Virus record (IMG/VR): IMGVR_UViG_3300028734_000003
Span: 159-64,158 of that record
Strand: one strand, 5' to 3'
Origin: a virus
Lineage: Duplodnaviria > Caudoviricetes
DNA length: 64,000 nt
This document shows, piece by piece, positions 1-64,000 of this stretch; within the stretch, counting starts at the first letter, position 1; every line of letters begins with the position of its first letter. The notes below the pieces were generated by a model. The model worked only from the letters and a program-made list of their open reading frames with translations, was not told where the DNA came from and ran no database searches. The position numbers were made by a program, and so were the translations under genes.

Positions 1-2
1 CA

Positions 3-53
3 CATTTCCAATGGTCACAAAGAGCATCATACTCTTGGTCTTTTGGAGCTTAA
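3..53 (+). CDS. C-terminal end of a small virion-associated protein (partial)
   Basis: Frame 3 reads HFQWSQRASYSWSFGA*. This W..RAS.. ending is typical of the family whose N-terminal half begins at 63849. Confidence 0.55.
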   Translation, partial: HFQWSQRASYSWSFGA

Positions 54-121
54 TTTATCTATTAACTATCAACTTATGTTTAAGGTAAAAAAACTGAGAA
101 ATTGTTGCTGACAACCAGCAT

Positions 122-1219
122 ATGCAATCATCTATTATTGGTGAATTTAAATGATTTTTCCCAAAAGAAAAGGATTGTCCGCCTCTAAATGAGAATGACT
201 CTGTATATCTTTTCTCTACAAACACTACCTGGACTATGGTTGATGGTAAATTGATAGATTCTTGAAGAATCGTTATTGCCCAAACCGTCGTTCCACAAGT
301 AGTCGTTTCTTTGGATGTTATCAAAGAAGCTCTCAATCAATTTGACTTCTTGCAACTCATTCAAGAAAACCCAGAGCTTTCATCATTTTTACGCTGAGAA
401 GATGGTAAATCTGTGAAGATTGACGAACTTGCAGCTTATCTAAAAAATGATCCAGAATTTGTAAAATCAATCGAAGATAAGCCAGGTAAAGAAGGTAAAA
501 CATTACCTGCACAAGAACCAGATCTAAAACTTCTTGCAAAAGAATTAAAATCTGATCCAACATTTATTGAACTTACAAAATGAAAGGATGCTGACAAGGT
601 AATCCCAGTATCTTTGAATGATGTTGTCCTATCTCTATCTACAAACGAAACATTCATAAATAAAGTAAAAAACTCTGTATCATTGGCAGAAATTATTGCT
701 GAGAATGTTGTAGAAAAGGTTGCTGACTGTTTAGCAAATGACGAAGAATTTGTACAAGCAACAACAGGTGCTCCTGGTAAAGAATGACCAAAACCCACAA
801 AAGATAAAATAATGGAAGCTGTAAAAGAAATTGATATTATTAGCCAATTAAAAGCAGATTCAGAATTTATTGAAATGTCTAAAGGAGAGACTGGAACTAG
901 TGTTAAGGCTGAAGAAGTGGCTGCTATCTTAATGAAAGACCCAACGTTCCTAGAGACTGTTACAGGTAAAACTGGAGATACAATATCTAAAGAAGAAATA
1001 TCTGCTTTCTTAAAAGCTGATCCAGAATTCATTAAAATGACTACTGGTCTTCCAGGACAAACACTTCCAGGTAAGCCAGGAGAACCAGGAGAGGGAATAT
1101 CTATTGGACGATCTCCAGATGGTAAAGCCGATTTCACTACAGAAATGAAAGATGGTGATAAATATATCTCTATCGGACTTGGTAGAAGAATACCAATAAT
1201 ATTTAGATCAATACCATAG
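122..1219 (+). CDS. Repeat-rich fibre-like protein (helical repeats with short collagen-like linkers); true start may be ATG 76
   Basis: Open with TGA=Gly from 89 to TAG 1217-1219. About 8 repeats of the type L-K-x-D-P-x-F-I-x-x-T-x-G, plus GAPGKEGPK and GLPGQTLPGKPGEPGEG. Confidence 0.7.
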
Positions 1220-1225
1220 TTATAT

Positions 1226-3982
1226 ATGACAAGAGGCTGAGTTAGTTACGATAAATTTCTCAAAAAAATAAGAGAGAGTGACGACACAGCCGTTATAGAA
1301 TTTACTAATCTTTGAACAACATATTGAGAATATATTTGACAAATAGCTCTGGTACCTGGATATTGAATATATTCATGGAACGGGGCTATTTGGGAATCGG
1401 AAGGATGAGTAGCAGATCACTCAGCACTGAGTAATCTTGATTTTGAACACGCTGGACATATTGGGTTCGCTAGTGAAGCTATGCTGGCAGACTATGAAAA
1501 GTTAGCAATTTCAACAACGCAAGATAACCTCTATACAAACCTAATACCTAATAACCTACTCATACCAGATAGAACCTATTTGGTAAGTTTATGAAATACC
1601 TGAGAACATTATTATATACAAGCTATCACAACAAATACATACAAAAGTATAAGATGAGCATCAAATCTAGTAGCTTATGAGCAAACACAATTTGATTTGA
1701 ATTACGACAACGAAGCGGGTATTCAATGGAATCGTTTTGATAACCGAGAAAAACAACAGGTTGTCATTTGAACCACAACAAATGAAAATCAACGAGGTAT
1801 TGCAAACGCAACAAAAGTGACTTTGCATTCTTCTGCGTATGATATGTTCAAACGAATTTCAACAACACCTTGACAGGAATATACATTTTCAATTCGAGCA
1901 AAATTCGACACAGTGACAAATCTTGCGATCACAATTATGAAAAACTATTTGAACTGGAACAATTGCGTATATTATACAGAAACAAACAAAGACTGACGAC
2001 AGAAATGTTCGGTTAGATTCGTTGCAGAATCAACATCAACTGTTGTATTTATTGGTTGAATGAACAATGTTTGATGATGAGTACAACAAACGGCAGGTGA
2101 CTGTTATCTTTGTTGTTTCAAATGTGAGGCTTCTGAAAAAACAGATGAGATGAACTTCTTGCCTGTCTTTGATTTGCTTAGGTGAGTTGGTAGAGATTAC
2201 AGAGCAACAGCAGGTTGGGTAAATAATGGTTGAACGATATCAGTAGGATATCCAGATGTTGTCTGAATCAAAAGAGCTTCTGCAATCACATTTGCATCAG
2301 AAGCACAAGCACAAATGGGACATTATTACAATATCACAAATAGAGTTCCAACACTTGAAGTAGGTAAGAATTACATATACGGAATTCGATTAAATAAAGT
2401 TTTTGCTTGAAATATAGTGATCACGCTTGCAGATAACAACTGACGGTTTGAATATCCACAGCTTGTCGATAACAATCTTTGATGACGACAATACTATGAA
2501 TTAGAGTTCACATATAAATGAAATTGATTGTTCTTTTATTTTTGAGGTAGTGGAACGATCAGACAAACAGCTTGAACGTTCTATATGTATTGACTTACAC
2601 TTAGACAAGCACCACTTCCACTTGTTTCGTGAGTACAAGAGATTATTGCAGGTGATTGAATAGCTGTTGATAATTCAGACCCGTCTGCTCCAGTAGTTTC
2701 TGCTGTTGGTTGATGAAATTGAGCAGTCCAAAGATTCGAGTATTGACAACTGACTATTGCAAAAATGTCGTGACAAATTATTCCAACAATGTCAGCTCCA
2801 TGAGTAAATGCTTGATATAGCAACAAAGACATCAACATAAATCTGCAAAAATATCTGAAATGTTTTGTTGATATCATTGAATATCAAGATTGATATGAAG
2901 TACAAAGACGAAACAAAATGAGATTTGCAAATCAAGATGACATATTTCTTTTCTGTTCAGAAAATTGTTCAACATTTTATAATGAAAATGATGTTCTTTC
3001 TTATTCAAACACGATCATCGCTTTGTTCTATGATATTATTGATTGAAGTATTCAATGAATCCCGAAAGTCAACGGTTGAAATACTTTCTATCAAATGCTT
3101 AGATGAAAACACAGAGAACTTGCAACCAATGCTTGACTAAGGCACTTACAAATAGTTTGAAATGAAAATCAAAGAATGCCCGAGCCGTTGTATTATCAAT
3201 TCATACAAATGGCTTTCGATAATATGTTCCCAGAGCGATGACTTGTTGCCGAAGAGTGATTGTATGATTGACCAATTGGAAGTTTATTTTGGTTCGGTGC
3301 TTCATACAAAAAGAGATTCAATCTTTTGAAAGCAAACGCAACCATACACCCGATTGAATCATCTTGAAACAGCAGGTCATATCTGAAATATGACTTAACT
3401 GTTCCAGAATATACACGAGCATATTGAGTTTGAGATAGCGAACGAACAATTGACCAATCAAGAACAAAATATATTTGATATGAAATGGGAACTTCTTATT
3501 GATTGGAACTTGCAAATAAAAATGAAGTTTCAATACTTATACAACGAATAAAAGCAGAAAACAAGTCAATTGTTATTTTGTATTGTTTGACAAGACAAGA
3601 CCCAATCAATGCGTCACAAACACAATATGCAATCTATGTGAAGCCTGTGAATATAGATACTTTGTATGTTTCACCTTTTGATGATTCGTTGTATGAATTG
3701 AACGCTGTTTGTGAGTGAGATTTGCAATATCAAAAATTACAAATACCGTATTTCAGTAGCATGACACCGAAAGAATTCGATTCTGTGAGAATACAAAAAT
3801 GAAATCGATATGCTTTGTTATGAAGAAAACAACGGAATCTTAGATGATCAAAAAATCCGTCTGTCAGATTTATGCTTCGCAGATTGAGTGATTGAATGAT
3901 TTGACCAATCACAAAACAAAGAGCAGTCTTTGAGTGACCACGCAGAGATAGACCAATCACGACAAAAATATCATATACATAG
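1226..3982 (+). CDS. Tail fibre / receptor-binding protein with two carbohydrate-binding-module-like domains (~918 aa)
   Basis: One frame with TGA=Gly. Contains DHSALSNLDFEHAGHIGFAS (common in fibre proteins), CBM-like motifs TPGQEYTFSIWAK..GWQKCSVRF and VGKNYIYGIWL..GGWQYYELEF (W=CGA), and an IIAGDGIAVDNSDPSAPVVS linker. Confidence 0.75.
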
Positions 3983-4004
3983 TTCAGATATGTTTGCAGG
4001 TGCG

Positions 4005-4107
4005 CCCAGTTGATGTCGTACTCCATATTTGAGCAACCATATTATTTGCTCACAATACTGGGTTGTCCATTTAATTCAGCCCACATTATCCCCCTAGAAA
4101 TAGGGGG
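4005..4107 (+). ncRNA. Structured intergenic RNA segment (nested hairpin plus GAAA-tetraloop hairpin)
   Basis: CCCAGT(4005-10)/ACTGGG(4057-62) encloses TGAGCAA(4030-36)/TTGCTCA(4046-52). CCCCCTA-GAAA-TAGGGGG at 4090-4107. Confidence 0.45.
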
Positions 4108-4113
4108 TGAAAC

Positions 4114-4156
4114 CAATACAATAGGTAGTATTCGAGTTCGATTCTCGATGTGTTGA
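4114..4156 (+). ncRNA. tRNA-like minihelix (acceptor stem + T-arm, no anticodon arm)
   Basis: CAATACA/TGTGTTG 7-bp stem (one G-U), TCGAG-TTCGATT-CTCGA T-arm, 11-nt linker ATAGGTAGTAT containing GG, discriminator A, no encoded CCA. Confidence 0.55.
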
Positions 4157-4199
4157 TATTCAGTAATAGATGCACAGCTTTAGTTCTTAATCTTATAGG

Positions 4200-4541
4200 A
4201 TGGAGAGAAGAGTAGCTAGGTATATGAGAAATGACCAGAATGAACACAAGTATAATAATCATCATATCTTATGACACTGCAACTCTAATCTCTATAATGT
4301 AGATATTGCTGAGAACCTTATAAGAGTTCTAAAGACCGAACATAATGCCTATAATTGTATTGTGTGAAGTCTACCAGAACAACAAACTCCTAGATGAGTA
4401 TTCAAGATGGCTCATAAATGGACTAATCAAGTCCTAAGTGATTATGCTCTAACACTATTGACTACATTGTGTGAGATGCCAGACAAAGAACTACTTGCTC
4501 CAGAATTTATTAAAAAACATCTTGTAAAACAGGGGGAATAA
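4200..4541 (+). CDS. HNH-like small protein
   Basis: NHHILG...NV....ENLIRV...EHNAYN spacing; open with TGA=Gly. Confidence 0.5.
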
Positions 4542-4578
4542 TGTAATAAGAATATGTTTATATTATAAATTCAAGAGT

Positions 4579-5091
4579 ATGATAACACTCTCAAATATCC
4601 GATACTATATTAAATGACTGTTTGTAAATGTTTTCTGGACTAAATTTATATTATGACCATGCTTAGTGGTTCTTGCTGACTTTGCCGGAGTAGATAATAT
4701 GCTTCATGTACAATACATATTTGTATGATGGATGCTTACAATGGTTATTGGTACTATAGCGGGCAGTATGACTGAGTGATTCTCTTGGAAGAAATTTTGA
4801 CTATGAGCTCTGCGTATGTTCTGATATATTGTTATGTTATTTTTGGGACACGCTTTTGATAAGTGATTCGAAACAGAGTTTGTATTTGACTTCATATATG
4901 CTATAATTGCATTAGACCTAATACATAGCTTTCTCAAACATAGCCCAGTATTGGGAATCACTTTCTCAGTAAAAATACTTAGATTCTTCGAAACTATAGA
5001 AAATAGAGTAAGCGGAATATTCCTAGCCAAGTGAGGATTTGACCAGATAGTAGATGATATTATACCGACAGACACAAAAAAGAAGAAGTAA
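4579..5091 (+). CDS. Holin (phage holin family 4-like)
   Basis: 170 aa with several hydrophobic segments, GFSWKKFGLG followed by a TM segment, SFLKH..LGI motif, and a charged tail. Lies upstream of the endolysin. Confidence 0.65.
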
Positions 5092-5472
5092 TATGTCGGG
5101 TGTCTCATACTAAGCTGGCAAAGGATGGGACAGACTTGCAGAGAGGTGGGATTGCAAGTGATATTTGTTGGTTTATTCTTAAAAAACAATATGGAGATAG
5201 TCTTAGTGCTATTACCGTTATATGCTATTGGTTACATGATTATGTTTTTCAAAGATAGATGAGATATGTTTTATATCAAACATAAGCGTATGCAAAATTT
5301 TTTAAGTAGAAGAGAATATCTCGAAGGAGAAATAAAAAAACTTGAGGAAGAATTGATAAAAGTTGAGTCATCTTCACTCAAAGATAAAGATTCAGTTATA
5401 GAAGACATAAAAAAAGATATAAAGTTTAGAAAAGATGACCTTAAATCGTTTTATAACTAACCAAATTGGCTT

Positions 5473-5745
5473 ATGATAGCTATACTAAAATTTCTAAGAG
5501 ATACTTTTGTTACCTTGTCGTGGATTGGTCAACTCGTTGATGAAAAACTCATTTCTAGCACGACTGCCAGAGTAATTGAAGGAGCAATTTATACGCTTGA
5601 GCTAGGTTTGTTGACATATATTTATAATGGTTTGAATACTGGAATATTTACAGACTTCAATGCAACGTTATGGGTATTATTTGTTTGATTTTCAAAAACA
5701 ATAATTGAGTGTATTGTAAAATCATTTAGAAATAACAAAAAATAA
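5473..5745 (+). CDS. Small membrane protein (second holin/antiholin candidate)
   Basis: 90 aa after TGA read-through; hydrophobic helices and a basic C-terminus; lies in the lysis cassette. Confidence 0.5.
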
Positions 5746-5746
5746 T

Positions 5747-6385
5747 ATGACAGCTGAGGAACAAATCACAGCGATTATGAAAAATAGATTTTTTGAACCA
5801 AAATATTTTCCAAAAAAATTCAAAATAAAATCGAATCTCAATAAAAATGTAAAACTTCACACACAGACAGGACCAAACTGTTGGATGTTTGCTGCATTTA
5901 ATAATGTATCGCTAGATTATGGTATTTATGTAGATGAGGCTAAGGCTCAGAAATTTCTGTGACAGTTCTGAATGAAGCTAGAACAGTGATGATCTACCGC
6001 AGCAAGTTCTATGATGCTCTCTGAATATCTATCTATAAATGGGAAAGATTATGTTGTTTATTCTCTAGACATACTTACACAAATTAAAATATTTGCAGAT
6101 ATGTTAAAAGCTGGACGATGGTTTATTTATTCTAGAGATTGTTCAAAGGAGGTACTACAAGACATAGCCGACAACGATGTGATAGATTTGATTCATAAAT
6201 GAACCACTAGCCCACACGCAGTAAATATTTGATGACAATTTGGCGTTGGTTTACAGGAACTATGAAATTGGGGAGATGAAAATAAATATAATGATTTCAG
6301 ATATAAAGATCCTCAGCTATTTGTCAAACTTGTAAAATCATGAATGATAGAGAGAACCGTATTATTTATTTCCGAAAGACAATAA
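5747..6385 (+). CDS. Papain-like cysteine peptidase
   Basis: QTGPNCWMFA (oxyanion Gln, catalytic Cys), PHAV (His) and GNWG motifs in one TGA=Gly frame. Confidence 0.7.
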
Positions 6386-6387
6386 AA

Positions 6388-6843
6388 ATGGATATATTAA
6401 ATAGTATTGAATTATTGGTTGTACCATTCAAATGAAAAATTAAATCACTGATGGCTGTTGTAAAGGGCAAATACCCAAATCTTGCCGCATTTGAAACTAT
6501 GCGTACAAAAAATAGACAAAAGCGGCTTGTAGATAATGATAAGTCATGGACTATGAATTCTCAACATCTTGTTGGGAAGGCGGTTGACTTTGTATTTCTA
6601 AATAAGAAAGGACAACCAACATGGACAGGAGATTACAAATATCTACACTATGTTGGATACATGTGCTGAGTTACACCAATCATTGTGAAAGGGAAGTTAC
6701 TAGAGCAATGTCATCTCCAGGATACGAATATTTCTATCCAGGATCAAATAGCAATAAACAGCGATCGCTGGCATAAAGCTACGGAACAATGGGAAAAAAA
6801 TCTTCTACACATGGTAAACAATGAATTGAGAAAATACATATAG
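6388..6843 (+). CDS. Endolysin, peptidase M15 (L-Ala-D-Glu endopeptidase type)
   Basis: ETMRT..RQ..L....SWTMNSQHLVGKAVDF and a downstream EQCHLQ zinc-ligand motif. Confidence 0.85.
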
Positions 6844-6866
6844 GTATGGGGTGTCTCCCATACGAG

Positions 6867-6898
6867 AAAGGGGGGTCCTAGCTAAGGACTCCCTTTTT
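6867..6898. terminator. Bidirectional intrinsic terminator between convergent arms
   Basis: AAAGGGGGGTCCT-AGCTA-AGGACTCCCTTTTT hairpin at the point where the + and - gene blocks converge. Confidence 0.75.
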
Positions 6899-6899
6899 A

Positions 6900-9800
6900 T
6901 GTTCTAAATATTTTTCTAAGTATCTTTTGGCCTGTTCCCTTGTTTTGAATTTAATCACGCAGTCGTCTCAATCTTCAATATATTGTGCTCATTGATTTTC
7001 TCAGTTTGGTGCTTTTATCATTATTCTAAATCTTCACGCATGATTAGATACCCTTGGAACAAATTCAGCCATATTATTTGTAAAATTCTAAAAATTTTTC
7101 TAGTTCTATTCTTGCCTTTTCTCTTGTTTCTCTCTTTGACATATAGCACACAGCCCTTGATCTTAGTCAGTTGATTTTTCTTCAGCAAGGAAGGCAGTAT
7201 TTTGCTTGACATTTTTTTCTGTTTCAACACTTACAATAATCTTCTTTATAGGCTCTTGCGAGTTCATTCATAATTTTTTGTTTATGGCAGCTAAAATTTT
7301 CTTTGTTCACTCCCTATCCGCAAGCCTTCTTAGAACCTCATCATTTGCAAGCGTCTCCATAAATGTTTTTGTGATGGCCTCATCAATTCTTTTCCATCTT
7401 GTGTCAGAAATTCTGTCAAAATTTATTCCTAATTCGTATGCGATAAACTCAAGTAGTTTTGGGTTATTAACTGGCATCAACATCTTGTGTATAGATTAAG
7501 GGTAAAACAACATCTGCTCTTTTGAACTTTTTTTGGAGTTTTTGTCTCAAATTTTCTCATCTTTTATCGAGCTCTTTTTTGAAATTTTTCTCATAATATT
7601 TTTTCCTTTCTTCCAGGACAGGTTTCAATATCTGATCAATAATATTATTCATATTTATTTTACAAATAGATCTGATATATTTAGCATTACTATTCTCTTT
7701 ATTTTGTTTCTCGCTGTTATAGAAATCATAATCTTCCTGGAACTTATAGTAGTTCTCAAGTAGCTTCTCATTTCATTCTCTATAATTCGCTTCAACATAT
7801 TTTATCTTGGAATATGACTTTAGATCTTCGTCTAGCCATTTGCATACTAGTGCCTGTTCCCTATCTCAGAAAACCAAATTTCTTCAGAGTAATTCCATTA
7901 TCTATTCCATATCAGCTAAAAGTTTTAGTTGTTCTAGATGCTCATTATCTAGCTCTTCTTGCCTTAACCTAAGTTTTGTAAATCAATATTCCATAGCATT
8001 TTTCATCGCATCAACAACATTATACCATCATTGTTGATAGGATATTCATCTTTCACAGAACATATAATTTTTCTTTTCTCATTGTCTATCAATAATAGAT
8101 ACCTGCATCTTTACATAATCAATAAGAATATCTACTCATATTCAATTAAGAGGCACTGACACCCGTTCTTTTCGGATTTTTGTTTCCATGAACATATTGA
8201 TTAAATATTAAAAAATTTTCAAGAACCAATCATTCACTCATAGATCTTCTAGTTTCTGGAAATTTTGGATCTTCAAACGTAAATTTAAATCACCTTTTTA
8301 CTATCCTTTTCAGCATTGCTTTTAACATCACTATCCCCATTACTTGTAAGTACATCATCGGAGACAGATTCTTCCAATAGCTCGTTTTGTTTCTCTGCAT
8401 CTATTTTTTGGCTAGGAATTAAAAGTTGTGTATTATTTGTTTTATACATAGCAAAGATTTTTGTATACTCTTGGCTTAGTATAATTACTTGTCTAGCGTC
8501 ATCTTTATTGAGCTCATTAACAAGTTTTACAAATAAGGAATCCTTTGATCATTCTTCTCTAAATACTTTGATTGTCTTTCGCATAACTATTTTATATTAG
8601 AAGGTAAATATTTTTGCTGTTTGGGTTATAGTTTAGTATTTTTACATTAGGACTTACCTGCTTATCTATTCTTTTGCTGGGTAGATCATCTAGTAAATGT
8701 ATCTTTCTTTCTCAATCTAATATCTTTACTAAAGCCATCTTAGTATCATTCTTTCGGATTTCCAAACTTCAATAAGTCTGTAATGTATTAGTGAATCCCT
8801 CTAGGGTGTCATCTGGTTTAGGATAGTTCATCTTTCTTATTATCATCTAAATATTTTCATAATTCCAATAATAGCATCATAAAAATTGTAAATGCCAATA
8901 GTATAAGAAAACAAATTATTGAAGCAAACTGTATATCGTTCATCTATGTAATTATTAAGTAAATTAACATCGTACAATAGTTGGATATATTGGATAATCT
9001 CATACTTTGTATGGTGGTATTGGTAATGTATTTCATACTGATCTTGGAGGGATTTGTTTATATGGATTCTTTAATAATTCTAATTCTCTTTCTAGCTCTT
9101 TGATTCTATTGTCTTTTCTAAGTTCATCTAGCTCATTTTCTAGTTCTTTAATTTTTTGGTCTTTATTCATAGGGTGGTGGTTTACTTAGATAAAAGATGC
9201 TTCTTTATTACCTCACTTATTCTATCATCATATAATCACATATTATTAAAATCTTTTACTATCAATTCCACAAGATTATCCTCGCTAGGAGATTCCTGTA
9301 CTTCGTGAAATTTTCAATATTCTCACATAACAGATGTATATCAGCATTTAGGACAAGGGGTAGTAGTTATTTGTGATGGTTGTATTGGTTTTATATCATC
9401 ACATTGCATATAGTTCTGTACTTCGTTCTGTTGGGGTTCTTTATATTGATATACTGGCTTTGTAGTAGTTTGCTCACTTACATATTGTTGTTTATCTCCC
9501 AATAATCCTTTCTCTTTTGCTTCTTCGTAAGTGATTATGGTGTATCAATTATCCTCTGGTCGTTTATTCATACTTTCTCATACATTACATACGATATTGT
9601 TTCAACTCTTACATAAAATAATAGGCAGTCTTTTATCTGTATCAAATCGAGATAGGTGTATATCTAGTCTTTCTTTTGGTTCATCAAGTTCAATATGAAT
9701 TGACTTTATACATTCTTTAGCCTGCTCCTCTGTGGAACATCTAATGGCGTATTTCTGTTGGGGCATCTATCTTCTTGGGTTATATCATAAATATTGAGCT

Positions 9801-10770
9801 ACCATAATTATTGTTTTTTTGCTATCTCATCTATCAATCATATCTAGTATTTCTTGTAGTGTAGAATAACATCTAAAACAGGACTCGTGCATATTATTAC
9901 CACAAACATTTATAGTTTTGGTTGTAGTTGGATATGTTTTAATTAGTTCTAATCATACTGGTGGTGTATTACTAGTTGTTTCCATCTATAAGGTTGTTAG
10001 ATAGTAAATAAATTAGCATTAGTCATAATCTTTCTACATCCAGAGATAAACAAATCTGTCAAAGATTTCATTCTTTACCTCCACTTTCTATGTATGATTT
10101 CCATATCAATGCTTCTCTTCGTGAATTTTCTCAGATTTCTGCTTTCTCTTTTACCCATTCTTTTAGATACTCCATAAGTTCACTTGCTGTATAGGCAGGA
10201 TATGATTTATCTCACTCTTCTTTACATTTTCTCCATACTTCATATATTTCTACACATTCTTTTAGTGTCATCATCTCACAAAATTCAATCCATTCCCAAT
10301 GACTATCCTTACAAAATCATAAGTCAGATAGCTTCTTTGAAATTTCTAAATTGGTTACCTGTTTAGCTAATTCCATCTGTGGATATGTTAGTTAGTAAAA
10401 TATATAGATAAATAAATCAGAATTATTCAAGGTAAGATTGTATATGTAGTTCAGTTATTTACGGATGGATATATTGTTCATCATATAATAATACCCAACC
10501 CAAACCAAATAAGCGCTACTCATATCATAGATTTATTTTTCTTCTTCATTGTTGCACAAAAACATAATAATAGAATAATAATATAAAAGTATTTTTGAGT
10601 CTAAACTCCTAGTATACTCTATTTACTCAGTGCGTATCTACCACAAAACTTTCGTCTAATGGTAGTATCATGAAGCGCATAAATAACAATAGCGATAATA
10701 TTCATAATCAGATCATAACCACTTCTGGCCAATCCATCTGATTTTTAATCATTCGTTCTGGTTTTCGCAT
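6900..10770 (-). other. Block of small hypothetical genes (some with CxxC motifs, some membrane proteins)
   Basis: Closely packed short ORFs in the recoded code, each with an AT-rich leader. No function recognised. Confidence 0.55.
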
Positions 10771-11663
10771 TATTTATTGTTAGGAAATAAAACTTCTGAT
10801 ATGAGTACATAATCTCAAGCAGGCCATTTTATTTTTTCAATAGCCTCTAATCATTGCATTCATATTCACATCCATAGATCTAGATGTTTTCACTTAATGG
10901 CTCATCATCTATCTCTACAAGTCACCCATCAATATCATTCAATCTTAAACTTAGTATATGATGGGAACTGTTCTCAACAAGCTACCATAAGTCCTGCTTC
11001 TTCGTTTGTTAGTATTCATCAGAACGCCGGAAACAAACATCAGCTATTTCATATATTAGATGCTCAACAATTCATTGTGACATCTGCTTCATATGATTTT
11101 CATTTATAGTATCTCTCTTGTCACTTTATTGGAGAATAGTATCTTGTTATTTCATAATAGCCAGTTATGCCATTTGATTTTTTTATTGTCGTAGGTTTAT
11201 TTTTGTCCACGATGATACCTGCCTTTAGAGGGTCAAAATATTTCCCTGGGCATGTTGATCACCATGATCGGTGTGGTTTTATTTTAGCATCTGGGAATTG
11301 TGTTCTTAAAACCTGGAGCAATATGTTCAGTGCTTCGTATGCTTCTTGCGTTGGCTTCTCCTTATTAAAGTTTCAAACCAAGGCGACACCTATACTTGTG
11401 CTGTTGTTCTTTTTGTTGTGGAATCAAATATTGTTTATACATCTAGTCTGCACAACTGTTCAGTCGCTAAATACTAGATAGTGATATGCAACATCTGTAT
11501 CCTTACAAGATTCTGGTTGTCATGGAAATCTTTTTGAATGTCACCTAGAGATATTATCAACTACTTTCTGATAATCCACTCAATCATTTTCCGTATTATG
11601 GATTGTAATTTCCGTGATGTTTCTAGTAAAAGCAGTTTTACCTGTTACTGTAGCAGGTTTTGA
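10770..11663 (-). CDS. N-acetylmuramoyl-L-alanine amidase (Amidase_2/PGRP-like) + 3D domain; no start codon of its own, -1 frame of the upstream ORF
   Basis: Amidase motifs ITIHNT, VAYHYLVFSDG, GFH..NNSTSIGVALVGNF, IKPH....STCPG, then 3D motifs ITRYYSP, VAC...FP..TKFKIEGYG..TCRDRGGAIKGKHLDLWMG. Confidence 0.85.
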
Positions 11664-12106
11664 AAAAACAATTTTCAGCTAGCTGTCATTCCATCATCTT
11701 TTACAGCTTCTTCTGTATTGATTTGTAAGAACTCTGGCTTTTCGACTCTTGATATTCCCTCATCAGCCAATTTAAGTGTATCGTCTGTAAGGTTCAAAAG
11801 GTCATTACTGACCATACCTGTTTGCTGTTTGTTTTGGATAGCTACATATTCGATAGTATCTTTATATGAAAGACTATCCAATACGTCTTGTTTGATTTCC
11901 CAAAGAACTTCTTTGTCGGCCATATATAATGACTTTCTATCGTATCCACTATCCACATAGAATGAATGGATTCTGTTTACGGTTTGTATTGGCGATTCTA
12001 CTGGTTTCGATTTGTTCACTGCGTATACTCAATAGCTGAGTCCTCATAAGACTACAACCATAATAGCTACTCTAAATATTGTTGTTATAAGTTTTTTGAG
12101 TTTCAT
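11645..12106 (-). CDS. Membrane-anchored stalk protein; N-terminal partner of the frameshifted hydrolase
   Basis: MKLKKLITTIFRVAIMVVVLGGLSYGVYAV signal anchor, 153 aa. Ends AAA TTG TTT TTT CAA AAC CTG CTA CAG TAA. Confidence 0.8.
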
Positions 12107-12660
12107 GTAGGTTTTTAGTGGTTAAAATACTTTCTTGCTGCAATTCTTTCCTTATGACGTTCTCGTCCGCCAGTTCGGTTTTCATACCATTCTTTACATT
12201 TTTGCGCATTGATAATATCATTTTTCTTTTTCTCCTTTTCGTATAGAACTTCTCTTTCTGCCTCCAATTCTTCTTGGGTTGGCATTTCTATCATTACTCT
12301 TTGTGGTTCGGCTATATCTTCATCGAAGAACATAGGAAACAATCGTTTTAACAAGCTCATTTCGTTATGTATTTTATTAAATAAAACAACGCTGATCCAA
12401 TAATCCATCCAATAAAGAACCATACCCACACCGTAGAATAGTTTGTTTTCTCGATCTTTTCTAGATCATCTTCACTGATAATAATTTTTTCTCTCTTTGG
12501 TTTTGGGACTTTGTAATCCATAACTACCATGTTTCTGATTAAAAATTAAAATATGACAATAGTGACTATACTCAGGTTTTGATAATAATCAAGCATATCG
12601 AACATCGTCAATATATTTTCAAAACAAAAAAGATGTATTTATACATCTTATACTTGACAT

Positions 12661-12900
12661 TTAGAATGGAAGTGACGGATCATCTTCCTGGGTCAATGTT
12701 CTTGGGGCTGGCTGTTCATCTGCCATCTCTATATCGAATATTAAATAGTCTGGATGCCTTCTCTCCATTTTATAATTATTTTTTCTGATCTTTAACTTGT
12801 AATTTACTCAATCGATATTCATCAATCAGGTGAATCATTCGAGTCACAGATTGCCAACCTTTCACCACAGCGCTCAAGTATTTGTTGTATCTTTTTGCAT
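12661..12900 (-). CDS. Small SSB-like protein (DUF736-like) with an acidic ...LPF tail
   Basis: GALW.K...GFTG.MNIDG...NNYK...HPDY core and an EDDPSLPF terminus. Confidence 0.6.
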
Positions 12901-12977
12901 TGGTGTTGTAAAGGATTAAAAAAGCCAACCGGATTAACGATTGGCGTTGGCATTTTTAGAAGCTACCTAGCTTCTAG

Positions 12978-13286
12978 TTAAAATGGCAAATCTCAGCTAG
13001 CTTCTGCTGGCTTATCATTCTTTACTTTTCGACAAATAATTGAGTTGAAGAATTTACCTGGTTCTTTCTTTGATTCGTTTGTTTTGAAGTTGATATATGC
13101 TGTGATCACATCTCCCACAACAAATTGCTTGATAAGGTCTCTCTTGTCGTTATTGAAGTCAACAACGAGACTAGCTGGATATTCCTTATCTGAAACCTCT
13201 TCTAGTCTTACCACTTGCTTAGAGAATTTTTCTCCGAACTTTTCTTCGTAACCGATATGCGTAACTACTCCTTTAAATTCTGACAT
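12978..13286 (-). CDS. OB-fold ssDNA-binding protein (DUF3127-like)
   Basis: FKGVVTHIG..E.FGEKFSKQ..YP....DF..DK..L...F.VGD.I....N; TGA read-through gives the terminus SGDLPF*. Confidence 0.75.
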
Positions 13287-13311
13287 TACTATATAATTTA
13301 TAGGTTAAAAA

Positions 13312-13566
13312 CTATCTACCTCTGTTGGCCTTAATGGCTCAGAGTTTTCTATTTAGTGTTCTACTGATGATACGAATATTTGATTGGCCATTACCAGATC
13401 TTACTCACTTGATATGATCAACCTCTTTCCCATCACCAGTATGAACTCTTCACTCAGCTGCTGCTTTTCTTCTCGCCCTCATTCTAAGTTTGTTTTCGTG
13501 TTGCTTTTCTGGGGTACGATACTTCTTCATATACTTGCTCATATACTCAGATGAATTGCTAGGCAT
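13312..13566 (-). CDS. HNH endonuclease
   Basis: GDGKEVDHIKG..SGNGQSNIRIISRTLNR. Confidence 0.75.
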
Positions 13567-14236
13567 TGGCTATATTTTTTTGAAGTAAATAACAAAGCTA
13601 TCTCTGTCAATTTGGAATCTGTCTGTTCCAGGATATGACTTAAATGTTTGCAATGGGATAATCATATCCCCATCTTCAACATCATATTTTTGGAAAGATG
13701 TCATGAGTGACAAGCCCTTCTCTTGACTAGATAATGAGAATATAATTGCTGGACCGTAGATTATTTTGATTGTTCCTGCTCCAACTACTACAAGTTTGTT
13801 ATTGATTTGACAACCAGAATACAGAATATAAACTGATCAAAATCTTTTAACTTTATCTAGGTCGATACCTAGGAGTTCGTAGTCTTGTTCCTCTTGTGAC
13901 TTTCTTCTTTTCACTTCTGGAACCTTTGCGTTCAATGGGACTTCCACATCTTTTATCATTCCTTATGTTGTGTAAAATATAAAACAAATGGACTATGTCT
14001 GATTTTGTTTAAATAATATAATACCTCATTGAATTTTTTAAGAGCTACGTCTTGAGCTAGTGCTTTACTAAGCATATCATTACTTCAAGATTTTTCAACC
14101 TCATCATCAAAGATAGCTTTCAATAAGAATTTTGGATCTCATGCCAATCTAAGTTTCAAGCCTTCTTCTTTGTTTTCTCGAAACATACCACCAGCATCAA
14201 ATCATTTTTTGAAGTATACCTTTCTATTACTTAGCA

Positions 14237-15610
14237 TTACATAACGTTAACCGATAAAGATTTTACTAGGTCTTCTGAATATTTTTCCGGATCTCACCAT
14301 CACCTGCTTTTGTATGCTGCAACTCTTTGACGATATTGTAGATACATTGGTGTAACAATATCTGAGAAGTCTACCATGATTGGAAGTTTTTTTCAACTCT
14401 CAACTCTTAGAATTCTTCAAATCAATTGCTTGACAGTTGCTGAGAATTTCACTCACATGAAGTAAAATGCTGTATCGAGTTCTGGATAATCTACTCAAGC
14501 CTTTAGTGTTTGGTAGGTAGCTACGATCACTCAGTTTTTTCATCTAAGTTTTTCTATAAGCTCATCACGTTTCTGTGCCTTACTTGTATAGGAATAACAT
14601 TCGACTCACTGAGATCTAAGCTCTTCACAAACTCTATTGACCATTTCTATTCTGTCACAGAACACAACTCACATCCATCTATGCGCCATAGTTTGTTTAA
14701 CTATCTCGCACAGTTTACTTATTCTCTCTTGATGTTCAAGTAATATTTCTTGAAGATGTGGCCAGTCTCTAAACATCTCTATCCCATCGTTGTACCTATA
14801 AACTAGGACCTTTGGATTTGGCTGATGTCACTCGGCTATAATCTTTTTTCAAAAAACATACTCAAAAGAATTATTGTCAACATCATTACTTTCTGGTGTA
14901 GCTGTGAATCAAAAGAAATATCTACACTGGAATCTACAATAAACTTCCATTCTATCTGTAAACTCGCTATTCTTCTTTTTCTTTGGCCCTGTATGCACAA
15001 AGTCCATATGCGCCTCATCAATGATAAGCATCTCGAAATCTTGTTGTAACATCTCTCGATACTTGTTGAATGTAGGTCATACCACTATTGTAATATCTGT
15101 TGTTTTTGCTCCTGGTTTGTAGATAGATACTTTGTCTTTTCAAAAATATCATTGCATCTTTTTTAACATACCAGTGGCGATACCAACAAGGGGAACTACA
15201 ATTAGAGTGGGGACTTGTTTTTGAAATATAGTTGCGGCCATTACGATTGTCTTACCCCATCATTCTCTAGCGATTACGAGTCATGTCTTTCTAGACACAA
15301 GTTGGTCAACGATAACCTGCTGATAGTCATATGGTGTACAATCGAAACTGGGCAAATCTATCTTTCTTTCAGCATACTTGTTAGGTATTTCTTGATAGTC
15401 TCGTTCATATATCTGGTCAAGAACTCATTTTGGGAAAAAGATTTTTCATTCTTCAAAGCAAGACAGTTTATAGTGTTTTGCTCAGAAGAATCATTTTTTC
15501 TTCATCTTATAAAATTGCTTGTTCTTAGGCTGATACTTACTAACGAAAAGATTCATAACATCTGGAGATCAGAACGATCAGAAGATTGTAGTTCAGTTAT
15601 AGTAAAACAT
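14237..15610 (-). CDS. Superfamily 2 DNA helicase
   Basis: Q motif PYDYQ, Walker A AREGWGKT (first Gly = TGA), TLIVVP, Walker B IIDEAH; 457 aa. Confidence 0.85.
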
Positions 15611-16326
15611 TATCCTAGTCTTTTATCTAAAGCTGCATCATAATACTTTTTACAGAAACTTGCTAACTCACAGAACTTACATCAACTATTGAGATTCTCT
15701 TCGTGGATTCCAGTTTCTTTTGCAAACATATAGTTTTCTAAAACTTCATGTACTTTCTTTTGTGCTTCTTCTTTTGTGATATATCTCTTTACTTTACTGA
15801 GATGTACTCTTGCTGAGTTTGATTTCTCCATAGGAATATACTCAAAATATAGTCCGTCGATTCATAGATACTCACATGCTAAAAACGTATAGCCATAGTG
15901 TTGGAAATATTCATCTCGGACATCTCAACTCAAATAGATGTCAGCTTTCTTGCAGGTTTTGAAGTCAACCATATACCATTTTCAATCTACACAATATAAT
16001 TTATCTGCCGTCCCTTCTAGAAACAAGTCTTTATATTTGTATATGAATGGTGTTTCTGAATGTGACTCATCCGCTATTCATTCTATTGCTTTGTTCCGAT
16101 CTCTGATCTTTGTTGCAAGATTTAATCCTATCTGTCTCAATTTCATATCTGAATTGATATGATTATTGTAGTAGTCAAGCCATCTTGTAACATCATATCA
16201 TCTCGCTGCGTAGTGCTGTATTGTTCAAAAGAATAGATTCTTTGGATCTCCATTGAATTCTGTTTCAAAGAAAGCACGAGGACATTTTACAAAGTTATTT
16301 AATGATGACGCTCTTATGATTTCCAT
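15610..16326 (-). CDS. PD-(D/E)XK Cas4-like exonuclease with Fe-S cysteines
   Basis: SSLNNFVKCP, GT..H, EGTADK, VDFKT, Q...Y and a C-terminal CKFC.....C. Confidence 0.8.
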
Positions 16327-16328
16327 AA

Positions 16329-16556
16329 TTAGAATGGTAATGAAGATAAAATATCCTCTTCTTCTGTTGCTGGTACTTCTATGTCTGGCTTTTCGTGTGA
16401 GAAGTTTTCTATAGGATATTGTCAGCGTTCTACCTTAACCATAGTCACCGTTCTTTTTAGAGCAGTGACCTGGAAGGTGTCTAATATTTCATAGAACTTT
16501 CAAACTTCTATTCACCTCAAGATAATATCTCAACATTTGTTTGATATACAGTACAT
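16329..16556 (-). CDS. Small hypothetical protein with an acidic ...LPF tail
   Basis: 75 aa ending ATEEEDILSSLPF*. Confidence 0.55.
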
Positions 16557-16577
16557 TTTTGGTTGGCTACTGATAAA

Positions 16578-16937
16578 CTATTTTTTCTTTGTGTCTTTCT
16601 TTACCGTGATGCTTGTGCTTGTTTGGATGTCTAGGATCTTTTGTGCTGATGGAAGTTGTTGAAGTAATTTCATATCAATCGTTTTAGATTCTGGAATAAT
16701 TTGTTCTGGTATAATCTTGATAACATCTGGGAAGTCCATCATAATATCTACATCTGTGATTCCTTCTTTTAATACCGGGGTCATTCTTGTTGTAGTATAA
16801 ACTAGGAATCCATCACATGTACCAGTTTCAAAACCAGTATCAATAAGTTCTTGTTTCAAATCTTTTAATGTTACTGTATCGTCTAGTATCCTTTGGTTTA
16901 CTTCAACGATTTTTGCTAGTAGTTCGTCTTGGCTCAT
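16578..16937 (-). CDS. Hypothetical protein of the recombination module
   Basis: Intact 119-aa ORF between the annealase and the exonuclease. Confidence 0.65.
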   Translation of the reverse strand: MSQDELLAKIVEVNQRILDDTVTLKDLKQELIDTGFETGTCDGFLVYTTTRMTPVLKEGITDVDIMMDFPDVIKIIPEQIIPESKTIDMKLLQQLPSAQKILDIQTSTSITVKKDTKKK

Positions 16938-17106
16938 TTATTTTTTGAGTAAGTGATTTAAAAATTCTTCAAATGTTGGAGGGATAAACCAGTCAATATC
17001 CAAAGACAAGTTTATATTCTTGTCGATGGATTGCTGGAATTTTATGTCCTCACAATATTCTTTATACGCTCTTGCAAGCTCTTTGAATATTATATTGAGG
17101 TCCATA

Positions 17107-18333
17107 TTATTTTTTAGATTCTAAAGCTGTCTTGTATTTATTGAAGACGTCTGTCGCTTGAGAGAATATTGCCGTTCCTTCTTTCACTTGATGCTTCAAT
17201 CGGAATCCCTTTGTGAGTTCCTTGAGTCTAGTGATAGTGAGTTCTCATTTCACATCAAAGAAGTTTATATCTTCCTCAAACGTAATTACTGCTGGATCTC
17301 TAGGATCTGTTGTTTTTTCCTTGGGTTCTTCCACTGGAGCCGTCGGTTCTTCTTTCGTTGGTTCCGGCTTCGATACTGAATCCACGAGGGCTTCTGTTGT
17401 TTCTGGTACGACCGTCTCAACAATAGGGTCTTCCTTGACTGGAGCAACCTCTGCTGGTGTTTCTTTGCTAGCTTCTTTAGGTTCTCATTGCACAGTTCAC
17501 TTCTTGAATTCTTCGAGATTCTCAACGGTTTTCTTTGACTCATTGAAGAAGTTTGTTGCGGAAGTAAATAGTGGTGTATCTTTTTGGATGTTATAGTCTG
17601 ACCAGATACCCTTGGTAATTTCTTTGAGCTTATCCATATCTAGTTCTTTTGCTTTGAGTGACTCTTCTACTTTTCTTTTGTATGCTTCAATAACCTCTTC
17701 ATCTGTGACTTTTGGGGCTGGTTGTCCAGCAGATCATCCAGATTTTTTAGTTGCTGTCGCTGTATCTACTATGTCAGTAGGTAGGTCTTCTCCACGATAT
17801 ACATATAATCCAAGTCCATGCATTGAGATAGCTTTTGCAAATGCTCTTTGATATGCCTTATTGATTGACATTGAGTCAATACCTTGTACGGTAATATCAA
17901 TGTTCATTTTCTTTTGTCTATCGAATCTTGAGTAAATATATGCTTCTCTCTTCATAGCATCGTTTCTATTATTCATGATAGGAAGCCACGCTGTCTTTGT
18001 AATGTCATTGATCGTTACACTTACCTTAGCATATCAACCGAAGTCATCAATAAATCAAAGCGTTCCGTGCTCGTTTTCATGCCAATGATACGATGCTTCT
18101 GGATAGATTTTAAGCAACTCATTCCAGGCGTCAGCCCAAGAGATATAAGTGAGTCAATCTTTTTCTTCTGTCTCACAAGCAACTTTAGATAACCTTTCAA
18201 AGATAGATAAAACTCTTTGTTCTTCTTCTTTTTGTTTCACATCCTTAGCTTTCGCCTTGAATGTTTCAATCTTTTCTGGGAGCGTGTCTACTTCTTTAGG
18301 CTTTGCTCCAGCTTTCTTCGCTTCTTCTGTCAT
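17107..18333 (-). CDS. Sak/DUF1071-type (Rad52-like) single-strand annealing protein with a long acidic C-terminus
   Basis: LTYISWADAW, VSVTINDIT...WLPIMNNRN, INKAYQRAFAKAISMHGLGLYVYRGEDLP. Confidence 0.85.
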
Positions 18334-19229
18334 TTTTCAATAGTAACATTATAAAGATATTTTTTATGATAGAATGATACTTCTTCGACAAATTCTGGGT
18401 GGTTGTAAAGGAAGTGAATCATATAAGGAGTTACTTGATATCTGTAGGTTCATCCGATCTTATATGGAAATATCGTTTCATATAGTCTTCTTTCGCTTCA
18501 GTCGACATCATTAAGGTCTGTATGCTCGTAGATAAACGAGTCACTAAGCCTATATCAATCGTCTGTCTTTTCTGTTTTGATCTCTGATTTTATTTGTTTG
18601 AATAGTCTATCGCCCATAAGTTCTAGATGATACTCAGCGTAATGTGCAGAAAAAAATGCTGATACCGGTTTCCTTCACTGTGCAGCATACTTATTTATAA
18701 GGTGGTGGGGGAAGACTACATACATAGTCCCCCATCATCTTTCATATGAAATGCTGTTATCTCACAGGAATTTTGTAAATGATTCCACGAGCCTTTGCTT
18801 CAATACATTACTTTTTCTTTTGGTGTTTGGATTTCTATTCCTTCGCTTTCGTTTTAGTTCATGAAGCGACTGGTTTTTTTGCGATGACTTTCTCATCCTT
18901 CTTTACGTTATCAATTAAATCAGCGTCTTTCGTTTCTTTTTCTGGGTCAGCCGTTACGTCTGGATCTTTACTTGGTTCTTCTTCTGGTGTTACTGGAGCA
19001 GTTGGCAACCCCAATTGTTCATCAGTTAACCCTGTATCAGCAGCTTCATCATCATCAATCATCTCGAGCTCTTCTTCGATGTCTGCTTCAGGTAATACTT
19101 CTGCTTCGATACCCATTTGAGTTTCATTAACCCATTGGATAATCTCATTTACTTTTTCTGCGATCTCTAGAATTTCTAGAGGATTGTAGTGATGATCCTC
19201 TCCGAATCTCAATCTACTTTCTGCTGGTG

Positions 19230-21551
19230 TTAAGAGTTTTGCAATCATGCTTTCGCTTTGTTACGAATAAAATCGTCTAGGACGTTCTCTAAGAAATGGT
19301 CTTTATTTTTGTTCCTTCTTAAGAGCGATATCAATCAATTATATATATGCTTGTGTCATTTAGTCAATAGTGTATTTAGCGATATAGATATAATATGTCA
19401 TCCGTCTGCGGTCTTTCATCCATACTCTTCCGTCACAGCGATCAATTGTCTTGTCAATTTTCTGAGTTCCTTTGGATCCAATACAGCGATAAACAAATCC
19501 ACTATAACATCTCCAGCTTCTTCTCTAACCTCAAGCGTATTCACTTTCATATTCGCTAGAGCCAATGCCATAACAAGATTTGATTTCTCATCACTTGCCA
19601 CGATGTATTTCTTGTGTTGGGTAAGCATATCATTCAAATAAGATATAACCGTATCATCATCACATATTCCATAGATATTGTTTACCATCAAGATCCACTG
19701 ACACGATTCATTTATTCTGGAATCGAAGTCACATATCTCCATAGCCCAATATTTATTTTTTATGTCGTTCAACTTTATTTTGCTTATATCTTTTGTCTTC
19801 TCATATCGTTCTTCGATAATAAGACTTTCTTTTATTTTGTCAATAGTTTTATGATTTCCTCTTCTGTATCTTTTCTGGAGATCCATCAACAATCATCTAT
19901 TTACTATAGAGGTGAATCATGGAATCCTTTCTCAAGATATAATAAGTGGACTATTGATTTCATATATCTCATTCATACCTGGTCTTCACTTGGCTGTGCT
20001 CACATTGTCATAGAACGCTCTAAGTACCACTTCCATCTTCTCATTTACATCTCAAGTAAACTCATCAATAAATAATGGTACATGATCCTTGGCTGCTGCA
20101 AGTATTGGTTGTGGTGATAATCACTGAGCAGAATAATATCTTGACGACTCTCTTGTGGAGAATCAAAATAATTCATAGATACAACTCATCAGTGTTGATT
20201 TACCTGATTGCGATTCTCAAGTTACTATAAGCAATGGCGTGTTCAATCCTATATTTCTAAACGATACACAGGACATTGCTCATAACATTCGTATGTAAGA
20301 TAGTGTTACAATAGCTGGGTCATAGATTTCTTTTAACATTGCGTGTGCTTCTTTCATTGTTATCTGAGGTTTGTTCAATGATGTTTTATATTCTTGTGAT
20401 ACAGTTACTGACTCGGACGTATCTCATTTCAACATCTCTCATCAATGGATAAACGCCTTGGTCTCTGGATAGTATCCGTTCTTGTAATAGACTTCGTTTG
20501 TGCGTAGCTCTCATTCTCTTTTGAGTTTATCCAGGCAGTCATAGAAATCCAGGATCTGTGTTTCGCTTCATCTATATGATAGTCATTTATTTAGATACCA
20601 GCGATTGAAAGCCTTTCTATCAATTTCTTTTGAAACAAATATAGGTTCCTTCTCTCATATGCTACACATAAAATATTCTCTTGGGCAGTCGGTAATTATA
20701 TTTTTGTTGAAGTCATAGATTGTCTTGGCATATCCAAATGGATTTACTCACTTAGTAAATAGAACGCTTTTCTTTTCTACTCACTCGGCATCAACACCGT
20801 AATACTCAACGCTATTTTTCAAGAATATAACTCTCTTATGTTTATCTAGCTGTACGGTTTTGCTTCGTTCTTCTTCTATACTTACATCATATGTTTTGGA
20901 CGATAGGTAGTTTTGTATCTTTTCTTTATTGACTAGCTTTTTTGTAATGACTGAGTAAACACTACCAGTCATATTCTGAGATGCATTTGAATTGAAGTCG
21001 AATAACAATCATCAATCAATAAATCAATTATAGTTTATTGATAGATCTTTGATAACATCCTCCATTGGAAGTGTCGTATTGATCTGTGTAATTATGTTTG
21101 TGTCTTCTCGATCTATTCATAATTCATTTTTGAAAGCCATATCTGCAATCTGTTTGATGAATCACAGATACGAAGAAGGAGCGGTCTTATTAGCCTCGAG
21201 CTCCACGAAGCCCTTCTTAACTGACTTCTCTCGTATGATAAACGAATTGGCATATTCATGTCTAGCCGGTCCAAATATTAAATTAAAGAACTTCTTATAT
21301 TGTTGCGATGACTTTATTTTTTTGGAAACGATTGTTGATACCTCATCAAAGATAAACATAATTCTATCTCAACAATCAAGGCTATATTTGAAATGTCTCT
21401 TCTTACGTTCCCAATCATCTGGCTTATCCAATATAATATATCCATCGTCTGGTCTCACATATACATTGATTCACTGCTGGTTTATTTCCTCAGCCTGGGA
21501 CCTGGTTATTTTTTCGTACTTTGATTTCTCTAGTTTGTAATATACGAGCAT
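19230..21551 (-). CDS. Putative replicative helicase / primase-helicase (SF3- or DUF927-like P-loop ATPase), 773 aa
   Basis: Walker A GESQSGKST (first Gly = TGA) and Walker B PLFIDE. The N-terminal domain is unassigned. Confidence 0.6.
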
Positions 21552-21607
21552 CCTTGGATCAAAAGAAATAAAGAGGACAATAAAAGCCCCCTATTGGAAG
21601 CTAGATA

Positions 21608-21799
21608 TTATTTGTCTTCGGTGTCATCATCAAAGACGTGTTTGTATTCTCCATATGAAATGTTGTATTGTTTAGCAAACAGTGATATTTTTATCTTATT
21701 CATCCTCGTTTTTTCTTTCTTATACTCGTTGATAACCTGGATGAACTCTCCTTTTATAAAAGAGTCTTTGTCTTTTTCTGTGTTGAAGAATGGTTTCAT
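21608..21799 (-). CDS. Small basic/helical protein, possible DNA-binding regulator
   Basis: 63-aa ORF with KISLFAKQYNISYG (HTH-like), followed by a terminator-like hairpin at ~21573-21602. Confidence 0.4.
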   Translation of the reverse strand: MKPFFNTEKDKDSFIKGEFIQVINEYKKEKTRMNKIKISLFAKQYNISYGEYKHVFDDDTEDK

Positions 21800-21929
21800 C
21801 GGATTGTTTTGTAACGTTTAAAAAAATAAATTCAAGTGATTTTCTCACTCTAATTTTCTTTTGGTTTTTTACAAGCCGATTGTATCACAGAAATAAAAAT
21901 GATTATGCAAATAGATATTAAATATCACA

Positions 21930-24900
21930 TATCATTGACAAATAAACTAAAAGAATTCTATCATAAGTTTTCTGATTTTCTCAAATTGCTCGTTCGTAAT
22001 TACTGTTTCTAATAGATCAACAACCTTTTGTCATTCAATGACATTTTGTGGTCCACTTCTTTCATTAAATTTATCGTATGGTAACGATCTCGCCATCTTA
22101 ATATCCTCTTCTGTTATTGGTTCTAATTTTTGGATGTATAATCTGATCATAATTATTTTGGTTATTTAATTAAAACAATAATAGATAGATAGAAATCATC
22201 TCAAACATGCATATTCAATGGTCTGTTTTCGATTTCTATTGTTGCTCATTCATACTCAGTGCGACAATAGTCAGCTAATAATTTTGCGTCTGTATTGCTC
22301 GTTGTGTTGTATCAAACATACACTATTTTTGAATAGTGTTGTCAATAATATTCTTTGTCGTATAATGTTTGGATATTTATTTGGTCTTTATTAAGCATAG
22401 AAAAAGTGTTGTAAAGGAAATAAATTATCTAGAGTTCTCATGGATCTCTTGTATTTCTCAGCATTCTGGACAGGTTGTAGTTGCCTGGATATCCTTTCAC
22501 TGGATTATATCATACTCGTGTCAGCAAATTTTACATTCATATTGCATGGGTTTGATTAAGCAAGATAAAATTCTAGCTCAGCTAGTTTGATTTTGTAAAA
22601 TTCTACTATCCTTGGATCTTTGATTTCTCTTATATATCTTTCACACTTTGAAATTGTATTGTGTAGTTGTGGTGGTGACATACTTTCGATCTTCACTCGA
22701 TCATCTTTTGAATCGCTATACCAATAGCCTACTTTGTTGAATTCTCGGTACATCCTGTATCTTTTATTGATTGAATAAAATCTGCTAGGCTGTGTCATAT
22801 CAAAAGCCATAATCTTTTTTGTTTTGCTGTGAGCGATGAGAATTGTAGATCTTCCATTCAATTACATCTCGTCGTTTCTCTATATTGTTTGAATAGTTTT
22901 TCAACCTTGTTGATAAGTTTTTGGTTTTTCATTTCTTACAATTTCTAAATGAGATAAAGTTCATTCTCAGGTCTTTTGCATTTCATAAGGTAGTACCTGC
23001 AAAGTTATTGAGGTCCATCTAAATGTGGCTCAATTATCGTGATTCTTAACCATATTTCAAATAGATATCACATCTCCGTTCTTGTCTTTAAGCATCTTAG
23101 GTTTTATGGAAATAAAATTTAATAGCCTTCTCTTCCTGTAAATCTTTCTTCGTACTCTGCTTTGATTGCTTCCCAAACTCTATACCATTCTCCATCCTTT
23201 GGTACTACTGGATTGTTCAGTTCTTTTTCTAATTTCCTTTTTGTATTGTAGAGATGACTGTCAACCATTTCACTGATTTCAAAATCTTCTCCTGTGCTTT
23301 TGCTTCTGTACTTCATGATTTATTTTGGTAAAAGATTAAAACGGTTTTTTTATCATAACATCTATACGAGACAGTCAAAGTTCTTTGAGCTTCACATCTA
23401 TATCGCTGGCGTCATAACAAGTAAATAGTAATTTTCATTGTTTAAATTTTGGCTTCATACCTTTTGTAATTCAAATAAGATTACATCTATAGACTCTTCG
23501 CATAGAAAAATTTTAAGTTGTAAAGGATTTCTAATATGATATCGCTTTTGCGAATCAATCATCAACCATTGCTTCGTTGACATTTTCTCACTCCAAATAT
23601 ATTGATCAAAGTTTTCTTCAATAAGCATCTTCGTGGTCTAGCAAGACAATATCTATTTTTCCAGGGCAACTCAATATATCTTCCAAATGCCTGGTTGCTT
23701 CGTTCCCTCAAGATTGTGTATATCAATATCTTAGCGTAGTGGACTCGGGTGCATCTATTCAAATCATACGCATTGATTCTTCTTTTCCTTGATATTCTAT
23801 CTTGATTGTATCGCCGTCAATTACATACAAAAACTTTGGGTCTTGGTGTACTAATCACAAGACAACAAAAATAATAAATAAACATATGAGAATTATTGTG
23901 TATTTTTTCATGGAATAGATTATGAATTAAAAATTTCTTTTGGTTCGTATTTCTCAAATTCACTGAGAATATCGTCTTCATCTAGGTATTGATCGCAAGC
24001 ATCTTCTAATTCCCAATCTGTTTTTGTTTCTCCTTTTGAATTTGTCCATACTTCTGGCGTGTATGTTTCATAACGATAGCATTCATTGTTGAGATATTGA
24101 TTCCATTCTTTGAGTTCTGCTATTGCTATTTTTTCTGCCTCTTCTTCTGTTATTATCTTTCCATCATATTCTTTTGGTACTGCCATAAATCATATGTTGC
24201 TGGCTGTATCAAATTGGCATTGTATACCTTTTCAAGCTAGAGAAAAAACAATTCCACTGTGTTCGTAGCAATCCAAAGGAAATGCATAATAAATATCCGT
24301 GAGGTTATTGATATTGCAGTCAAAATCATAATCCAATTCGTTTGGAAAATCATATCTTCTTTGTTCTCTGATACAAAGTTTAGTGAGATAGTCTCACACT
24401 TTTCTTGGGTCGTCATACCATTCGCAATCTGTTATTGCTAGTTTTCTTCAGTCGTTCAATAGATATTCAGTCATTGGAAAGTTTGGCAGAAAATAAAAAC
24501 TATTTTTTTCCTCAAATACTTCGGTCGATTCGCCCATTCTCTAGTGCCATATTCACTAGAATTATCTTGAATTTTTTCTTACCTAATTGCTTGATTCTTG
24601 CATCAAACTTTGCTCTTGTGTCGTCGTTTACTTTGTTGTATATCATTTCAAAGGTGTCATCATAGAATTTGTCTGTTCTTTTTTGTTCTGCCTTTTGACA
24701 TTTTTTACATATTCAATATCCTTTGTCTTGGTCTTGATCGACATATCATTCCCAGGTAGAAAACCAGTCTCAACAACATCCACAAGTAAGCGTCTCACTT
24801 CTGAATTTCTTTTCTACTGTAAATTTTACTTTGTCATTATCTAGATTGTTTACTGTCCTTCTGAGGTTTTCGGCGATACATTTTGTTTTGTTCATTCAAA

Positions 24901-27240
24901 AATTGCTTCTCAATTCTTTTTGAGCTGGTACATAATCGAGTTGTAAAGGGCTAAATAATTTCTCTCTTAATCAATTTCTTTGCGTCATAATCTAGGTCGT
25001 AAATGATTTTTTTCCGTCTTCAAATCTGTAGTAGTGAGGGTCTTTACAGTTGTCATCTACTAATTCACAATATCATTGATCTACAAAATCCTTGAGTGTC
25101 TCTTTCATAAGATCCAATACTCATTCTTTTTTGAGAATTGCGTAGAGTACACAGTAGTCATCTCGTGCTATATCCTCATATTTTGTTGGTTCTAAACTCA
25201 TATATCAATCTCTACTTGGCGTCAAAATATTTTCAATATAGTATTCAATGTTTTCTTCTAGTTTGTATTTCTTTATGCTCCAGTCTTGGTCGATAAGTTC
25301 AAGCATAATATCCAAAGTGTCTGTCTCAAAATTATATTCCTTTGGTGTAAAAAATTTCATACCGTTGTATTTGATTCAATAGTTTTGAAACATACATTCT
25401 AAATCGAATCCATAAGCATTGACTATAGCCTCTTCAATATCTCTCTTCATATATTTTGCTACATCTAATTTGAAAGCGTCAAAATCTAAGCCGTCATCTA
25501 AATCTCAAGTGTCAAAGAAATCTTTTATTCAACATTCGTCGAGATCATTTTTCATAGCGTCATACATAGAATTCATATCATCATTTTCATAGGTACTTAC
25601 ATTGACGTCTAGAATTTTACTGAGTGATAAGTTTGTCATTTGCATTTGCTTTAGAATCTAAAAACCCCTGGAATAATCCTAGGAAAAATTCTGTATTGTC
25701 AATTGATCTATAGATAATATCTAGCAATGGCTCTAGTCTTTCAGCCTGTACTGAGACGGCGTAGTCATAGAGATAGATACAAAACTCAGCGAATACATCG
25801 TAGTCGTAGTCAACACTACACAATAGAGAAGCATTAAACATAGCGTCTCTAAGTTTTGAGCCGTTTTCTGTTTCCCCTATTTTGATTCCAATATAGTATG
25901 ATAGCTCGCAAAGATATTCAATATCATCTTTCCCTATTCATTTGTTTCGTGAGTTTGTATCTGGTTTTCCTTTTACCATAGTAGCAAAATTATCTAGTAT
26001 CCCCTCCAGTTGCTCAAGCATTTCTAATCAATAGCTACCTAGGTCTTCGTCCTTTAGTGAATTGATTTTTGCTTGTGCCATTTTTCTAGTCTTTTCAAAC
26101 ATTGGATTTTTATAATGGAATAAAATTATCCTGGAATCTTATCGTATTTTTCTGTGTCTGTATCCAAAATCTTGAAAGAGTATTGTTCTTCTAATTCTCA
26201 AGAGACGATACTATAGGACGTGATATTTTAATAAATATCTAGAGAATAATAATTTGACTCTTCAATATCAAATTTCATTTCTCTTTCTACTAAATTTTTG
26301 TCGTTTGATTCTAAATGGTGTACAATTTTCTTTCTATCTTCTTGAGAGATATAGCAAATATCTTCCATAATTGTTTTGAGCATATATTCTCTAGCCTGCT
26401 CCAAAGTGTCTACAATTTTTACTATCGAACTCATACCACCAATAGAGGTATCATAAACAAAATGACATACAAACATTTTAGTGTTGGATAATGGATAAAA
26501 TTATTGATTGTTTACCGCTATTTCTGTTATATACATTTTTCAATATCTATCATACAAGAAATATAAATCAACATCAAATCAACGATAGTCAAACATAATG
26601 TTATAGTCTTCGATATTCACTGCGTCAATATCATTTCAACAAATTTCAAAACCTTTTCATATTTTTTCTTTTAGTTCTTTTGTGGAAAATCTACTGTGGA
26701 CTAAAGTTTCCATAAATGCTTGGACTTCTTGTATATTCATTTGGATTTTTATAATGGAATAAAAACTACATATACAAATTGATTTCCTCGATCAATTTTT
26801 TTCTATTAATAACGTGTCAATCTTTCCTATAGCTTTCTATAACTGCATTGAGACATTCTGTATAGTTTGGGTCTTCATCTCTATCCATAAGCCATAGAAA
26901 ATCTCTACAGGGTCTGCTTTTTAAGTTTGCCATTAAAATATAGTAAGCGGATAAAATTGTTGTAAAGGAATTTATTTTATGATTCAGTCCTCCACCATTT
27001 TCACTCTAATACATTCTATCATTTTTTGGATAGCGTCTAGATTTTCTTTATAGTGTAGTCTGCTATATGCTACGGATATTCACTCCAATCATTTATAAGA
27101 TATAACCATAGCCCCATCTATTTGTCCGTATATATGCAATTTTCTTTTGTCGTCCCTATAGTTTTGTCGATCATTCGATGATATTGTATAGTATTTTTTG
27201 ACAAATTTTATTCACAAGTAGTTTTCTAAAACATTTTTTA
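21930..27240 (-). other. Early-region array of small hypothetical genes
   Basis: Many short ORFs, each with a stereotyped pyrimidine-rich leader lacking a Shine-Dalgarno sequence. Confidence 0.6.
23531..23911 (-). CDS. Thermonuclease (staphylococcal-nuclease family) with an N-terminal membrane anchor
   Basis: VIDGDT, RMIGIDAPE, DAYGR.LG, VNEAMV..GFA motifs (several Gly = TGA); hydrophobic N-terminus. Confidence 0.85.
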
Positions 27241-27242
27241 GA

Positions 27243-28079
27243 CTATCCATTCTTAATTTGTTTACCAATTAAAACAAATTGACTTGCTTTTTCTGCCCTA
27301 CCAATTGCTTGGAATAATTCTGTCTGGCGTCCTTCTTTTTGGATTGCCTTTGCTCGCCCTGCTATATATTGAGCGTGGTTATTGAGCTCGAAAGTTTGTC
27401 CTGCCTCTTGCATAAGAAAGCAAGCCCCAAATTCTGCTGTCAATTCCTCCTTGGAATAGTCTTCTCTGTTGTGTTGTCCTTGTAGACTTCTCTTGAGTCT
27501 GTTGTCTGCTCCTGTACTATGAATCATTTGGTGAAAGAAAGAAGCGTAGTAGTCTTGAGCGTCCTTGAAATCGTGTAATTTTGGCATTGTAATATAGTCA
27601 TCTCCTACATAATATGCTGGGTCTCCATACTTTTCTAAAATTTCCTCCCTTGCTAGGTATTCAATAATAACCATTTCTGCGTCATAAATTTCCTCGTGGT
27701 TATAGGTGCTTTCGTCTTTGAATTCCGCTCCCTCTTGTTGATCGAGATTGAATACTGTATACAATTTTACCATAGGAATTCTCTTTGTATCGTCTAGCTT
27801 GTCAGTGAAAAACTGTCGAAAATATACGGTCGTCCCTTTTTCTCCTTTCTTTACTTGTCCCCCTGCTTCTGCTATTTGTTTGTATGTTGCCCGTCTGTTT
27901 TCTTTGTAGCTTTCCTGGTTCATTTTGTAGGATAGAATAATTTTATTCATACCGTGGTATTTTCTCCCGTCCTTTGCATTTCTTGCCCCTCTAGTATTCC
28001 AAAGTTGCTGTCGTTTTCCTGGATTTTCCATAGCTTCTAGCACAGATTCTGTGAGCTTTTCGATGATTTCCTTTTTCAT
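27243..28079 (-). CDS. ardC: ArdC-like antirestriction protein (ssDNA-binding domain + zincin-like domain)
   Basis: N...G.KYHGMN, WATYKQ, GGQVKKGEKG, YTVFNLDQ, D.I.MP, HQMIHSTG...RL.R, YSKEELTAE, YIAGW (Trp codons are CGA/CGG). Confidence 0.85.
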   Translation of the reverse strand: MKKEIIEKLTESVLEAMENPGKRQQLWNTRGARNAKDGRKYHGMNKIILSYKMNQESYKENRRATYKQIAEAGGQVKKGEKGTTVYFRQFFTDKLDDTKRIPMVKLYTVFNLDQQEGAEFKDESTYNHEEIYDAEMVIIEYLAREEILEKYGDPAYYVGDDYITMPKLHDFKDAQDYYASFFHQMIHSTGADNRLKRSLQGQHNREDYSKEELTAEFGACFLMQEAGQTFELNNHAQYIAGRAKAIQKEGRQTELFQAIGRAEKASQFVLIGKQIKNG

Positions 28080-28936
28080 TGGTCCTATAGATAGTCAAGT
28101 AAAAGATTTTGCAAATAGTTTCTAGATTTTTTCCACAATTCATTTCTCGCCTCCTTTTCTGTCTGTCAAGCGTCTCTAATTTCATATGTCAATACTGTTA
28201 TACACTCGTCCACCAATTCTCTTTTGGTCATTTTATAAACCTCGTTTTTTGTGTAGTTCATTTGGATATGTTATAGAATAAAATTATGCTCCAGTCCAGG
28301 TTTTTCAACACTCCTTGCATTTTTCGTTTCCAGTGTGTGAAAAGTCATCTGAGAAGCCTTGAGCTATGTATTCTTTTTGGTCCTCGTCCCAGGTGAATTC
28401 GTCATCAATAAGAGTTTCCACCCGTTTGGATTCGCTCCCACAATGTTGACACTGGTGAGACTGGAATTTTTCACGGATAGCAATATCCTCCCTAGTTATT
28501 CCCCTATAATTTGTAGAGATTGCCCCCATTTTAATTATCCCGTCGATTGCCTCCTCCTTGTTAATTGCTCGAATTTTGTCCTCCTTTGATTCTCCAATAG
28601 AAAACATAAACAATTTCTTTTCCATTTTCCTTTAGTAGATAGTAAAAAAAGCTGTTGTAAAGGGTTATGCTGTCTCGTTCTCCTCCTGTAAAACCTCCAA
28701 TATATTTTCCAATTCCTTATAAGTTTTATATTGTAATTCAATTTCTGTCATTTCCAATTCTCCTTTTGTCATTGGGTATTGTTTTAAAATCTCCCCCACA
28801 ATTTCCTTGACTAGATATATTTTTGGCATTTGAATTTTAAGAAAGGAATAAAATTTGGACGCCCCCAAAGATAGCAAGGGCGATTCCAAAAAGGTATAAA
28901 TGTAGAATCATTTGTCTAATTATCTATAGATAAATA

Positions 28937-29239
28937 CTACTCGAAAGATATTTTTGGATTGTCAATTTCCACCAGTATAGATTCCTGATTGAATAAAGTT
29001 TTCAAAGTCGCTATGAATTCTCAATGCTCCTTGTCCGTGACTGTTGAGATAATGAGTGAATTTTCCTTGACAATTTCCCCGCTATCGTGGACGTAAAAGC
29101 CTTGCCCCTCCATAATTGTACCCCCTCCAAAATGTTTTCCCACCAGATTCATAGTGATTTTGAAAGCCTCCACGATTCCAAAGGCTTGCAACTTTGTGTC
29201 CTTATCACAAAGTCAAAGATAGAATGTTTTCTTTTTCAT
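28937..29239 (-). CDS. DUF3574-like / SAM-lyase-like small protein, first gene of the leftward arm
   Basis: FYLGLCDKDTK...GGT..EGQGFYVHDSGEIVKENS...LK.LFNQESILV; 100 aa. Confidence 0.55.
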
Positions 29240-30551
29240 AAGTTTTCCGTTTACAATTTAAAAGTATCACGGATTAAAAATTCTCCCCAGATTCTAATCC
29301 GTTATATTTTTAAATTATAATTTGCCTCGATAGTTTACGGTGAAAGTCTTATCACCTAGCCTGGAGAGTTTACCTCCTATATCATTTGCGTTGACCTCCT
29401 CGCTGTCTAGTCAAATTCCTTACAGAGTATCGACTAAGTTTTATGGAGCGTCTTTGCCTTTTCCTACTATCTAAATGTAAAATATCAGTTGTACTCAAGA
29501 CGGTCCGTCTGTTATTGTACTATATCCAGTCCCTTGCGTTTGTGCTAGATATATTTTAACGAGTTGCTTATGCTTATGCTTTGCGTCTTGTATGTATAGT
29601 ATACGGATACACTTTTTTTAATGAGCTAGTGTTGCTCGCCGTTGCTATGTTTACTTGACGCTTTGAATTATACGAAAAAAAAATCAAAAAGCAATAGCGG
29701 TGATAACTGGATACTTGCAAAAATATACTACAAAATGATAGAAAATGATGGGCTGATATACCAGTTGAGAACTGCATTTGAATACTTTTTTTATAAAATA
29801 GAAAAAAATCTATACTTTTTTTATAGTTTTTTTGTAGTGATTTAAAAGATTATAGTTGTTGACTGGTAAAACTCAGACAAAAAAAATATAAAAATCTTTT
29901 TGATTTTGTATATTTTTGATTGAATCCATATAAAAAGCGTTGTTTTTTTGTAGTGAATATGAAAAAAAATATTTTACTACAAAAAGAAAACAGACTATAT
30001 CTATATAAATATATTGTTTATATATATATATCTTTTTTGTTTCTCTACTACATTAAAAACTTATAGACTATATATAAGAAAATGGAAAAATAAAAAAAAT
30101 AATTTTATAAGGACATAAGAAAACAAAAATGAAAAAGTTTTGAAAACGCTAGTTTTGTCAATTCAAGTATAGTGTTTTTATGTAGTAAAACGAAAAATTG
30201 CAGAAGTCAATAGTACCAATACTATACACAGTATACTTATATGAGTCAATATATTTTATGTTTTATTTTTCGTACTTTGTCAATATGTTTTGTAGTGAAT
30301 TGAATAAGTCAAGGGGGTAATGACCCATTGATGATAGGAGTAGGGGGGTTAACCCCTCCCTCTAAGTTTTCGCTTTTTATCTAATGGGGAAACTCTGTCA
30401 AAAAACAACTTGACTATTTTCCATCCCCTCCCAATAATAATTGATGGTTTTTTCTCATTAACGAAAAAATCACTTGATTTCCATTAACGAAAAACTATAC
30501 TCAAAATATAGGAGTTTACTCCCTATCATTTATATTATTATTTTGAAACAC
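29240..30551. promoter_or_regulatory. Divergent non-coding control region (candidate origin, genome end and early promoters)
   Basis: No credible ORF; very AT-rich core; strand switch point; repeated TGTAGT boxes; GGGGTTAACCCC palindrome near 30345-30356. Confidence 0.7.
30474..30501 (+). promoter_or_regulatory. sigma70-like promoter for the rightward arm
   Basis: TTGATT-N16-TATACT, flanked and overlapped by the direct repeat CATTAACGAAAAA (30456-68 and 30482-94). Confidence 0.5.
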
Positions 30552-31565
30552 ATGGCAAAGTACGAAAAGAAATACAACTTCCTAGAAGAACTCAATACAA
30601 ATTGAGCGTTTGACTTATCTATCTACGCCAAAAATTTTCTGAAATCTTTACCAACTATGGTGAGGATACAAGTGGAAACGCTTATCGAAACTGGTGACTA
30701 TTGATTGGAAGGAACTTACCTTGTGAACTATAAATATAAAGAAGACTATGTTCCAGTTCGTGCGACATTTACACATACTTCAGTTGTTCCCATATCTCCA
30801 GTTGATTTAGAACATATCGAAATAGCTCCGCTGATATTAAGTGATGTGCCAATACTTAGCCCACTGGATCACGAAGAAGATGACGACGATATACCGGAAA
30901 TATTTGATCCAGAACTAATGCCGGATATCGCTCCAATACCAGCAGATGACAAATATAAAGAATGTCCGTATTGTCATGAGAAATTCCTTTGAGATTTAGA
31001 AGTCCATTATAATGATGTGCATACACCAACGGCATATGCTGATTGAACTCCAATCGAAAAACCTAAACAGAAAAGAAATAAGGGTAGAAATATGAAGGGT
31101 ATTGAGTTTGAAATTACGGATTGAGAAAAATTCTATAAATTCGTACATCCAGGAGGACGTATTGAGTTTATTCCAAAGGACGTTCGGGAGCGGGAAATGG
31201 ACGAGCTAGAATGAAAACACGTTAACAAAAAAACGGATTTAGAACCAGTGCCAGAATCCGTACAAGTTATTCCAACCCAAAAACCGGACACATCTAAATA
31301 CGATGTTATCAATCCAATGATCATGGTCCTAAACTCTTTCGAGAAAGAACAGTTCCGTAAGTGGATGAAGTACCAATATAACAATACAGAAGCTGTTGTT
31401 GAAGAACGATTGTCAAAACTTATGCTATCTACCGACCAGGAATATGTTATGAATCAAAAGATCGATCTCCTTGAATGGTACGAAACAGACCAAAAGAGCA
31501 GAAAGGAAATAGAAAATTTCGACTTCTTCTCTGATGACAAGAAAGACGATACTAAAAAGAAATAA
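30552..31565 (+). CDS. Hypothetical protein with an acidic linker and a C2H2-like zinc finger
   Basis: Track ORFs 30705 and 31248 join in one TGA=Gly frame; CPYCHEKFLGDLEVHYNDVH. Confidence 0.6.
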
Positions 31566-31657
31566 TGTCAACCCTATTTTGTAATTGGAACTTGAAATAG
31601 TTCTCCAATACACTATCAACCAAGCATCAAATAGCTTTATCCGTAAACAAAATCCCT

Positions 31658-32026
31658 ATGGGAACTAGAGAAGACAGATTCCAGGCAATGAGTCACTCAA
31701 TCAAAATGAGTATTTATTGACTTACACAATTTAAACAGAAACCGCTTTTAGAATTTATTGAACCTATCTTTGATTTCTGGGATGCTAAACATCGAGAGAA
31801 GATCGAACAGAAATTCTCATGGATTATCAACGATGTTTATTCTAGACATAAGAGAGTTCTCAATAAACAATTTTCCGAATTCAAAGAAATTCGACTAGAG
31901 ATAGGACTTCCAGTATCCGAAGAAGAAACAAAGAAACTTCTTAAGAAACTAAAGGATGTCCCAGAAGCAAGAGATATCATTCCAAAAGAAACTTTAGATT
32001 CTATGAAACAACCACTATGAAAATAG
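31658..32026 (+). CDS. Hypothetical protein
   Basis: 122-aa ORF in the recoded code, overlapping the groES start. Confidence 0.55.
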
Positions 32027-32367
32027 AAGATACATCTATATTGGAAATAGAAAATATACAGGTACTAGGTATAAACGTACTTGTTCAAAGAATTGATGAG
32101 GCAGAAACTACTGCGTCTGGTATATTTTTAGGGACATCTGCCGAAAAAGACAATAAAAATTTCCTTGCAAATGATACATTTTTGGCAAAAGTTTTGAAAG
32201 TAGGTGAGGCTGTACAAATGGTTAAGCCAGGTGATCTCGTATATTGCAATAAATTCTTTGTTAAGTGAGTCAATGTTAAAAATATCGCTGGACTTAAAAA
32301 TTCAGAGTATGGACTTCTCGAAGAACGTGGAGGAATCTATGCAAGAATATCTTCTTTATTTATATAA
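32017..32367 (+). CDS. groES: Co-chaperonin GroES-like protein
   Basis: LG.NVLVQR...E.TASGIFL, AKVLKVG, VKPGDLV motifs; 116 aa with read-through. Confidence 0.85.
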
Positions 32368-33087
32368 CCAAATCTACACACATGGGAAAGAACAAGAAAA
32401 TGACAGGCAGTAGAGCAAAGACCGCTAAGAAAAAGAGAATTGATCAAGCTATTAGAAATTATGAGATTAAACATCCAGCAAAGAAATCGGCATACGATAT
32501 TGCCAGAGAAAAGGCTCTAGATTTGATGGATGGTGAATAGTTTTATTATATAAATACTAAAGAATGGATTGCGGTAAAACACAGTTTGTAAGCGAGAAAG
32601 TAGCACAACGTGTTATGGCCTCTATCCGCCACAATCCATGAAGAAAGTGAAAAGACAAGATTCCCAAAAGAACATACAGATGTCCAGATTGCAGGATGTG
32701 GCATATAACATCTCACGCAGATTGGCTTCCAGAACACAAAAAATGACATATTTTTAATCTTTCACAAAACACACAATGCCAGAAGAAGAAAAAAAGAGAC
32801 CGTACTCATGTACAGCAGTAAATTCATCAGTAAATTCATCAGCCCAAGTAAAACAAGATTGATTTGTTATAAGAATTTGGGATGCATATCGCATAGCAAA
32901 CAAACAAATGGACGAACTAAACGAAACTATGTGAAAACTAGGTATAGGGCTTATGGCCGAACCGGATAGGGATTTTCCAGAAGGGGATAGTATGGAATCA
33001 GCTATTTGTAAATTACAGTATGTTCAATATGAAATAGGTAGGGCTATTACTCTCATACACAATTCCCTTTAGTATTGAAATATTCTT

Positions 33088-35169
33088 ATGGCTGTAGATT
33101 TTACAAACTTCTCGAATGTTACAGATAAGAACTGAATATTGAGAGTGCTGGGGAACGCCATCAGCACCTCTTTTTCTATTAACTGAGATATACTTGATAA
33201 CCCATTTATCTTATCCTCCACGCAATGGGATAAAATAAATCCGTTGATAAGAGATGACTTCTCGTCATCACTCATAAATAGGAAAAATATTGTCTATGCA
33301 GACAATCCAAAGATCAAAAGTCATAAGTTTTTCCTCCTAGATGGAATAAAACTTATCGAATATATCGACAGAGAAAGCACTTGAGTAGTGGAATGAGAAC
33401 AACCACTAGATGAAGATACACTGAAAGAGTCTATATTCTACCTAGCAAAATCAAAGATACTCTCAGATCTCCAGATAACCATCCTCAGAGAACTATCTAA
33501 GCAGTTCTATATCTACAAAGATGGGTCGTTGGTTCTAAGAGAGCAGGAACAACAGGCATTATTCAATGCAGATGATCCAGAACACGAAAAAATCAGATCC
33601 ATATTAGATCTCCCATTTGAAATCTACTTCAACGCCATCCAAAATTTTCCGAAAGAATTAGTAGACGATGTTGTTATAGCCGAAGAACATAAATTTTTCA
33701 AGAACGATAGACTCCCAGTGAAGATTATTCCTCAGTTAGTCCGTGAGACTATGGTGAATGACGATGGTGGGACTATCAAGCTCTCCTATTGGCAGATGTA
33801 TAAGGCCTATCATTCACTCAGAAAGAGATTTGTTTGGAATGCTTGTCCTAGACAATCGTGAAAAACGTTTGATGCGGTTCGTGACTGTTATCAAAGACTT
33901 CTTTCCAAAGACTATTACCGTATTATTTATATCTGTGAGACGGAAGCCGCCTTTAAGCAGCCACGGGATTACTTTGAGTCTCTATTGAAGAAGGCTGCCG
34001 ATTACGGAATCATAGAACTCAACAGAAGTAACTTCACCATCAGGTGTCCTTTTGGTTGATCGACTGGAAATACGCTTACTTTCGTGTCTTCATTCTCTAA
34101 ACTTGGGCCTAGATCTTTGAAGGGTAACTACTTTGTCTTCGATGAAGGTGGAAAGATTAAGACATCTACATGGCTCGATGCTTTCCCAATTATCAATAAT
34201 AATAATGCGGGCGTTTTGGTAAACTCTACTATCTTCCGAGAAATGAAGAAGCTCGATTCGGAGCGGTTCTATAATGAACTCCTTGCTATTGAGATGTGAT
34301 TTAAGCAGGATGAGGACGGTACCGATGAATGGATGGCCCTCAGAGTGAATATTGATCAGATTGAATGGCTCACACCAAAGCAAAAGAAAACAACCAAAGA
34401 TACTTTGCGCCCATATCCAAATAGATTTTATTGCGAACTCTATTCTCAACTACCAAAAGCAGACTCAACAGTTGTCCCTGAAGGATTCTTCATCATGTCT
34501 GACGAAGATAAAATTCAAAAGGACGAGTTCTTACTCCTTGGTCGGGATCTTGCAAAGAGGGTTGATACCGCAGGTATGCTTATGCTTTCTCAAAAGGACG
34601 GTATTGCATTTCGAGAAAGTAGACTCAGAGGATATACATATACCCAACAAATAAATATCGTCAAAGAACTCAAACAGATGTATCCAGGACTTAAGGTGTG
34701 TGCCGATATATCAAATGAAGAGCAGGTTATTGAAAATAATCCAGGACTTATCGACTATCCTATCAAGTTCACCTCCGCTACCTCATGATTCAAGAAGGAA
34801 TTCAGAGAATGAGTCACAATCTACAGTGTTGGTAAGGAGGTATTGGTCAATAACTTCGTAAGTATGGCCGAAGAGGGTCAAGTAAAAGCGCTTTCTAAGC
34901 TGGAAATGTTTAGAATGGAAGCAGAAAATTACATAGGGAAAAGAAATGGTAGGGGTTGAATGAGTTATGAAGCCCAGGCTGGTACTGATGATCTTATGTC
35001 AGCTATGCTTTGTATTGCCTGGATATTCAAAACAACATATCTTGAGCCGCTTCGTATTTGGGAACAGCAAAGAGAGGCAGAAAAAAGGGCTCTCGAAAAT
35101 GTTGAAAGAGATGACTATGGAAGAACTATAAAAAGAAAGAAGAATTGATATTACTGAAATATTTATTAA
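33088..35169 (+). CDS. terL: Terminase large subunit with a long N-terminal extension
   Basis: Walker A PRQSGKT (Gly = TGA), LKG..FVFDEG Walker B, EWFY, nuclease GWDLAKRVD (Trp = CGG) and TDDLMSA. Confidence 0.9.
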
Positions 35170-35196
35170 CATTTTATACTGTAAGTTGTCGAAAAA

Positions 35197-36759
35197 ATGT
35201 CAAAAACTGTATTACTATGAGATGACGCTCGTAAAAAATTATTTGAAGGAATGAAAATAGTTTCTACTGCCGTTATGTCTTCTATGGGTCCTTGCGGAAG
35301 GAATGCCGTCCTTGGAAGATTCGATAGATCCCCTGTTGTCACAAATGATGGGGTTACAATCGCCAGAGAGATAAGTTTGCAAGATCCTGTAGAAAATATT
35401 TGAGCATCCATAATTAAGGAAGCCGCAGAGAAGACAAATAAGGAGGTAGGTGACTGAACTACTACCACCACTTGTCTTACCTACGCAATTGCAAAACATG
35501 GCCTATCGGAACTGCAAAACGGAACAAATCCGTTCGTATTAAGCAAAAATCTACATGAAATTGGGGATAGTATCGTTGAAAATATAAGAAAATACACAAA
35601 AACAATTAAACATACATCCCCAGAGGTAAAAGATATTGCCACCATATCTGCACAGGACGAAGAAATTTGAGAAACTATAGCAAAATGTATCAAAGAAATA
35701 TGACCAGATGGACAAATTTCTGTTGAGATTTCAAAGGAAATAGGTATCAAAGAGGAATTGAAAAAATGATACGTCATTGATGCTGGTTTGGTATCACCAA
35801 TATTTATGCTCGATGAAGAAAATCTTCAATCAGACCTAAGTGATGTAACAATATTGGTTGGTAAATGAGAGCTATCCGATGCATGAGGGGTGTTAATTTG
35901 AGTATTAGAGGAAATGCATTATGAGGGTAGAAAAAATTTACTAATTATGGCAGATGAGGTATCGTGAGGTGCTCTAGATGCTATAATAAAAAATAATAAA
36001 AGCTGAATGTTTAATATAATTGTAACATGATTACCATCTACATGACAAAACTCTGAAGATATCTTAGAGGATGTTTATACTGTGTGTTGTTGGTGAGAAA
36101 CAATTTTAGAAAGAGGATTCTCTGGCCAGATATGACGTGCAGGAAGGGTAGTATCTTGAAAAGATTCAACAGTTATTGTGGATTGATATTGAGAAGATGA
36201 TTGAATAAATGAACGCATATCTATGTTAAAAAAGAAAAACTTAAAAGAAAAAAATGAGTATCGAAGAGAAAAGGTAGAAGAGAGAATCTCAAGACTTTCT
36301 TCTGGTGTTGCTATTATTTATGTTGGATGCCAAACAGAAATGGAGGCAGTCAATAAAAAATATAAAATCGAAGATGCAATATGTGCTACGAAATCAGCAA
36401 TAAAGAACTGAATTGTTATTGGTGGTGGATTTGCCCTTGTTAGAGCCGCAACAGAGGTACCTGTTCCAGATTGATTTGGTGTTGCATGGAGAATACTTAT
36501 AAACGCAATAAAAGAGCCAGCAAAAACCATAATATATAATGCGTGACGAGATGCAGAAAAGATTATACATCCGTGAGATATAAAATCAGAATTAGTTTTC
36601 AATTCCAAAACATGAGTATACACACCATGGGATGAATATAAAATAATTGATCCGGCAAAGGTTGTTGAGTGCGCTGTCCAGAACGCAATATCAGCTGCTT
36701 GTATGTTTCTCACTACTGACGTTGTTGTATTTGAAACAGAAGATATAATAAGTCAATAG
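35197..36759 (+). CDS. groEL: Chaperonin GroEL (divergent, no GGM tail)
   Basis: [52 protein letters not shown]...[32 protein letters not shown]. Confidence 0.95.
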
Positions 36760-36855
36760 TGAACACATAAAATAATAAAAATCACTTGATTTTGACAAAA
36801 ATAATGATATAGACGTAGTAATCTGATTGCTACGTTTATTTTTTATAAAATCTGT

Positions 36856-38916
36856 ATGAAAATAGTAACTGACTTTATTGCAAACGATAAGGGGTATACT
36901 AGAGTTTCACAGATTTTTGATTATTATCAAAAAAACGTTTGGCCTAAATGGATAAAAGACTACCAGTCTTATGCTGGAGATATGACTCCTAGAAAAGCCT
37001 ACATAGATACTACTTGGCAATCAAATATTTCGTCTGGAATTACAAAGAAAACGATCAAAACGTTTTTCGCACATATCTACGATAATCTAATTAAGTTCTA
37101 TGTTTCTGGAGCATCTGAATCAGAGCAAGACAAGGAACAGGCAACACTTTGTGAGGAATATCTCATGTGGACATACTCAGTTTCAAAGACAAAAAGATTT
37201 TTGCATATGCAAATCCTTGATGCTTTGATTATCGGTGAGGGATATGGTAAAGTTGGATTCAAAACCGTAAACAAGACTAAGAAATATGTTGTCCCTAAGT
37301 ATGATCTTAAGGGAAATATCATTTCATGAGAAGTAAAAACTAAAAAAATATTTAAACAGAATGGTTCTTATGAATATATTTCTCCATTTGACTTACTTAT
37401 CGACCCAGCAGCCAAAGATCCTTATGCTGCTCCAGTAAAAATCAAAAGAGAATTGGTACCAGAATCCAAATTGACTGAAAAATATGGAATGTTTTTCCAA
37501 TTACCAAAAGCAAAATTAGAAAAAGCAATGAATGACCCAAAAATGTTTGCCACTAAAGACTGGACATACCAAAGAAACCAAATTCTTGTACAGGATTGAC
37601 TTACGGATATCAACAGTTTCAATGGATCATACTCATTTGAAAAAAACAAGTATGTTGAAATGGTAGAGGTTTGGATTGATGATGGAATGGATGGTAGATT
37701 AGAACTTTGGATAAACGGATATTGTGTATATAACGCAATAAATCCATATCCAATCGAAGAAGACCCATTTACATATCTATATTTCTCACTAGAGGGTGGT
37801 ACAATTAGAGGTACTGGACTTGCTGGGCTACTTCGTCCATATGACGACATGGCTTCTGCGTTTTTGAACGCATATATTGACGACCTAAAAATAAAAGCAA
37901 AACCTATTCTCCTTAGAGTTGCTGGAAAATCTCAAATAGTTTCCGGGAATAACGAGGTAGAATGGTACCCTGGACAAATTATAACCGTTGAAGATGTAAA
38001 TCAACTTCAGCCATTAAATATCGGTGGTGCAAATGTGCAAGTTATCGACTTGGTAAACTTTATGGAAAATGCGGCCTTTATGGCAGCCGGTGTTAACGAA
38101 ATAGTTATGGGATCTCCTATCTCAGGAGGTAAAGTACCTAGAGTTGCTGGTGATGTTGTCAATAGAGTACAAGGATTTAAGGTAAGGCTTCTCTCTTTGT
38201 TCGATTCTTTGAACGATGTTATGAGCAAGACTGGTAAATTCTGGATGGAACTTGGAAACATCTACATGCAGAAGGAAACGGTTATGAAAATCTTCAATGA
38301 TGAAACTAAACTTTGGACTTGGAGAAAGATAAATGCAGAAAATCTTGATGGTGAGTTCGATATCATCTTCGATACCGAAGCGCTCAAGACAGCATACAAA
38401 GAAATTAGAATTGCTCAGCTTACTCAGTTCCTATCCGTCATTGGAAATAATGCAATTGACCCATCTACTGGTATGCCTGTGATAAATTTCGCAGATCTTA
38501 TCAGACAATTGGCTCAATATCTTGATTTGAAAGCTAATTTCATCTATACGGATAAAGAGGCAGTAGCTAAAATTGAAAAAGCAGAACTACAAAAAATAAA
38601 GACCCAAGAAAAAGTACAAGCAAAAACAATGGAAGCAAAGGCTAGATTGGATGCTAAAGCGGCACCAGCACAACCTGCTCAACCAGAACAGTCTGCCGCA
38701 GGATCCGTAGATATTGCACAAGTTGTTAAAAATCTTGCTGCTCAATGAGGTGGACAACCATCACCAGAACAGCCAGTTCCAGAAGAACAAGCGCCAGCTC
38801 CAGAAAATATTGCAGATGTTGTTGCACAAGTAGCTGGAGATCAAAACCAACAAGCCGTTCAACCAGAAAATATACAAAAAACAGCCGTGAACGATATTTT
38901 AACCCCTCAAGACTAG
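36856..38916 (+). CDS. Portal protein (P22-like/podoviral type)
   Basis: 686 aa after TGA read-through; position downstream of terL; DALI.GEGYGKV, SPFDLLIDP and NPYP motifs; helical C-terminal region. Confidence 0.8.
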
Positions 38917-38917
38917 G

Positions 38918-39193
38918 ATGGAATTCTTAAAAAAACTTGTAAATGATTTCTTGGTTAAGAATGGTAAAGCCCATTTAATAACTTTATCTTTTGAGAAGAA
39001 GGATGTTTCATTTTGACAGTTTAATCTCGCTCATTATGGCGTTCTTTTGACTTATCTTAATAACAATCTTATTGATTGCTATGAGTCAGGGGACGTTGTA
39101 TCAGCTGCTAGGTATAGGTCTAATATATTAGAGATCACCAAAGAGAAAATAGCCCTCGAAGAGAGAATTAGAAAGGAACAAAACCCATCATAA
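38918..39193 (+). CDS. Small head-module protein
   Basis: 91-aa ORF directly after the portal gene. Confidence 0.55.
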
Positions 39194-39217
39194 TTTTATT
39201 TATTATCTTTTTTGCTT

Positions 39218-39991
39218 ATGGCTGATTCAAACATTTCATCTAAAGACACACCAAACTATAACCTTTTTGATAAAGGTAATTACGATGAAGCCAGAAAAGC
39301 TTCTCAAGAAAAATTCAAGGGAACTGAAGTAAAAAATCCAACTGAAGATTTTGCTGGTAAATATGGGAACACATTGGTAGGAACAAAACTTGTAAAAGCT
39401 ATTGATGAATTTTCTAAACAGAATGGAATTGGCGGTGCAGATAAACAAACTCTAGTAACCGACTATATTACAAATATTAGAAAGCCAGTAATGACTGGAG
39501 ATCAAGTACAATCTGCATATAAAGAGGATTTGAAATGAAATGCTCTAGTAAATTATGGTCCTTCTATGCGTGAATGATACAAAAAATTAGAACCATATGG
39601 AATAAAGGTGGCTGATTGACAAAAGGAAGAGGTACCAGAACCAGAAAAAAAGGAAACTAAAAAATCATCAGCAATAAAAGCTGTATCATGAGCCCCAAAA
39701 AAAGAGGAAAATAAATGAACACAAGAAAATAAAGCAACACTATCCGTAGCTAAATCAAACGATCTACATATAATGCCAACTATTTGACAAATAAATTGAA
39801 TATGATCTGCTTGAGATATTTGAAAAGGTAAATTAGAAAAACCAAAGTTTGATTTGAATAATATATGAAAGATGGCTCCAGACAACAAAGATTTAGTAAG
39901 TTTGGCCGAGACTATTCTTGACCGTGCAGCCAAAGAAAAGTACGCTAAGCAGCGTAAACCTGGTGCATGAGACGTTGCCACAATAAAATAG
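39218..39991 (+). CDS. Hypothetical Lys-rich protein
   Basis: Continuous frame with TGA=Gly. Confidence 0.55.
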
Positions 39992-40070
39992 TCAAAAAAC
40001 ATATTGATATTCATCTATATATCTATATATAAATGATAATTGTAAGGTTTTAGTATATAATTGTAAGGGG

Positions 40071-40985
40071 ATGCCACAACCACAAGTATTAGATCGTGAC
40101 GCTAATCACGCCGCTTTCAACCATGCTCTAGGTAAAGGTTATGATGAAATGCAATCATCAAAATCAGAACTAGATATCAAAAATTTTGCTCCTGAAGCAG
40201 CGGATACTGCTGAAGAACCAGCAAAACCAGAAGAACCTACAGCAGAAGCTCCAGCTCCGGAAGAAGCTCCGGAAGAAGAACCAGCTACTACTGAAGAAAA
40301 ACCTGTTGAAGGTAGTGAACCAGAACCACCAGCACATGACGAGTCTAAGGCTGAACCAGAAACACCTGGCGAAGAAGATAAGACTGCTGTTGAGGAAGGG
40401 GAAGCTCTATTGGAAACAGTAAGAACGTTATTGGGTATAGTTGATGAGGCCCCGCAGCCTAAAGAAGTTGAAGATCAAAAGGTAGTTGTTGAAGAAGCCG
40501 CAAAAGCATCTGAGGCAGCGCCAGAAGATGTTGAACTTACAGCTAAACTACAAGGCGAAATTGATAAACTTAATGAACTCGTTCTCCAAAAAGAGATTTT
40601 GAGCGAACAAGATGCAAAGGAAAAAGAAAGATACAAGGCAGAATTGGAAAATGCTAATCAGGAAATAGATAAACTAAATTCTGATACAGCTACTCTAAAG
40701 GAATCCCATGATCTTTTGAACTCTGATGAGAGAGTTAAATCTCTTGCAACATTCATGAGCAAATTTAAAGCTGGTGATGAAACCGTCAAAGACGATATCA
40801 AATCAATTCTTGATGAAATGGTCCAAGAAGTTTATGGAGTAAGTATTGATTCAATGATGAAAGACATGGCTGAGCAACAAACTGCGACAGCAGCATCCCC
40901 ATCATCGTCTACATATAGCTCTGAAAAAGACAAAGCTCCTGGTGGAAGACAATTGTTAGACATCAGACAGTATATGAAGGATTAG
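40071..40985 (+). CDS. Scaffolding protein
   Basis: Very acidic, Pro/Glu-rich N-half and a coiled-coil; lies directly before the capsid gene. Confidence 0.75.
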   Translation: MPQPQVLDRDANHAAFNHALGKGYDEMQSSKSELDIKNFAPEAADTAEEPAKPEEPTAEAPAPEEAPEEEPATTEEKPVEGSEPEPPAHDESKAEPETPGEEDKTAVEEGEALLETVRTLLGIVDEAPQPKEVEDQKVVVEEAAKASEAAPEDVELTAKLQGEIDKLNELVLQKEILSEQDAKEKERYKAELENANQEIDKLNSDTATLKESHDLLNSDERVKSLATFMSKFKAGDETVKDDIKSILDEMVQEVYGVSIDSMMKDMAEQQTATAASPSSSTYSSEKDKAPGGRQLLDIRQYMKD

Positions 40986-41013
40986 CTTTTTTTATACATA
41001 ACCTATAACCAAA

Positions 41014-42360
41014 ATGTCTTTTAGCGTAACTAATGATTCTCCTACGGCTGTGTTGAAAACACTCCCACAAGTAGGTGCGTACTCTTTCGAGGCGTGGAAA
41101 AATTACAACAAAAAGCTCGGATCTTGGCTCTTTGGAGACCAATTGTTCGGAACCTCTACAGCAAAAAATGTTAGCTTCAAAAATTTGAAGATTGACGCTG
41201 TAACAACTAAGGATGGATATGTAGTTGAATGGTCTACTATCGCAATGAAGAGAGCATCAACAACAACAAGTACAGCAGGTGCTGGAACTGTTAAAACATT
41301 GGCAGCTACACAAGGTTTCTCAAAGGGTGATAAGATCATCTTCGAGGCTATTGATGGAACTGAAACATATGCTTTCGTAGCATCTGTAGATTCAACTACA
41401 CAAATCACTTTGGCAGCTTCAATTACAACTGCCGCAACTGATCTTGTTAAGAGAGTTGCTTCTGCTAAGAGAGTTGGAGATGTTGTTGATAGAACAGATT
41501 ACGATCCTACTAGAAACAAGACATCAAACAACTTCCAAACATTCCAAGCAAAATTCTCAGTTACTGACCAAACACTTAATTCTCATATGGATCTTTACTT
41601 CAGAGGTGGGCAACCAAATCCAGACGAAGCAAAATCTACTAAAGAAATTATGCTGGAAGGAATCAATAACTACCTCCAAATGAAAACAGCTCAAAAACTC
41701 GGAAACGAAATTTTCGGAGATATCGCAGCAACATTCTTCAAAGGAAAGAAAGATACTTACACAGATGGTTCTTCTAAAGTAAGATACTATGCTGGAGGAT
41801 TGGCTGAAGTAGTTGATACAGTTACTATTTCTGCTTCTGATGAAGGTGATGCAATTCTAGAACAAATCTACAACGCTACATACGATGTATACAACTACTC
41901 AGCTGCATACGGAAATGAAAAGGTTGTTATGATTGGAAACTCAGCATTTGTTAAGAAATTTGGAACATTGAGACAAAACAATGTACAAATCCAATTGTCA
42001 TCTGCTCCAACTGAATTCGGATTCGGTCTCCAAAAGATCAACTTCCCACAATTCGACTACTTGATGCTTGGTTTTGAACCATCTCTTGACGAATGTGACA
42101 TCAACGCACCAGTAGCATACGTTATTCCTTTGGATCTTATCGGAGCGTACAGAAAAATGTACCACGGTTTGAACGAAAACTTCGCTCCTGAAATGGGTAG
42201 CCCAGATATCCTTATCAAGAAATCAGTTACTGATGAAGATACAATGGATACAACTACTCTTCTCATGATCTACGATCTTACTTTCATCTTCGGAGGAAAC
42301 GATTCAGCTACTAACTTTGGTGCTGGAAAAGGATTGTACAAGAAAATCATCTTGTCTTAG
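41014..42360 (+). CDS. Major capsid protein
   Basis: 448 aa after the scaffold gene; strongly biased codon usage; N..QTF and RYYAGGL motifs of podoviral capsids; followed by a terminator. Confidence 0.8.
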   Translation: MSFSVTNDSPTAVLKTLPQVGAYSFEAWKNYNKKLGSWLFGDQLFGTSTAKNVSFKNLKIDAVTTKDGYVVEWSTIAMKRASTTTSTAGAGTVKTLAATQGFSKGDKIIFEAIDGTETYAFVASVDSTTQITLAASITTAATDLVKRVASAKRVGDVVDRTDYDPTRNKTSNNFQTFQAKFSVTDQTLNSHMDLYFRGGQPNPDEAKSTKEIMLEGINNYLQMKTAQKLGNEIFGDIAATFFKGKKDTYTDGSSKVRYYAGGLAEVVDTVTISASDEGDAILEQIYNATYDVYNYSAAYGNEKVVMIGNSAFVKKFGTLRQNNVQIQLSSAPTEFGFGLQKINFPQFDYLMLGFEPSLDECDINAPVAYVIPLDLIGAYRKMYHGLNENFAPEMGSPDILIKKSVTDEDTMDTTTLLMIYDLTFIFGGNDSATNFGAGKGLYKKIILS

Positions 42361-42367
42361 TATATTT

Positions 42368-42400
42368 GGAGGGGTAAAACCCTCCTCCTTTAATTTTTTT
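42368..42400 (+). terminator. Intrinsic terminator
   Basis: GGAGGG/CCCTCC stem followed by a T-rich tract. Confidence 0.55.
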
Positions 42401-42413
42401 ACCAAAATTCGCT

Positions 42414-42743
42414 ATGCTTATTGCAAAAAGAAAAACGCTAGCAATGCTAGCTCCAGCAGATACAGCCGAAGCAACATTGCTTACGATTGGTGCTGGTAAA
42501 CAAGTAGAACTTAATTTGTACATTAACAATGTAACAGGTACTGCTGCAAACGTTACTGTAAAATTGGTTTCTGGTGGGGTAACAGTTTCTTTGAGAACTG
42601 CTGTTTCTTTGGCAGCTAATGCTACAAATGATGCGGCTCCAATTAAACTATTCCTTTCTGCTGGTGATGCTATTAAGGTAACTTCAGGGACAGCTAATGC
42701 TATCGCTTTTGTTGCTAGTGGTATTGAATACCTTGCTAAATAG
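42414..42743 (+). CDS. Small beta-rich structural protein (decoration/fibre-associated)
   Basis: 109 aa, Ala/Thr-rich, L.AGDAIKVTSGTANAI.F.ASG.E pattern. Confidence 0.6.
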   Translation: MLIAKRKTLAMLAPADTAEATLLTIGAGKQVELNLYINNVTGTAANVTVKLVSGGVTVSLRTAVSLAANATNDAAPIKLFLSAGDAIKVTSGTANAIAFVASGIEYLAK

Positions 42744-42765
42744 TCTACAGAAAATTTACACATAT

Positions 42766-42794
42766 AAAGAGAGGGCTGTGGCTCTCTTTTTTTT
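42766..42794 (+). terminator. Intrinsic terminator
   Basis: AAAGAGAG...CTCTCTTT stem with a T-run. Confidence 0.65.
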
Positions 42795-42862
42795 ATATTT
42801 GTATTGTATTTTTGTATTTTTTTAATATAAGTTGGATGATTTTAGATTATAATTACTAAAAA

Positions 42863-43492
42863 ATGTTTGATAATGTAACGGCAAAACAGTTCATGTCTAC
42901 AGTTTTAGCTGATTGTAACCAATATGTTTGACAGGCGTTATTTACTCCAACATATCTATATGGAAAGTTAAATAATGCTATTTTTTATATTCTGAATTAT
43001 AGAAAACGATACTGGAATGTCCAGGTAGATATTTTATGAGACGGAGTAACTGAACTAAGTACATATTCACTTTCTATAAGACCAAAGCTTATAGAATTTG
43101 TTAAAAATGCTTCGGATGAAGATTATAAAAAACTAAAAATGTCTGTTACAGGATCCTCAACAAAAAAATGGTTCACTATAAATGGTACACAACTTGTGTT
43201 ATGAGAGCCAGTAACAAAAATTCATGTACAATATGAAAAATATTTCACAAGATATACTGTTGTAAATTCAGATTTGGAGCTTCCAATCCCTCCAGAATAC
43301 AATGAAGCACTTGAGCAAAAATTTCTTTCTTCAATATCTGGTCTATGGCTAGGTGAGGGAATGGGAAATCTACTTTCTGGATATAGAAATGGCGCAGTTG
43401 ATGCATTAAATAATTTAGCAAAAACAGATAGTTATGATGATCCAGTAGATCAAATTAAATCAAAAATTTTCTGAAATTGATGAGCTGTTTAG
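42863..43492 (+). CDS. Head-tail adaptor
   Basis: 209 aa; N-terminal helices with LNNAI...RKWYWN; IPPEY near the C-terminus; position in the gene order. Confidence 0.6.
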
Positions 43493-43508
43493 TTTTTTAT
43501 AAAAACCT

Positions 43509-45302
43509 ATGGTAGTACAACTATTGGATAAAATGCCAAAAGAAGGGTTTAATGATCAATTTACGGAGATAATAAATTGAGAAATTACCAACCCCCCATA
43601 TAATCAGAACTTTGCTGATAAGGCATTTTTTATAAAAAAAAGATACGGTGTTGATTTGTTGAAATCTAAACCAGGAGAAACATTCTATGACATTATCGAA
43701 TATCGTGATGCAAATAAAACAGAGGTACTTGTTTCATCTATGACAGCGACAAAAATTATTGTATATAAATTAGACCTAAACACTTTGGTGCTTACGGAAA
43801 TATTGAATCAGAATAAAGGAAATAATGCAAGAATGTTCAAGGTACTTGCTGGATGAGAATCTGTCTTGGCCACATGAACTGCTGTGTCTGGTACGATCAA
43901 CAGCATTACAAAAACATCTGCATGATGGACTGTAAATCAATTCGCTGGAGCCTATATTTATTTGGCAAGTGGAACTGGTGCTGGTTCTTTATGTAATATT
44001 CTTTCAAATACTGCTGATACTATCACAGTTTCTAATACTGGTGGTGGAGACCCGTTCGATGTCGCTCCTGCTTCAGGGACTGTCTTTACAGTATATAATT
44101 CCCTCACAAGCAATATTATGATTCAGACATCTGACTCATATCGAAAATATGATGGAGCTAGTTTTGTACAAGTAGTCCCTACACAAGGATCAAAAATAGC
44201 CGATGCTACGATGTGGAAAAGTATCTTCTGGTATGCTGACGTAAAAGGAAATGTTTTCTATTCTGATGAAAGAGATATTTTCAAATTTTATGATGGGGCC
44301 ACAGCTTCTGCAAGAATTTTAAGAACTGGTGAAACGGATATTTCTAGATTGTATCCATTTGGTGATGTTATGCTTATTTGTACACCAAACAAAATGCATC
44401 TAGTTAAAGCTAGTCTAAATAGTTCTACTGGAAATACAATATTCTCCACACAAGAAGTCCTATCAAATCTATGATTATTCAGTAGCGATGCGATACATTA
44501 TAATAAATGATTGTATTTTGTTGGTAGCGATAAATCATTTTACTCTTTGGCTCTTACAGTTACCGGTACGCAATATGTCGGAGATCCACAAGAACAAGGA
44601 CAAACAGTTTCAAATTATCTAAATAGATTTGTATTGGGAACTGATAAGTTGAGTGTATATTCTGATAGTAGAAACATTTATATTTATGATACTATTGGTA
44701 ATGCTGAAGAATTTGTCTACAATATTAAATATAAAGGTTGGACAAAAAATGAATACGCTATAAATGTCTCTGGGAAAAAGATACTGAACAATGTTTTCTA
44801 TTTTCTTGGGACATGATATATAGGATTTAAGAGTTCGTCTGCGTATACTGACCTTTGAATAGATTATACACAGAAAATAGAATCAATATTTGGACAAGAT
44901 AACATTATGACTATGAAGGCGTGGAAATATTTTGCCGTATTGCTTGGAAAAACTGATTATACCCAAGATGGAATATTAAATGCTGAATGGCAAATAAATA
45001 ACAAAAAGTTTTCAAAGGAATGGGATATATTCAACACTGAGTATCTATCAAATATCTTTGATGCTTTGCAAGATACAATGTGATCTTCTCTCATGTGAGG
45101 GGAGTTGATGGGATGAGATAAGTCAGATGCTATAGCGGCAATATCTGATATAGAAATAATGAAAACTCCGATTGATATTGCAGGGTTTTTATGTAAATTA
45201 TCATTAACAAGCATCGGATGAAGTTGAATTATGTTTGGTGGTTGGGCATGATATGAAAACGATATGAATCCAAATATTAAAACTGTAACAAATGTCATTT
45301 AA
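43509..45302 (+). CDS. Tail nozzle/hub (beta-propeller-like)
   Basis: 597 aa, beta-rich; VFYSD, LYFVG and VYN....WT patterns; position after the adaptor gene. Confidence 0.6.
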
Positions 45303-45321
45303 CCTATAACAACTTACCAAA

Positions 45322-46653
45322 ATGGTATCAGTAGACTCTTGAAAGGTAGCAGCTATTGTAGACGCTGCAAAAAAGGCTGGTAAATCACAAGCCGATATTG
45401 ATGCCGCTATGGCAAAAGCAGGAATAACTCAAGGAGCTTCTTGAGGATATGTTGGTGTTGGTTCCCCAGCAATTCCATCTACATCTAAAAATTTCACATG
45501 AGGGGACCCAGGTATTGCTGATAATCCTGCTGCATATTGATCAAAAATAAACGCAAAAGGGGAGACTGTAAGAGATCCGATGGCAGCAACTACTCCGGCC
45601 GTAAAGCTAAATACTCCTGCAACAATAGATACTTCCGCACTAAACGGAGTAAAGGGTTGAAGTGCTATCGCAGATATGTTCAAACAACAATATGGAGCTC
45701 TATCTTGAGATATCCAGGCAATTGCAAAACAATTATGAGATACAACAGGTATATTTGAGTCTAAAATTAAGACAGCTCTTATGAAAGCTGATGAAACTAG
45801 GGCTATTCAAACATCATTAAACCAAAAATTACAAGATTCTTTCTGAGTCTTGGAAGGCGCACAGTCACAGAAATATCAAGATATCCTAAATAGAATCAAT
45901 AAACAAGAAGGAACAATAGACTCTAAATTTGGAGAAATGAAATCAAATCTAGATACAATTAAAACTGGTTATGAAGCACAACAAGAGGCTGGAGACCAAG
46001 CATCTAGTATTGCAGCTTCTAGACAACTCAGAGGATTGGGTGGTGAGTCTGGACAAATAATTGCAAGTGGTATGTGACAAGCAAGAGCAAGGACATCAAT
46101 GTTAAATATGGTGAAGCTCGATGCAGATCTTGCAGAACAAGCAAATACACTTACACAAAACTATCTCCAATTAAAAAATACAGTTATGCAGGATGCTAAT
46201 TTGAATGATTCAAACAGACAAAACATATTGAACACATTAAATGATAAATTCAACGCTATTGCGCAACTCCAATGAGGTACTGAACAACAATATACAGAAG
46301 CTAAGTTTGCTCCAGTTACGCAAATGCAAGACACATTGATCAATCAAAAACTTGGTCAATATGTAAACGAAGGAAACCAAAAATGGATGAATACCTCTCC
46401 AGCTATGAGAGAATCTCAAATACAACAAATCTTGTGAACAGCTTTAAGCTCAAAAGTAAAGGTTCCTGCGAGTGTTGTAGCAAACGCTAGAAATGCTGGT
46501 ACTGCAACAGATATGATGAACTACTTGTATAATTATATTGTCACAAACATACCTAAGGCAAATACAAACTCTAGCGGTATGAGCGCAATCTCAGCTCTAT
46601 TATCTGCACAATGAGGAGCTTCTTCAGCTGCTTCAACAGGAAATTCTGTTTAG
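45322..46653 (+). CDS. Putative ejection (internal virion/pilot) protein
   Basis: 443 aa, Gln/Ala-rich coiled-coil; position between the nozzle gene and the giant gene. Confidence 0.55.
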
Positions 46654-46670
46654 TTCTTAACATATAAGGT

Positions 46671-49600
46671 ATGTGATTGATTGATTTCGTAAAATGAGCT
46701 TGGGATGAAGCAAAAAATGTAGTGTCCGATATCAAAGACTTTCTCGAAGTACCTATTAGAGAAGTCCAAAATTCATGAATCACATTACCTATAGGGGACT
46801 GAATACAAATAATGAAAGGGAATGAACAATGAGTATCTGATGTAATCAATACTCAAAATATTCCTGTTGCCCAGGTGAACACAGATACAATCAAAAATAT
46901 GCAAAACATCTTTTCCGATAACAAAGTAACGGCGCAAGAAAAACAATATATTTCTACTCTCCCCGAGGCATATCAAAATATATTCAAAGCATCAAAAACA
47001 CTGGACCAGTTAAAAAGCTATGTTTATAACCCAGAATTTCTAAAGGCTGATCCAGCTGCTGCAACAAAAATGAAGGAAGATTATAATTCTAACCTGCAAA
47101 ATCTTAATTACAACCTAAAGAGAATTGAGGAATTAGATCCTGGACACGCACAAAACCAAGAATTAGATAAACAATATTTCCAAACTGAATTTCAAAAAGC
47201 CACTCCCAAGATGAAAGATCTTGAGGATATTTTTGGTAAAAATACAGATGTGGCAAACGCCTACAATAAAACTGTATACAACTCTATCTCGGATGTGAGC
47301 GATTTAATAACCCAAGCTAGAGATAATAAATTACAAGATGATCCTTATTTTGTTTCAAAAATAGAATCTCTTAAAAAAATGAAGGACCAGCTTCAAAATG
47401 TCATGTATTTGAAAACTAAAAATAACGCTAGCCAGATAAAAGACTGGAATGACGCATTTGATTTGATATCTAATGACGATTCTGCAAAAATGTTGGCACA
47501 AAACATTACAGATACCGAAGAAGATATTAGACAAGATCTTATGAAAAAATCTGTAGCCAAAACATATGAAGAAAATAAGCCTATCCTTGGTACATATAAA
47601 TGAGCAGAATACTTGTTGAGTTTCGTTACTAGGGGTTTGGATGAAGTTATACAACAAGTTGCCCCAGTTAAAGCGACAGACCTATCGGACCTGGAATATC
47701 TCTCACAAAATAACGGTGTAATTAAAAATGCTATTGGTAAAACAGCAAATCGAGCAATCAGAAACGGTTGAGAGCTAGCTCAGTTGTTTGTTCCTGTAGA
47801 ATGATTAGTAAAATGAGCACAGATTGGAATAAAAGGTGTCATGGATATTGGTAAGGCTGTAAAATTTGTTGATGCTGCTGCTGATGCTAGCAAGGTTATC
47901 AACTCATTAAACAATATGGATAAGGCATTTAACCTGGTAAAAGGTACTGTTGGTATTGATTCCATGTTCGATTATAATCTATCTGCTGGAATGTCAGATG
48001 CAAATACATCTACAAATATTCTTTTCAATGTAATTTGAGAAGGACTCCCATTGATAAAATGAGCAATAAAAGACTACAAAGAAGCTGGTATTACAAAACT
48101 AAAGGCAGCCGAATTTGACCAGGCATATAAAAATGCGTCATTCGATGTTGCTATTGATGGAGCTGATGCTTCAAAAACAGTCAAAGTAAATATGTTTGAT
48201 CTTTTGGGTGCTAAGTGAGATAGTGTAAATGACATCATTAGGGCGGCTGGAGACTGAGCAAAAATAGATACAGAAACATTTAGAGTATCCTTGAATAATG
48301 CTTTAGATAAATTTACCACTGGTTTAGTTGCTTGAGAAAAAGCTGTAGAGCCAGAAGCTAGAGCATTTATTAGAAGTGTCTTTGAGGGTGTTGCTAATAC
48401 TCTCACAGATATGGGAGAAAGAACTAAATTACTTAATGGTATAGAGGGAAGAATAGCCACTAGAGATGGTCTTATTAGCGCATTATATGAATCTAAAAAA
48501 GTATTCAACGATGTTGCTAAATCAGAGGCAGGAATACTCACAGATATGGTCAAATACTCACAAGGCTCATTTAACGAATTAGGATTTGTCCCTGTAGAGA
48601 ATATGGAAAAATTAGTAAATCATAAGCAAAATTTTGTGAAGGCTGTTGCTGATCACTTCACTGGTAAAAATATATCAGAAGGAACAAGAACCGTGGTTGA
48701 TAAGATACTTTCAAATGTAAATGAAACTGGGAAAGTTTCTGACTCTCATATTATGGGGCTTATAAGGGCTTTCAATGAATGATTTGCCGGCTGAACAGCT
48801 GAAGAATATATGAAAAAATTACAAGAGTTTTCTCAAAACACTCTTAATTATGTACCAGAGGGGTTGAAATCTATAGAGTCTATCAAAAAGATAGGCGCTC
48901 TTGCTGAAACAAAATTTCTCGATAATATAAAAGCTGCAAAAATAAATGTAAAATTTGAAAAACTTGGTACTGGTATAGGTTGAACATTTAAGGATGGATC
49001 GGCTATAATTTCTTTATATAAGGGATTCTATAAAAATCCAGACGATTTTGTTATTGGATTTGTTCATGAGCTTACCCACGGTCTCATCAACAAAGAATCC
49101 AAATTATACACAGAGATGGCAGTTAAATATTCCGAGGGTGTAGCAGAATTGAACACAAAATTCGCTTCTCTATACGATTGATTTGATATCAAAAATTTGG
49201 ATGTTAAAAAACTCCAGGAGAAATGATTTTCTCAAGACGAAATTGACTATCTAAAAACCTATGGATATAGATTCAAAAATACTGATGAATTTATTGCATA
49301 TAATGTTTCTGAATCTCTAGTTGGTAAAGCTCCTAGTGAGGCTTTTGAAATATTGAAAACTAAAGTTAAGGCTGTTGCCGATGTCGCTTTTGATTGAAAG
49401 GTTACAGATGATATGTTTAAGGTAGCTGGAGATAAACTCATGAATGGTAGATTCAAGGCGTCAAGCGCAAAGCCGTCCGTTGCTAGGGATATTGATAACT
49501 ATATCTATTCTGAATCTGGTAGAAGATTATTTTCTTCAGATATAAACGACATTGCTAAGGCAAATGAAAATATTGGTAGCATAGCATCTTTTCAAAAGTT

Positions 49601-52600
49601 GATAAACGATACTGACGCTGAGACATTGGCTGCTAATATGAAAAATAAAGACGTACAAATTTATAAAATGCTTGTTGAAGCGTCTAAATCAGATGATCCA
49701 TTGGTAGAAGAATTTATTAAACAAAGTGCTCTCAATGGTATGATTTCTGGGAACAGATGATATGAGGCAATGGTATCTTGAGGACTATTTGAAGTATTTG
49801 GTGATTTCCAAACCTATGTGAAATTATCAGACTCTCTAGAAAGTCCAGAAAAAATGATTGAGTATTTTGAAAAAGGGCAGGGGCAAATATCAAGTATCGT
49901 AAATAAAATTGATTTCATGTTAAATAACATCCCATACAAAGGAGACAAGCAAATTAAGATACAAAAGACACTTACAGACTTAAGAGCTATGTCTCAATAT
50001 TATGCATATGTTGATGTTATTGCTAAGATCGGGAATAGAGAAGGATTCGATGGAATCAAGCGTTTTGTTATGTCTAAAATAGAGGACCTAACTACATTTG
50101 GTGGAGAAAAAATATCAAATGTTTATGGAATGAAAAGGGGTCAGAGAGCTACTGAAGTTCTTTCAAGAGGAATGAGCGATATTGTTAAGGATCTACAATC
50201 AGAAATTGGGACAAAATGAGTGGAACTTCATGACTATTTATTGAGAAGTCTTACAAAAGCAGAAATCCTTAATCCAAAAATAGAATCAATTTGATTTGGT
50301 GTTTGGAAAGAGGTTGTGAATGCTCTAGGATTCAAGGTAGTCAATAAAGCTACCGTCCCTCAAGATGTATTTAATATGCTTGCTGACGCAAACTATATAA
50401 AATCAGAAGAATCCGCTGGTACACTTTATGGGCTTTGAAAACTATTTGGATTCGATGATACAAAACTAAAAGGGAATTATTCTGCAAGACAATCTGCAAT
50501 TGCAAAAATACTATGATGAGCAGAATTTAAAGACGCTATATCAAGTACAGCAAAATGAGCGGAGCCTAAAGTATCCGATGTATTGAACTTCTTAAATCTA
50601 AAGGATTTTGAGCTTATAGATGCAAACGTTTGAACAATTTTTGATACTATCTACGATAAATTTGACTTCCCTATCGCTGATAAAATAGCTAATAGAGTTT
50701 CAGATATTCTATCAACAGAAAGATCAATTGACAGCGTAGTAAAATGAAGAGAGGTAGCAAAAGAATTGGCACAGAAAAACTATGATAACATAGCAAAAAA
50801 TATTTGATTTTTGGAAAATAGTCTTATGTATCCAATGAAAAAGGATATATGAGAATTGGTTGATCTCGCTAGACAAGACGTATCTTTCTCGCCAGACGGA
50901 ACAATTGGCTCTGTTGTTGCACAAGATGGGCTTACTTATAAGCAAATCTGAGATAAATTTGTAGCAAATGTGAATAATTCACAAGCAATATCTGACCCAG
51001 ATTCATTCAAGTGAGTTGTTTCTTCTAGTCTCGTATACGAAAACGAAGCAAAAAATATTTATGCTTTGGCTGGTACCACTAGATGAGTTGCCGGATCTAA
51101 AAAGGTTGTCGAATTTATGAACTGAGTTATTTGGTCAAATAAACTAAAAACTAGCTGAGTCACAAAACTTTGAGTATCTATGGAAGATCTGGTGAAACTA
51201 GATGAATTTCCTAAAGATTCTCAGGAGCTTGCAGCTTACGCAGAAAAGTATAATGAGCTATACAACGGAGCTATTGCAAATTTTGGAATCAATGATGACG
51301 TTACAAAATACATAGGAATTAAAAAATCAATGATCAACCAATATTCTGCACTTAGAAAAACAACAGATGATGTACAATATTTCAAAGCGTTGTGAGATAT
51401 TTCATCAAGAACGTATGATATGGTCCAAGCCAATATAGATACATTAAATAAATTGGTATGAAATAAAAAATTAAGTGATGCGGAAAAGATTTCAAAGGCA
51501 AATGAAATGATTTCAAAAATTCGCAACAACTTTACGAAATGAATTGAATGAAAGGACGTTAAAAAAATCATAAAAGACAAAAATAATTACATCATACCAT
51601 GAAGTAATCAACCACGATGATTTGCACCTCTCAGCGTAAATTCTGTCGCAGCCATAAGAACATTCTCCAAGGCTTTGGAGTCTTCTGCTAGAGATATGTC
51701 TATGGAAGTTCTCTCAAATAACGTGAAATATAGTGCAAGGCTCTCAGAGGGTAATCGTATGTTGACTGAGCTTAGAAATTTTGCATCAAATTGAATCGCT
51801 AGTAAATCATTTTCATTCGACAATATAGATAATTTATCAAAATATTGAGATAAACCATTTGCATTTAATGTGCAAGAAATGATTTGGAAAAAATTCAATA
51901 CAGCAAAAGAAAATTTCTATAGAATTGAGAAAACTGGAGTCCCTGTTGTATCTGTAAATGCTGTAGAATCTATTAAAGAATCTGTTGCGTCTGTTATTGC
52001 TGGTAGATATTGAGTTGATAAAAGTGTTGTAAAGGATTGAATTTCAGTCGATTATGTGAAACCAACCGTGGCCCAAGTATCCTATATTGATCCAGATTGA
52101 GTATTGAGAAGCCACTATATTGATACAAACCTACCAGAGGAAATTAAAAATTATTACCAATTTGCACTTACTAGAGATGAAATTTTGGAAGGTAAACAAG
52201 TATCGTTTAGAATCGGTGGCGCTGGTGAAGATATGGCATCACACACAGCAACGATCGACGGATCTAAATATAACGGTCTTTTGGACCAACAGTTGTGAGA
52301 TTCTATAGATATGTTGGAATGAGATAAATTACTTCCTGTTTGGGAACAGGCTGCTAAAAAATCTATGTGATCTGAGTATGTAAAATGAATTATGGAAAGT
52401 ACATACGTTCCAAAAATATTCAGTTTCTTAATGGAAAATAAAGCAGTTCTAAGAGAGTCTGCGTACGATACATATAAGATTGTTTCTGAGTATGATAGGG
52501 TTGTTACAAACTTTGCAGATAAGGCTTCGGAACTACTATGACATATTGAGTCAGAGGCACCAGAACTTAAAAAATTTGGTGAAGTATATAATGCAAATAT

Positions 52601-55600
52601 TGAATATGTCAAAGCACTTGTTCTTGGGAAAAGAATTATTCCAAAAGGAATGGTAAAAATAAGATGAGTAGTTACTGACAGTCTTGAGGATATTAAAAAA
52701 GCGTTTGATTCTACCACTTATAAATTAGAGGATTTTGCCTTGGAAAATGGAATCCACGGAAAAGAGATTGATGCTCTAAATAAATCCATAGTATTTGGGA
52801 AAAAGAATATGAGAGATTTTGGGCAATATGCATGAGTAAAATATTTCCTAGATAAGACATACTGAAAGAATGTTCTTACGGAATATAAATGAGTTTCCAC
52901 AGATATGATAGACTCTATGCTAGGTTTCTACGCAGATGAGTTCAAATCTATTTACGACACTATGTGAGCAAAAATAGATAAGGATCAGATTGCTAAAAAA
53001 TTGGAAGAATATCTTATGAATAAAAAGTCTCTAAATATTGCTGGGTTTGATAATGACATCAGAGGTTGATTCACAGTCTTTGAGTCTATTACAGAAGACC
53101 TTAGAAAAGCAAATTGAGGAGAGTGATTAACTACAATATATGACTCAATGTTGAAAGGTTCGCTAGATGCAGAGCAAAGAGACAGAATCTATAAAGATTT
53201 AATGTGAGAGAGTCTCCGAGGTAAAAGTTCTCTTATGAAATTCATCTCAAGAATGAGAGGTGAAACATATGCGCTTCAACTTGGTCGATGGTCTCCAAAA
53301 GCATATATGATTGGGCTTCAGAACGTTGTTTCTAATGCGGTTGAGGTATTCTCAAAAAGAGAGACGTATTCTGGAACAGCAAAAGAAGTTATGCAATTAA
53401 ATGATAGATTATTAAATAGTAAATATTTCAAAGACATTATTGAAAAATGTTATGGTCCAGACGGTAAAACACTTATAGGACTTGATATTGTTCATGCATC
53501 AAAAGGAAAAAATTTGGAAATTGGATGAGTAAGCGCTATCGAAAGATGAATAAATAAAATAGTTGATACTATGGATCATCTTAGAATGCAGGCAGAGAAA
53601 TCATTATGAATCGAAGGTAAGCCAGGAGAAATTATTAAAAAAGTTACTGGTAAAGAGCCATCAAAAGAGTCTGTAAAAGCATTTGCAAACAATCCTATTG
53701 GTATCGCTGATTCGTTCATGCAATGAGATATTACGAATAGTTTCGTTTATAATAAGATATTTGATGAATTGGGCACATCCCCAAAAACATTAAACGGTCT
53801 TATCGACTCTATCGAAGTAATCGACAAGCAACTAGAATGATTGAAGTGATTAGATAGGCAGCTTCTAGAGGCGCAAAAAATAGATATGATAAATACTGTA
53901 AAAAACACAATGCAGTATGCATCTAGAGAGGCATTATTCGAGTATCAACAAATATTCAAAGCTGGGTCTATGGCTGGTCTTATGAGAAATGGATTCTCAA
54001 AACGAACTTGGTTTACTTTCTTCTCAAGTTGGGGAGCAAAGAAATCTGGAGAATATCTCTATAATGCCATGTATAAGCCATTTGCTTCAGCACATTTAGC
54101 ATACAAGCGATGAGGAATGGGGGCTGTTGGTAAAACATTAGCAAACGAATTGCTCACAAATACTCACTGGAATGCTTTAGTAAAACAATCGCTATACGCA
54201 GCTAGGTCAACATTCCAACTAAACAAAGATTCAAATCTAGATACTGTTGGTGAAGATAATTTCGGAGAATGGTTTATGACGGTTTCTCCATTAGGGCAAG
54301 CAATCAAATCTTTCTTCATAACTAGGGCAATAAATGAGTGAGTATCTCAATATGGTGCAGCTAGAGAAGAATGACTTTGAATAGCGGACTCTGTCAAATA
54401 TGGATTGAGTAATGCAATATATCAAGCATCATCTCAGTTATTGAAGGATGTAAAATTCTTTACTGGACCATTAGCACTAGCTCTAAAAGAGTCTAGTACG
54501 AAATGATCTGAATGAGATGTTTTCAATTCAACGGTTGATAAGATAGCAAATAGTTTCATGACAAGTATGTATTATTCTATGTATGATATGTATAAGTGAC
54601 TTCCTTCCGATAGATTGGACGGTGATACAATGTATCCATTCCTTGATGCGGTTATGGGAGACACAGTTACAAAATACAGATACGATATGGACAAAATGAT
54701 GAACGCTGTATATGTAGAAAATAGTATAGACAAATGAGAATTGACAGTTGATTGGTTATGACAACTCTCTAGCTGATTACTATGATTCCCAAAAACATAC
54801 AATAAAAGATTTGCTCTAGACCAAATGGATGCTATCAAGAGAGATGATAAGATTTTCAAAGCAATAGCTGGTGGAGATCTCAAGAGCGTTATCAATGACA
54901 AGCAGTTCCCAATAGAAATGAAATCAACGCTTATGAAATCATTTATGGAACAAAACATGGTTGGTGAATTTGACCAGGGGAATGAAAAGGGAAAGATAGA
55001 TTGAAAGGTGGCTTTGATACTCAATGAATTAAAATCAAATTGAGTAGATACACAAGACCTAGCTGCAATAATCAGTTCTTGAAACCTTAAATCAGCACAA
55101 AAAGAAATGGCTATATTAGCTGCTTCTGGAATGACAAAGGCTGAGTCAACAACTATTCTAGCATTTATGGCCAATAATGCATACAAAGAAATATCAGATA
55201 AATATACAAAAATGAAGGTTCCTCTATCAAAAAATCCACAAATCAAGGAAGATATTTACAGACAGTTATTTGATGTAGTTATGCCAACAGCTACCGAGAT
55301 AGATAAGCAAGTAGCTAGTCAAGTATTGTTCGGATATGTCCAAAGTGCTTATGGTGGAAAAATACCAGGACTAAAACAAGTTGAACTAAATCCAGACGGA
55401 TCAGTTAAGGCTTGAGGTGGTACGGATCCAGATACTATAAAGATGTTCAAACTATGATTATTGGCTGATGTTGCTGATTCTGAAACAGTTGCCTTCAATA
55501 GATGATTGCTTACAAGCGCTGGGCAAAGAGTGTTACAAGATACTCCAGACGAACAAGTAGCTAAGAAAACAGCAGAGATGTTCCAATTTGTAGATGAGCT

Positions 55601-56195
55601 CAAGACGGTATCTGATAATGGAAAAATGGTTGCCAAAGCAGCAATGCTCTACGGAAATCTAGATAGAATGAAGCTCCTATTGAATTCAAATTACGCTCCA
55701 GGAATGCAGGATGAAATGAATAAATTGGCTGATATAATTCGAGACACAAACGAGAAGCTCCAATGTACTCCAGAATTATTGAATGCGCTTACTCATGCAG
55801 GATGAAGCGGAACCGGTAAAAAGGTCCAGAAACCAAAGAGTATAGAGCTACAAAAAGATGTTATAGCTAAGGTAAATGATCTAGCTGACGCAATGCCAAC
55901 TAAATTGAAATCATTCGCTTTGAGCTTGAAATCACAAAGGATAAACGCTACACTCAAGGCACTATCTTTACCAACATTAAAGCCAGAAAAGAATGACACC
56001 TACACAGCTAGCAAACTTACCCCGATTGGATGATGAGACATTAAAACAGCCTCAATCAAAACAGCTGAGTCAAAGTGAGGAAAGTCAACTCCAAAAATCA
56101 AAACTGCAAAGCCAGGAAAAACCTGACCAGTGAGTAATAGTGGGATCAAAAGACCTACCCCAATTAAAATCCAAAGAGTTAAGAAAGCCGAGTAA
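46671..56195 (+). CDS. Giant (~3174 aa) ejection / polyvalent protein with a zincin metallopeptidase motif
   Basis: Twelve track ORFs (46875 to 55506) share one frame and are separated by TGA codons. VHELTH at ~49062-49079 and DEFIAY at ~49284-49301. Confidence 0.75.
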
Positions 56196-56208
56196 TCTAA
56201 ACGAGTTC

Positions 56209-56784
56209 ATGCAAGCCCGTGCTCAAGAGAATGAGGAAACCATCAAGAAGGTAACCGATACTCTTGATAGGGCTGGTATGGACGATGAATATATATTTGT
56301 ATGGCTTTTCAAGAGGATATTCAAACCGTCTATTATCTTAGCGGACGGAGAGTATCATTTTGACCGGTCTGCGTCTTTGAGGACAATAAAAAACTATTGA
56401 AAACTTAGATGACATATTAGGGGGAAAATCACATTGGAAGAACTTTTCTGAATGGATTTTTCTAAGAAAAACAAAAATAGGATCAATCAACTTATTGACG
56501 AATCCTGGGCAAAATTTAAAGAGCTATATCCAGAAGATGAATGGGGAGTAACTCCGGATAACGATGTGTACAAAAAACTTAGAGAAATCAATGAGAAAGC
56601 ATATTTTGTAATAAGAGTTTGAAAAGATGAATTTGCAAGAAGCCCAGACAATTCCATTAGATGATCTGCGCATTCGGAGATGATAAAGCTAAAGCAATAT
56701 CTTTCCGACGATGAAACATCAACGGTTCTTCAGTTCTTCAAAGTAGATTTAGAGAGGCAAGATAGGATCCTGGCGTTGGGTTAG
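56209..56784 (+). CDS. Hypothetical helical protein, weak terminase-small-subunit resemblance
   Basis: Two segments of the type D..(A/R)....(K/E)..KL (DWSASLRTIKNYGKLRG; DNSIRGSAHSEMIKLK). Confidence 0.35.
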
Positions 56785-57138
56785 ATATCCCATAGGAAAC
56801 TTTTCAACCCAATCTCAATAACGATAAACAACTATTCTTTCCACATCCGCATAATAAACCACAACTACAGCATCTCATCATAATCTTGTGATTTGATCGA
56901 GCGCATATTTTTGTTGTGGCCTAAGTGACTTATAGACATCTTCGGATGTCTTTTTTAGAAATTTATATTCTATGTGATAGGTTCAATCACTGTTTGTCAT
57001 TATAGCATCATATGGCTTATAACCCATAGAGGAGTCTGATATTTTGTAATAGAAAAATCAAAGGCTATCAAATAGTTTTTTGAATCGTCAATACATATCA
57101 CTTTCTTTTTTGAAATCGTACTTTTTTTCAATATTCAT
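56749..57138 (-). CDS. PD-(D/E)XK Holliday-junction-resolvase-like nuclease
   Basis: KESD, YKISD....KPYDAI, HIEYK and LRPQQ motifs; 129 aa. Confidence 0.7.
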
Positions 57139-57203
57139 ATTGATATTGGTTGTTTTTTTAATATAAAAACTTTATCAAAGAGTTTTATATTTTCTCTATA
57201 AGT

Positions 57204-57572
57204 ATGCAAGACCAAAAACAATACTATATTGACCTTACTGGAAAGTATATAAATATGTATTCAGCTCTTGAATCTGCGTGCCTATGAGGAAAGAATTTGA
57301 CAAAAGATATGTTCGATCTATACTATGCAACATGTCATGCTGTTAAAAAATTCACTATCTGTATTTACAGATGCTATTTTGAAGAATGCGAAGGAGAAGT
57401 TGATAATTTTGATATTATTCTTGCTGGATTACAAGGAGATCCACAATATGAAAAAATGGTAGATTCATACATATCTATGACTTGTTTAGAAGAGAGAATA
57501 GAATTATTTTTGAAATATATGGGCAAACCAGAAATGTCTGTAAGCATGACAGAGATAACTCCAAAAAAATAA
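57204..57572 (+). CDS. Hypothetical protein
   Basis: 122 aa with read-through. Confidence 0.55.
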
Positions 57573-57593
57573 TTTAATTCCTAAAGATTAAAG

Positions 57594-58823
57594 ATGCTCT
57601 GACAATACCAATGAGAAAACTTATTCAAGACAAAATTATCATCTGATATATTACCTTGAGTATCCACTGATCTCACAGAGTATTTTTTTGACATTGTTGA
57701 AGGTACTACAGCCAAGTCTTGTTTTGTTTCTTTGGATTTTGGAAATACTGGCAATTCAGAGGTTATTGAAGTCCACAGAACAGCGATGGACTGAACAAGA
57801 TTATATTACTATCAATATAATAGAGAATTCCCAGATAGAACCCATGAAGTAAATTCATTTTGCCAGATAAATAGTGTTGCGCAATATGTCAATACAATTA
57901 TGAATAATATTGACACATTTTGACGAACAAGAAAAATGGTGAATCCTGGATTAAAAGTAAGAGTTTATGGAGGTATTGTTGAAGATTTATGAATCCAAAA
58001 TATAGTTGTTGTTGATCAAGTGATGGATATGGTCGCTTGAGATAATTATATTTATTATGACTATGTAAATAATGTTTTTGCAAAGATAGACATCATTCCT
58101 ACGGAGTTCGATGTTGTTTCAAAGGTTACCGTTGTTTGAACAGATATCACAGTAGTTGAAGATTTGAGAGCGATAAAGGTTAGATTAAAGAATTGAACCG
58201 TACTTAGCAAATTATCTGAAGTTCTTGGAAAATTACAATATGATTGATCAAATGTTTGAACTACCGGACTTACTGGTACCACTGGTAGATGAATTGTAGA
58301 TATTCAAAAAACACAAACTGTTGGTTTGGTTGATACATATACGGTAACTTTCTCAGATGCTACATCAATGTCTTTTGACGTGACAAATTGAGCCGGAGAT
58401 ATGAATTCTTCCATGTATGATCCAACTGGAAGGCAGCAAGATGTTTTTGCTTATATAGATGGCTTAGTATCTGGTGTATTTAACTATAGAACTGTGTTCG
58501 ATGCATCTGCTGGAACTTGGCCAACCACTGGTTGAAGTTGAACAGCATGAGCAATTAAAAAATGAGATTGTTGGAAAATATCTGTTGCTGGTACTCTTGG
58601 GTGAAATCCAATACAGGTTGGGGATATGATTATAGCAAACTCAACTACGCCAGGGCAAACGAATTCAAAATGGGATACGTTAAACACAAACATCACATAT
58701 GTTCCAGCTCCTGAGTCTAGGACAATAACTATCAATGGAATTACATTTGATTTGTCCGCAAATAGAACATATGCTCTGGCAGACAATGACCAATCAATAT
58801 TATGAGCACAAATCTTTAGTTAG
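57594..58823 (+). CDS. Tail fibre / baseplate-anchored protein 1
   Basis: 409 aa; N-terminus paralogous to 59938; fibre motifs G.TG.TGRGI..I, VDTYTVTFSD, VTNG, WP.TGGSG..GAIKKGD.W.I; ends ILGAQIFS. Confidence 0.7.
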
Positions 58824-58835
58824 TAACTATTCAGA

Positions 58836-59192
58836 ATGGCTTCATTTGCAAAAAAATTACTAAGTTGATCTACCGATGGTAAAGCTATAAAAGTAGTTGC
58901 TACGGCTACTGCTGGGACACTTATCCATACCGGGCCAACGGTCACATCGACATTACAAGAGATTTGGCTTTGGGCACAAAATAATCATACAGCAGACGTT
59001 GTTCTTACTCTTGAGTGGGGTGATGCTGTAACGGATAATAATATTATCAAAACCATAACATTCAAATCTGGGGAGCAAATGATTATTCCTGGATTTATAA
59101 TTAAATGAAATGCCACACCATTGACCATAAAGGCATTTGCAGCAACAGCAAACGTTATTATGATCCAATGATTTATCAATGAAATAGCTTAA
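58836..59192 (+). CDS. Small conserved fibre-associated protein
   Basis: LLSGSTDGKAIKVVATATAGTLIHT...EIWLWA..LTLEWG...AFAATANVI. Confidence 0.65.
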
Positions 59193-59193
59193 T

Positions 59194-59928
59194 ATGCCTG
59201 AAAATTTTTACAGAAATAAGTTTACTCTTGGAGCTATACCTCAGTTATCTGGGGTTTCTAGGAATAGATGAAGATATGTAAAAACTGGTGATGTCTGATA
59301 TACAACATTAGATTTTAAATGATTTGCGACTGACGATAGGACAGCAAATTGATGGACAGTAACATCTTGATATGATAACAATGCTACAGTTTCTTGATGA
59401 CTATGGTATGGTAATAATACTGATGGGCATAATCAAGTATACAAGAATTTTGCGGCTGGATTATCAAGTTTTAAAATAATTCATAAAACAGCATCTTGTA
59501 ATTGAAGTGATGCTTGATGGTGAGCGTCTTGATATTTTAATCTATCTGATACATTACATACCTGATTAAGTACATTTGATCCACCAAATATTCTCTTTTT
59601 TAATAGAGATATGTATTCATCAGCAGCACAATCCTATAATGGATTTCCTACATATCATAGGAGTTCCTTCACTAGGAAAGTATCTTGAACTTGGACTACG
59701 ACATGAGCTACTAGAGAATGATATTGAAATACAGTATGGGATGCTGTGCTTATTACAGAAGTTGAATTCCTTAACTGAGTATTCACATACAAGGTATATT
59801 CAAATTGAACTCTTGTAGGAGACTATACATTCACTGCAAACTTTACGAAAGTCTATTCGATAGTATATTGAGTAGGATCATCAACAGGAGCACACCCACA
59901 AGTAGACGAAATATCTCTTTACTATTAA
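59194..59928 (+). CDS. Lectin-like receptor-binding protein
   Basis: 244 aa, rich in Gly/Thr/aromatic residues, with a YKVY.NG.LV ConA-like pattern. Confidence 0.5.
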
Positions 59929-59937
59929 GCTATACTT

Positions 59938-62900
59938 ATGCTAGATCAAACACAAGGTCAGGATTGATACAAAGTAAAATCACAATCAATAATTCTTCCT
60001 GGTGTAGCTACCGATGAGGCAGAATATTATTTTGATGTATCGCAGCCAGTCTTAGTTTCTTCATGCTTTGTATATGTTGATTACCAGGATGAAACTAAAA
60101 GAGATTCTATAGAAATCCACAGAGTGTGACTTGGTTGATCAAGACTATATTTCTACCAATATAATCGTACAAACCCAACAGCAAGACATGGGACTGATGC
60201 TTATGTACAAATAAATTCTATGGCTAGTTATTGGAATATAATTTCTAAAAATGTTGATAACTTCTGACGAATCAGACAAGAAGCAAATCCAGGATTGAAA
60301 GTTAAAATATACGGTGGTAGAATTGATAATCCAGTTTTATGAGATTTCGATGTACCGTCTATTTCTTTAGCTATGGCTGATAATGCCGTATCTTATATTT
60401 ACTTCGATGATACCGACAATTCATTCAAAGTTTCTACCACAGAGCCATTTATGTTTTTTGTTCTTGGTAGAGTAACAACGGCTTCTTGAGATATTACAGA
60501 GATGCTTGATTATAGATCTTCTTATACTGGTGGTTGAGCTCCAGTAGAAATTACAGAAGTCCAGAGGGATTCTCTTACAAGTGTTAGAAATTGAGTGCAT
60601 ATCTACAATATCACAGCAGGGAAACTACAATTTTATAGCACGGGAGCATGGTATGATGTGCCTGTCACTGGTGGCGAAAATCAAGTTCCAAGACTCACAG
60701 AAGTTATCGAATGAAAAGCAAGATGGGCAAATATTGATGAAATGCTTGCTGGTATGGATATTTGAGATGACGGAGCATCATTAGTGGCTAAGCCAAGTTT
60801 ATTGAAATCTTTGATATTAGACTATCCAAATTTCACAGTAAAGTCTAATTATCCTCTATGAGAGCCAATAATAAATCTAGAAAACTCATTTACTTTTAAA
60901 GAAACTGCTCCTACATTTGCCAATGCTAGTAATGAATGGGCTGTATGAAATTCTGCTAGTAATACAAAAATTAGTTTCCCAGAAATAGGTACTGGAGTCA
61001 CATGAAACGCTTTAAAGTTAGCACTATCTAAAGCCATGAATCCTTCGGCAGGATTGAGAATAAGAGTAGAAACTGATGTGGATGGAGCGCAGAGTTGAGT
61101 TCTTATAGATCCAAATGCTACAAAAGATATAGACCCAACAACTATGACAAATACCCTAGACGAAGCTGCTGGTACATATACTAGTACATGAAATCTAGGT
61201 ACAACAAGATATTGAATAAGAATACTTGTTAAAAAAACTAAAACCATAACTAAAGTCACTAAGGACTCGGCATGTACAGCAACAAGGGCAACTATAAGTT
61301 CTGCTGATGGTCAGACTATATTGGCTACTGCAAATTTCTCTTGAAATGTTGCTACATTTTTATTTCCAGTTACTGGGGGTGTATACTATAATATAGAGGC
61401 GGATAGTAATGGAAGTGGATATACAAGCAGATATTGAAATAATACGGGGTATCCAATTGTAAGAACCGATATTGATATAATTACTGGTAGGCAAGCTACT
61501 TCAGATCAAAATACAACCGCAAACATAGCAAGCATTGAGACATCTCCAGCGCTGGAAGATTTCAATGCATTGATCTGAGCAAACATAACAAATGCCCATT
61601 GAGTTTGAATAAGCGTAAATGAAACATTACAAACAGCTTATAAGGGAATGAAATTTACATTGACGGCAAACGTTGGGGTTGTGAGCATCACTAAGGTTTC
61701 TTGATGTACAGCAACAAAGGCATATATCTATGATCTATCTTGAGCATTGCTTACTACAGCAACATTCTCAAGTAATGTAGCAACATTTAATTATAATAGC
61801 TTAGTGAACGGACAAAGTTATTATCTTATGATAGGCAGTGACTGATCTCCCTATACAAGTGTAAAACAGTCATGAGCGTCCGCATACCCATATATATGAG
61901 GAAGATTAAATTTTATATGATGAAATATAGCATCAGTTCTTACCTCATTACCGGTAACATCTTCTATATGAAGTTCATGAAGCAATTACTATTGATGGTC
62001 TTATGATGTTACATTTACCGTTGATACAAGCTGTAAATTAAATAGCTTTGCCTCTACTTATTGAATAAATTATGGCTGAGTATATGCAAAATTATATCAA
62101 GGAGCGGCATTATTAGAAACATCAACAAACCAATGATGAACTAGCAATATTTTCCCCTGAACAACTGTACTTACCCCTTGAAATACATATATTATAAGAG
62201 TATATGCTTATATATCTAATGCGAATCCATATTATGCTGCGCAGACATTACCTATAAAGTTGAAGAATATTACTGTTACTGCAATATGATGACTGGCTTC
62301 CGGATGATATGATAATAATTTTACAATAAACACAACATCACTTGTACTAGGAACAGATGATACAAACATTTATAACATCGCATCTATACTTACAAATGAC
62401 TTAATAATAATTCCAAAATGACAGAGAGTACATATTGTGTTATGAATGGTATGAGACGTAGTCGATGCAGTAAATTACTATAAAGTTTGATATGCCGCAA
62501 CACATACTACAACCAGAAAACTAAATACATACAACTGATCTTCATGGAATACACCAGCATTAAAGTCGGATTTATTTACAGGGAATATTATAGATTCATC
62601 GTACTGGAATAATATAGTATGAGATATGATTATCAATAATTCCTTAAATACAAATAAGTCTGTATTATGATCTTGGGCAATAGTAGAATGAGCTAATTAT
62701 GTGCAGTCAAAAAATTCTATATCTACAGGAACAATATCATTGGGCGTTGACATGTCTACATCTTTTTGAACTACGCCAGGATGATATCCATCATCATCAG
62801 ACTTGCATTGTTCTATGAAATTATTTTGGGATGTGAATAATTATGCACAAATATTTAGTACAGGTGTTGATATTATTTGATCTGTTACATTGAAGGTTGT

Positions 62901-63498
62901 TATATGAGGTGTTGCTACTTATATAAACACTGCAACATATACGGCAGCAAACGTTAAGATAGAATATGTCAAATCATCTGGAGCAATAAAATGATTCTAT
63001 CGAAATTGAACTGCTTGGGTTCAAATTGGAACAACACAGACGAATGTATTTATATGAAATCCATTTATAAAACTTGAGCAATATTGATCTGCCTATACTG
63101 GATATGGATGAGTATTAGTAAATTGATATTTCAATATAGATAATATGTATCTTACAAATTATATTTATTCATCATTGACCCCATCCGCAGTTTGATGAGC
63201 TATGTTTCCATACATATCCTCTCCATTATTCCATAATGTATTGTTATCTTTATGTAATTCAGATTATGCCTATAAAGTAGCAATATATTGAGCAGCAGCT
63301 GAACTGAAGGCGGTGTGACAATATCCAAGGGTAACTACATATTGAATAACAAATAACTTCAAAAATATGACAGAATGAGCTACTCAATATCTAAGTAACA
63401 ATCCTGGATGAATATCTTGAACAGCAGGAACAAATAGCGTGACTGTTGGTAAAGCTAGATACACAGATAAACTGGCCATCAAAGATCTATTGGCATAG
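59938..63498 (+). CDS. Tail fibre / receptor-binding protein 2 (~1186 aa)
   Basis: Same N-terminal anchor as 57594; internally duplicated domain (..TK...CTAT.A.I....L.TA.FS.NVATF..). Confidence 0.75.
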
Positions 63499-63523
63499 TA
63501 TTTATTCAATAATCTAAACCACT

Positions 63524-63730
63524 ATGATTACTAACGCAGAGATAATGAAAAATGCTATAGCCCATGGAATGAAGAAAGGGGAAAAATTGCAGCCTAGGGA
63601 CACCTTCGCTGCAATAATGCATGAACGAAAAAATGGTCTCCTCAAAAGAAAAGATGGGACCGTTGTGAAAAGCATTGAAGAAGCCAAAGCGATTGCTAAT
63701 TCTGAAACAAAGGCTAAGACATGAAAATAG
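63524..63730 (+). CDS. DUF6496-like small basic protein
   Basis: IMHEWKNGLLKRKDGTVVKSIEEAKAIANSE (Trp = CGA). Confidence 0.6.
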
Positions 63731-63755
63731 TTTTATTTCTTAACCAATAACCAAA

Positions 63756-63782
63756 ATGCCATGCAAATGAAAAAAGAAATAA
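63756..63782 (+). CDS. 8-aa micro-ORF MPCKGKKK
   Basis: ATG CCA TGC AAA TGA AAA AAG AAA TAA, preceded by a leader resembling the capsid gene leader. Confidence 0.4.
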
Positions 63783-63848
63783 ATATATTGATATTCATCA
63801 ATATATCTATATGTTATGATTAGTTTTTAAATCTTACCAAAATACACT

Positions 63849-64000
63849 ATGTCAGCAGAAGAGAAATACGGTATGTGGATGGGAAGAAATCCACAAAAAA
63901 TTGAAGATGTTGTTGTTGGTGCGGTAACCACTACATACATCGGAGAATGTCCAGCACCTGCCGCAGGATCTACTGTAGCAGATACAGACGCTAAATGGAG
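63849..64000 (+). CDS. Small virion-associated protein, N-terminal part (truncated by the window)
   Basis: MSAEEKYG...TTTYIGECPAPAAGSTVADTDAKW; runs off the end of the window. Confidence 0.6.
   Translation, partial: MSAEEKYGMWMGRNPQKIEDVVVGAVTTTYIGECPAPAAGSTVADTDAKW

Follow-up and report, generated by a model that had tools for sequence, protein, structure and literature searches.

Absconditabacteria (SR1; Absconditabacterales) have low GC genomes in which UGA is read as Gly and CGA and CGG as Trp; within the published accounts cited here, this combination is reported for Absconditabacteria only, and most species use CGA at <37 and CGG at <7 per 10,000 (PMC8629427, PMC13092985, bioRxiv 10.64898/2026.04.02.715157). 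Code-25 phages and prophages with predicted Absconditabacteria and Gracilibacteria hosts were described by Liu et al. (2023, PMC10746230), who judged the code by coding density under code 11 versus code 25; in the main text of that study, CGA, CGG, and arginine have 0 occurrences. A sense-to-sense change of an Arg codon is matched by predicted AGG→Met phages from samples with AGG-recoded Bacilli (PMC8629427). Stop-codon-recoded phages have been predicted on standard-code hosts (bioRxiv 10.1101/2021.08.26.457843), and in some alternatively coded phages the genome itself supplies suppressor tRNAs, release factors, or tRNA synthetases (PMC10746230).

The phage from peat analyzed here very probably represents a complete tailed-phage genome with TAA and TAG as its only stops, TGA as Gly, and CGA and CGG as Trp. 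All three reassignments and low GC are shared with the Absconditabacteria of Shulgina & Eddy (2021, PMC8629427), as are rare CGN codons, predominant use of AGA for Arg, and a preference for CGA over CGG; that published account states the host code given as known in the preliminary description of this DNA. The phage differs in being a virus without any decoding machinery and in having TGA as its commonest Gly-type codon. Its CGA usage (41.6 per 10,000 over all ORFs, with CGG at 6.0 and GC at 34%) lies at or above the ceiling of <37 given for most host species, which was measured differently, at Pfam-aligned positions (PMC8629427). In-frame TGA is dense, as in the code-25 phages, and both are coherent only with TGA as sense (PMC10746230). 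Like the AGG→Met phages (PMC8629427), this phage lacks a cognate tRNA and relies on those of the host, but codon, amino acid, and host phylum are different, and the present change affects a stop codon along with two sense codons. Standard gene calling fragments the genome as it does those of stop-codon-recoded phages (bioRxiv 10.1101/2021.08.26.457843); unlike these, the phage is without such machinery and appears to share the code of its host. Sense-recoded phages had been called rarely documented; no CGA/CGG→Trp phage was found in the literature searched, although the AGG→Met phages in PMC8629427 provide a precedent.

The contig comprises 64,158 bp (GC 34.3%) and carries an exact 75-bp direct repeat at its termini, pointing to an assembly that is complete or closed into a circle. 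The window, the whole 64,000-nucleotide stretch analyzed, corresponds to contig 159..64158. When only TAA and TAG are taken as stops, 92% of it lies within 77 ORFs of >=60 aa, which are arranged in strand blocks (plus, 122-6843; minus, 6878-29239; plus, 29642-63730). Codons were counted in a set of 66 ORFs (18,291 codons) after exclusion of 11 ORFs opposing the strand blocks, giving 585 TGA, 136 TGG, 76 CGA, and 11 CGG; in-frame TGA was present in 60 of the 66 ORFs and CGR in 37. TGA makes up 585 of 1,315 Gly-type codons, and its share of this codon type is 44% when the 77 ORFs are counted. TGG alone accounts for 0.74% of codons in the 66-ORF set, and TGG plus CGR for 1.22%.

Gene content includes an SU10-type portal and capsid, TerL, GroES/GroEL, ArdC, Sak, helicase, primase, and amidase (Table 1). 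The portal matches SU10_portal (PF23899, E = 6.8e-14). No Pfam or PHROG match was obtained for the capsid protein, which resembles SU10_MCP (PF17236) clusters with a likeness of 0.97 by language-model features and a TM of 0.68-0.69 by predicted structure. TGA supplies only 3 of 43 Gly-type codons in the portal gene and 0 of 35 in the capsid gene, where CGR likewise accounts for 0 of 3 Trp-type codons, and the ORF upstream of the capsid gene (40071-40985) also contains neither TGA nor CGR. No relatives of the phage TerL were found in the phage, IMG/VR, and metagenome collections searched, and recognizable relatives of TerL and the tail genes amount to two or three metagenomic proteins only.

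Table 1. Annotated features of the phage window (window coordinates)
Feature	Coordinates	Strand	Evidence
Tail-fibre-like protein, 918 aa; 59 TGA, 13 CGA, 2 CGG	1226..3982	+	
M15C-type peptidase-like protein	6340..6843	+	Weak PDB matches
Amidase_2 + 3D domain endolysin; 23 TGA, one CGA	10770..11579	-	
ResIII/DEAD helicase; 25 TGA	14237..15610	-	
PD-(D/E)XK nuclease	15610..16326	-	
Sak single-strand annealing protein	17107..18333	-	
DUF927-type primase/ATPase; 30 TGA, 5 CGA	19230..21551	-	
ArdC (ArdcN + zincin-like metallopeptidase)	27243..28079	-	Pfam; PDB 6i89 alignment; 145 homologues; 160 DNA loci
GroES (Cpn10) homologue	32017..32367	+	
Large terminase TerL; 5 CGR, 8 TGG	33088..35169	+	Terminase_6N, weak Pfam match
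GroEL homologue; 24 TGA, 2 CGA	35197..36759	+	Pfam
SU10-type portal protein; 0 CGR, 11 TGG	36856..38916	+	
SU10-type major capsid protein	41014..42360	+	Atlas lead, without Pfam match
3,174-aa ORF; 91 in-frame TGA, 7 CGA	46671..56195	+	No Pfam family match

The TGA motifs listed in the preliminary description were all recovered with that codon, namely GD-TGA-TTT in GroEL (TGA at 35455-35457), the TerL Walker A motif PRQS-TGA-KT (33859-33861), ARE-TGA-WGKT in the helicase, TGA-ESQSGKS in the primase, and DR-TGA-TGA-AIK-TGA in the amidase/3D protein (10902-10907 and 10890-10892). In an alignment of GroEL with the solved chain 4v4o_A, judged by eye, TGA stood opposite Gly at 14 of 24 positions and opposite Trp at 0 of 24. 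The helicase TGA in the Walker A motif and the one before it both lie opposite Gly of XPB, three of four aligned amidase TGA codons are opposite Gly, and the tail fibre TGA at 1994-1996 faces G in the standard-code homologue P0005. A Codetta-style tally over 38 TGA sites favored G (+17.5 nats) over W (-15.1 nats). As had been claimed, TGA is Gly-like rather than Trp-like in the GroEL, helicase, and amidase alignments and in the tally. A code-4 reading with TGA as Trp, the one that public gene callers applied to this lineage, is in accord with the W that database proteins of the phage and its relatives carry at TGA positions, and with one amidase TGA (residue 13) that is opposite W of T7-type amidases and counts against Gly. 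Yet TGA occupies the Walker A Gly position in TerL, helicase, and primase, and under code 4 Trp would reach ~4% of residues; given also the GroEL alignment and the tally, code 4 is extremely improbable and already refuted by the alignments.

For CGA and CGG, one line of evidence comes from ArdC. The four CGR codons cited earlier as conserved Trp sites are present, CGA23 (28011-28013), CGG63 (27891-27893), CGA88 (27816-27818), and CGA242 (27354-27356), and all fall in Trp-dominated columns. Across 145 homologues, W is the top residue in exactly five columns, which the window fills with one TGG (27999-28001) and the four CGR codons, a match with P = 2e-8 for four random positions among 278. The CGR columns hold W in 137, 107, 89, and 138 of the 145 homologues, the remainder being mainly F or Y, and carry TGG in 156, 126, 107, and 160 of 160 independent loci. 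'R' occurs in these columns in only 6 of the 145 homologues, the nearest relatives (ranks 1, 3, 4, 5, 9, and 13); these six show W at Gly columns and therefore come from recoded genomes translated with TGA as W. At the CGG63 column, 138 non-recoded homologues have W in 103 cases, F in 22, and Y in 13, and none has R. The gene has 0 TGA, and AGA is the codon at its two conserved Arg columns, 194 and 197.

Further sites were provided by the tail fibre and TerL. Opposite the standard-code protein P0005 (E = 1e-10), tail fibre CGA224 (1895-1897), the codon of the previously noted YTFSI-CGA-AK motif, and CGA258 (1997-1999) both align with W, and CGA190 (1793-1795) with F; against P0004, W is found at 3 of 13 CGA sites. 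Two TerL CGG motifs had likewise been put forward as conserved Trp sites. Both exist with that codon (E-CGG-FY, 34264-34266; G-CGG-DLA, 34543-34545), but their conserved Trp status in standard-code TerLs was not established; no standard-code TerL aligned significantly with the phage protein, only the recoded relatives P0001 and P0002. The G-CGG-DLA site (CGG486) is W in one of these relatives and E-CGG-FY is R in both; CGG293 also reads W in a relative. In P0002 (68% identity), R occupies five of the eight window TGG sites, and window CGR sites read W at one of five in P0002 and one of five in P0001. As the P0001, P0002, and P0004 records were translated with TGA as W, a 'W' there may mean TGA rather than TGG. 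Sites with AGA, AGG, CGT, or CGC read W in 0 of 66 aligned cases (34 in P0002 and 32 in P0004), and these ordinary Arg codons occupy Arg columns.

Codon inference by the small Codetta-style tally, covering 12 CGR sites in 4 genes, gave W +21.0 and R -18.6 nats, and its controls returned the expected residues (TGG, W; other Arg codons, R; GGN, G; AAA, K; TAT, Y). Leaving out ArdC makes the tally weak, with W +3.8 and R -1.6 over the remaining 8 CGR sites. In a homology-free test based on the mean W-versus-R log-odds of neighbouring residues, CGA contexts scored 0.142, compared with 0.178 for TGG and -0.058 for other Arg codons (CGA vs Arg, p = 0.018; CGA vs TGG, p = 0.81). CGG contexts were Arg-like (-0.113) in a small sample (n=12).

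Overall, CGR is Trp-like at the informative standard-code columns, exceptions aside, which supports the proposed three-codon recoding. One exception is amidase CGA104 (11268-11270), after the zinc-ligand His. Four phage amidases have H, R, H, and H opposite this codon, and PDB 6srt has K; the column is basic, and Trp there would be unusual. Six other CGR sites lie in uninformative columns (GroEL 2, helicase 1, peptidase 1, tail fibre 2): GroEL CGA 36262-36264 and 36547-36549 are in variable columns (position 356, A in PDB and L in viral GroEL; position 451, Y and C), helicase 185 is opposite A, tail fibre 174 and 210 are opposite L and P, and CGG62 of the M15C-type peptidase is opposite E or K in a variable column. 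Several CGR codons are also surrounded by basic residues (QR-CGA-NKMR and RKQ-CGG-NLR, for example), with R in P0004 in a protein-level comparison. It is very unlikely that the amidase column and the basic stretches, together with the 12 Arg-like CGG contexts, reflect plain code 25, with TGA as Gly and CGA and CGG still Arg: that reading is opposed by the four of four ArdC CGR codons in the sole W-top columns lacking TGG, the two CGA codons opposite W in the standard-code tail fibre homologue, the TGG/'R' exchanges in TerL with none at other Arg codons, and the tally.

A partial or ambiguous reassignment, in which CGA is Trp and CGG or some CGR sites are still partly Arg, is unlikely as well. 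It could arise through competition from a tRNA-Arg(CCG) still present in the host, or through ancestral Arg CGR codons that persist in genes of recent acquisition and are simply mistranslated. The amidase exception and the CGG contexts fit this scenario, as do a Trp-like share of CGR contexts estimated at 0.71 (CI -0.03 to 1.92) and the complicated history of CGG noted for Gracilibacteria, the sister group (PMC8629427). CGG as Trp is less firm than CGA, with one standard-code column and two apparent CGG-to-W exchanges in relatives. Nevertheless, that column is the W/F/Y column of ArdC CGG63, the exchanges are at TerL CGG293 and CGG486, and a U34 tRNA(UCG) would read both codons, as argued in PMC8629427. 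The claim of genome-wide recoding thus holds for the codon distribution and for 12 informative sites in four genes, though not for each of the 87 CGR codons; by extension, every CGR codon would be read as Trp.

In agreement with the preliminary description, no phage tRNA was detected by ARAGORN in the window or in the whole contig in circular mode, and an Rfam scan at the gathering score yielded 0 matches; nor was a phage-encoded release factor or aminoacyl-tRNA synthetase found. Lacking all three, the phage must depend on its host for translation. Decoding of the recoded codons would be carried out by host tRNA-Gly(UCA) and by tRNA-Trp with UCG/CCG anticodons, presumably in a host without UGA termination. 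Because the combined reassignments are reported for Absconditabacteria only, a peat member of this group is the most likely host, and on the published host code alone we assign it, provisionally, to Absconditabacterales. It is fairly unlikely that the same code is used by a host from another UGA=Gly/CGR=Trp lineage, e.g., an undescribed Gracilibacteria-related clade. CGG is predicted as Trp in some Gracilibacteria (PMC8629427), no tie between peat as a habitat and SR1 was found, and the Absconditabacterales assignment comes from the code, with no direct host link; however, the restriction of the combined code to Absconditabacteria in published accounts and the predominance of CGA among recoded Trp codons of the phage (76 vs 11 CGG) speak for that group. 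Under this three-codon recoding, standard annotation mistranslates the genes of the phage.

The first 75 bases of the contig (positions 1-75) recur exactly as its last 75 (63926-64000 of the window), and this terminal direct repeat suggests that the assembly is a circularly closed, complete phage genome. The window spans 64,000 of the contig's 64,158 bases and has a GC content of 34.3%. When only TAA and TAG were allowed as stops, greedy selection of ORFs of at least 60 amino acids yielded 77 ORFs that cover 92% of the window; long ORFs were obtained only with TGA as a sense codon. Genes lie in three strand blocks, on the plus strand up to 6.8 kb, on the minus strand up to 29.2 kb, and on the plus strand from there to the end. 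Codon counts were mostly taken from 66 ORFs (18,291 codons), after removal of 11 ORFs that oppose their own strand block.

Fifty ORFs were scanned against Pfam, and the resulting assignments are listed in the table together with other genes discussed here. A portal, a large terminase and a candidate HK97-type capsid gene fall within one module, from which the genome is predicted to be that of an SU10-like tailed phage (Caudoviricetes). The capsid candidate had no match in Pfam or PHROG. Both chaperonin genes, GroES and GroEL, are phage-encoded and lie on either side of the terminase gene. The largest ORF (3,174 amino acids, with 91 TGA and 7 CGA in frame) matched no Pfam family; it occupies a place in which one might expect an internal virion protein or a tape-measure protein. 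For 10 ORFs, either structural or unknown, PHROGs offered no match.

Coordinates of the genes considered in this analysis and the basis of each assignment
Feature	Position in window	Basis
Tail-fibre-like protein (918 aa)	1226-3982	
Amidase_2 + 3D endolysin (amidase)	10770-11579	Pfam
DUF3127	12978-13286	Pfam
ResIII/DEAD helicase	14237-15610	Pfam
PD-(D/E)XK nuclease	15610-16326	Pfam
Sak annealing protein	17107-18333	Pfam
DUF927 primase/ATPase	19230-21551	Pfam
SNase	23531-23911	Pfam
ArdC	27243-28079	Pfam
GroES	32017-32367	Pfam
Large terminase (TerL; Terminase_6N)	33088-35169	Pfam
GroEL	35197-36759	Pfam
SU10-type portal (SU10_portal)	36856-38916	Pfam
SU10-type capsid candidate	41014-42360	SU10_MCP look-alike: Atlas features 0.97, predicted structure TM 0.68-0.69; the Atlas likeness is a lead, not an alignment
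3,174-aa ORF	46671-56195	
Tail-fibre-like gene	57594-58823	
Tail-fibre-like gene	59194-59928	
Tail-fibre-like gene	59938-63498	

All 24 peat-metagenome runs listed contain the genome (word share 0.46-1.00), each under its own study code. Contigs from four peat runs, compared with the window over positions 1200-21199, were identical to it save for two letters (5773 and 5776, in one contig); the phage genome is thus essentially clonal in these four runs. Population variants across this region offered nothing informative on CGA or CGG (together CGR) or on TGG, and gaps in coverage there were likewise uninformative. In three of the four runs (X20, X22 and X23), contigs of higher depth (8.8-15.4) matched only short pieces of 5276-10357, skipping 184-4,435 bases between matching pieces. 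These probably derive from related phages with small modules in common in this lysis and small-ORF region.

To assess the meaning of TGA, translated ORFs were aligned to homologues. The preliminary description had proposed that TGA encodes glycine and CGA and CGG tryptophan, and every motif and codon that it cited was found in the window. In-frame TGA occurs 585 times, in 60 of the 66 ORFs, and in the 77-ORF set it is the commonest glycine-type codon (GGN plus TGA), with 612 occurrences against 346 for GGA, 276 for GGT, 99 for GGG and 43 for GGC. When GroEL was aligned with the Thermus GroEL 4v4o_A (E = 1e-86; alignment read by eye), 14 of its 24 TGA codons faced glycine and none faced tryptophan, the other ten facing D, K, R, P, K, T, T, D, L and I. 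Against a viral GroEL (26% identical), TGA stood opposite glycine at 8 of 22 sites and GGN at 12 of 25. Both TGA codons examined in the helicase, one within and one directly before the Walker A motif, lie opposite XPB glycines, and three of the four aligned TGA codons of the amidase lie opposite glycine. The remaining one, at 11541-11543 (residue 13), corresponds to the WH-motif tryptophan of T7-type amidases and is the sole TGA seen facing tryptophan. Pooled over 38 TGA sites, a log-odds tally gave +17.5 nats for glycine and -15.1 for tryptophan. Taken together, these alignments and the tally make the glycine reading, as in NCBI translation table 25, secure at the level of sequence comparison, with the one amidase exception, and therefore exclude a tryptophan reading of TGA.

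To evaluate CGR, we focused on ArdC, which provides the cleanest test because its family is large and the gene contains no TGA. An exhaustive HMMER search provided 150 representative homologues, of which five longer than 450 amino acids were removed; the other 145 were aligned to the window protein carrying X at CGR codons. Exactly five columns of this alignment have tryptophan as the commonest residue. One of the five, in which 127 of 145 homologues have W, is TGG in the window, and the remaining four are CGR: CGA23 (W 137), CGG63 (W 107, F 22, Y 13), CGA88 (W 89, Y 29, F 21) and CGA242 (W 138). If four positions were drawn at random from 278, all would land in these tryptophan columns with P = 2e-8. 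At the near-invariant arginine columns 194 and 197 (R in 142 and 144 of 145), the window uses AGA. In the solved ArdC structure 6i89, tryptophan lies opposite CGG63 and CGA242, and glycine opposite CGA88. A further 160 ArdC loci from IMG/VR and metagenomes, found with ArdC alignments A2 and A3, were all standard-code, with an identity of no more than 39%, and were used as columns only; TGG occupied the four CGR columns in 156, 126, 107 and 160 of them, in a comparison that may slightly favour tryptophan columns, as its query carried W at CGR, whereas the 145-homologue version with X is unbiased.

Arginine appeared at the ArdC tryptophan columns in only 6 of the 145 homologues, which rank 1, 3, 4, 5, 9 and 13 by E-value. 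These six also show tryptophan at positions where the family has glycine, such as the KKGEKG and HSTG motifs, and therefore come from genomes of the same code that were translated with TGA as tryptophan. Among 138 non-recoded homologues, tryptophan was found in 134 at CGA23, 86 at CGA88 and 136 at CGA242, while the CGG63 column held W in 103, F in 22, Y in 13 and R in none. Recoding is a trait of a lineage and is not confined to this single contig. Atlas taxa of ArdC gave no hint of the host.

The tail-fibre-like protein at 1226-3982, from a gene unrelated to ArdC, is in agreement and carries 13 CGA and 2 CGG codons. Its distant standard-code homologue P0005 (pairwise E = 1e-10), in which the collagen-like glycine repeats are intact, has tryptophan opposite CGA224 in the YTFSI-x-AK motif and opposite CGA258, where the preceding TGA faces glycine; TGG244 also faces tryptophan. 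CGA190 stands opposite F, CGA210 opposite P, and CGA174 opposite L with a tryptophan beside a gap. For closer relatives, protein records were translated with TGA as tryptophan and read from protein alone, so that any W in them may represent TGA. With that limit, tail-fibre relative P0004 has W at 3 of 13 CGA sites, and, of the five CGR sites in the window TerL, one is W in P0002 (68% identical) and one in P0001, a near-identical protein whose W is most simply a single CGG/TGG change. At eight TGG sites of the window TerL, P0002 has R at five, W at two and F at one, and at 66 aligned AGA, AGG, CGT or CGC sites P0002 and P0004 together have R at 46, K at 9 and W at none. Within the window, reciprocal BLAST between paralogues yielded a single conserved site, with CGA in both copies. 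The tail-fibre-like genes at 57594-58823 and 59938-63498 have in common an N-terminal module of about 190 amino acids (41% identical) with CGA at the same position.

Searches for further relatives returned little. No relative with DNA suitable for codon-level comparison of CGR and TGG was found in IMG/VR with TerL (as a single protein and as alignment A1), and none was found among metagenome contigs with TerL, among GenBank phages by tblastn with TerL, primase and tail fibre, or in IMG/VR with a conserved 83-amino-acid tail-fibre stretch. The only protein retrieved with the primase was near-identical to it and uninformative, and helicase homologues in phages were only 26% identical. The tail fibre had no match in the PDB. 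Matches to TerL there were not significant (E of 0.45 or worse) and were discarded, as were those to the PD-(D/E)XK nuclease, which were spurious only (E of 0.012 or worse).

As a pooled measure, we ran a small Codetta-style tally on standard-code columns, leaving out recoded relatives, with 4 CGR sites from ArdC, 5 from the tail fibre, 1 from the amidase and 2 from GroEL. Over these 12 sites, tryptophan scored +21.0 nats, tyrosine -3.0, phenylalanine -3.7 and arginine -18.6; with CGA alone (11 sites), tryptophan scored +16.8 against -14.4 for arginine. Without ArdC the tally was weak, at +3.8 for tryptophan against -1.6 for arginine over 8 sites. Controls behaved as they should, TGG being assigned to W, other Arg codons to R, TGA and GGN to G, AAA to K and TAT to Y. 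The other Arg codons (AGA, AGG, CGT and CGC) keep the arginine meaning, with a score of +15.7 for arginine over 39 sites, AGA at the two arginine columns of ArdC and R at most of the sites compared in P0002 and P0004. A homology-free test scored the eight flanking residues of each codon by W-versus-R log-odds trained on standard-code phage ORFs. Mean scores were 0.142 for CGA (n = 69), 0.178 for TGG (n = 137) and -0.058 for other Arg codons (n = 507), so that CGA differed from the Arg codons (p = 0.018) and was indistinguishable from TGG (p = 0.81); CGG gave -0.113, from 12 codons only. The Trp-like fraction of CGR was estimated at 0.71, within a wide interval (-0.03 to 1.92). A 20-way version of this classifier was abandoned because AT-rich composition swamped the signal, N or K ranking top for most codon sets, and the two-way form was kept.

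Several sites are at odds with a uniform tryptophan reading or have no bearing on it. CGA104 of the amidase, directly after a zinc-ligand histidine, lies opposite H, R, H and H in four phage amidases and opposite K in 6srt. Tryptophan would be unusual there; either the position tolerates it, or an ancestral Arg codon is now misread. Several CGR codons lie within basic stretches, and another six CGR sites, among them CGG62 of a peptidase in an E/K column, are uninformative because the columns vary. With conserved tryptophan columns in ArdC, tryptophan opposite two CGA codons of the tail fibre, and the amidase codon as the exception, CGA is well supported as a tryptophan codon. For CGG taken by itself, the alignments offer one good column (ArdC CGG63) and two exchanges, at TerL sites where a relative has W, set against one TerL CGG that is R in both relatives; we regard tryptophan as the probable meaning, which is also expected from U34 wobble by an argument made in the consulted part of PMC8629427. 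The 66 ORFs contain 136 TGG, 76 CGA and 11 CGG, with CGR in 37 of them. The proposal that the reassignment holds genome-wide thus stands as to distribution and informative sites, which favour tryptophan, but does not extend to a functional tryptophan at every CGR. Overall, the recoding interpretation of the preliminary description is supported.

Use of the recoded codons is uneven. TGA accounts for 44% of glycine-type codons genome-wide (0.445 was used for P values), and its share rises to 66-81% in two tail-fibre-like genes (1226-3982 and 59194-59928) and in the genes for endolysin, helicase and primase. It is absent from the capsid gene (0 of 35, P = 1e-9), from the ORF upstream of it, which starts at 40071 (0 of 11), and from ArdC (0 of 20, P = 8e-6), and it is rare in the portal gene (3 of 43, P = 7e-8). 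The capsid gene and its neighbouring ORF also lack CGR, yet in ArdC four of five tryptophan-type codons (TGG plus CGR) are CGR. Small ORFs by the strand switch, at 26228-26476, 28665-28889 and 29642-29845, contain no TGA. This distribution resembles what selection would produce if it acted against reassigned codons in the genes with the heaviest translation. A shortage or slow action of host tRNA-Gly(UCA) and tRNA-Trp(UCG) would hold other genes down, through a bottleneck that the anti-restriction protein and the virion proteins of greatest abundance would escape. We consider it unlikely that, beyond mirroring the host code, this amounts to a translational throttle or timing device; the uneven use would also leave the few TGA-poor genes correctly readable in cells of another code.

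The phage appears to supply no decoding machinery of its own. In agreement with the earlier claim, ARAGORN found no tRNA or tmRNA on the window or, in circular mode, on the whole contig, Rfam gave no match at all at gathering score, and the Pfam scan of 50 ORFs revealed neither a release factor nor a tRNA synthetase nor any further translation factor. Phage mRNAs would thus be read by the host, which would have to possess both decodings, with UGA decoded by a tRNA-Gly(UCA) free of RF2 competition and CGA and CGG by tRNAs charged with tryptophan. The consulted part of Shulgina & Eddy (PMC8629427) reports this same combination in Absconditabacteria, where tRNA(UCG) and tRNA(CCG) serve CGA and CGG, arginine is encoded mainly by AGA, GC content is low and most species have fewer than 37 CGA and 7 CGG per 10,000 codons. 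By comparison, the phage has 41.6 CGA and 6.0 CGG per 10,000, AGA as its main Arg codon and 34% GC. Because the code combination is the same, the host is most likely a peat-dwelling member of the Absconditabacterales, an assignment that follows from the code match alone and that we consider reasonable. The reassignment in Absconditabacterales is repeated in the portions seen of PMC13092985 and bioRxiv 10.64898/2026.04.02.715157.

Phages and prophages that use code 25 are described for Absconditabacteria and Gracilibacteria from coding density under code 11 versus code 25 (PMC10746230), in a paper whose main text names neither CGA, CGG nor arginine. The literature covered, mostly open-access articles without their supplements, held no phage with CGA or CGG read as tryptophan. 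Phages that match a sense-codon change of their host, which the preliminary description called rarely documented, have one precedent in the part seen of PMC8629427: two assemblies predicted to read AGG as methionine, without the tRNA. That a phage should mirror the code of its host is expected; here the match is documented jointly for one stop and two sense codons.

Public predictions for the phage and its relatives read TGA as tryptophan (P0001-P0004, P0156, P0006, P0008, P0009, P0010, P0014 and P0018) and carry R in tryptophan columns. P0003, the record of the window's own tail fibre, shows W for every one of its 59 TGA codons and R for every one of its 15 CGR codons, and we therefore read the whole recoded lineage of ArdC-bearing elements as systematically mistranslated in databases. 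With TGA as tryptophan, about 3.7% of residues would be wrong (585 glycines given as tryptophan and 87 tryptophans as arginine, in 18,291 codons). Annotation with table 25 would, as had been anticipated, still misread 39% of tryptophan-type codons. Such errors weaken homology search, structure prediction and family building for a group with hardly any recognisable relatives to begin with.

The complete, near-clonal genome present in 24 peat runs provides a concrete system in which to search for the host and for peptides. Lacking tRNAs and dependent on three non-standard decodings, the phage would be tied to hosts of that code, and the code may therefore serve as a host marker for uncultivated Absconditabacterales. 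As a second case after the AGG-to-Met phages, it suggests that viruses are not shut out by sense-codon reassignment, which bears on the idea of code change as a route of antiviral escape.

Follow-up and report, generated by a model that had tools for sequence, protein, structure and literature searches.

Two overlapping open reading frames lie on the minus strand of the window, by which we mean the whole stretch of 64,000 nucleotides that was analysed, part of a complete virus record of 64,158 bp with terminal repeats. The first of these (0 frame; 11645–12106) begins with an ATG at 12106, ends with a TAA at 11647–11645 and encodes an anchor or stalk protein of 153 aa; its 3′ end reads ..AAA TTG TTT TTT CAA AAC CTG CTA CAG TAA. 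The second (10770–11678) is in the −1 frame relative to the first and extends for 302 codons from a CTG at 11678 to a TAA at 10772–10770, encoding an amidase-3D hydrolase. It is shut upstream by a TAG (11679–11681) and contains eight stops across the anchor ORF, and the two frames are both open over 34 nt (11645–11678), the sole place where a shift can join them. The window's hydrolase frame has no ATG, GTG or TTG ahead of the codon for the zinc-binding His, and the earliest of these codons is a GTG at 11579, beyond the I-H-N-T-E strand. A preliminary description of this DNA had drawn attention to the ORF ends, the −1 offset, the TAG, the start-less frame, a run of six T residues in the overlap and the arms of a possible downstream structure, and all of these sequence statements hold, as do the predicted product sizes of 153 aa and, for a fusion, ~445 aa (148 + 297).

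The hydrolase frame contains 24 in-frame TGA codons, and a codon alignment of homologues shows interchange of TGA and GGN in Gly columns; together these indicate that the code is table 25 (TGA = Gly). The hydrolase gene shares the minus strand with genes for a helicase, a PD-(D/E)XK nuclease, a Sak annealing protein, DUF927 and ArdC, while the lysis cassette, with a holin (PF05105; 4579–5091) and an M15-like endolysin (phrog_465; 6340–6843), is ~4 kb away on the plus strand. The earlier placement of the gene on the early/replication strand, away from the lysis cassette, is thus borne out. A giant tail-module ORF is also on the plus strand (46671–56195), and the anchor-hydrolase locus is on the minus strand at 10.8–12.1 kb. 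Shine-Dalgarno (SD) sites are essentially unused by the phage (1 of 49 ORFs), and no tRNA genes were found within the 64-kb window. Downstream of the hydrolase gene there is a minus strand ORF for a 53-aa protein with a single transmembrane (TM) segment (10609–10770), with one A common to its ATG and the hydrolase TAA, which we regard as a neighbour only, and a second 53-aa TM ORF follows (10388–10549). We considered and rejected a second lysis cassette here, as neither ORF has a family match and they are not conserved in two of the related DNAs described below (L003 and L007), the first being absent downstream in both.

The anchor and hydrolase proteins

The anchor protein has no Pfam or PHROG match, and its organization was examined using an AlphaFold2 model (9-row alignment; mean pLDDT 76.2). 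An N-terminal hydrophobic helix (residues 2–30; 12017–12103) is predicted to act as a Sec signal-anchor, or possibly as a cleavable signal peptide, with V-Y-A just before V-N. Next is a helical ectodomain (residues 39–120; 11747–11992) with helices at residues 39–52, 58–77, 81–91 and 102–120, modelled with pLDDT values of 83–94 in 10-residue blocks over residues 41–120; it is conserved within the anchor family, and a Foldseek comparison of this helical domain with the PDB gave no matches at E ≤ 0.001. The remainder is a variable linker (residues 121–146; 11669–11746) that leads to the putative shift site and is predicted to be disordered, with pLDDT dropping to 63 and then below 50. It differs in both length and sequence among homologues, and nucleotide identity across it is 0.12–0.32 in 30-nt windows.

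The −1 frame encodes an Amidase_2 domain of the PGRP/T7-lysozyme type (frame residues 19–146; 11241–11624; PF01510, E 4.5e-18) that scores 66.3 bits against a cut-off of 26 and spans profile positions 3–131 of 131. It also matches the phrog_822 amidase (E 1e-20), and its PDB matches are to PGRPs, phage amidases and T7 lysozyme, although the nearest solved chains (best E 3.5e-9) have the amidase core alone in common with it. H136 and C143 do not vary (10 of 10) and H27 is identical in five of five junction sequences; we take these three residues (His27, His136 and Cys143) to be the zinc ligands, by general likeness to T7 lysozyme rather than by residue-by-residue mapping. Towards the C-terminus there is a 3D domain (PF06725; frame residues 242–275; 10854–10955; E 3.1e-6), for which the match is 27.7 bits against a cut-off of 23.8 and covers just profile positions 14–54 of 72, within a conserved module at approximately residues 175–290 that has invariant R-Y-Y-S-P, Cys and Asp columns. 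The hydrolase is under selection, and must be expressed, as both frames are intact at 42–60% protein identity with His27, His136 and Cys143 all kept. The hydrolase frame has no export signal itself, and a hydrophobic export segment (the helix at residues 2–30 of the 0-frame ORF) would reach the enzyme only through a frameshift. The database gene call for the window hydrolase (P0002) begins at an internal GTG, and seven of the nine other gene calls for close homologues begin at or beyond the His strand.

The junction in related phages

Junction DNA is readable in five distinct relatives, one from IMG/VR (L002) and four from metagenomes (L003, L004, L005 and L008; L007 is the same as L004); two others, L006 and L009, lack the junction and are left out of the counts. 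These counts thus rest on six DNAs including the window, and the code-25 members are related to one another. In all five relatives the hydrolase, at 36–60% identity, is in the −1 frame of the upstream ORF, and all six DNAs carry U_UUU in frame where the Phe codons align, although the T run is six long in the window and L002, five in L004 and L005, and four in L003 and L008. The upstream ORF opens with a hydrophobic segment wherever its start is on the contig (L002, L003, L007 and L008), that of L005 being cut off. The arrangement of anchor ORF, slippery site and −1 frame hydrolase that the preliminary description proposed to look for in related phages is present in five of five relatives. A start-less hydrolase, the further feature that it named, is seen in the window, L004/L007, L005 and L008; in L003 and L002 an ATG and a GTG, respectively, lie nearby. 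No ATG, GTG or TTG precedes the first domain strand in the window, L004/L007 or L008, and the sole candidate in L005 is a TTG immediately before the His codon, such that a usable start codon is absent from three of the five relatives.

The strongest single case for a frameshift is L002. This is a table-11 contig of 53% GC whose Amidase_2-3D protein is 36% identical to that of the window, and the anchor ORF of L002 shows no homology to the window stalk (hhalign probability 0.9%), yet the overlap carries a canonical heptamer, T_TTT_TTA. A departure of another kind is seen in L014, in which a homologous anchor is followed by an unrelated −1 frame ORF and the overlap contains G_GGT_TTA; a proposed glucosaminidase assignment for this downstream ORF found no support and was withdrawn.

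Conservation switches at the U run, being in the 0 frame upstream, where the −1 frame has stops, and in the −1 frame downstream and into the domain. The Phe at the shift site is invariant in nine of nine anchor homologues. A profile search with the anchor against 1.84 billion protein representatives gave 22 matches, of which 21 are stand-alone proteins of 50–162 aa and one, a 1,106-aa repeat protein, was judged spurious; the search found no in-frame anchor-hydrolase fusion. A C-terminal F-x-x-L-L-K is present in 13 of the 16 non-repeat anchor matches retrieved, and F-Q-x-L-L-Q ends all five matches of another anchor search. None of the ten close hydrolase homologues is longer than 327 aa, and a search for a longer anchor-bearing protein found none. 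Other searches added little: scans of IMG/VR for close relatives, with the hydrolase or the anchor protein singly, gave no match, and neither did a DNA pattern back-translated from T-V-V-Q-T-R-C; a pattern of conserved junction DNA gave four IMG/VR matches that are all unrelated single ORFs and attributable to chance, and a scan of cellular genome contigs yielded only one fragment of 26 residues, where a contig ends (L009).

The U run, its downstream sequence and readings of the junction

The T6 run is at 11663–11668, and contains the in-frame tetramer U_UUU (11666–11663) at Phe147/Phe148 of the 0 frame. The preliminary description had proposed the heptamer G_TTT_TTT_C as the slippery motif, but the conserved unit is the tetramer, and the code-25 relatives have only T4 or T5. 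Among the 16,903 codons of 49 long ORFs of this phage T_TTT occurs in frame 93 times, giving a probability of 0.059 for a chance occurrence within the 11-codon overlap, and the 13 runs of T6 or longer in the phage ORFs (0.26 per kb) correspond to ~0.01 for 34 nt. With such chance expectations the motif alone is weak evidence, and its conservation in relatives is what counts. The length of the run was checked in Logan contigs, assembled sequences rather than raw reads, from 4 of the 24 peat-metagenome runs listed. Contigs from two runs bridge it, extending 31 nt or more to either side, one (X10) at a depth of 50.6 from what is possibly the source sample and the other (X24) at a depth of 5.6 from a run not flagged as the source, and those from two more (X21 and X23) reach it with fewer than 31 nt on one side. 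None of the four shows a difference or indel in the region, and the T6 length is confirmed at the level of assembled contigs.

A candidate stimulatory element (11633–11658) starts 4 nt past the T run, and is composed of two sets of potentially pairing arms, ACCTG (11658–11654) with CAGGT (11644–11640) and CAGT (11650–11647) with ACTG (11636–11633). Its sequence is conserved. The 30-nt window with the highest conservation at the locus is at 11650–11621 (0.77, compared with a mean of 0.43 in a 1,373-column alignment), the bases 12–35 nt downstream of the U run are unusually conserved, and two Thr codons (ACA and ACT) are the same in five of five sequences; downstream synonymous conservation is 0.61 versus 0.49, which is not significant overall (Mann-Whitney P = 0.13). 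The H-type pseudoknot suggested previously is supported neither by folding energy nor by covariation: the 69 nt downstream fold at −5.8 kcal/mol, no better than shuffled sequences (z 0.07), the consensus (alifold) fold is just −2.68 kcal/mol, and 82% of cells across five sequences fit the proposed pseudoknot, with one compensatory pair, a result matched by 159–213 of 500 shuffles. No Rfam family was found at the gathering score, and the two sub-threshold matches are both on the opposite strand. An SD-like stimulator is out of the question, as SD sites are not used by this phage.

An explanation for this organization that we consider likely from the sequence comparisons is that a programmed −1 ribosomal frameshift at U_UUU produces a 445-aa exported, tethered hydrolase alongside the 153-aa product. 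The comparative evidence is the main support for it, and on that evidence the best explanation is the one originally suggested, a −1 frameshift that fuses the anchor ORF with the start-less amidase-3D frame. Translation would begin at the ATG at 12106, with the N-terminal hydrophobic helix directing the chain to the membrane, and the majority of ribosomes would terminate at the TAA at 11645 to give the 153-aa anchored helical protein. Some would slip by −1, with the tRNA-Phe on UUU 11665–11663 re-pairing perfectly with UUU 11666–11664, and give a product of ~445 aa comprising the membrane helix, the helical domain, the flexible linker, the zinc amidase, which would cut the MurNAc-L-Ala bond, and the 3D (MltA-like) domain. 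Lacking a start codon and an export signal of its own, the hydrolase would depend on the shift both to be switched on and to gain a route across the membrane, and the shift would also keep it at a low, fixed ratio to the anchor protein. Tetramers of the Z_ZZN type function in bacteria in the order A_AAG >> U_UUC > U_UUU, and with a strong pseudoknot give 0.26–5.6% shifting, as used by IS1/IS3 elements; tetramers without a stimulator in E. coli give 0.147%, barely above a background of 0.112% (PMC4066793). By comparison with exported endolysins, of the signal-peptide or SAR type, we take the product to be a membrane-tethered wall hydrolase that is expressed from the replication-strand operon. 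Its probable target would be the wall of the host itself, where it would serve as an additional lysin that needs no holin, or would remodel the wall.

A different reading, also foreseen in the preliminary description, is that these are two separate overlapping genes, with the hydrolase started from within the overlap (at the CTG at 11678 or the ATT at 11672 in the window, and at an ATG or GTG in some relatives). The product would be a leaderless cytoplasmic endolysin of 302 aa that reaches the wall via the phage holin, with the U run being incidental. The phage does have a holin, and the missing SD sequence is no argument against an internal start because the phage uses no SD sites. The ATG in L003 is at the codon homologous to CTG 11678, four codons before the Phe, the GTG in L002 is eight codons upstream of the run, and protein P0008 begins M-I-W-F-S-K, with the M three residues ahead of the Phe. 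The nearest relative of the anchor (P0022; 77% identical) carries Glu-TGA in place of the window's Ser-TGA, and its −1 frame, as judged from the protein only, would have an ATG or GTG at the CTG position. However, TGA is a frequent Gly codon and readily gives rise to NTG codons when read in the −1 frame, and L004/L007, L005 and L008 have no ATG, GTG or TTG ahead of the run, with L005 and L008 lacking even a CTG or ATN. As start codons, CTG and ATT are very poor, and CTG 11678 sits within a translated ORF. The start codon is not conserved, whereas U_UUU is in six of six DNAs, and an independent start seems unlikely.

Productive transcriptional slippage generally requires runs longer than T4–T6, and we think it very improbable that the fusion is translated from mRNA edited by a polymerase that adds or drops a U on the T run. 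Homopolymer runs are the substrate of such slippage and the window and L002 do have T6, but an example given in PMC5009743 is of long poly(A) runs. Moreover, the layout is kept in L003 and L008 with T4 and in L004 and L005 with T5, and there are 13 other runs of T6 or longer in the phage ORFs. That the gene is broken or decaying, or that a homopolymer indel arose in assembly, with no fusion made, is scarcely credible: homopolymers are prone to indels and the P0002 gene call starts internally, but the sequence is identical in independent contigs, the same −1 offset is present in five of five relatives down to 36% identity with frames and zinc ligands intact, and there is no continuous form among 21 anchor representatives or ten close hydrolase homologues. 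Termination and reinitiation at the 0-frame TAA was rejected because there is no hydrolase-frame start nearby in any of the five code-25 sequences, and read-through of the upstream TAG was rejected in view of the eight stops across the anchor ORF.

Comparison with known systems and significance

The proposed −1 frameshift has a close mechanistic parallel in the OrfA/OrfAB system of IS1/IS3 elements, which likewise uses a minimal tetramer at which one tRNA re-pairs cognately, and in which the upstream ORF briefly overlaps a −1 ORF that lacks a start, with the catalytic part in the fusion (PMC4066793). The product there is a transposase, in contrast to the putative exported wall hydrolase here, and in IS elements the stimulators are well defined, being stem-loops, pseudoknots or SD sites (PMC4066793), where this locus has a candidate 3′ sequence. 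The setting also differs, in that the host here reads TGA as Gly and there are no SD sites. The −1 shift in tail chaperone genes (gpG/gpGT) yields two products in fixed ratio, one short and the other extended at its C-terminus, and is found in the tail module before the tape-measure gene, usually at heptamers. Its position is conserved despite non-homologous sequences, just as in the comparison of L002 with the window, but the locus described here is on the replication strand, does not lie between tail tube and tape-measure genes, and has an enzyme as its extension.

Exported endolysins of the Sec and SAR types have an N-terminal hydrophobic segment, which the fusion protein would share, and do not need a large-hole holin, and are single ORFs with the signal within the enzyme (PMC6023083). 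Here, the signal and an 80-residue helical domain are in the other frame, and most translation would end without the enzyme; the gene is on the replication strand rather than in the lysis cassette. SAR endolysins are defined by their release from the membrane, which occurs on depolarisation. The enzyme itself resembles Amidase_2/3D proteins (PF01510, PF06725), with both domains above the Pfam cut-offs and conserved ligand positions, although the nearest solved chains have no counterpart of the anchor, the linker or the frameshift. We also note a likeness to Rz/Rz1, in that the 0-frame protein is built along the lines of an i-spanin (a TM helix plus a helical part, ~150 aa) and an overlapping second frame encodes a lysis-type protein. 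Rz1 has its own start and is in the +1 frame, whereas here the second frame encodes an enzyme over 302 codons and is start-less, and the 0-frame protein has no Pfam or PHROG match to spanin families.

Frameshifts in phages are textbook features of tail chaperones and capsids, and we found no description of a frameshifted peptidoglycan hydrolase in the literature searched. The terms 'endolysin', 'amidase' and 'peptidoglycan' are absent from 300,000 characters of a recoding review (PMC5009743), and 'frameshift' and 'amidase' are absent from a paper on phages of Gracilibacteria/Absconditabacteria (PMC10746230). If real, the frameshift provides a way to couple the dosage and export of a self-harmful enzyme, adds a recoding event to an already recoded (TGA = Gly) system, and explains why gene callers truncate such hydrolases. 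With seven of nine homologue calls starting at or beyond the His strand, these hydrolases would be under-annotated in phages of candidate-phyla bacteria. The locus also offers a small, natural system for testing frameshifting that is driven by a tetramer where no stimulator is obvious.

More tentatively, and with somewhat less than even confidence, we suggest that this is a family-wide recoding cassette, in phages of TGA = Gly bacteria and at least one standard-code phage, in which the export anchor and the hydrolase head occupy separate reading frames and are joined only by a slip at U_UUU that doses and exports a dangerous enzyme. The cassette may be modular, with L002 having a non-homologous anchor and the same head, and L014 a homologous anchor and an unrelated ORF. 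If the cassette reading is true, it would represent a new functional class of phage frameshift, gating the secretion of an enzyme rather than setting a structural ratio, and working in a host without Shine-Dalgarno sites, perhaps via a new short 3′ stimulator.

Organization of the anchor and hydrolase frames

A programmed -1 ribosomal frameshift on U_UUU is the best explanation for this locus and probably the correct one; slippage there would yield an exported, tethered amidase-3D protein of ~445 residues alongside the 153-residue anchor protein. The virus record is complete (64,158 bp, with direct terminal repeats) and has to be read with genetic code table 25; there are 24 in-frame TGA codons in the hydrolase frame alone, and TGA and GGN interchange at glycine columns in codon alignments with relatives. 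On the minus strand, the anchor ORF extends from an ATG at 12106 to a TAA at 11645 (153 aa). The hydrolase is in its -1 frame, closed on the upstream side by a TAG (11681-11679) and open for 302 codons to a TAA at 10770, with eight stops farther upstream. The frames overlap for 34 nt (11678-11645, minus strand) including a T6 run at 11668-11663, and the earliest ATG, GTG or TTG in the hydrolase frame is a GTG at 11579, past the I-H-N-T-E strand bearing the first zinc ligand. Re-inspection of the window bears out the preliminary description of these features in every sequence detail.

The hydrolase frame contains a full Amidase_2 domain (residues 19-146, minus strand; Pfam E 4.5e-18) and a 3D domain (residues 242-275, minus strand; Pfam E 3.1e-6, which exceeds the cut-off), and matches phage amidase and endolysin families in PHROGs and PGRP, T7-lysozyme and phage amidase chains in the PDB. 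An AlphaFold2 model of the anchor (nine-row alignment, mean pLDDT 76.2) has a membrane helix at residues 2-30, a confident four-helix bundle at 39-120, and a disordered tail (pLDDT <50 from residue 136) within which the shift site falls; as modelled, this tail sits where a linker into a following domain would be expected. The N-terminal segment is predicted to be either a membrane anchor or a cleaved signal peptide. The bundle has no PDB match at E ≤ 0.001, and none in Pfam or PHROGs.

Minus-strand neighbours of the hydrolase gene encode a helicase, PD-(D/E)XK nuclease, Sak annealing protein, DUF927, ArdC and DUF3127. The plus-strand late genes end in a conventional lysis cassette, with a holin (4579-5091, plus; PF05105, E 8.5e-5) and an M15-like endolysin (6340-6843, plus; phrog_465, E 4.9e-12); the hydrolase, in replication and recombination surroundings and away from this cassette as originally proposed, is thus an additional wall enzyme. 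The related locus L007, from a metagenome contig, has the same neighbourhood, including small D-L-P-F-ending proteins upstream, and the small TM ORFs downstream of the hydrolase in the window are not conserved in relatives.

Several other features of these sequences are of note. SSB-like D-[LV]-P-F C-termini are shared by several small replication-module proteins of the window (12978-13286 and 12661-12900, minus strand) and L007 (3-302 and 1808-2149), one of which belongs to DUF3127 (E 2.6e-8). The L007 cassette (4457-6536, minus strand) is in a 359,273-base contig, beside ORFs that by eye resemble an HNH-type endonuclease and a C5 cytosine methyltransferase; the contig may represent a very large phage or a host genome carrying a prophage. 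The window lysis cassette includes a 212-residue ORF (5747-6385, plus) between TM proteins and the endolysin ORF, which it overlaps by 46 nt; it has no Pfam or PHROG match. Immediately after the large terminase gene is a GroEL/Cpn60-type chaperonin (35197-36759, plus; PF00118, E 1.2e-46), and the tail module includes a single 3,174-residue ORF (46671-56195, plus) with 91 TGA codons, very long for a 64-kb phage. Positions 27243-28079 (minus) encode a fusion of an ArdC-type N-terminal domain and a zincin metallopeptidase, with E-values of 6e-22 and 1.5e-25, that is likely an anti-restriction protein.

Related loci

Nineteen hydrolase homologues were identified, ten of them close (179-327 aa) and none of these ten of fusion size; for seven of the nine close homologues from outside the window, the gene call starts at or past the His strand. 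Junction DNA is readable in five distinct relatives, the IMG/VR locus L002 and metagenome loci L003, L004 (the same as L007), L005 and L008, and is missing from L006 and L009. Conservation extends to all five: each hydrolase is offset by -1 from an ORF upstream of it, and each locus has an in-frame U_UUU where the Phe codon aligns. Run lengths vary between T6, T5 and T4, such that only the tetramer is common to all. The upstream ORF is homologous to the anchor in L003, L004/L007, L005 and L008. L002 (IMGVR_UViG_3300021061_000218, 3708-4903, in a 54-kb phage contig) has 53% GC and the standard code, and its Amidase_2-3D is 36% identical to that of the window; the membrane-anchored ORF upstream of it has no homology to the anchor (hhalign probability 0.9%), yet the overlap has the classical heptamer T_TTT_TTA. 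L002 is the most telling relative.

A profile search of 1.84 billion protein representatives with the anchor gave 22 matches, 21 of which are 50-162 aa; the other, a 1,106-residue repeat protein aligned in seven short stretches, we take as spurious. Neither these matches nor a longer-protein search contained an in-frame anchor-hydrolase fusion. The slip-site Phe is invariant in nine of nine aligned anchors, and the preceding linker differs in length and sequence. Five database homologues, including the window's own, all end F-Q-x-L-L-Q; C-termini were retrieved for 17 of the 22 matches, and the 16 non-repeat ones end in F-x-x-L-L-K (13), D-F-L-L-N-L-W-R (1) or otherwise (2). These C-termini and the absence of fusions indicate that a stop a few codons past the Phe is kept in a family of <50% identity, together with either the anchor's short tail or the overlapped nucleotides and -1-frame residues.

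In a further IMG/VR locus (IMGVR_UViG_3300025000_000033, 3004-3944) a 162-residue anchor homologue (45% identity) precedes a 145-residue ORF that occupies its -1 frame and is unrelated to the hydrolase; this ORF has its own ATG (3507), a classical heptamer G_GGT_TTA (3432) in the 40-codon overlap, and no match in Pfam, PHROG or PDB. The anchor may therefore be a module joined to different heads.

The proposed frameshift and its alternatives

The main rival, that the hydrolase is initiated independently inside the overlap, we consider improbable. It is real for some relatives: L003 has an ATG four codons before the Phe and L002 a GTG eight codons 5' of the U run. The only start in L005 is a TTG immediately 5' of the His codon, and in the window, L004/L007 and L008 there is no canonical start before the domain; the CTG in the window is a candidate. 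Independent initiation and frameshifting could also coexist. Shine-Dalgarno sites are almost absent from the window (1 of 49 long ORFs; background 7.7%), so start selection must use another route in this phage-host pair.

Transcriptional slippage at the T run is very unlikely, the run being six residues in the window and as few as four in relatives. A broken gene or assembly error is hardly credible: the stretch is present in 24 peat-metagenome runs, and contigs from four of these list no base difference or indel, confirming T6 at the level of Logan contigs, in which minor length variants could be hidden. Two of the four have contigs that span the T run with 31 nt or more on either side: X10, at depth 50.6 and possibly the source sample, and X24, at depth 5.6. 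Contigs of X21 and X23 touch it with one flank <31 nt. The motif in a single genome proves little, as the chance of an in-frame T_TTT in an 11-codon overlap of this phage is P = 0.059, and that of a T6 run about 0.01.

The sequences of the stem (ACCTG/CAGGT) and pseudoknot (CAGT/ACTG) proposed in the preliminary description, a candidate stimulator, are present. The folding energy of the region (-5.8 kcal/mol, z 0.07) is nevertheless what shuffled sequence would give, 99 of 200 shuffles folding as well. Relatives have z from +0.15 to -3.41, with a consensus fold of -2.68 kcal/mol, and the pseudoknot lacks comparative support: across five sequences its pairs hold in 82% of cells and one pair is compensatory, values equalled by 159-213 of 500 shuffles. 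The most conserved 30-nt window of the 1,373-column locus alignment is 11650-11621 (0.77 versus a mean of 0.43), and, among columns with an identical residue, the three closest to the slip (Phe5, Thr12 and Thr15) each use a single codon in all five sequences, whereas other Thr columns vary. The excess of synonymous conservation over hydrolase residues 1-30 is not significant (P = 0.13), and conservation here is explained in part by the two overlapping frames and the enzyme's first strand. A Shine-Dalgarno-type stimulator is unlikely in a phage that does not use such sites.

No frameshift in a phage wall hydrolase is described in the portions of the literature covered by our search, supplements aside, which include parts of a comprehensive recoding review (PMC5009743), a lytic-enzyme review (PMC6023083) and a paper on phages of Gracilibacteria and Absconditabacteria (PMC10746230). 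In E. coli, U_UUU needs a strong pseudoknot to reach per-cent efficiencies (PMC4066793), and low efficiency is therefore to be expected here if there is no stimulator. Low output would be fitting for an enzyme directed against the wall of the cell that makes it.
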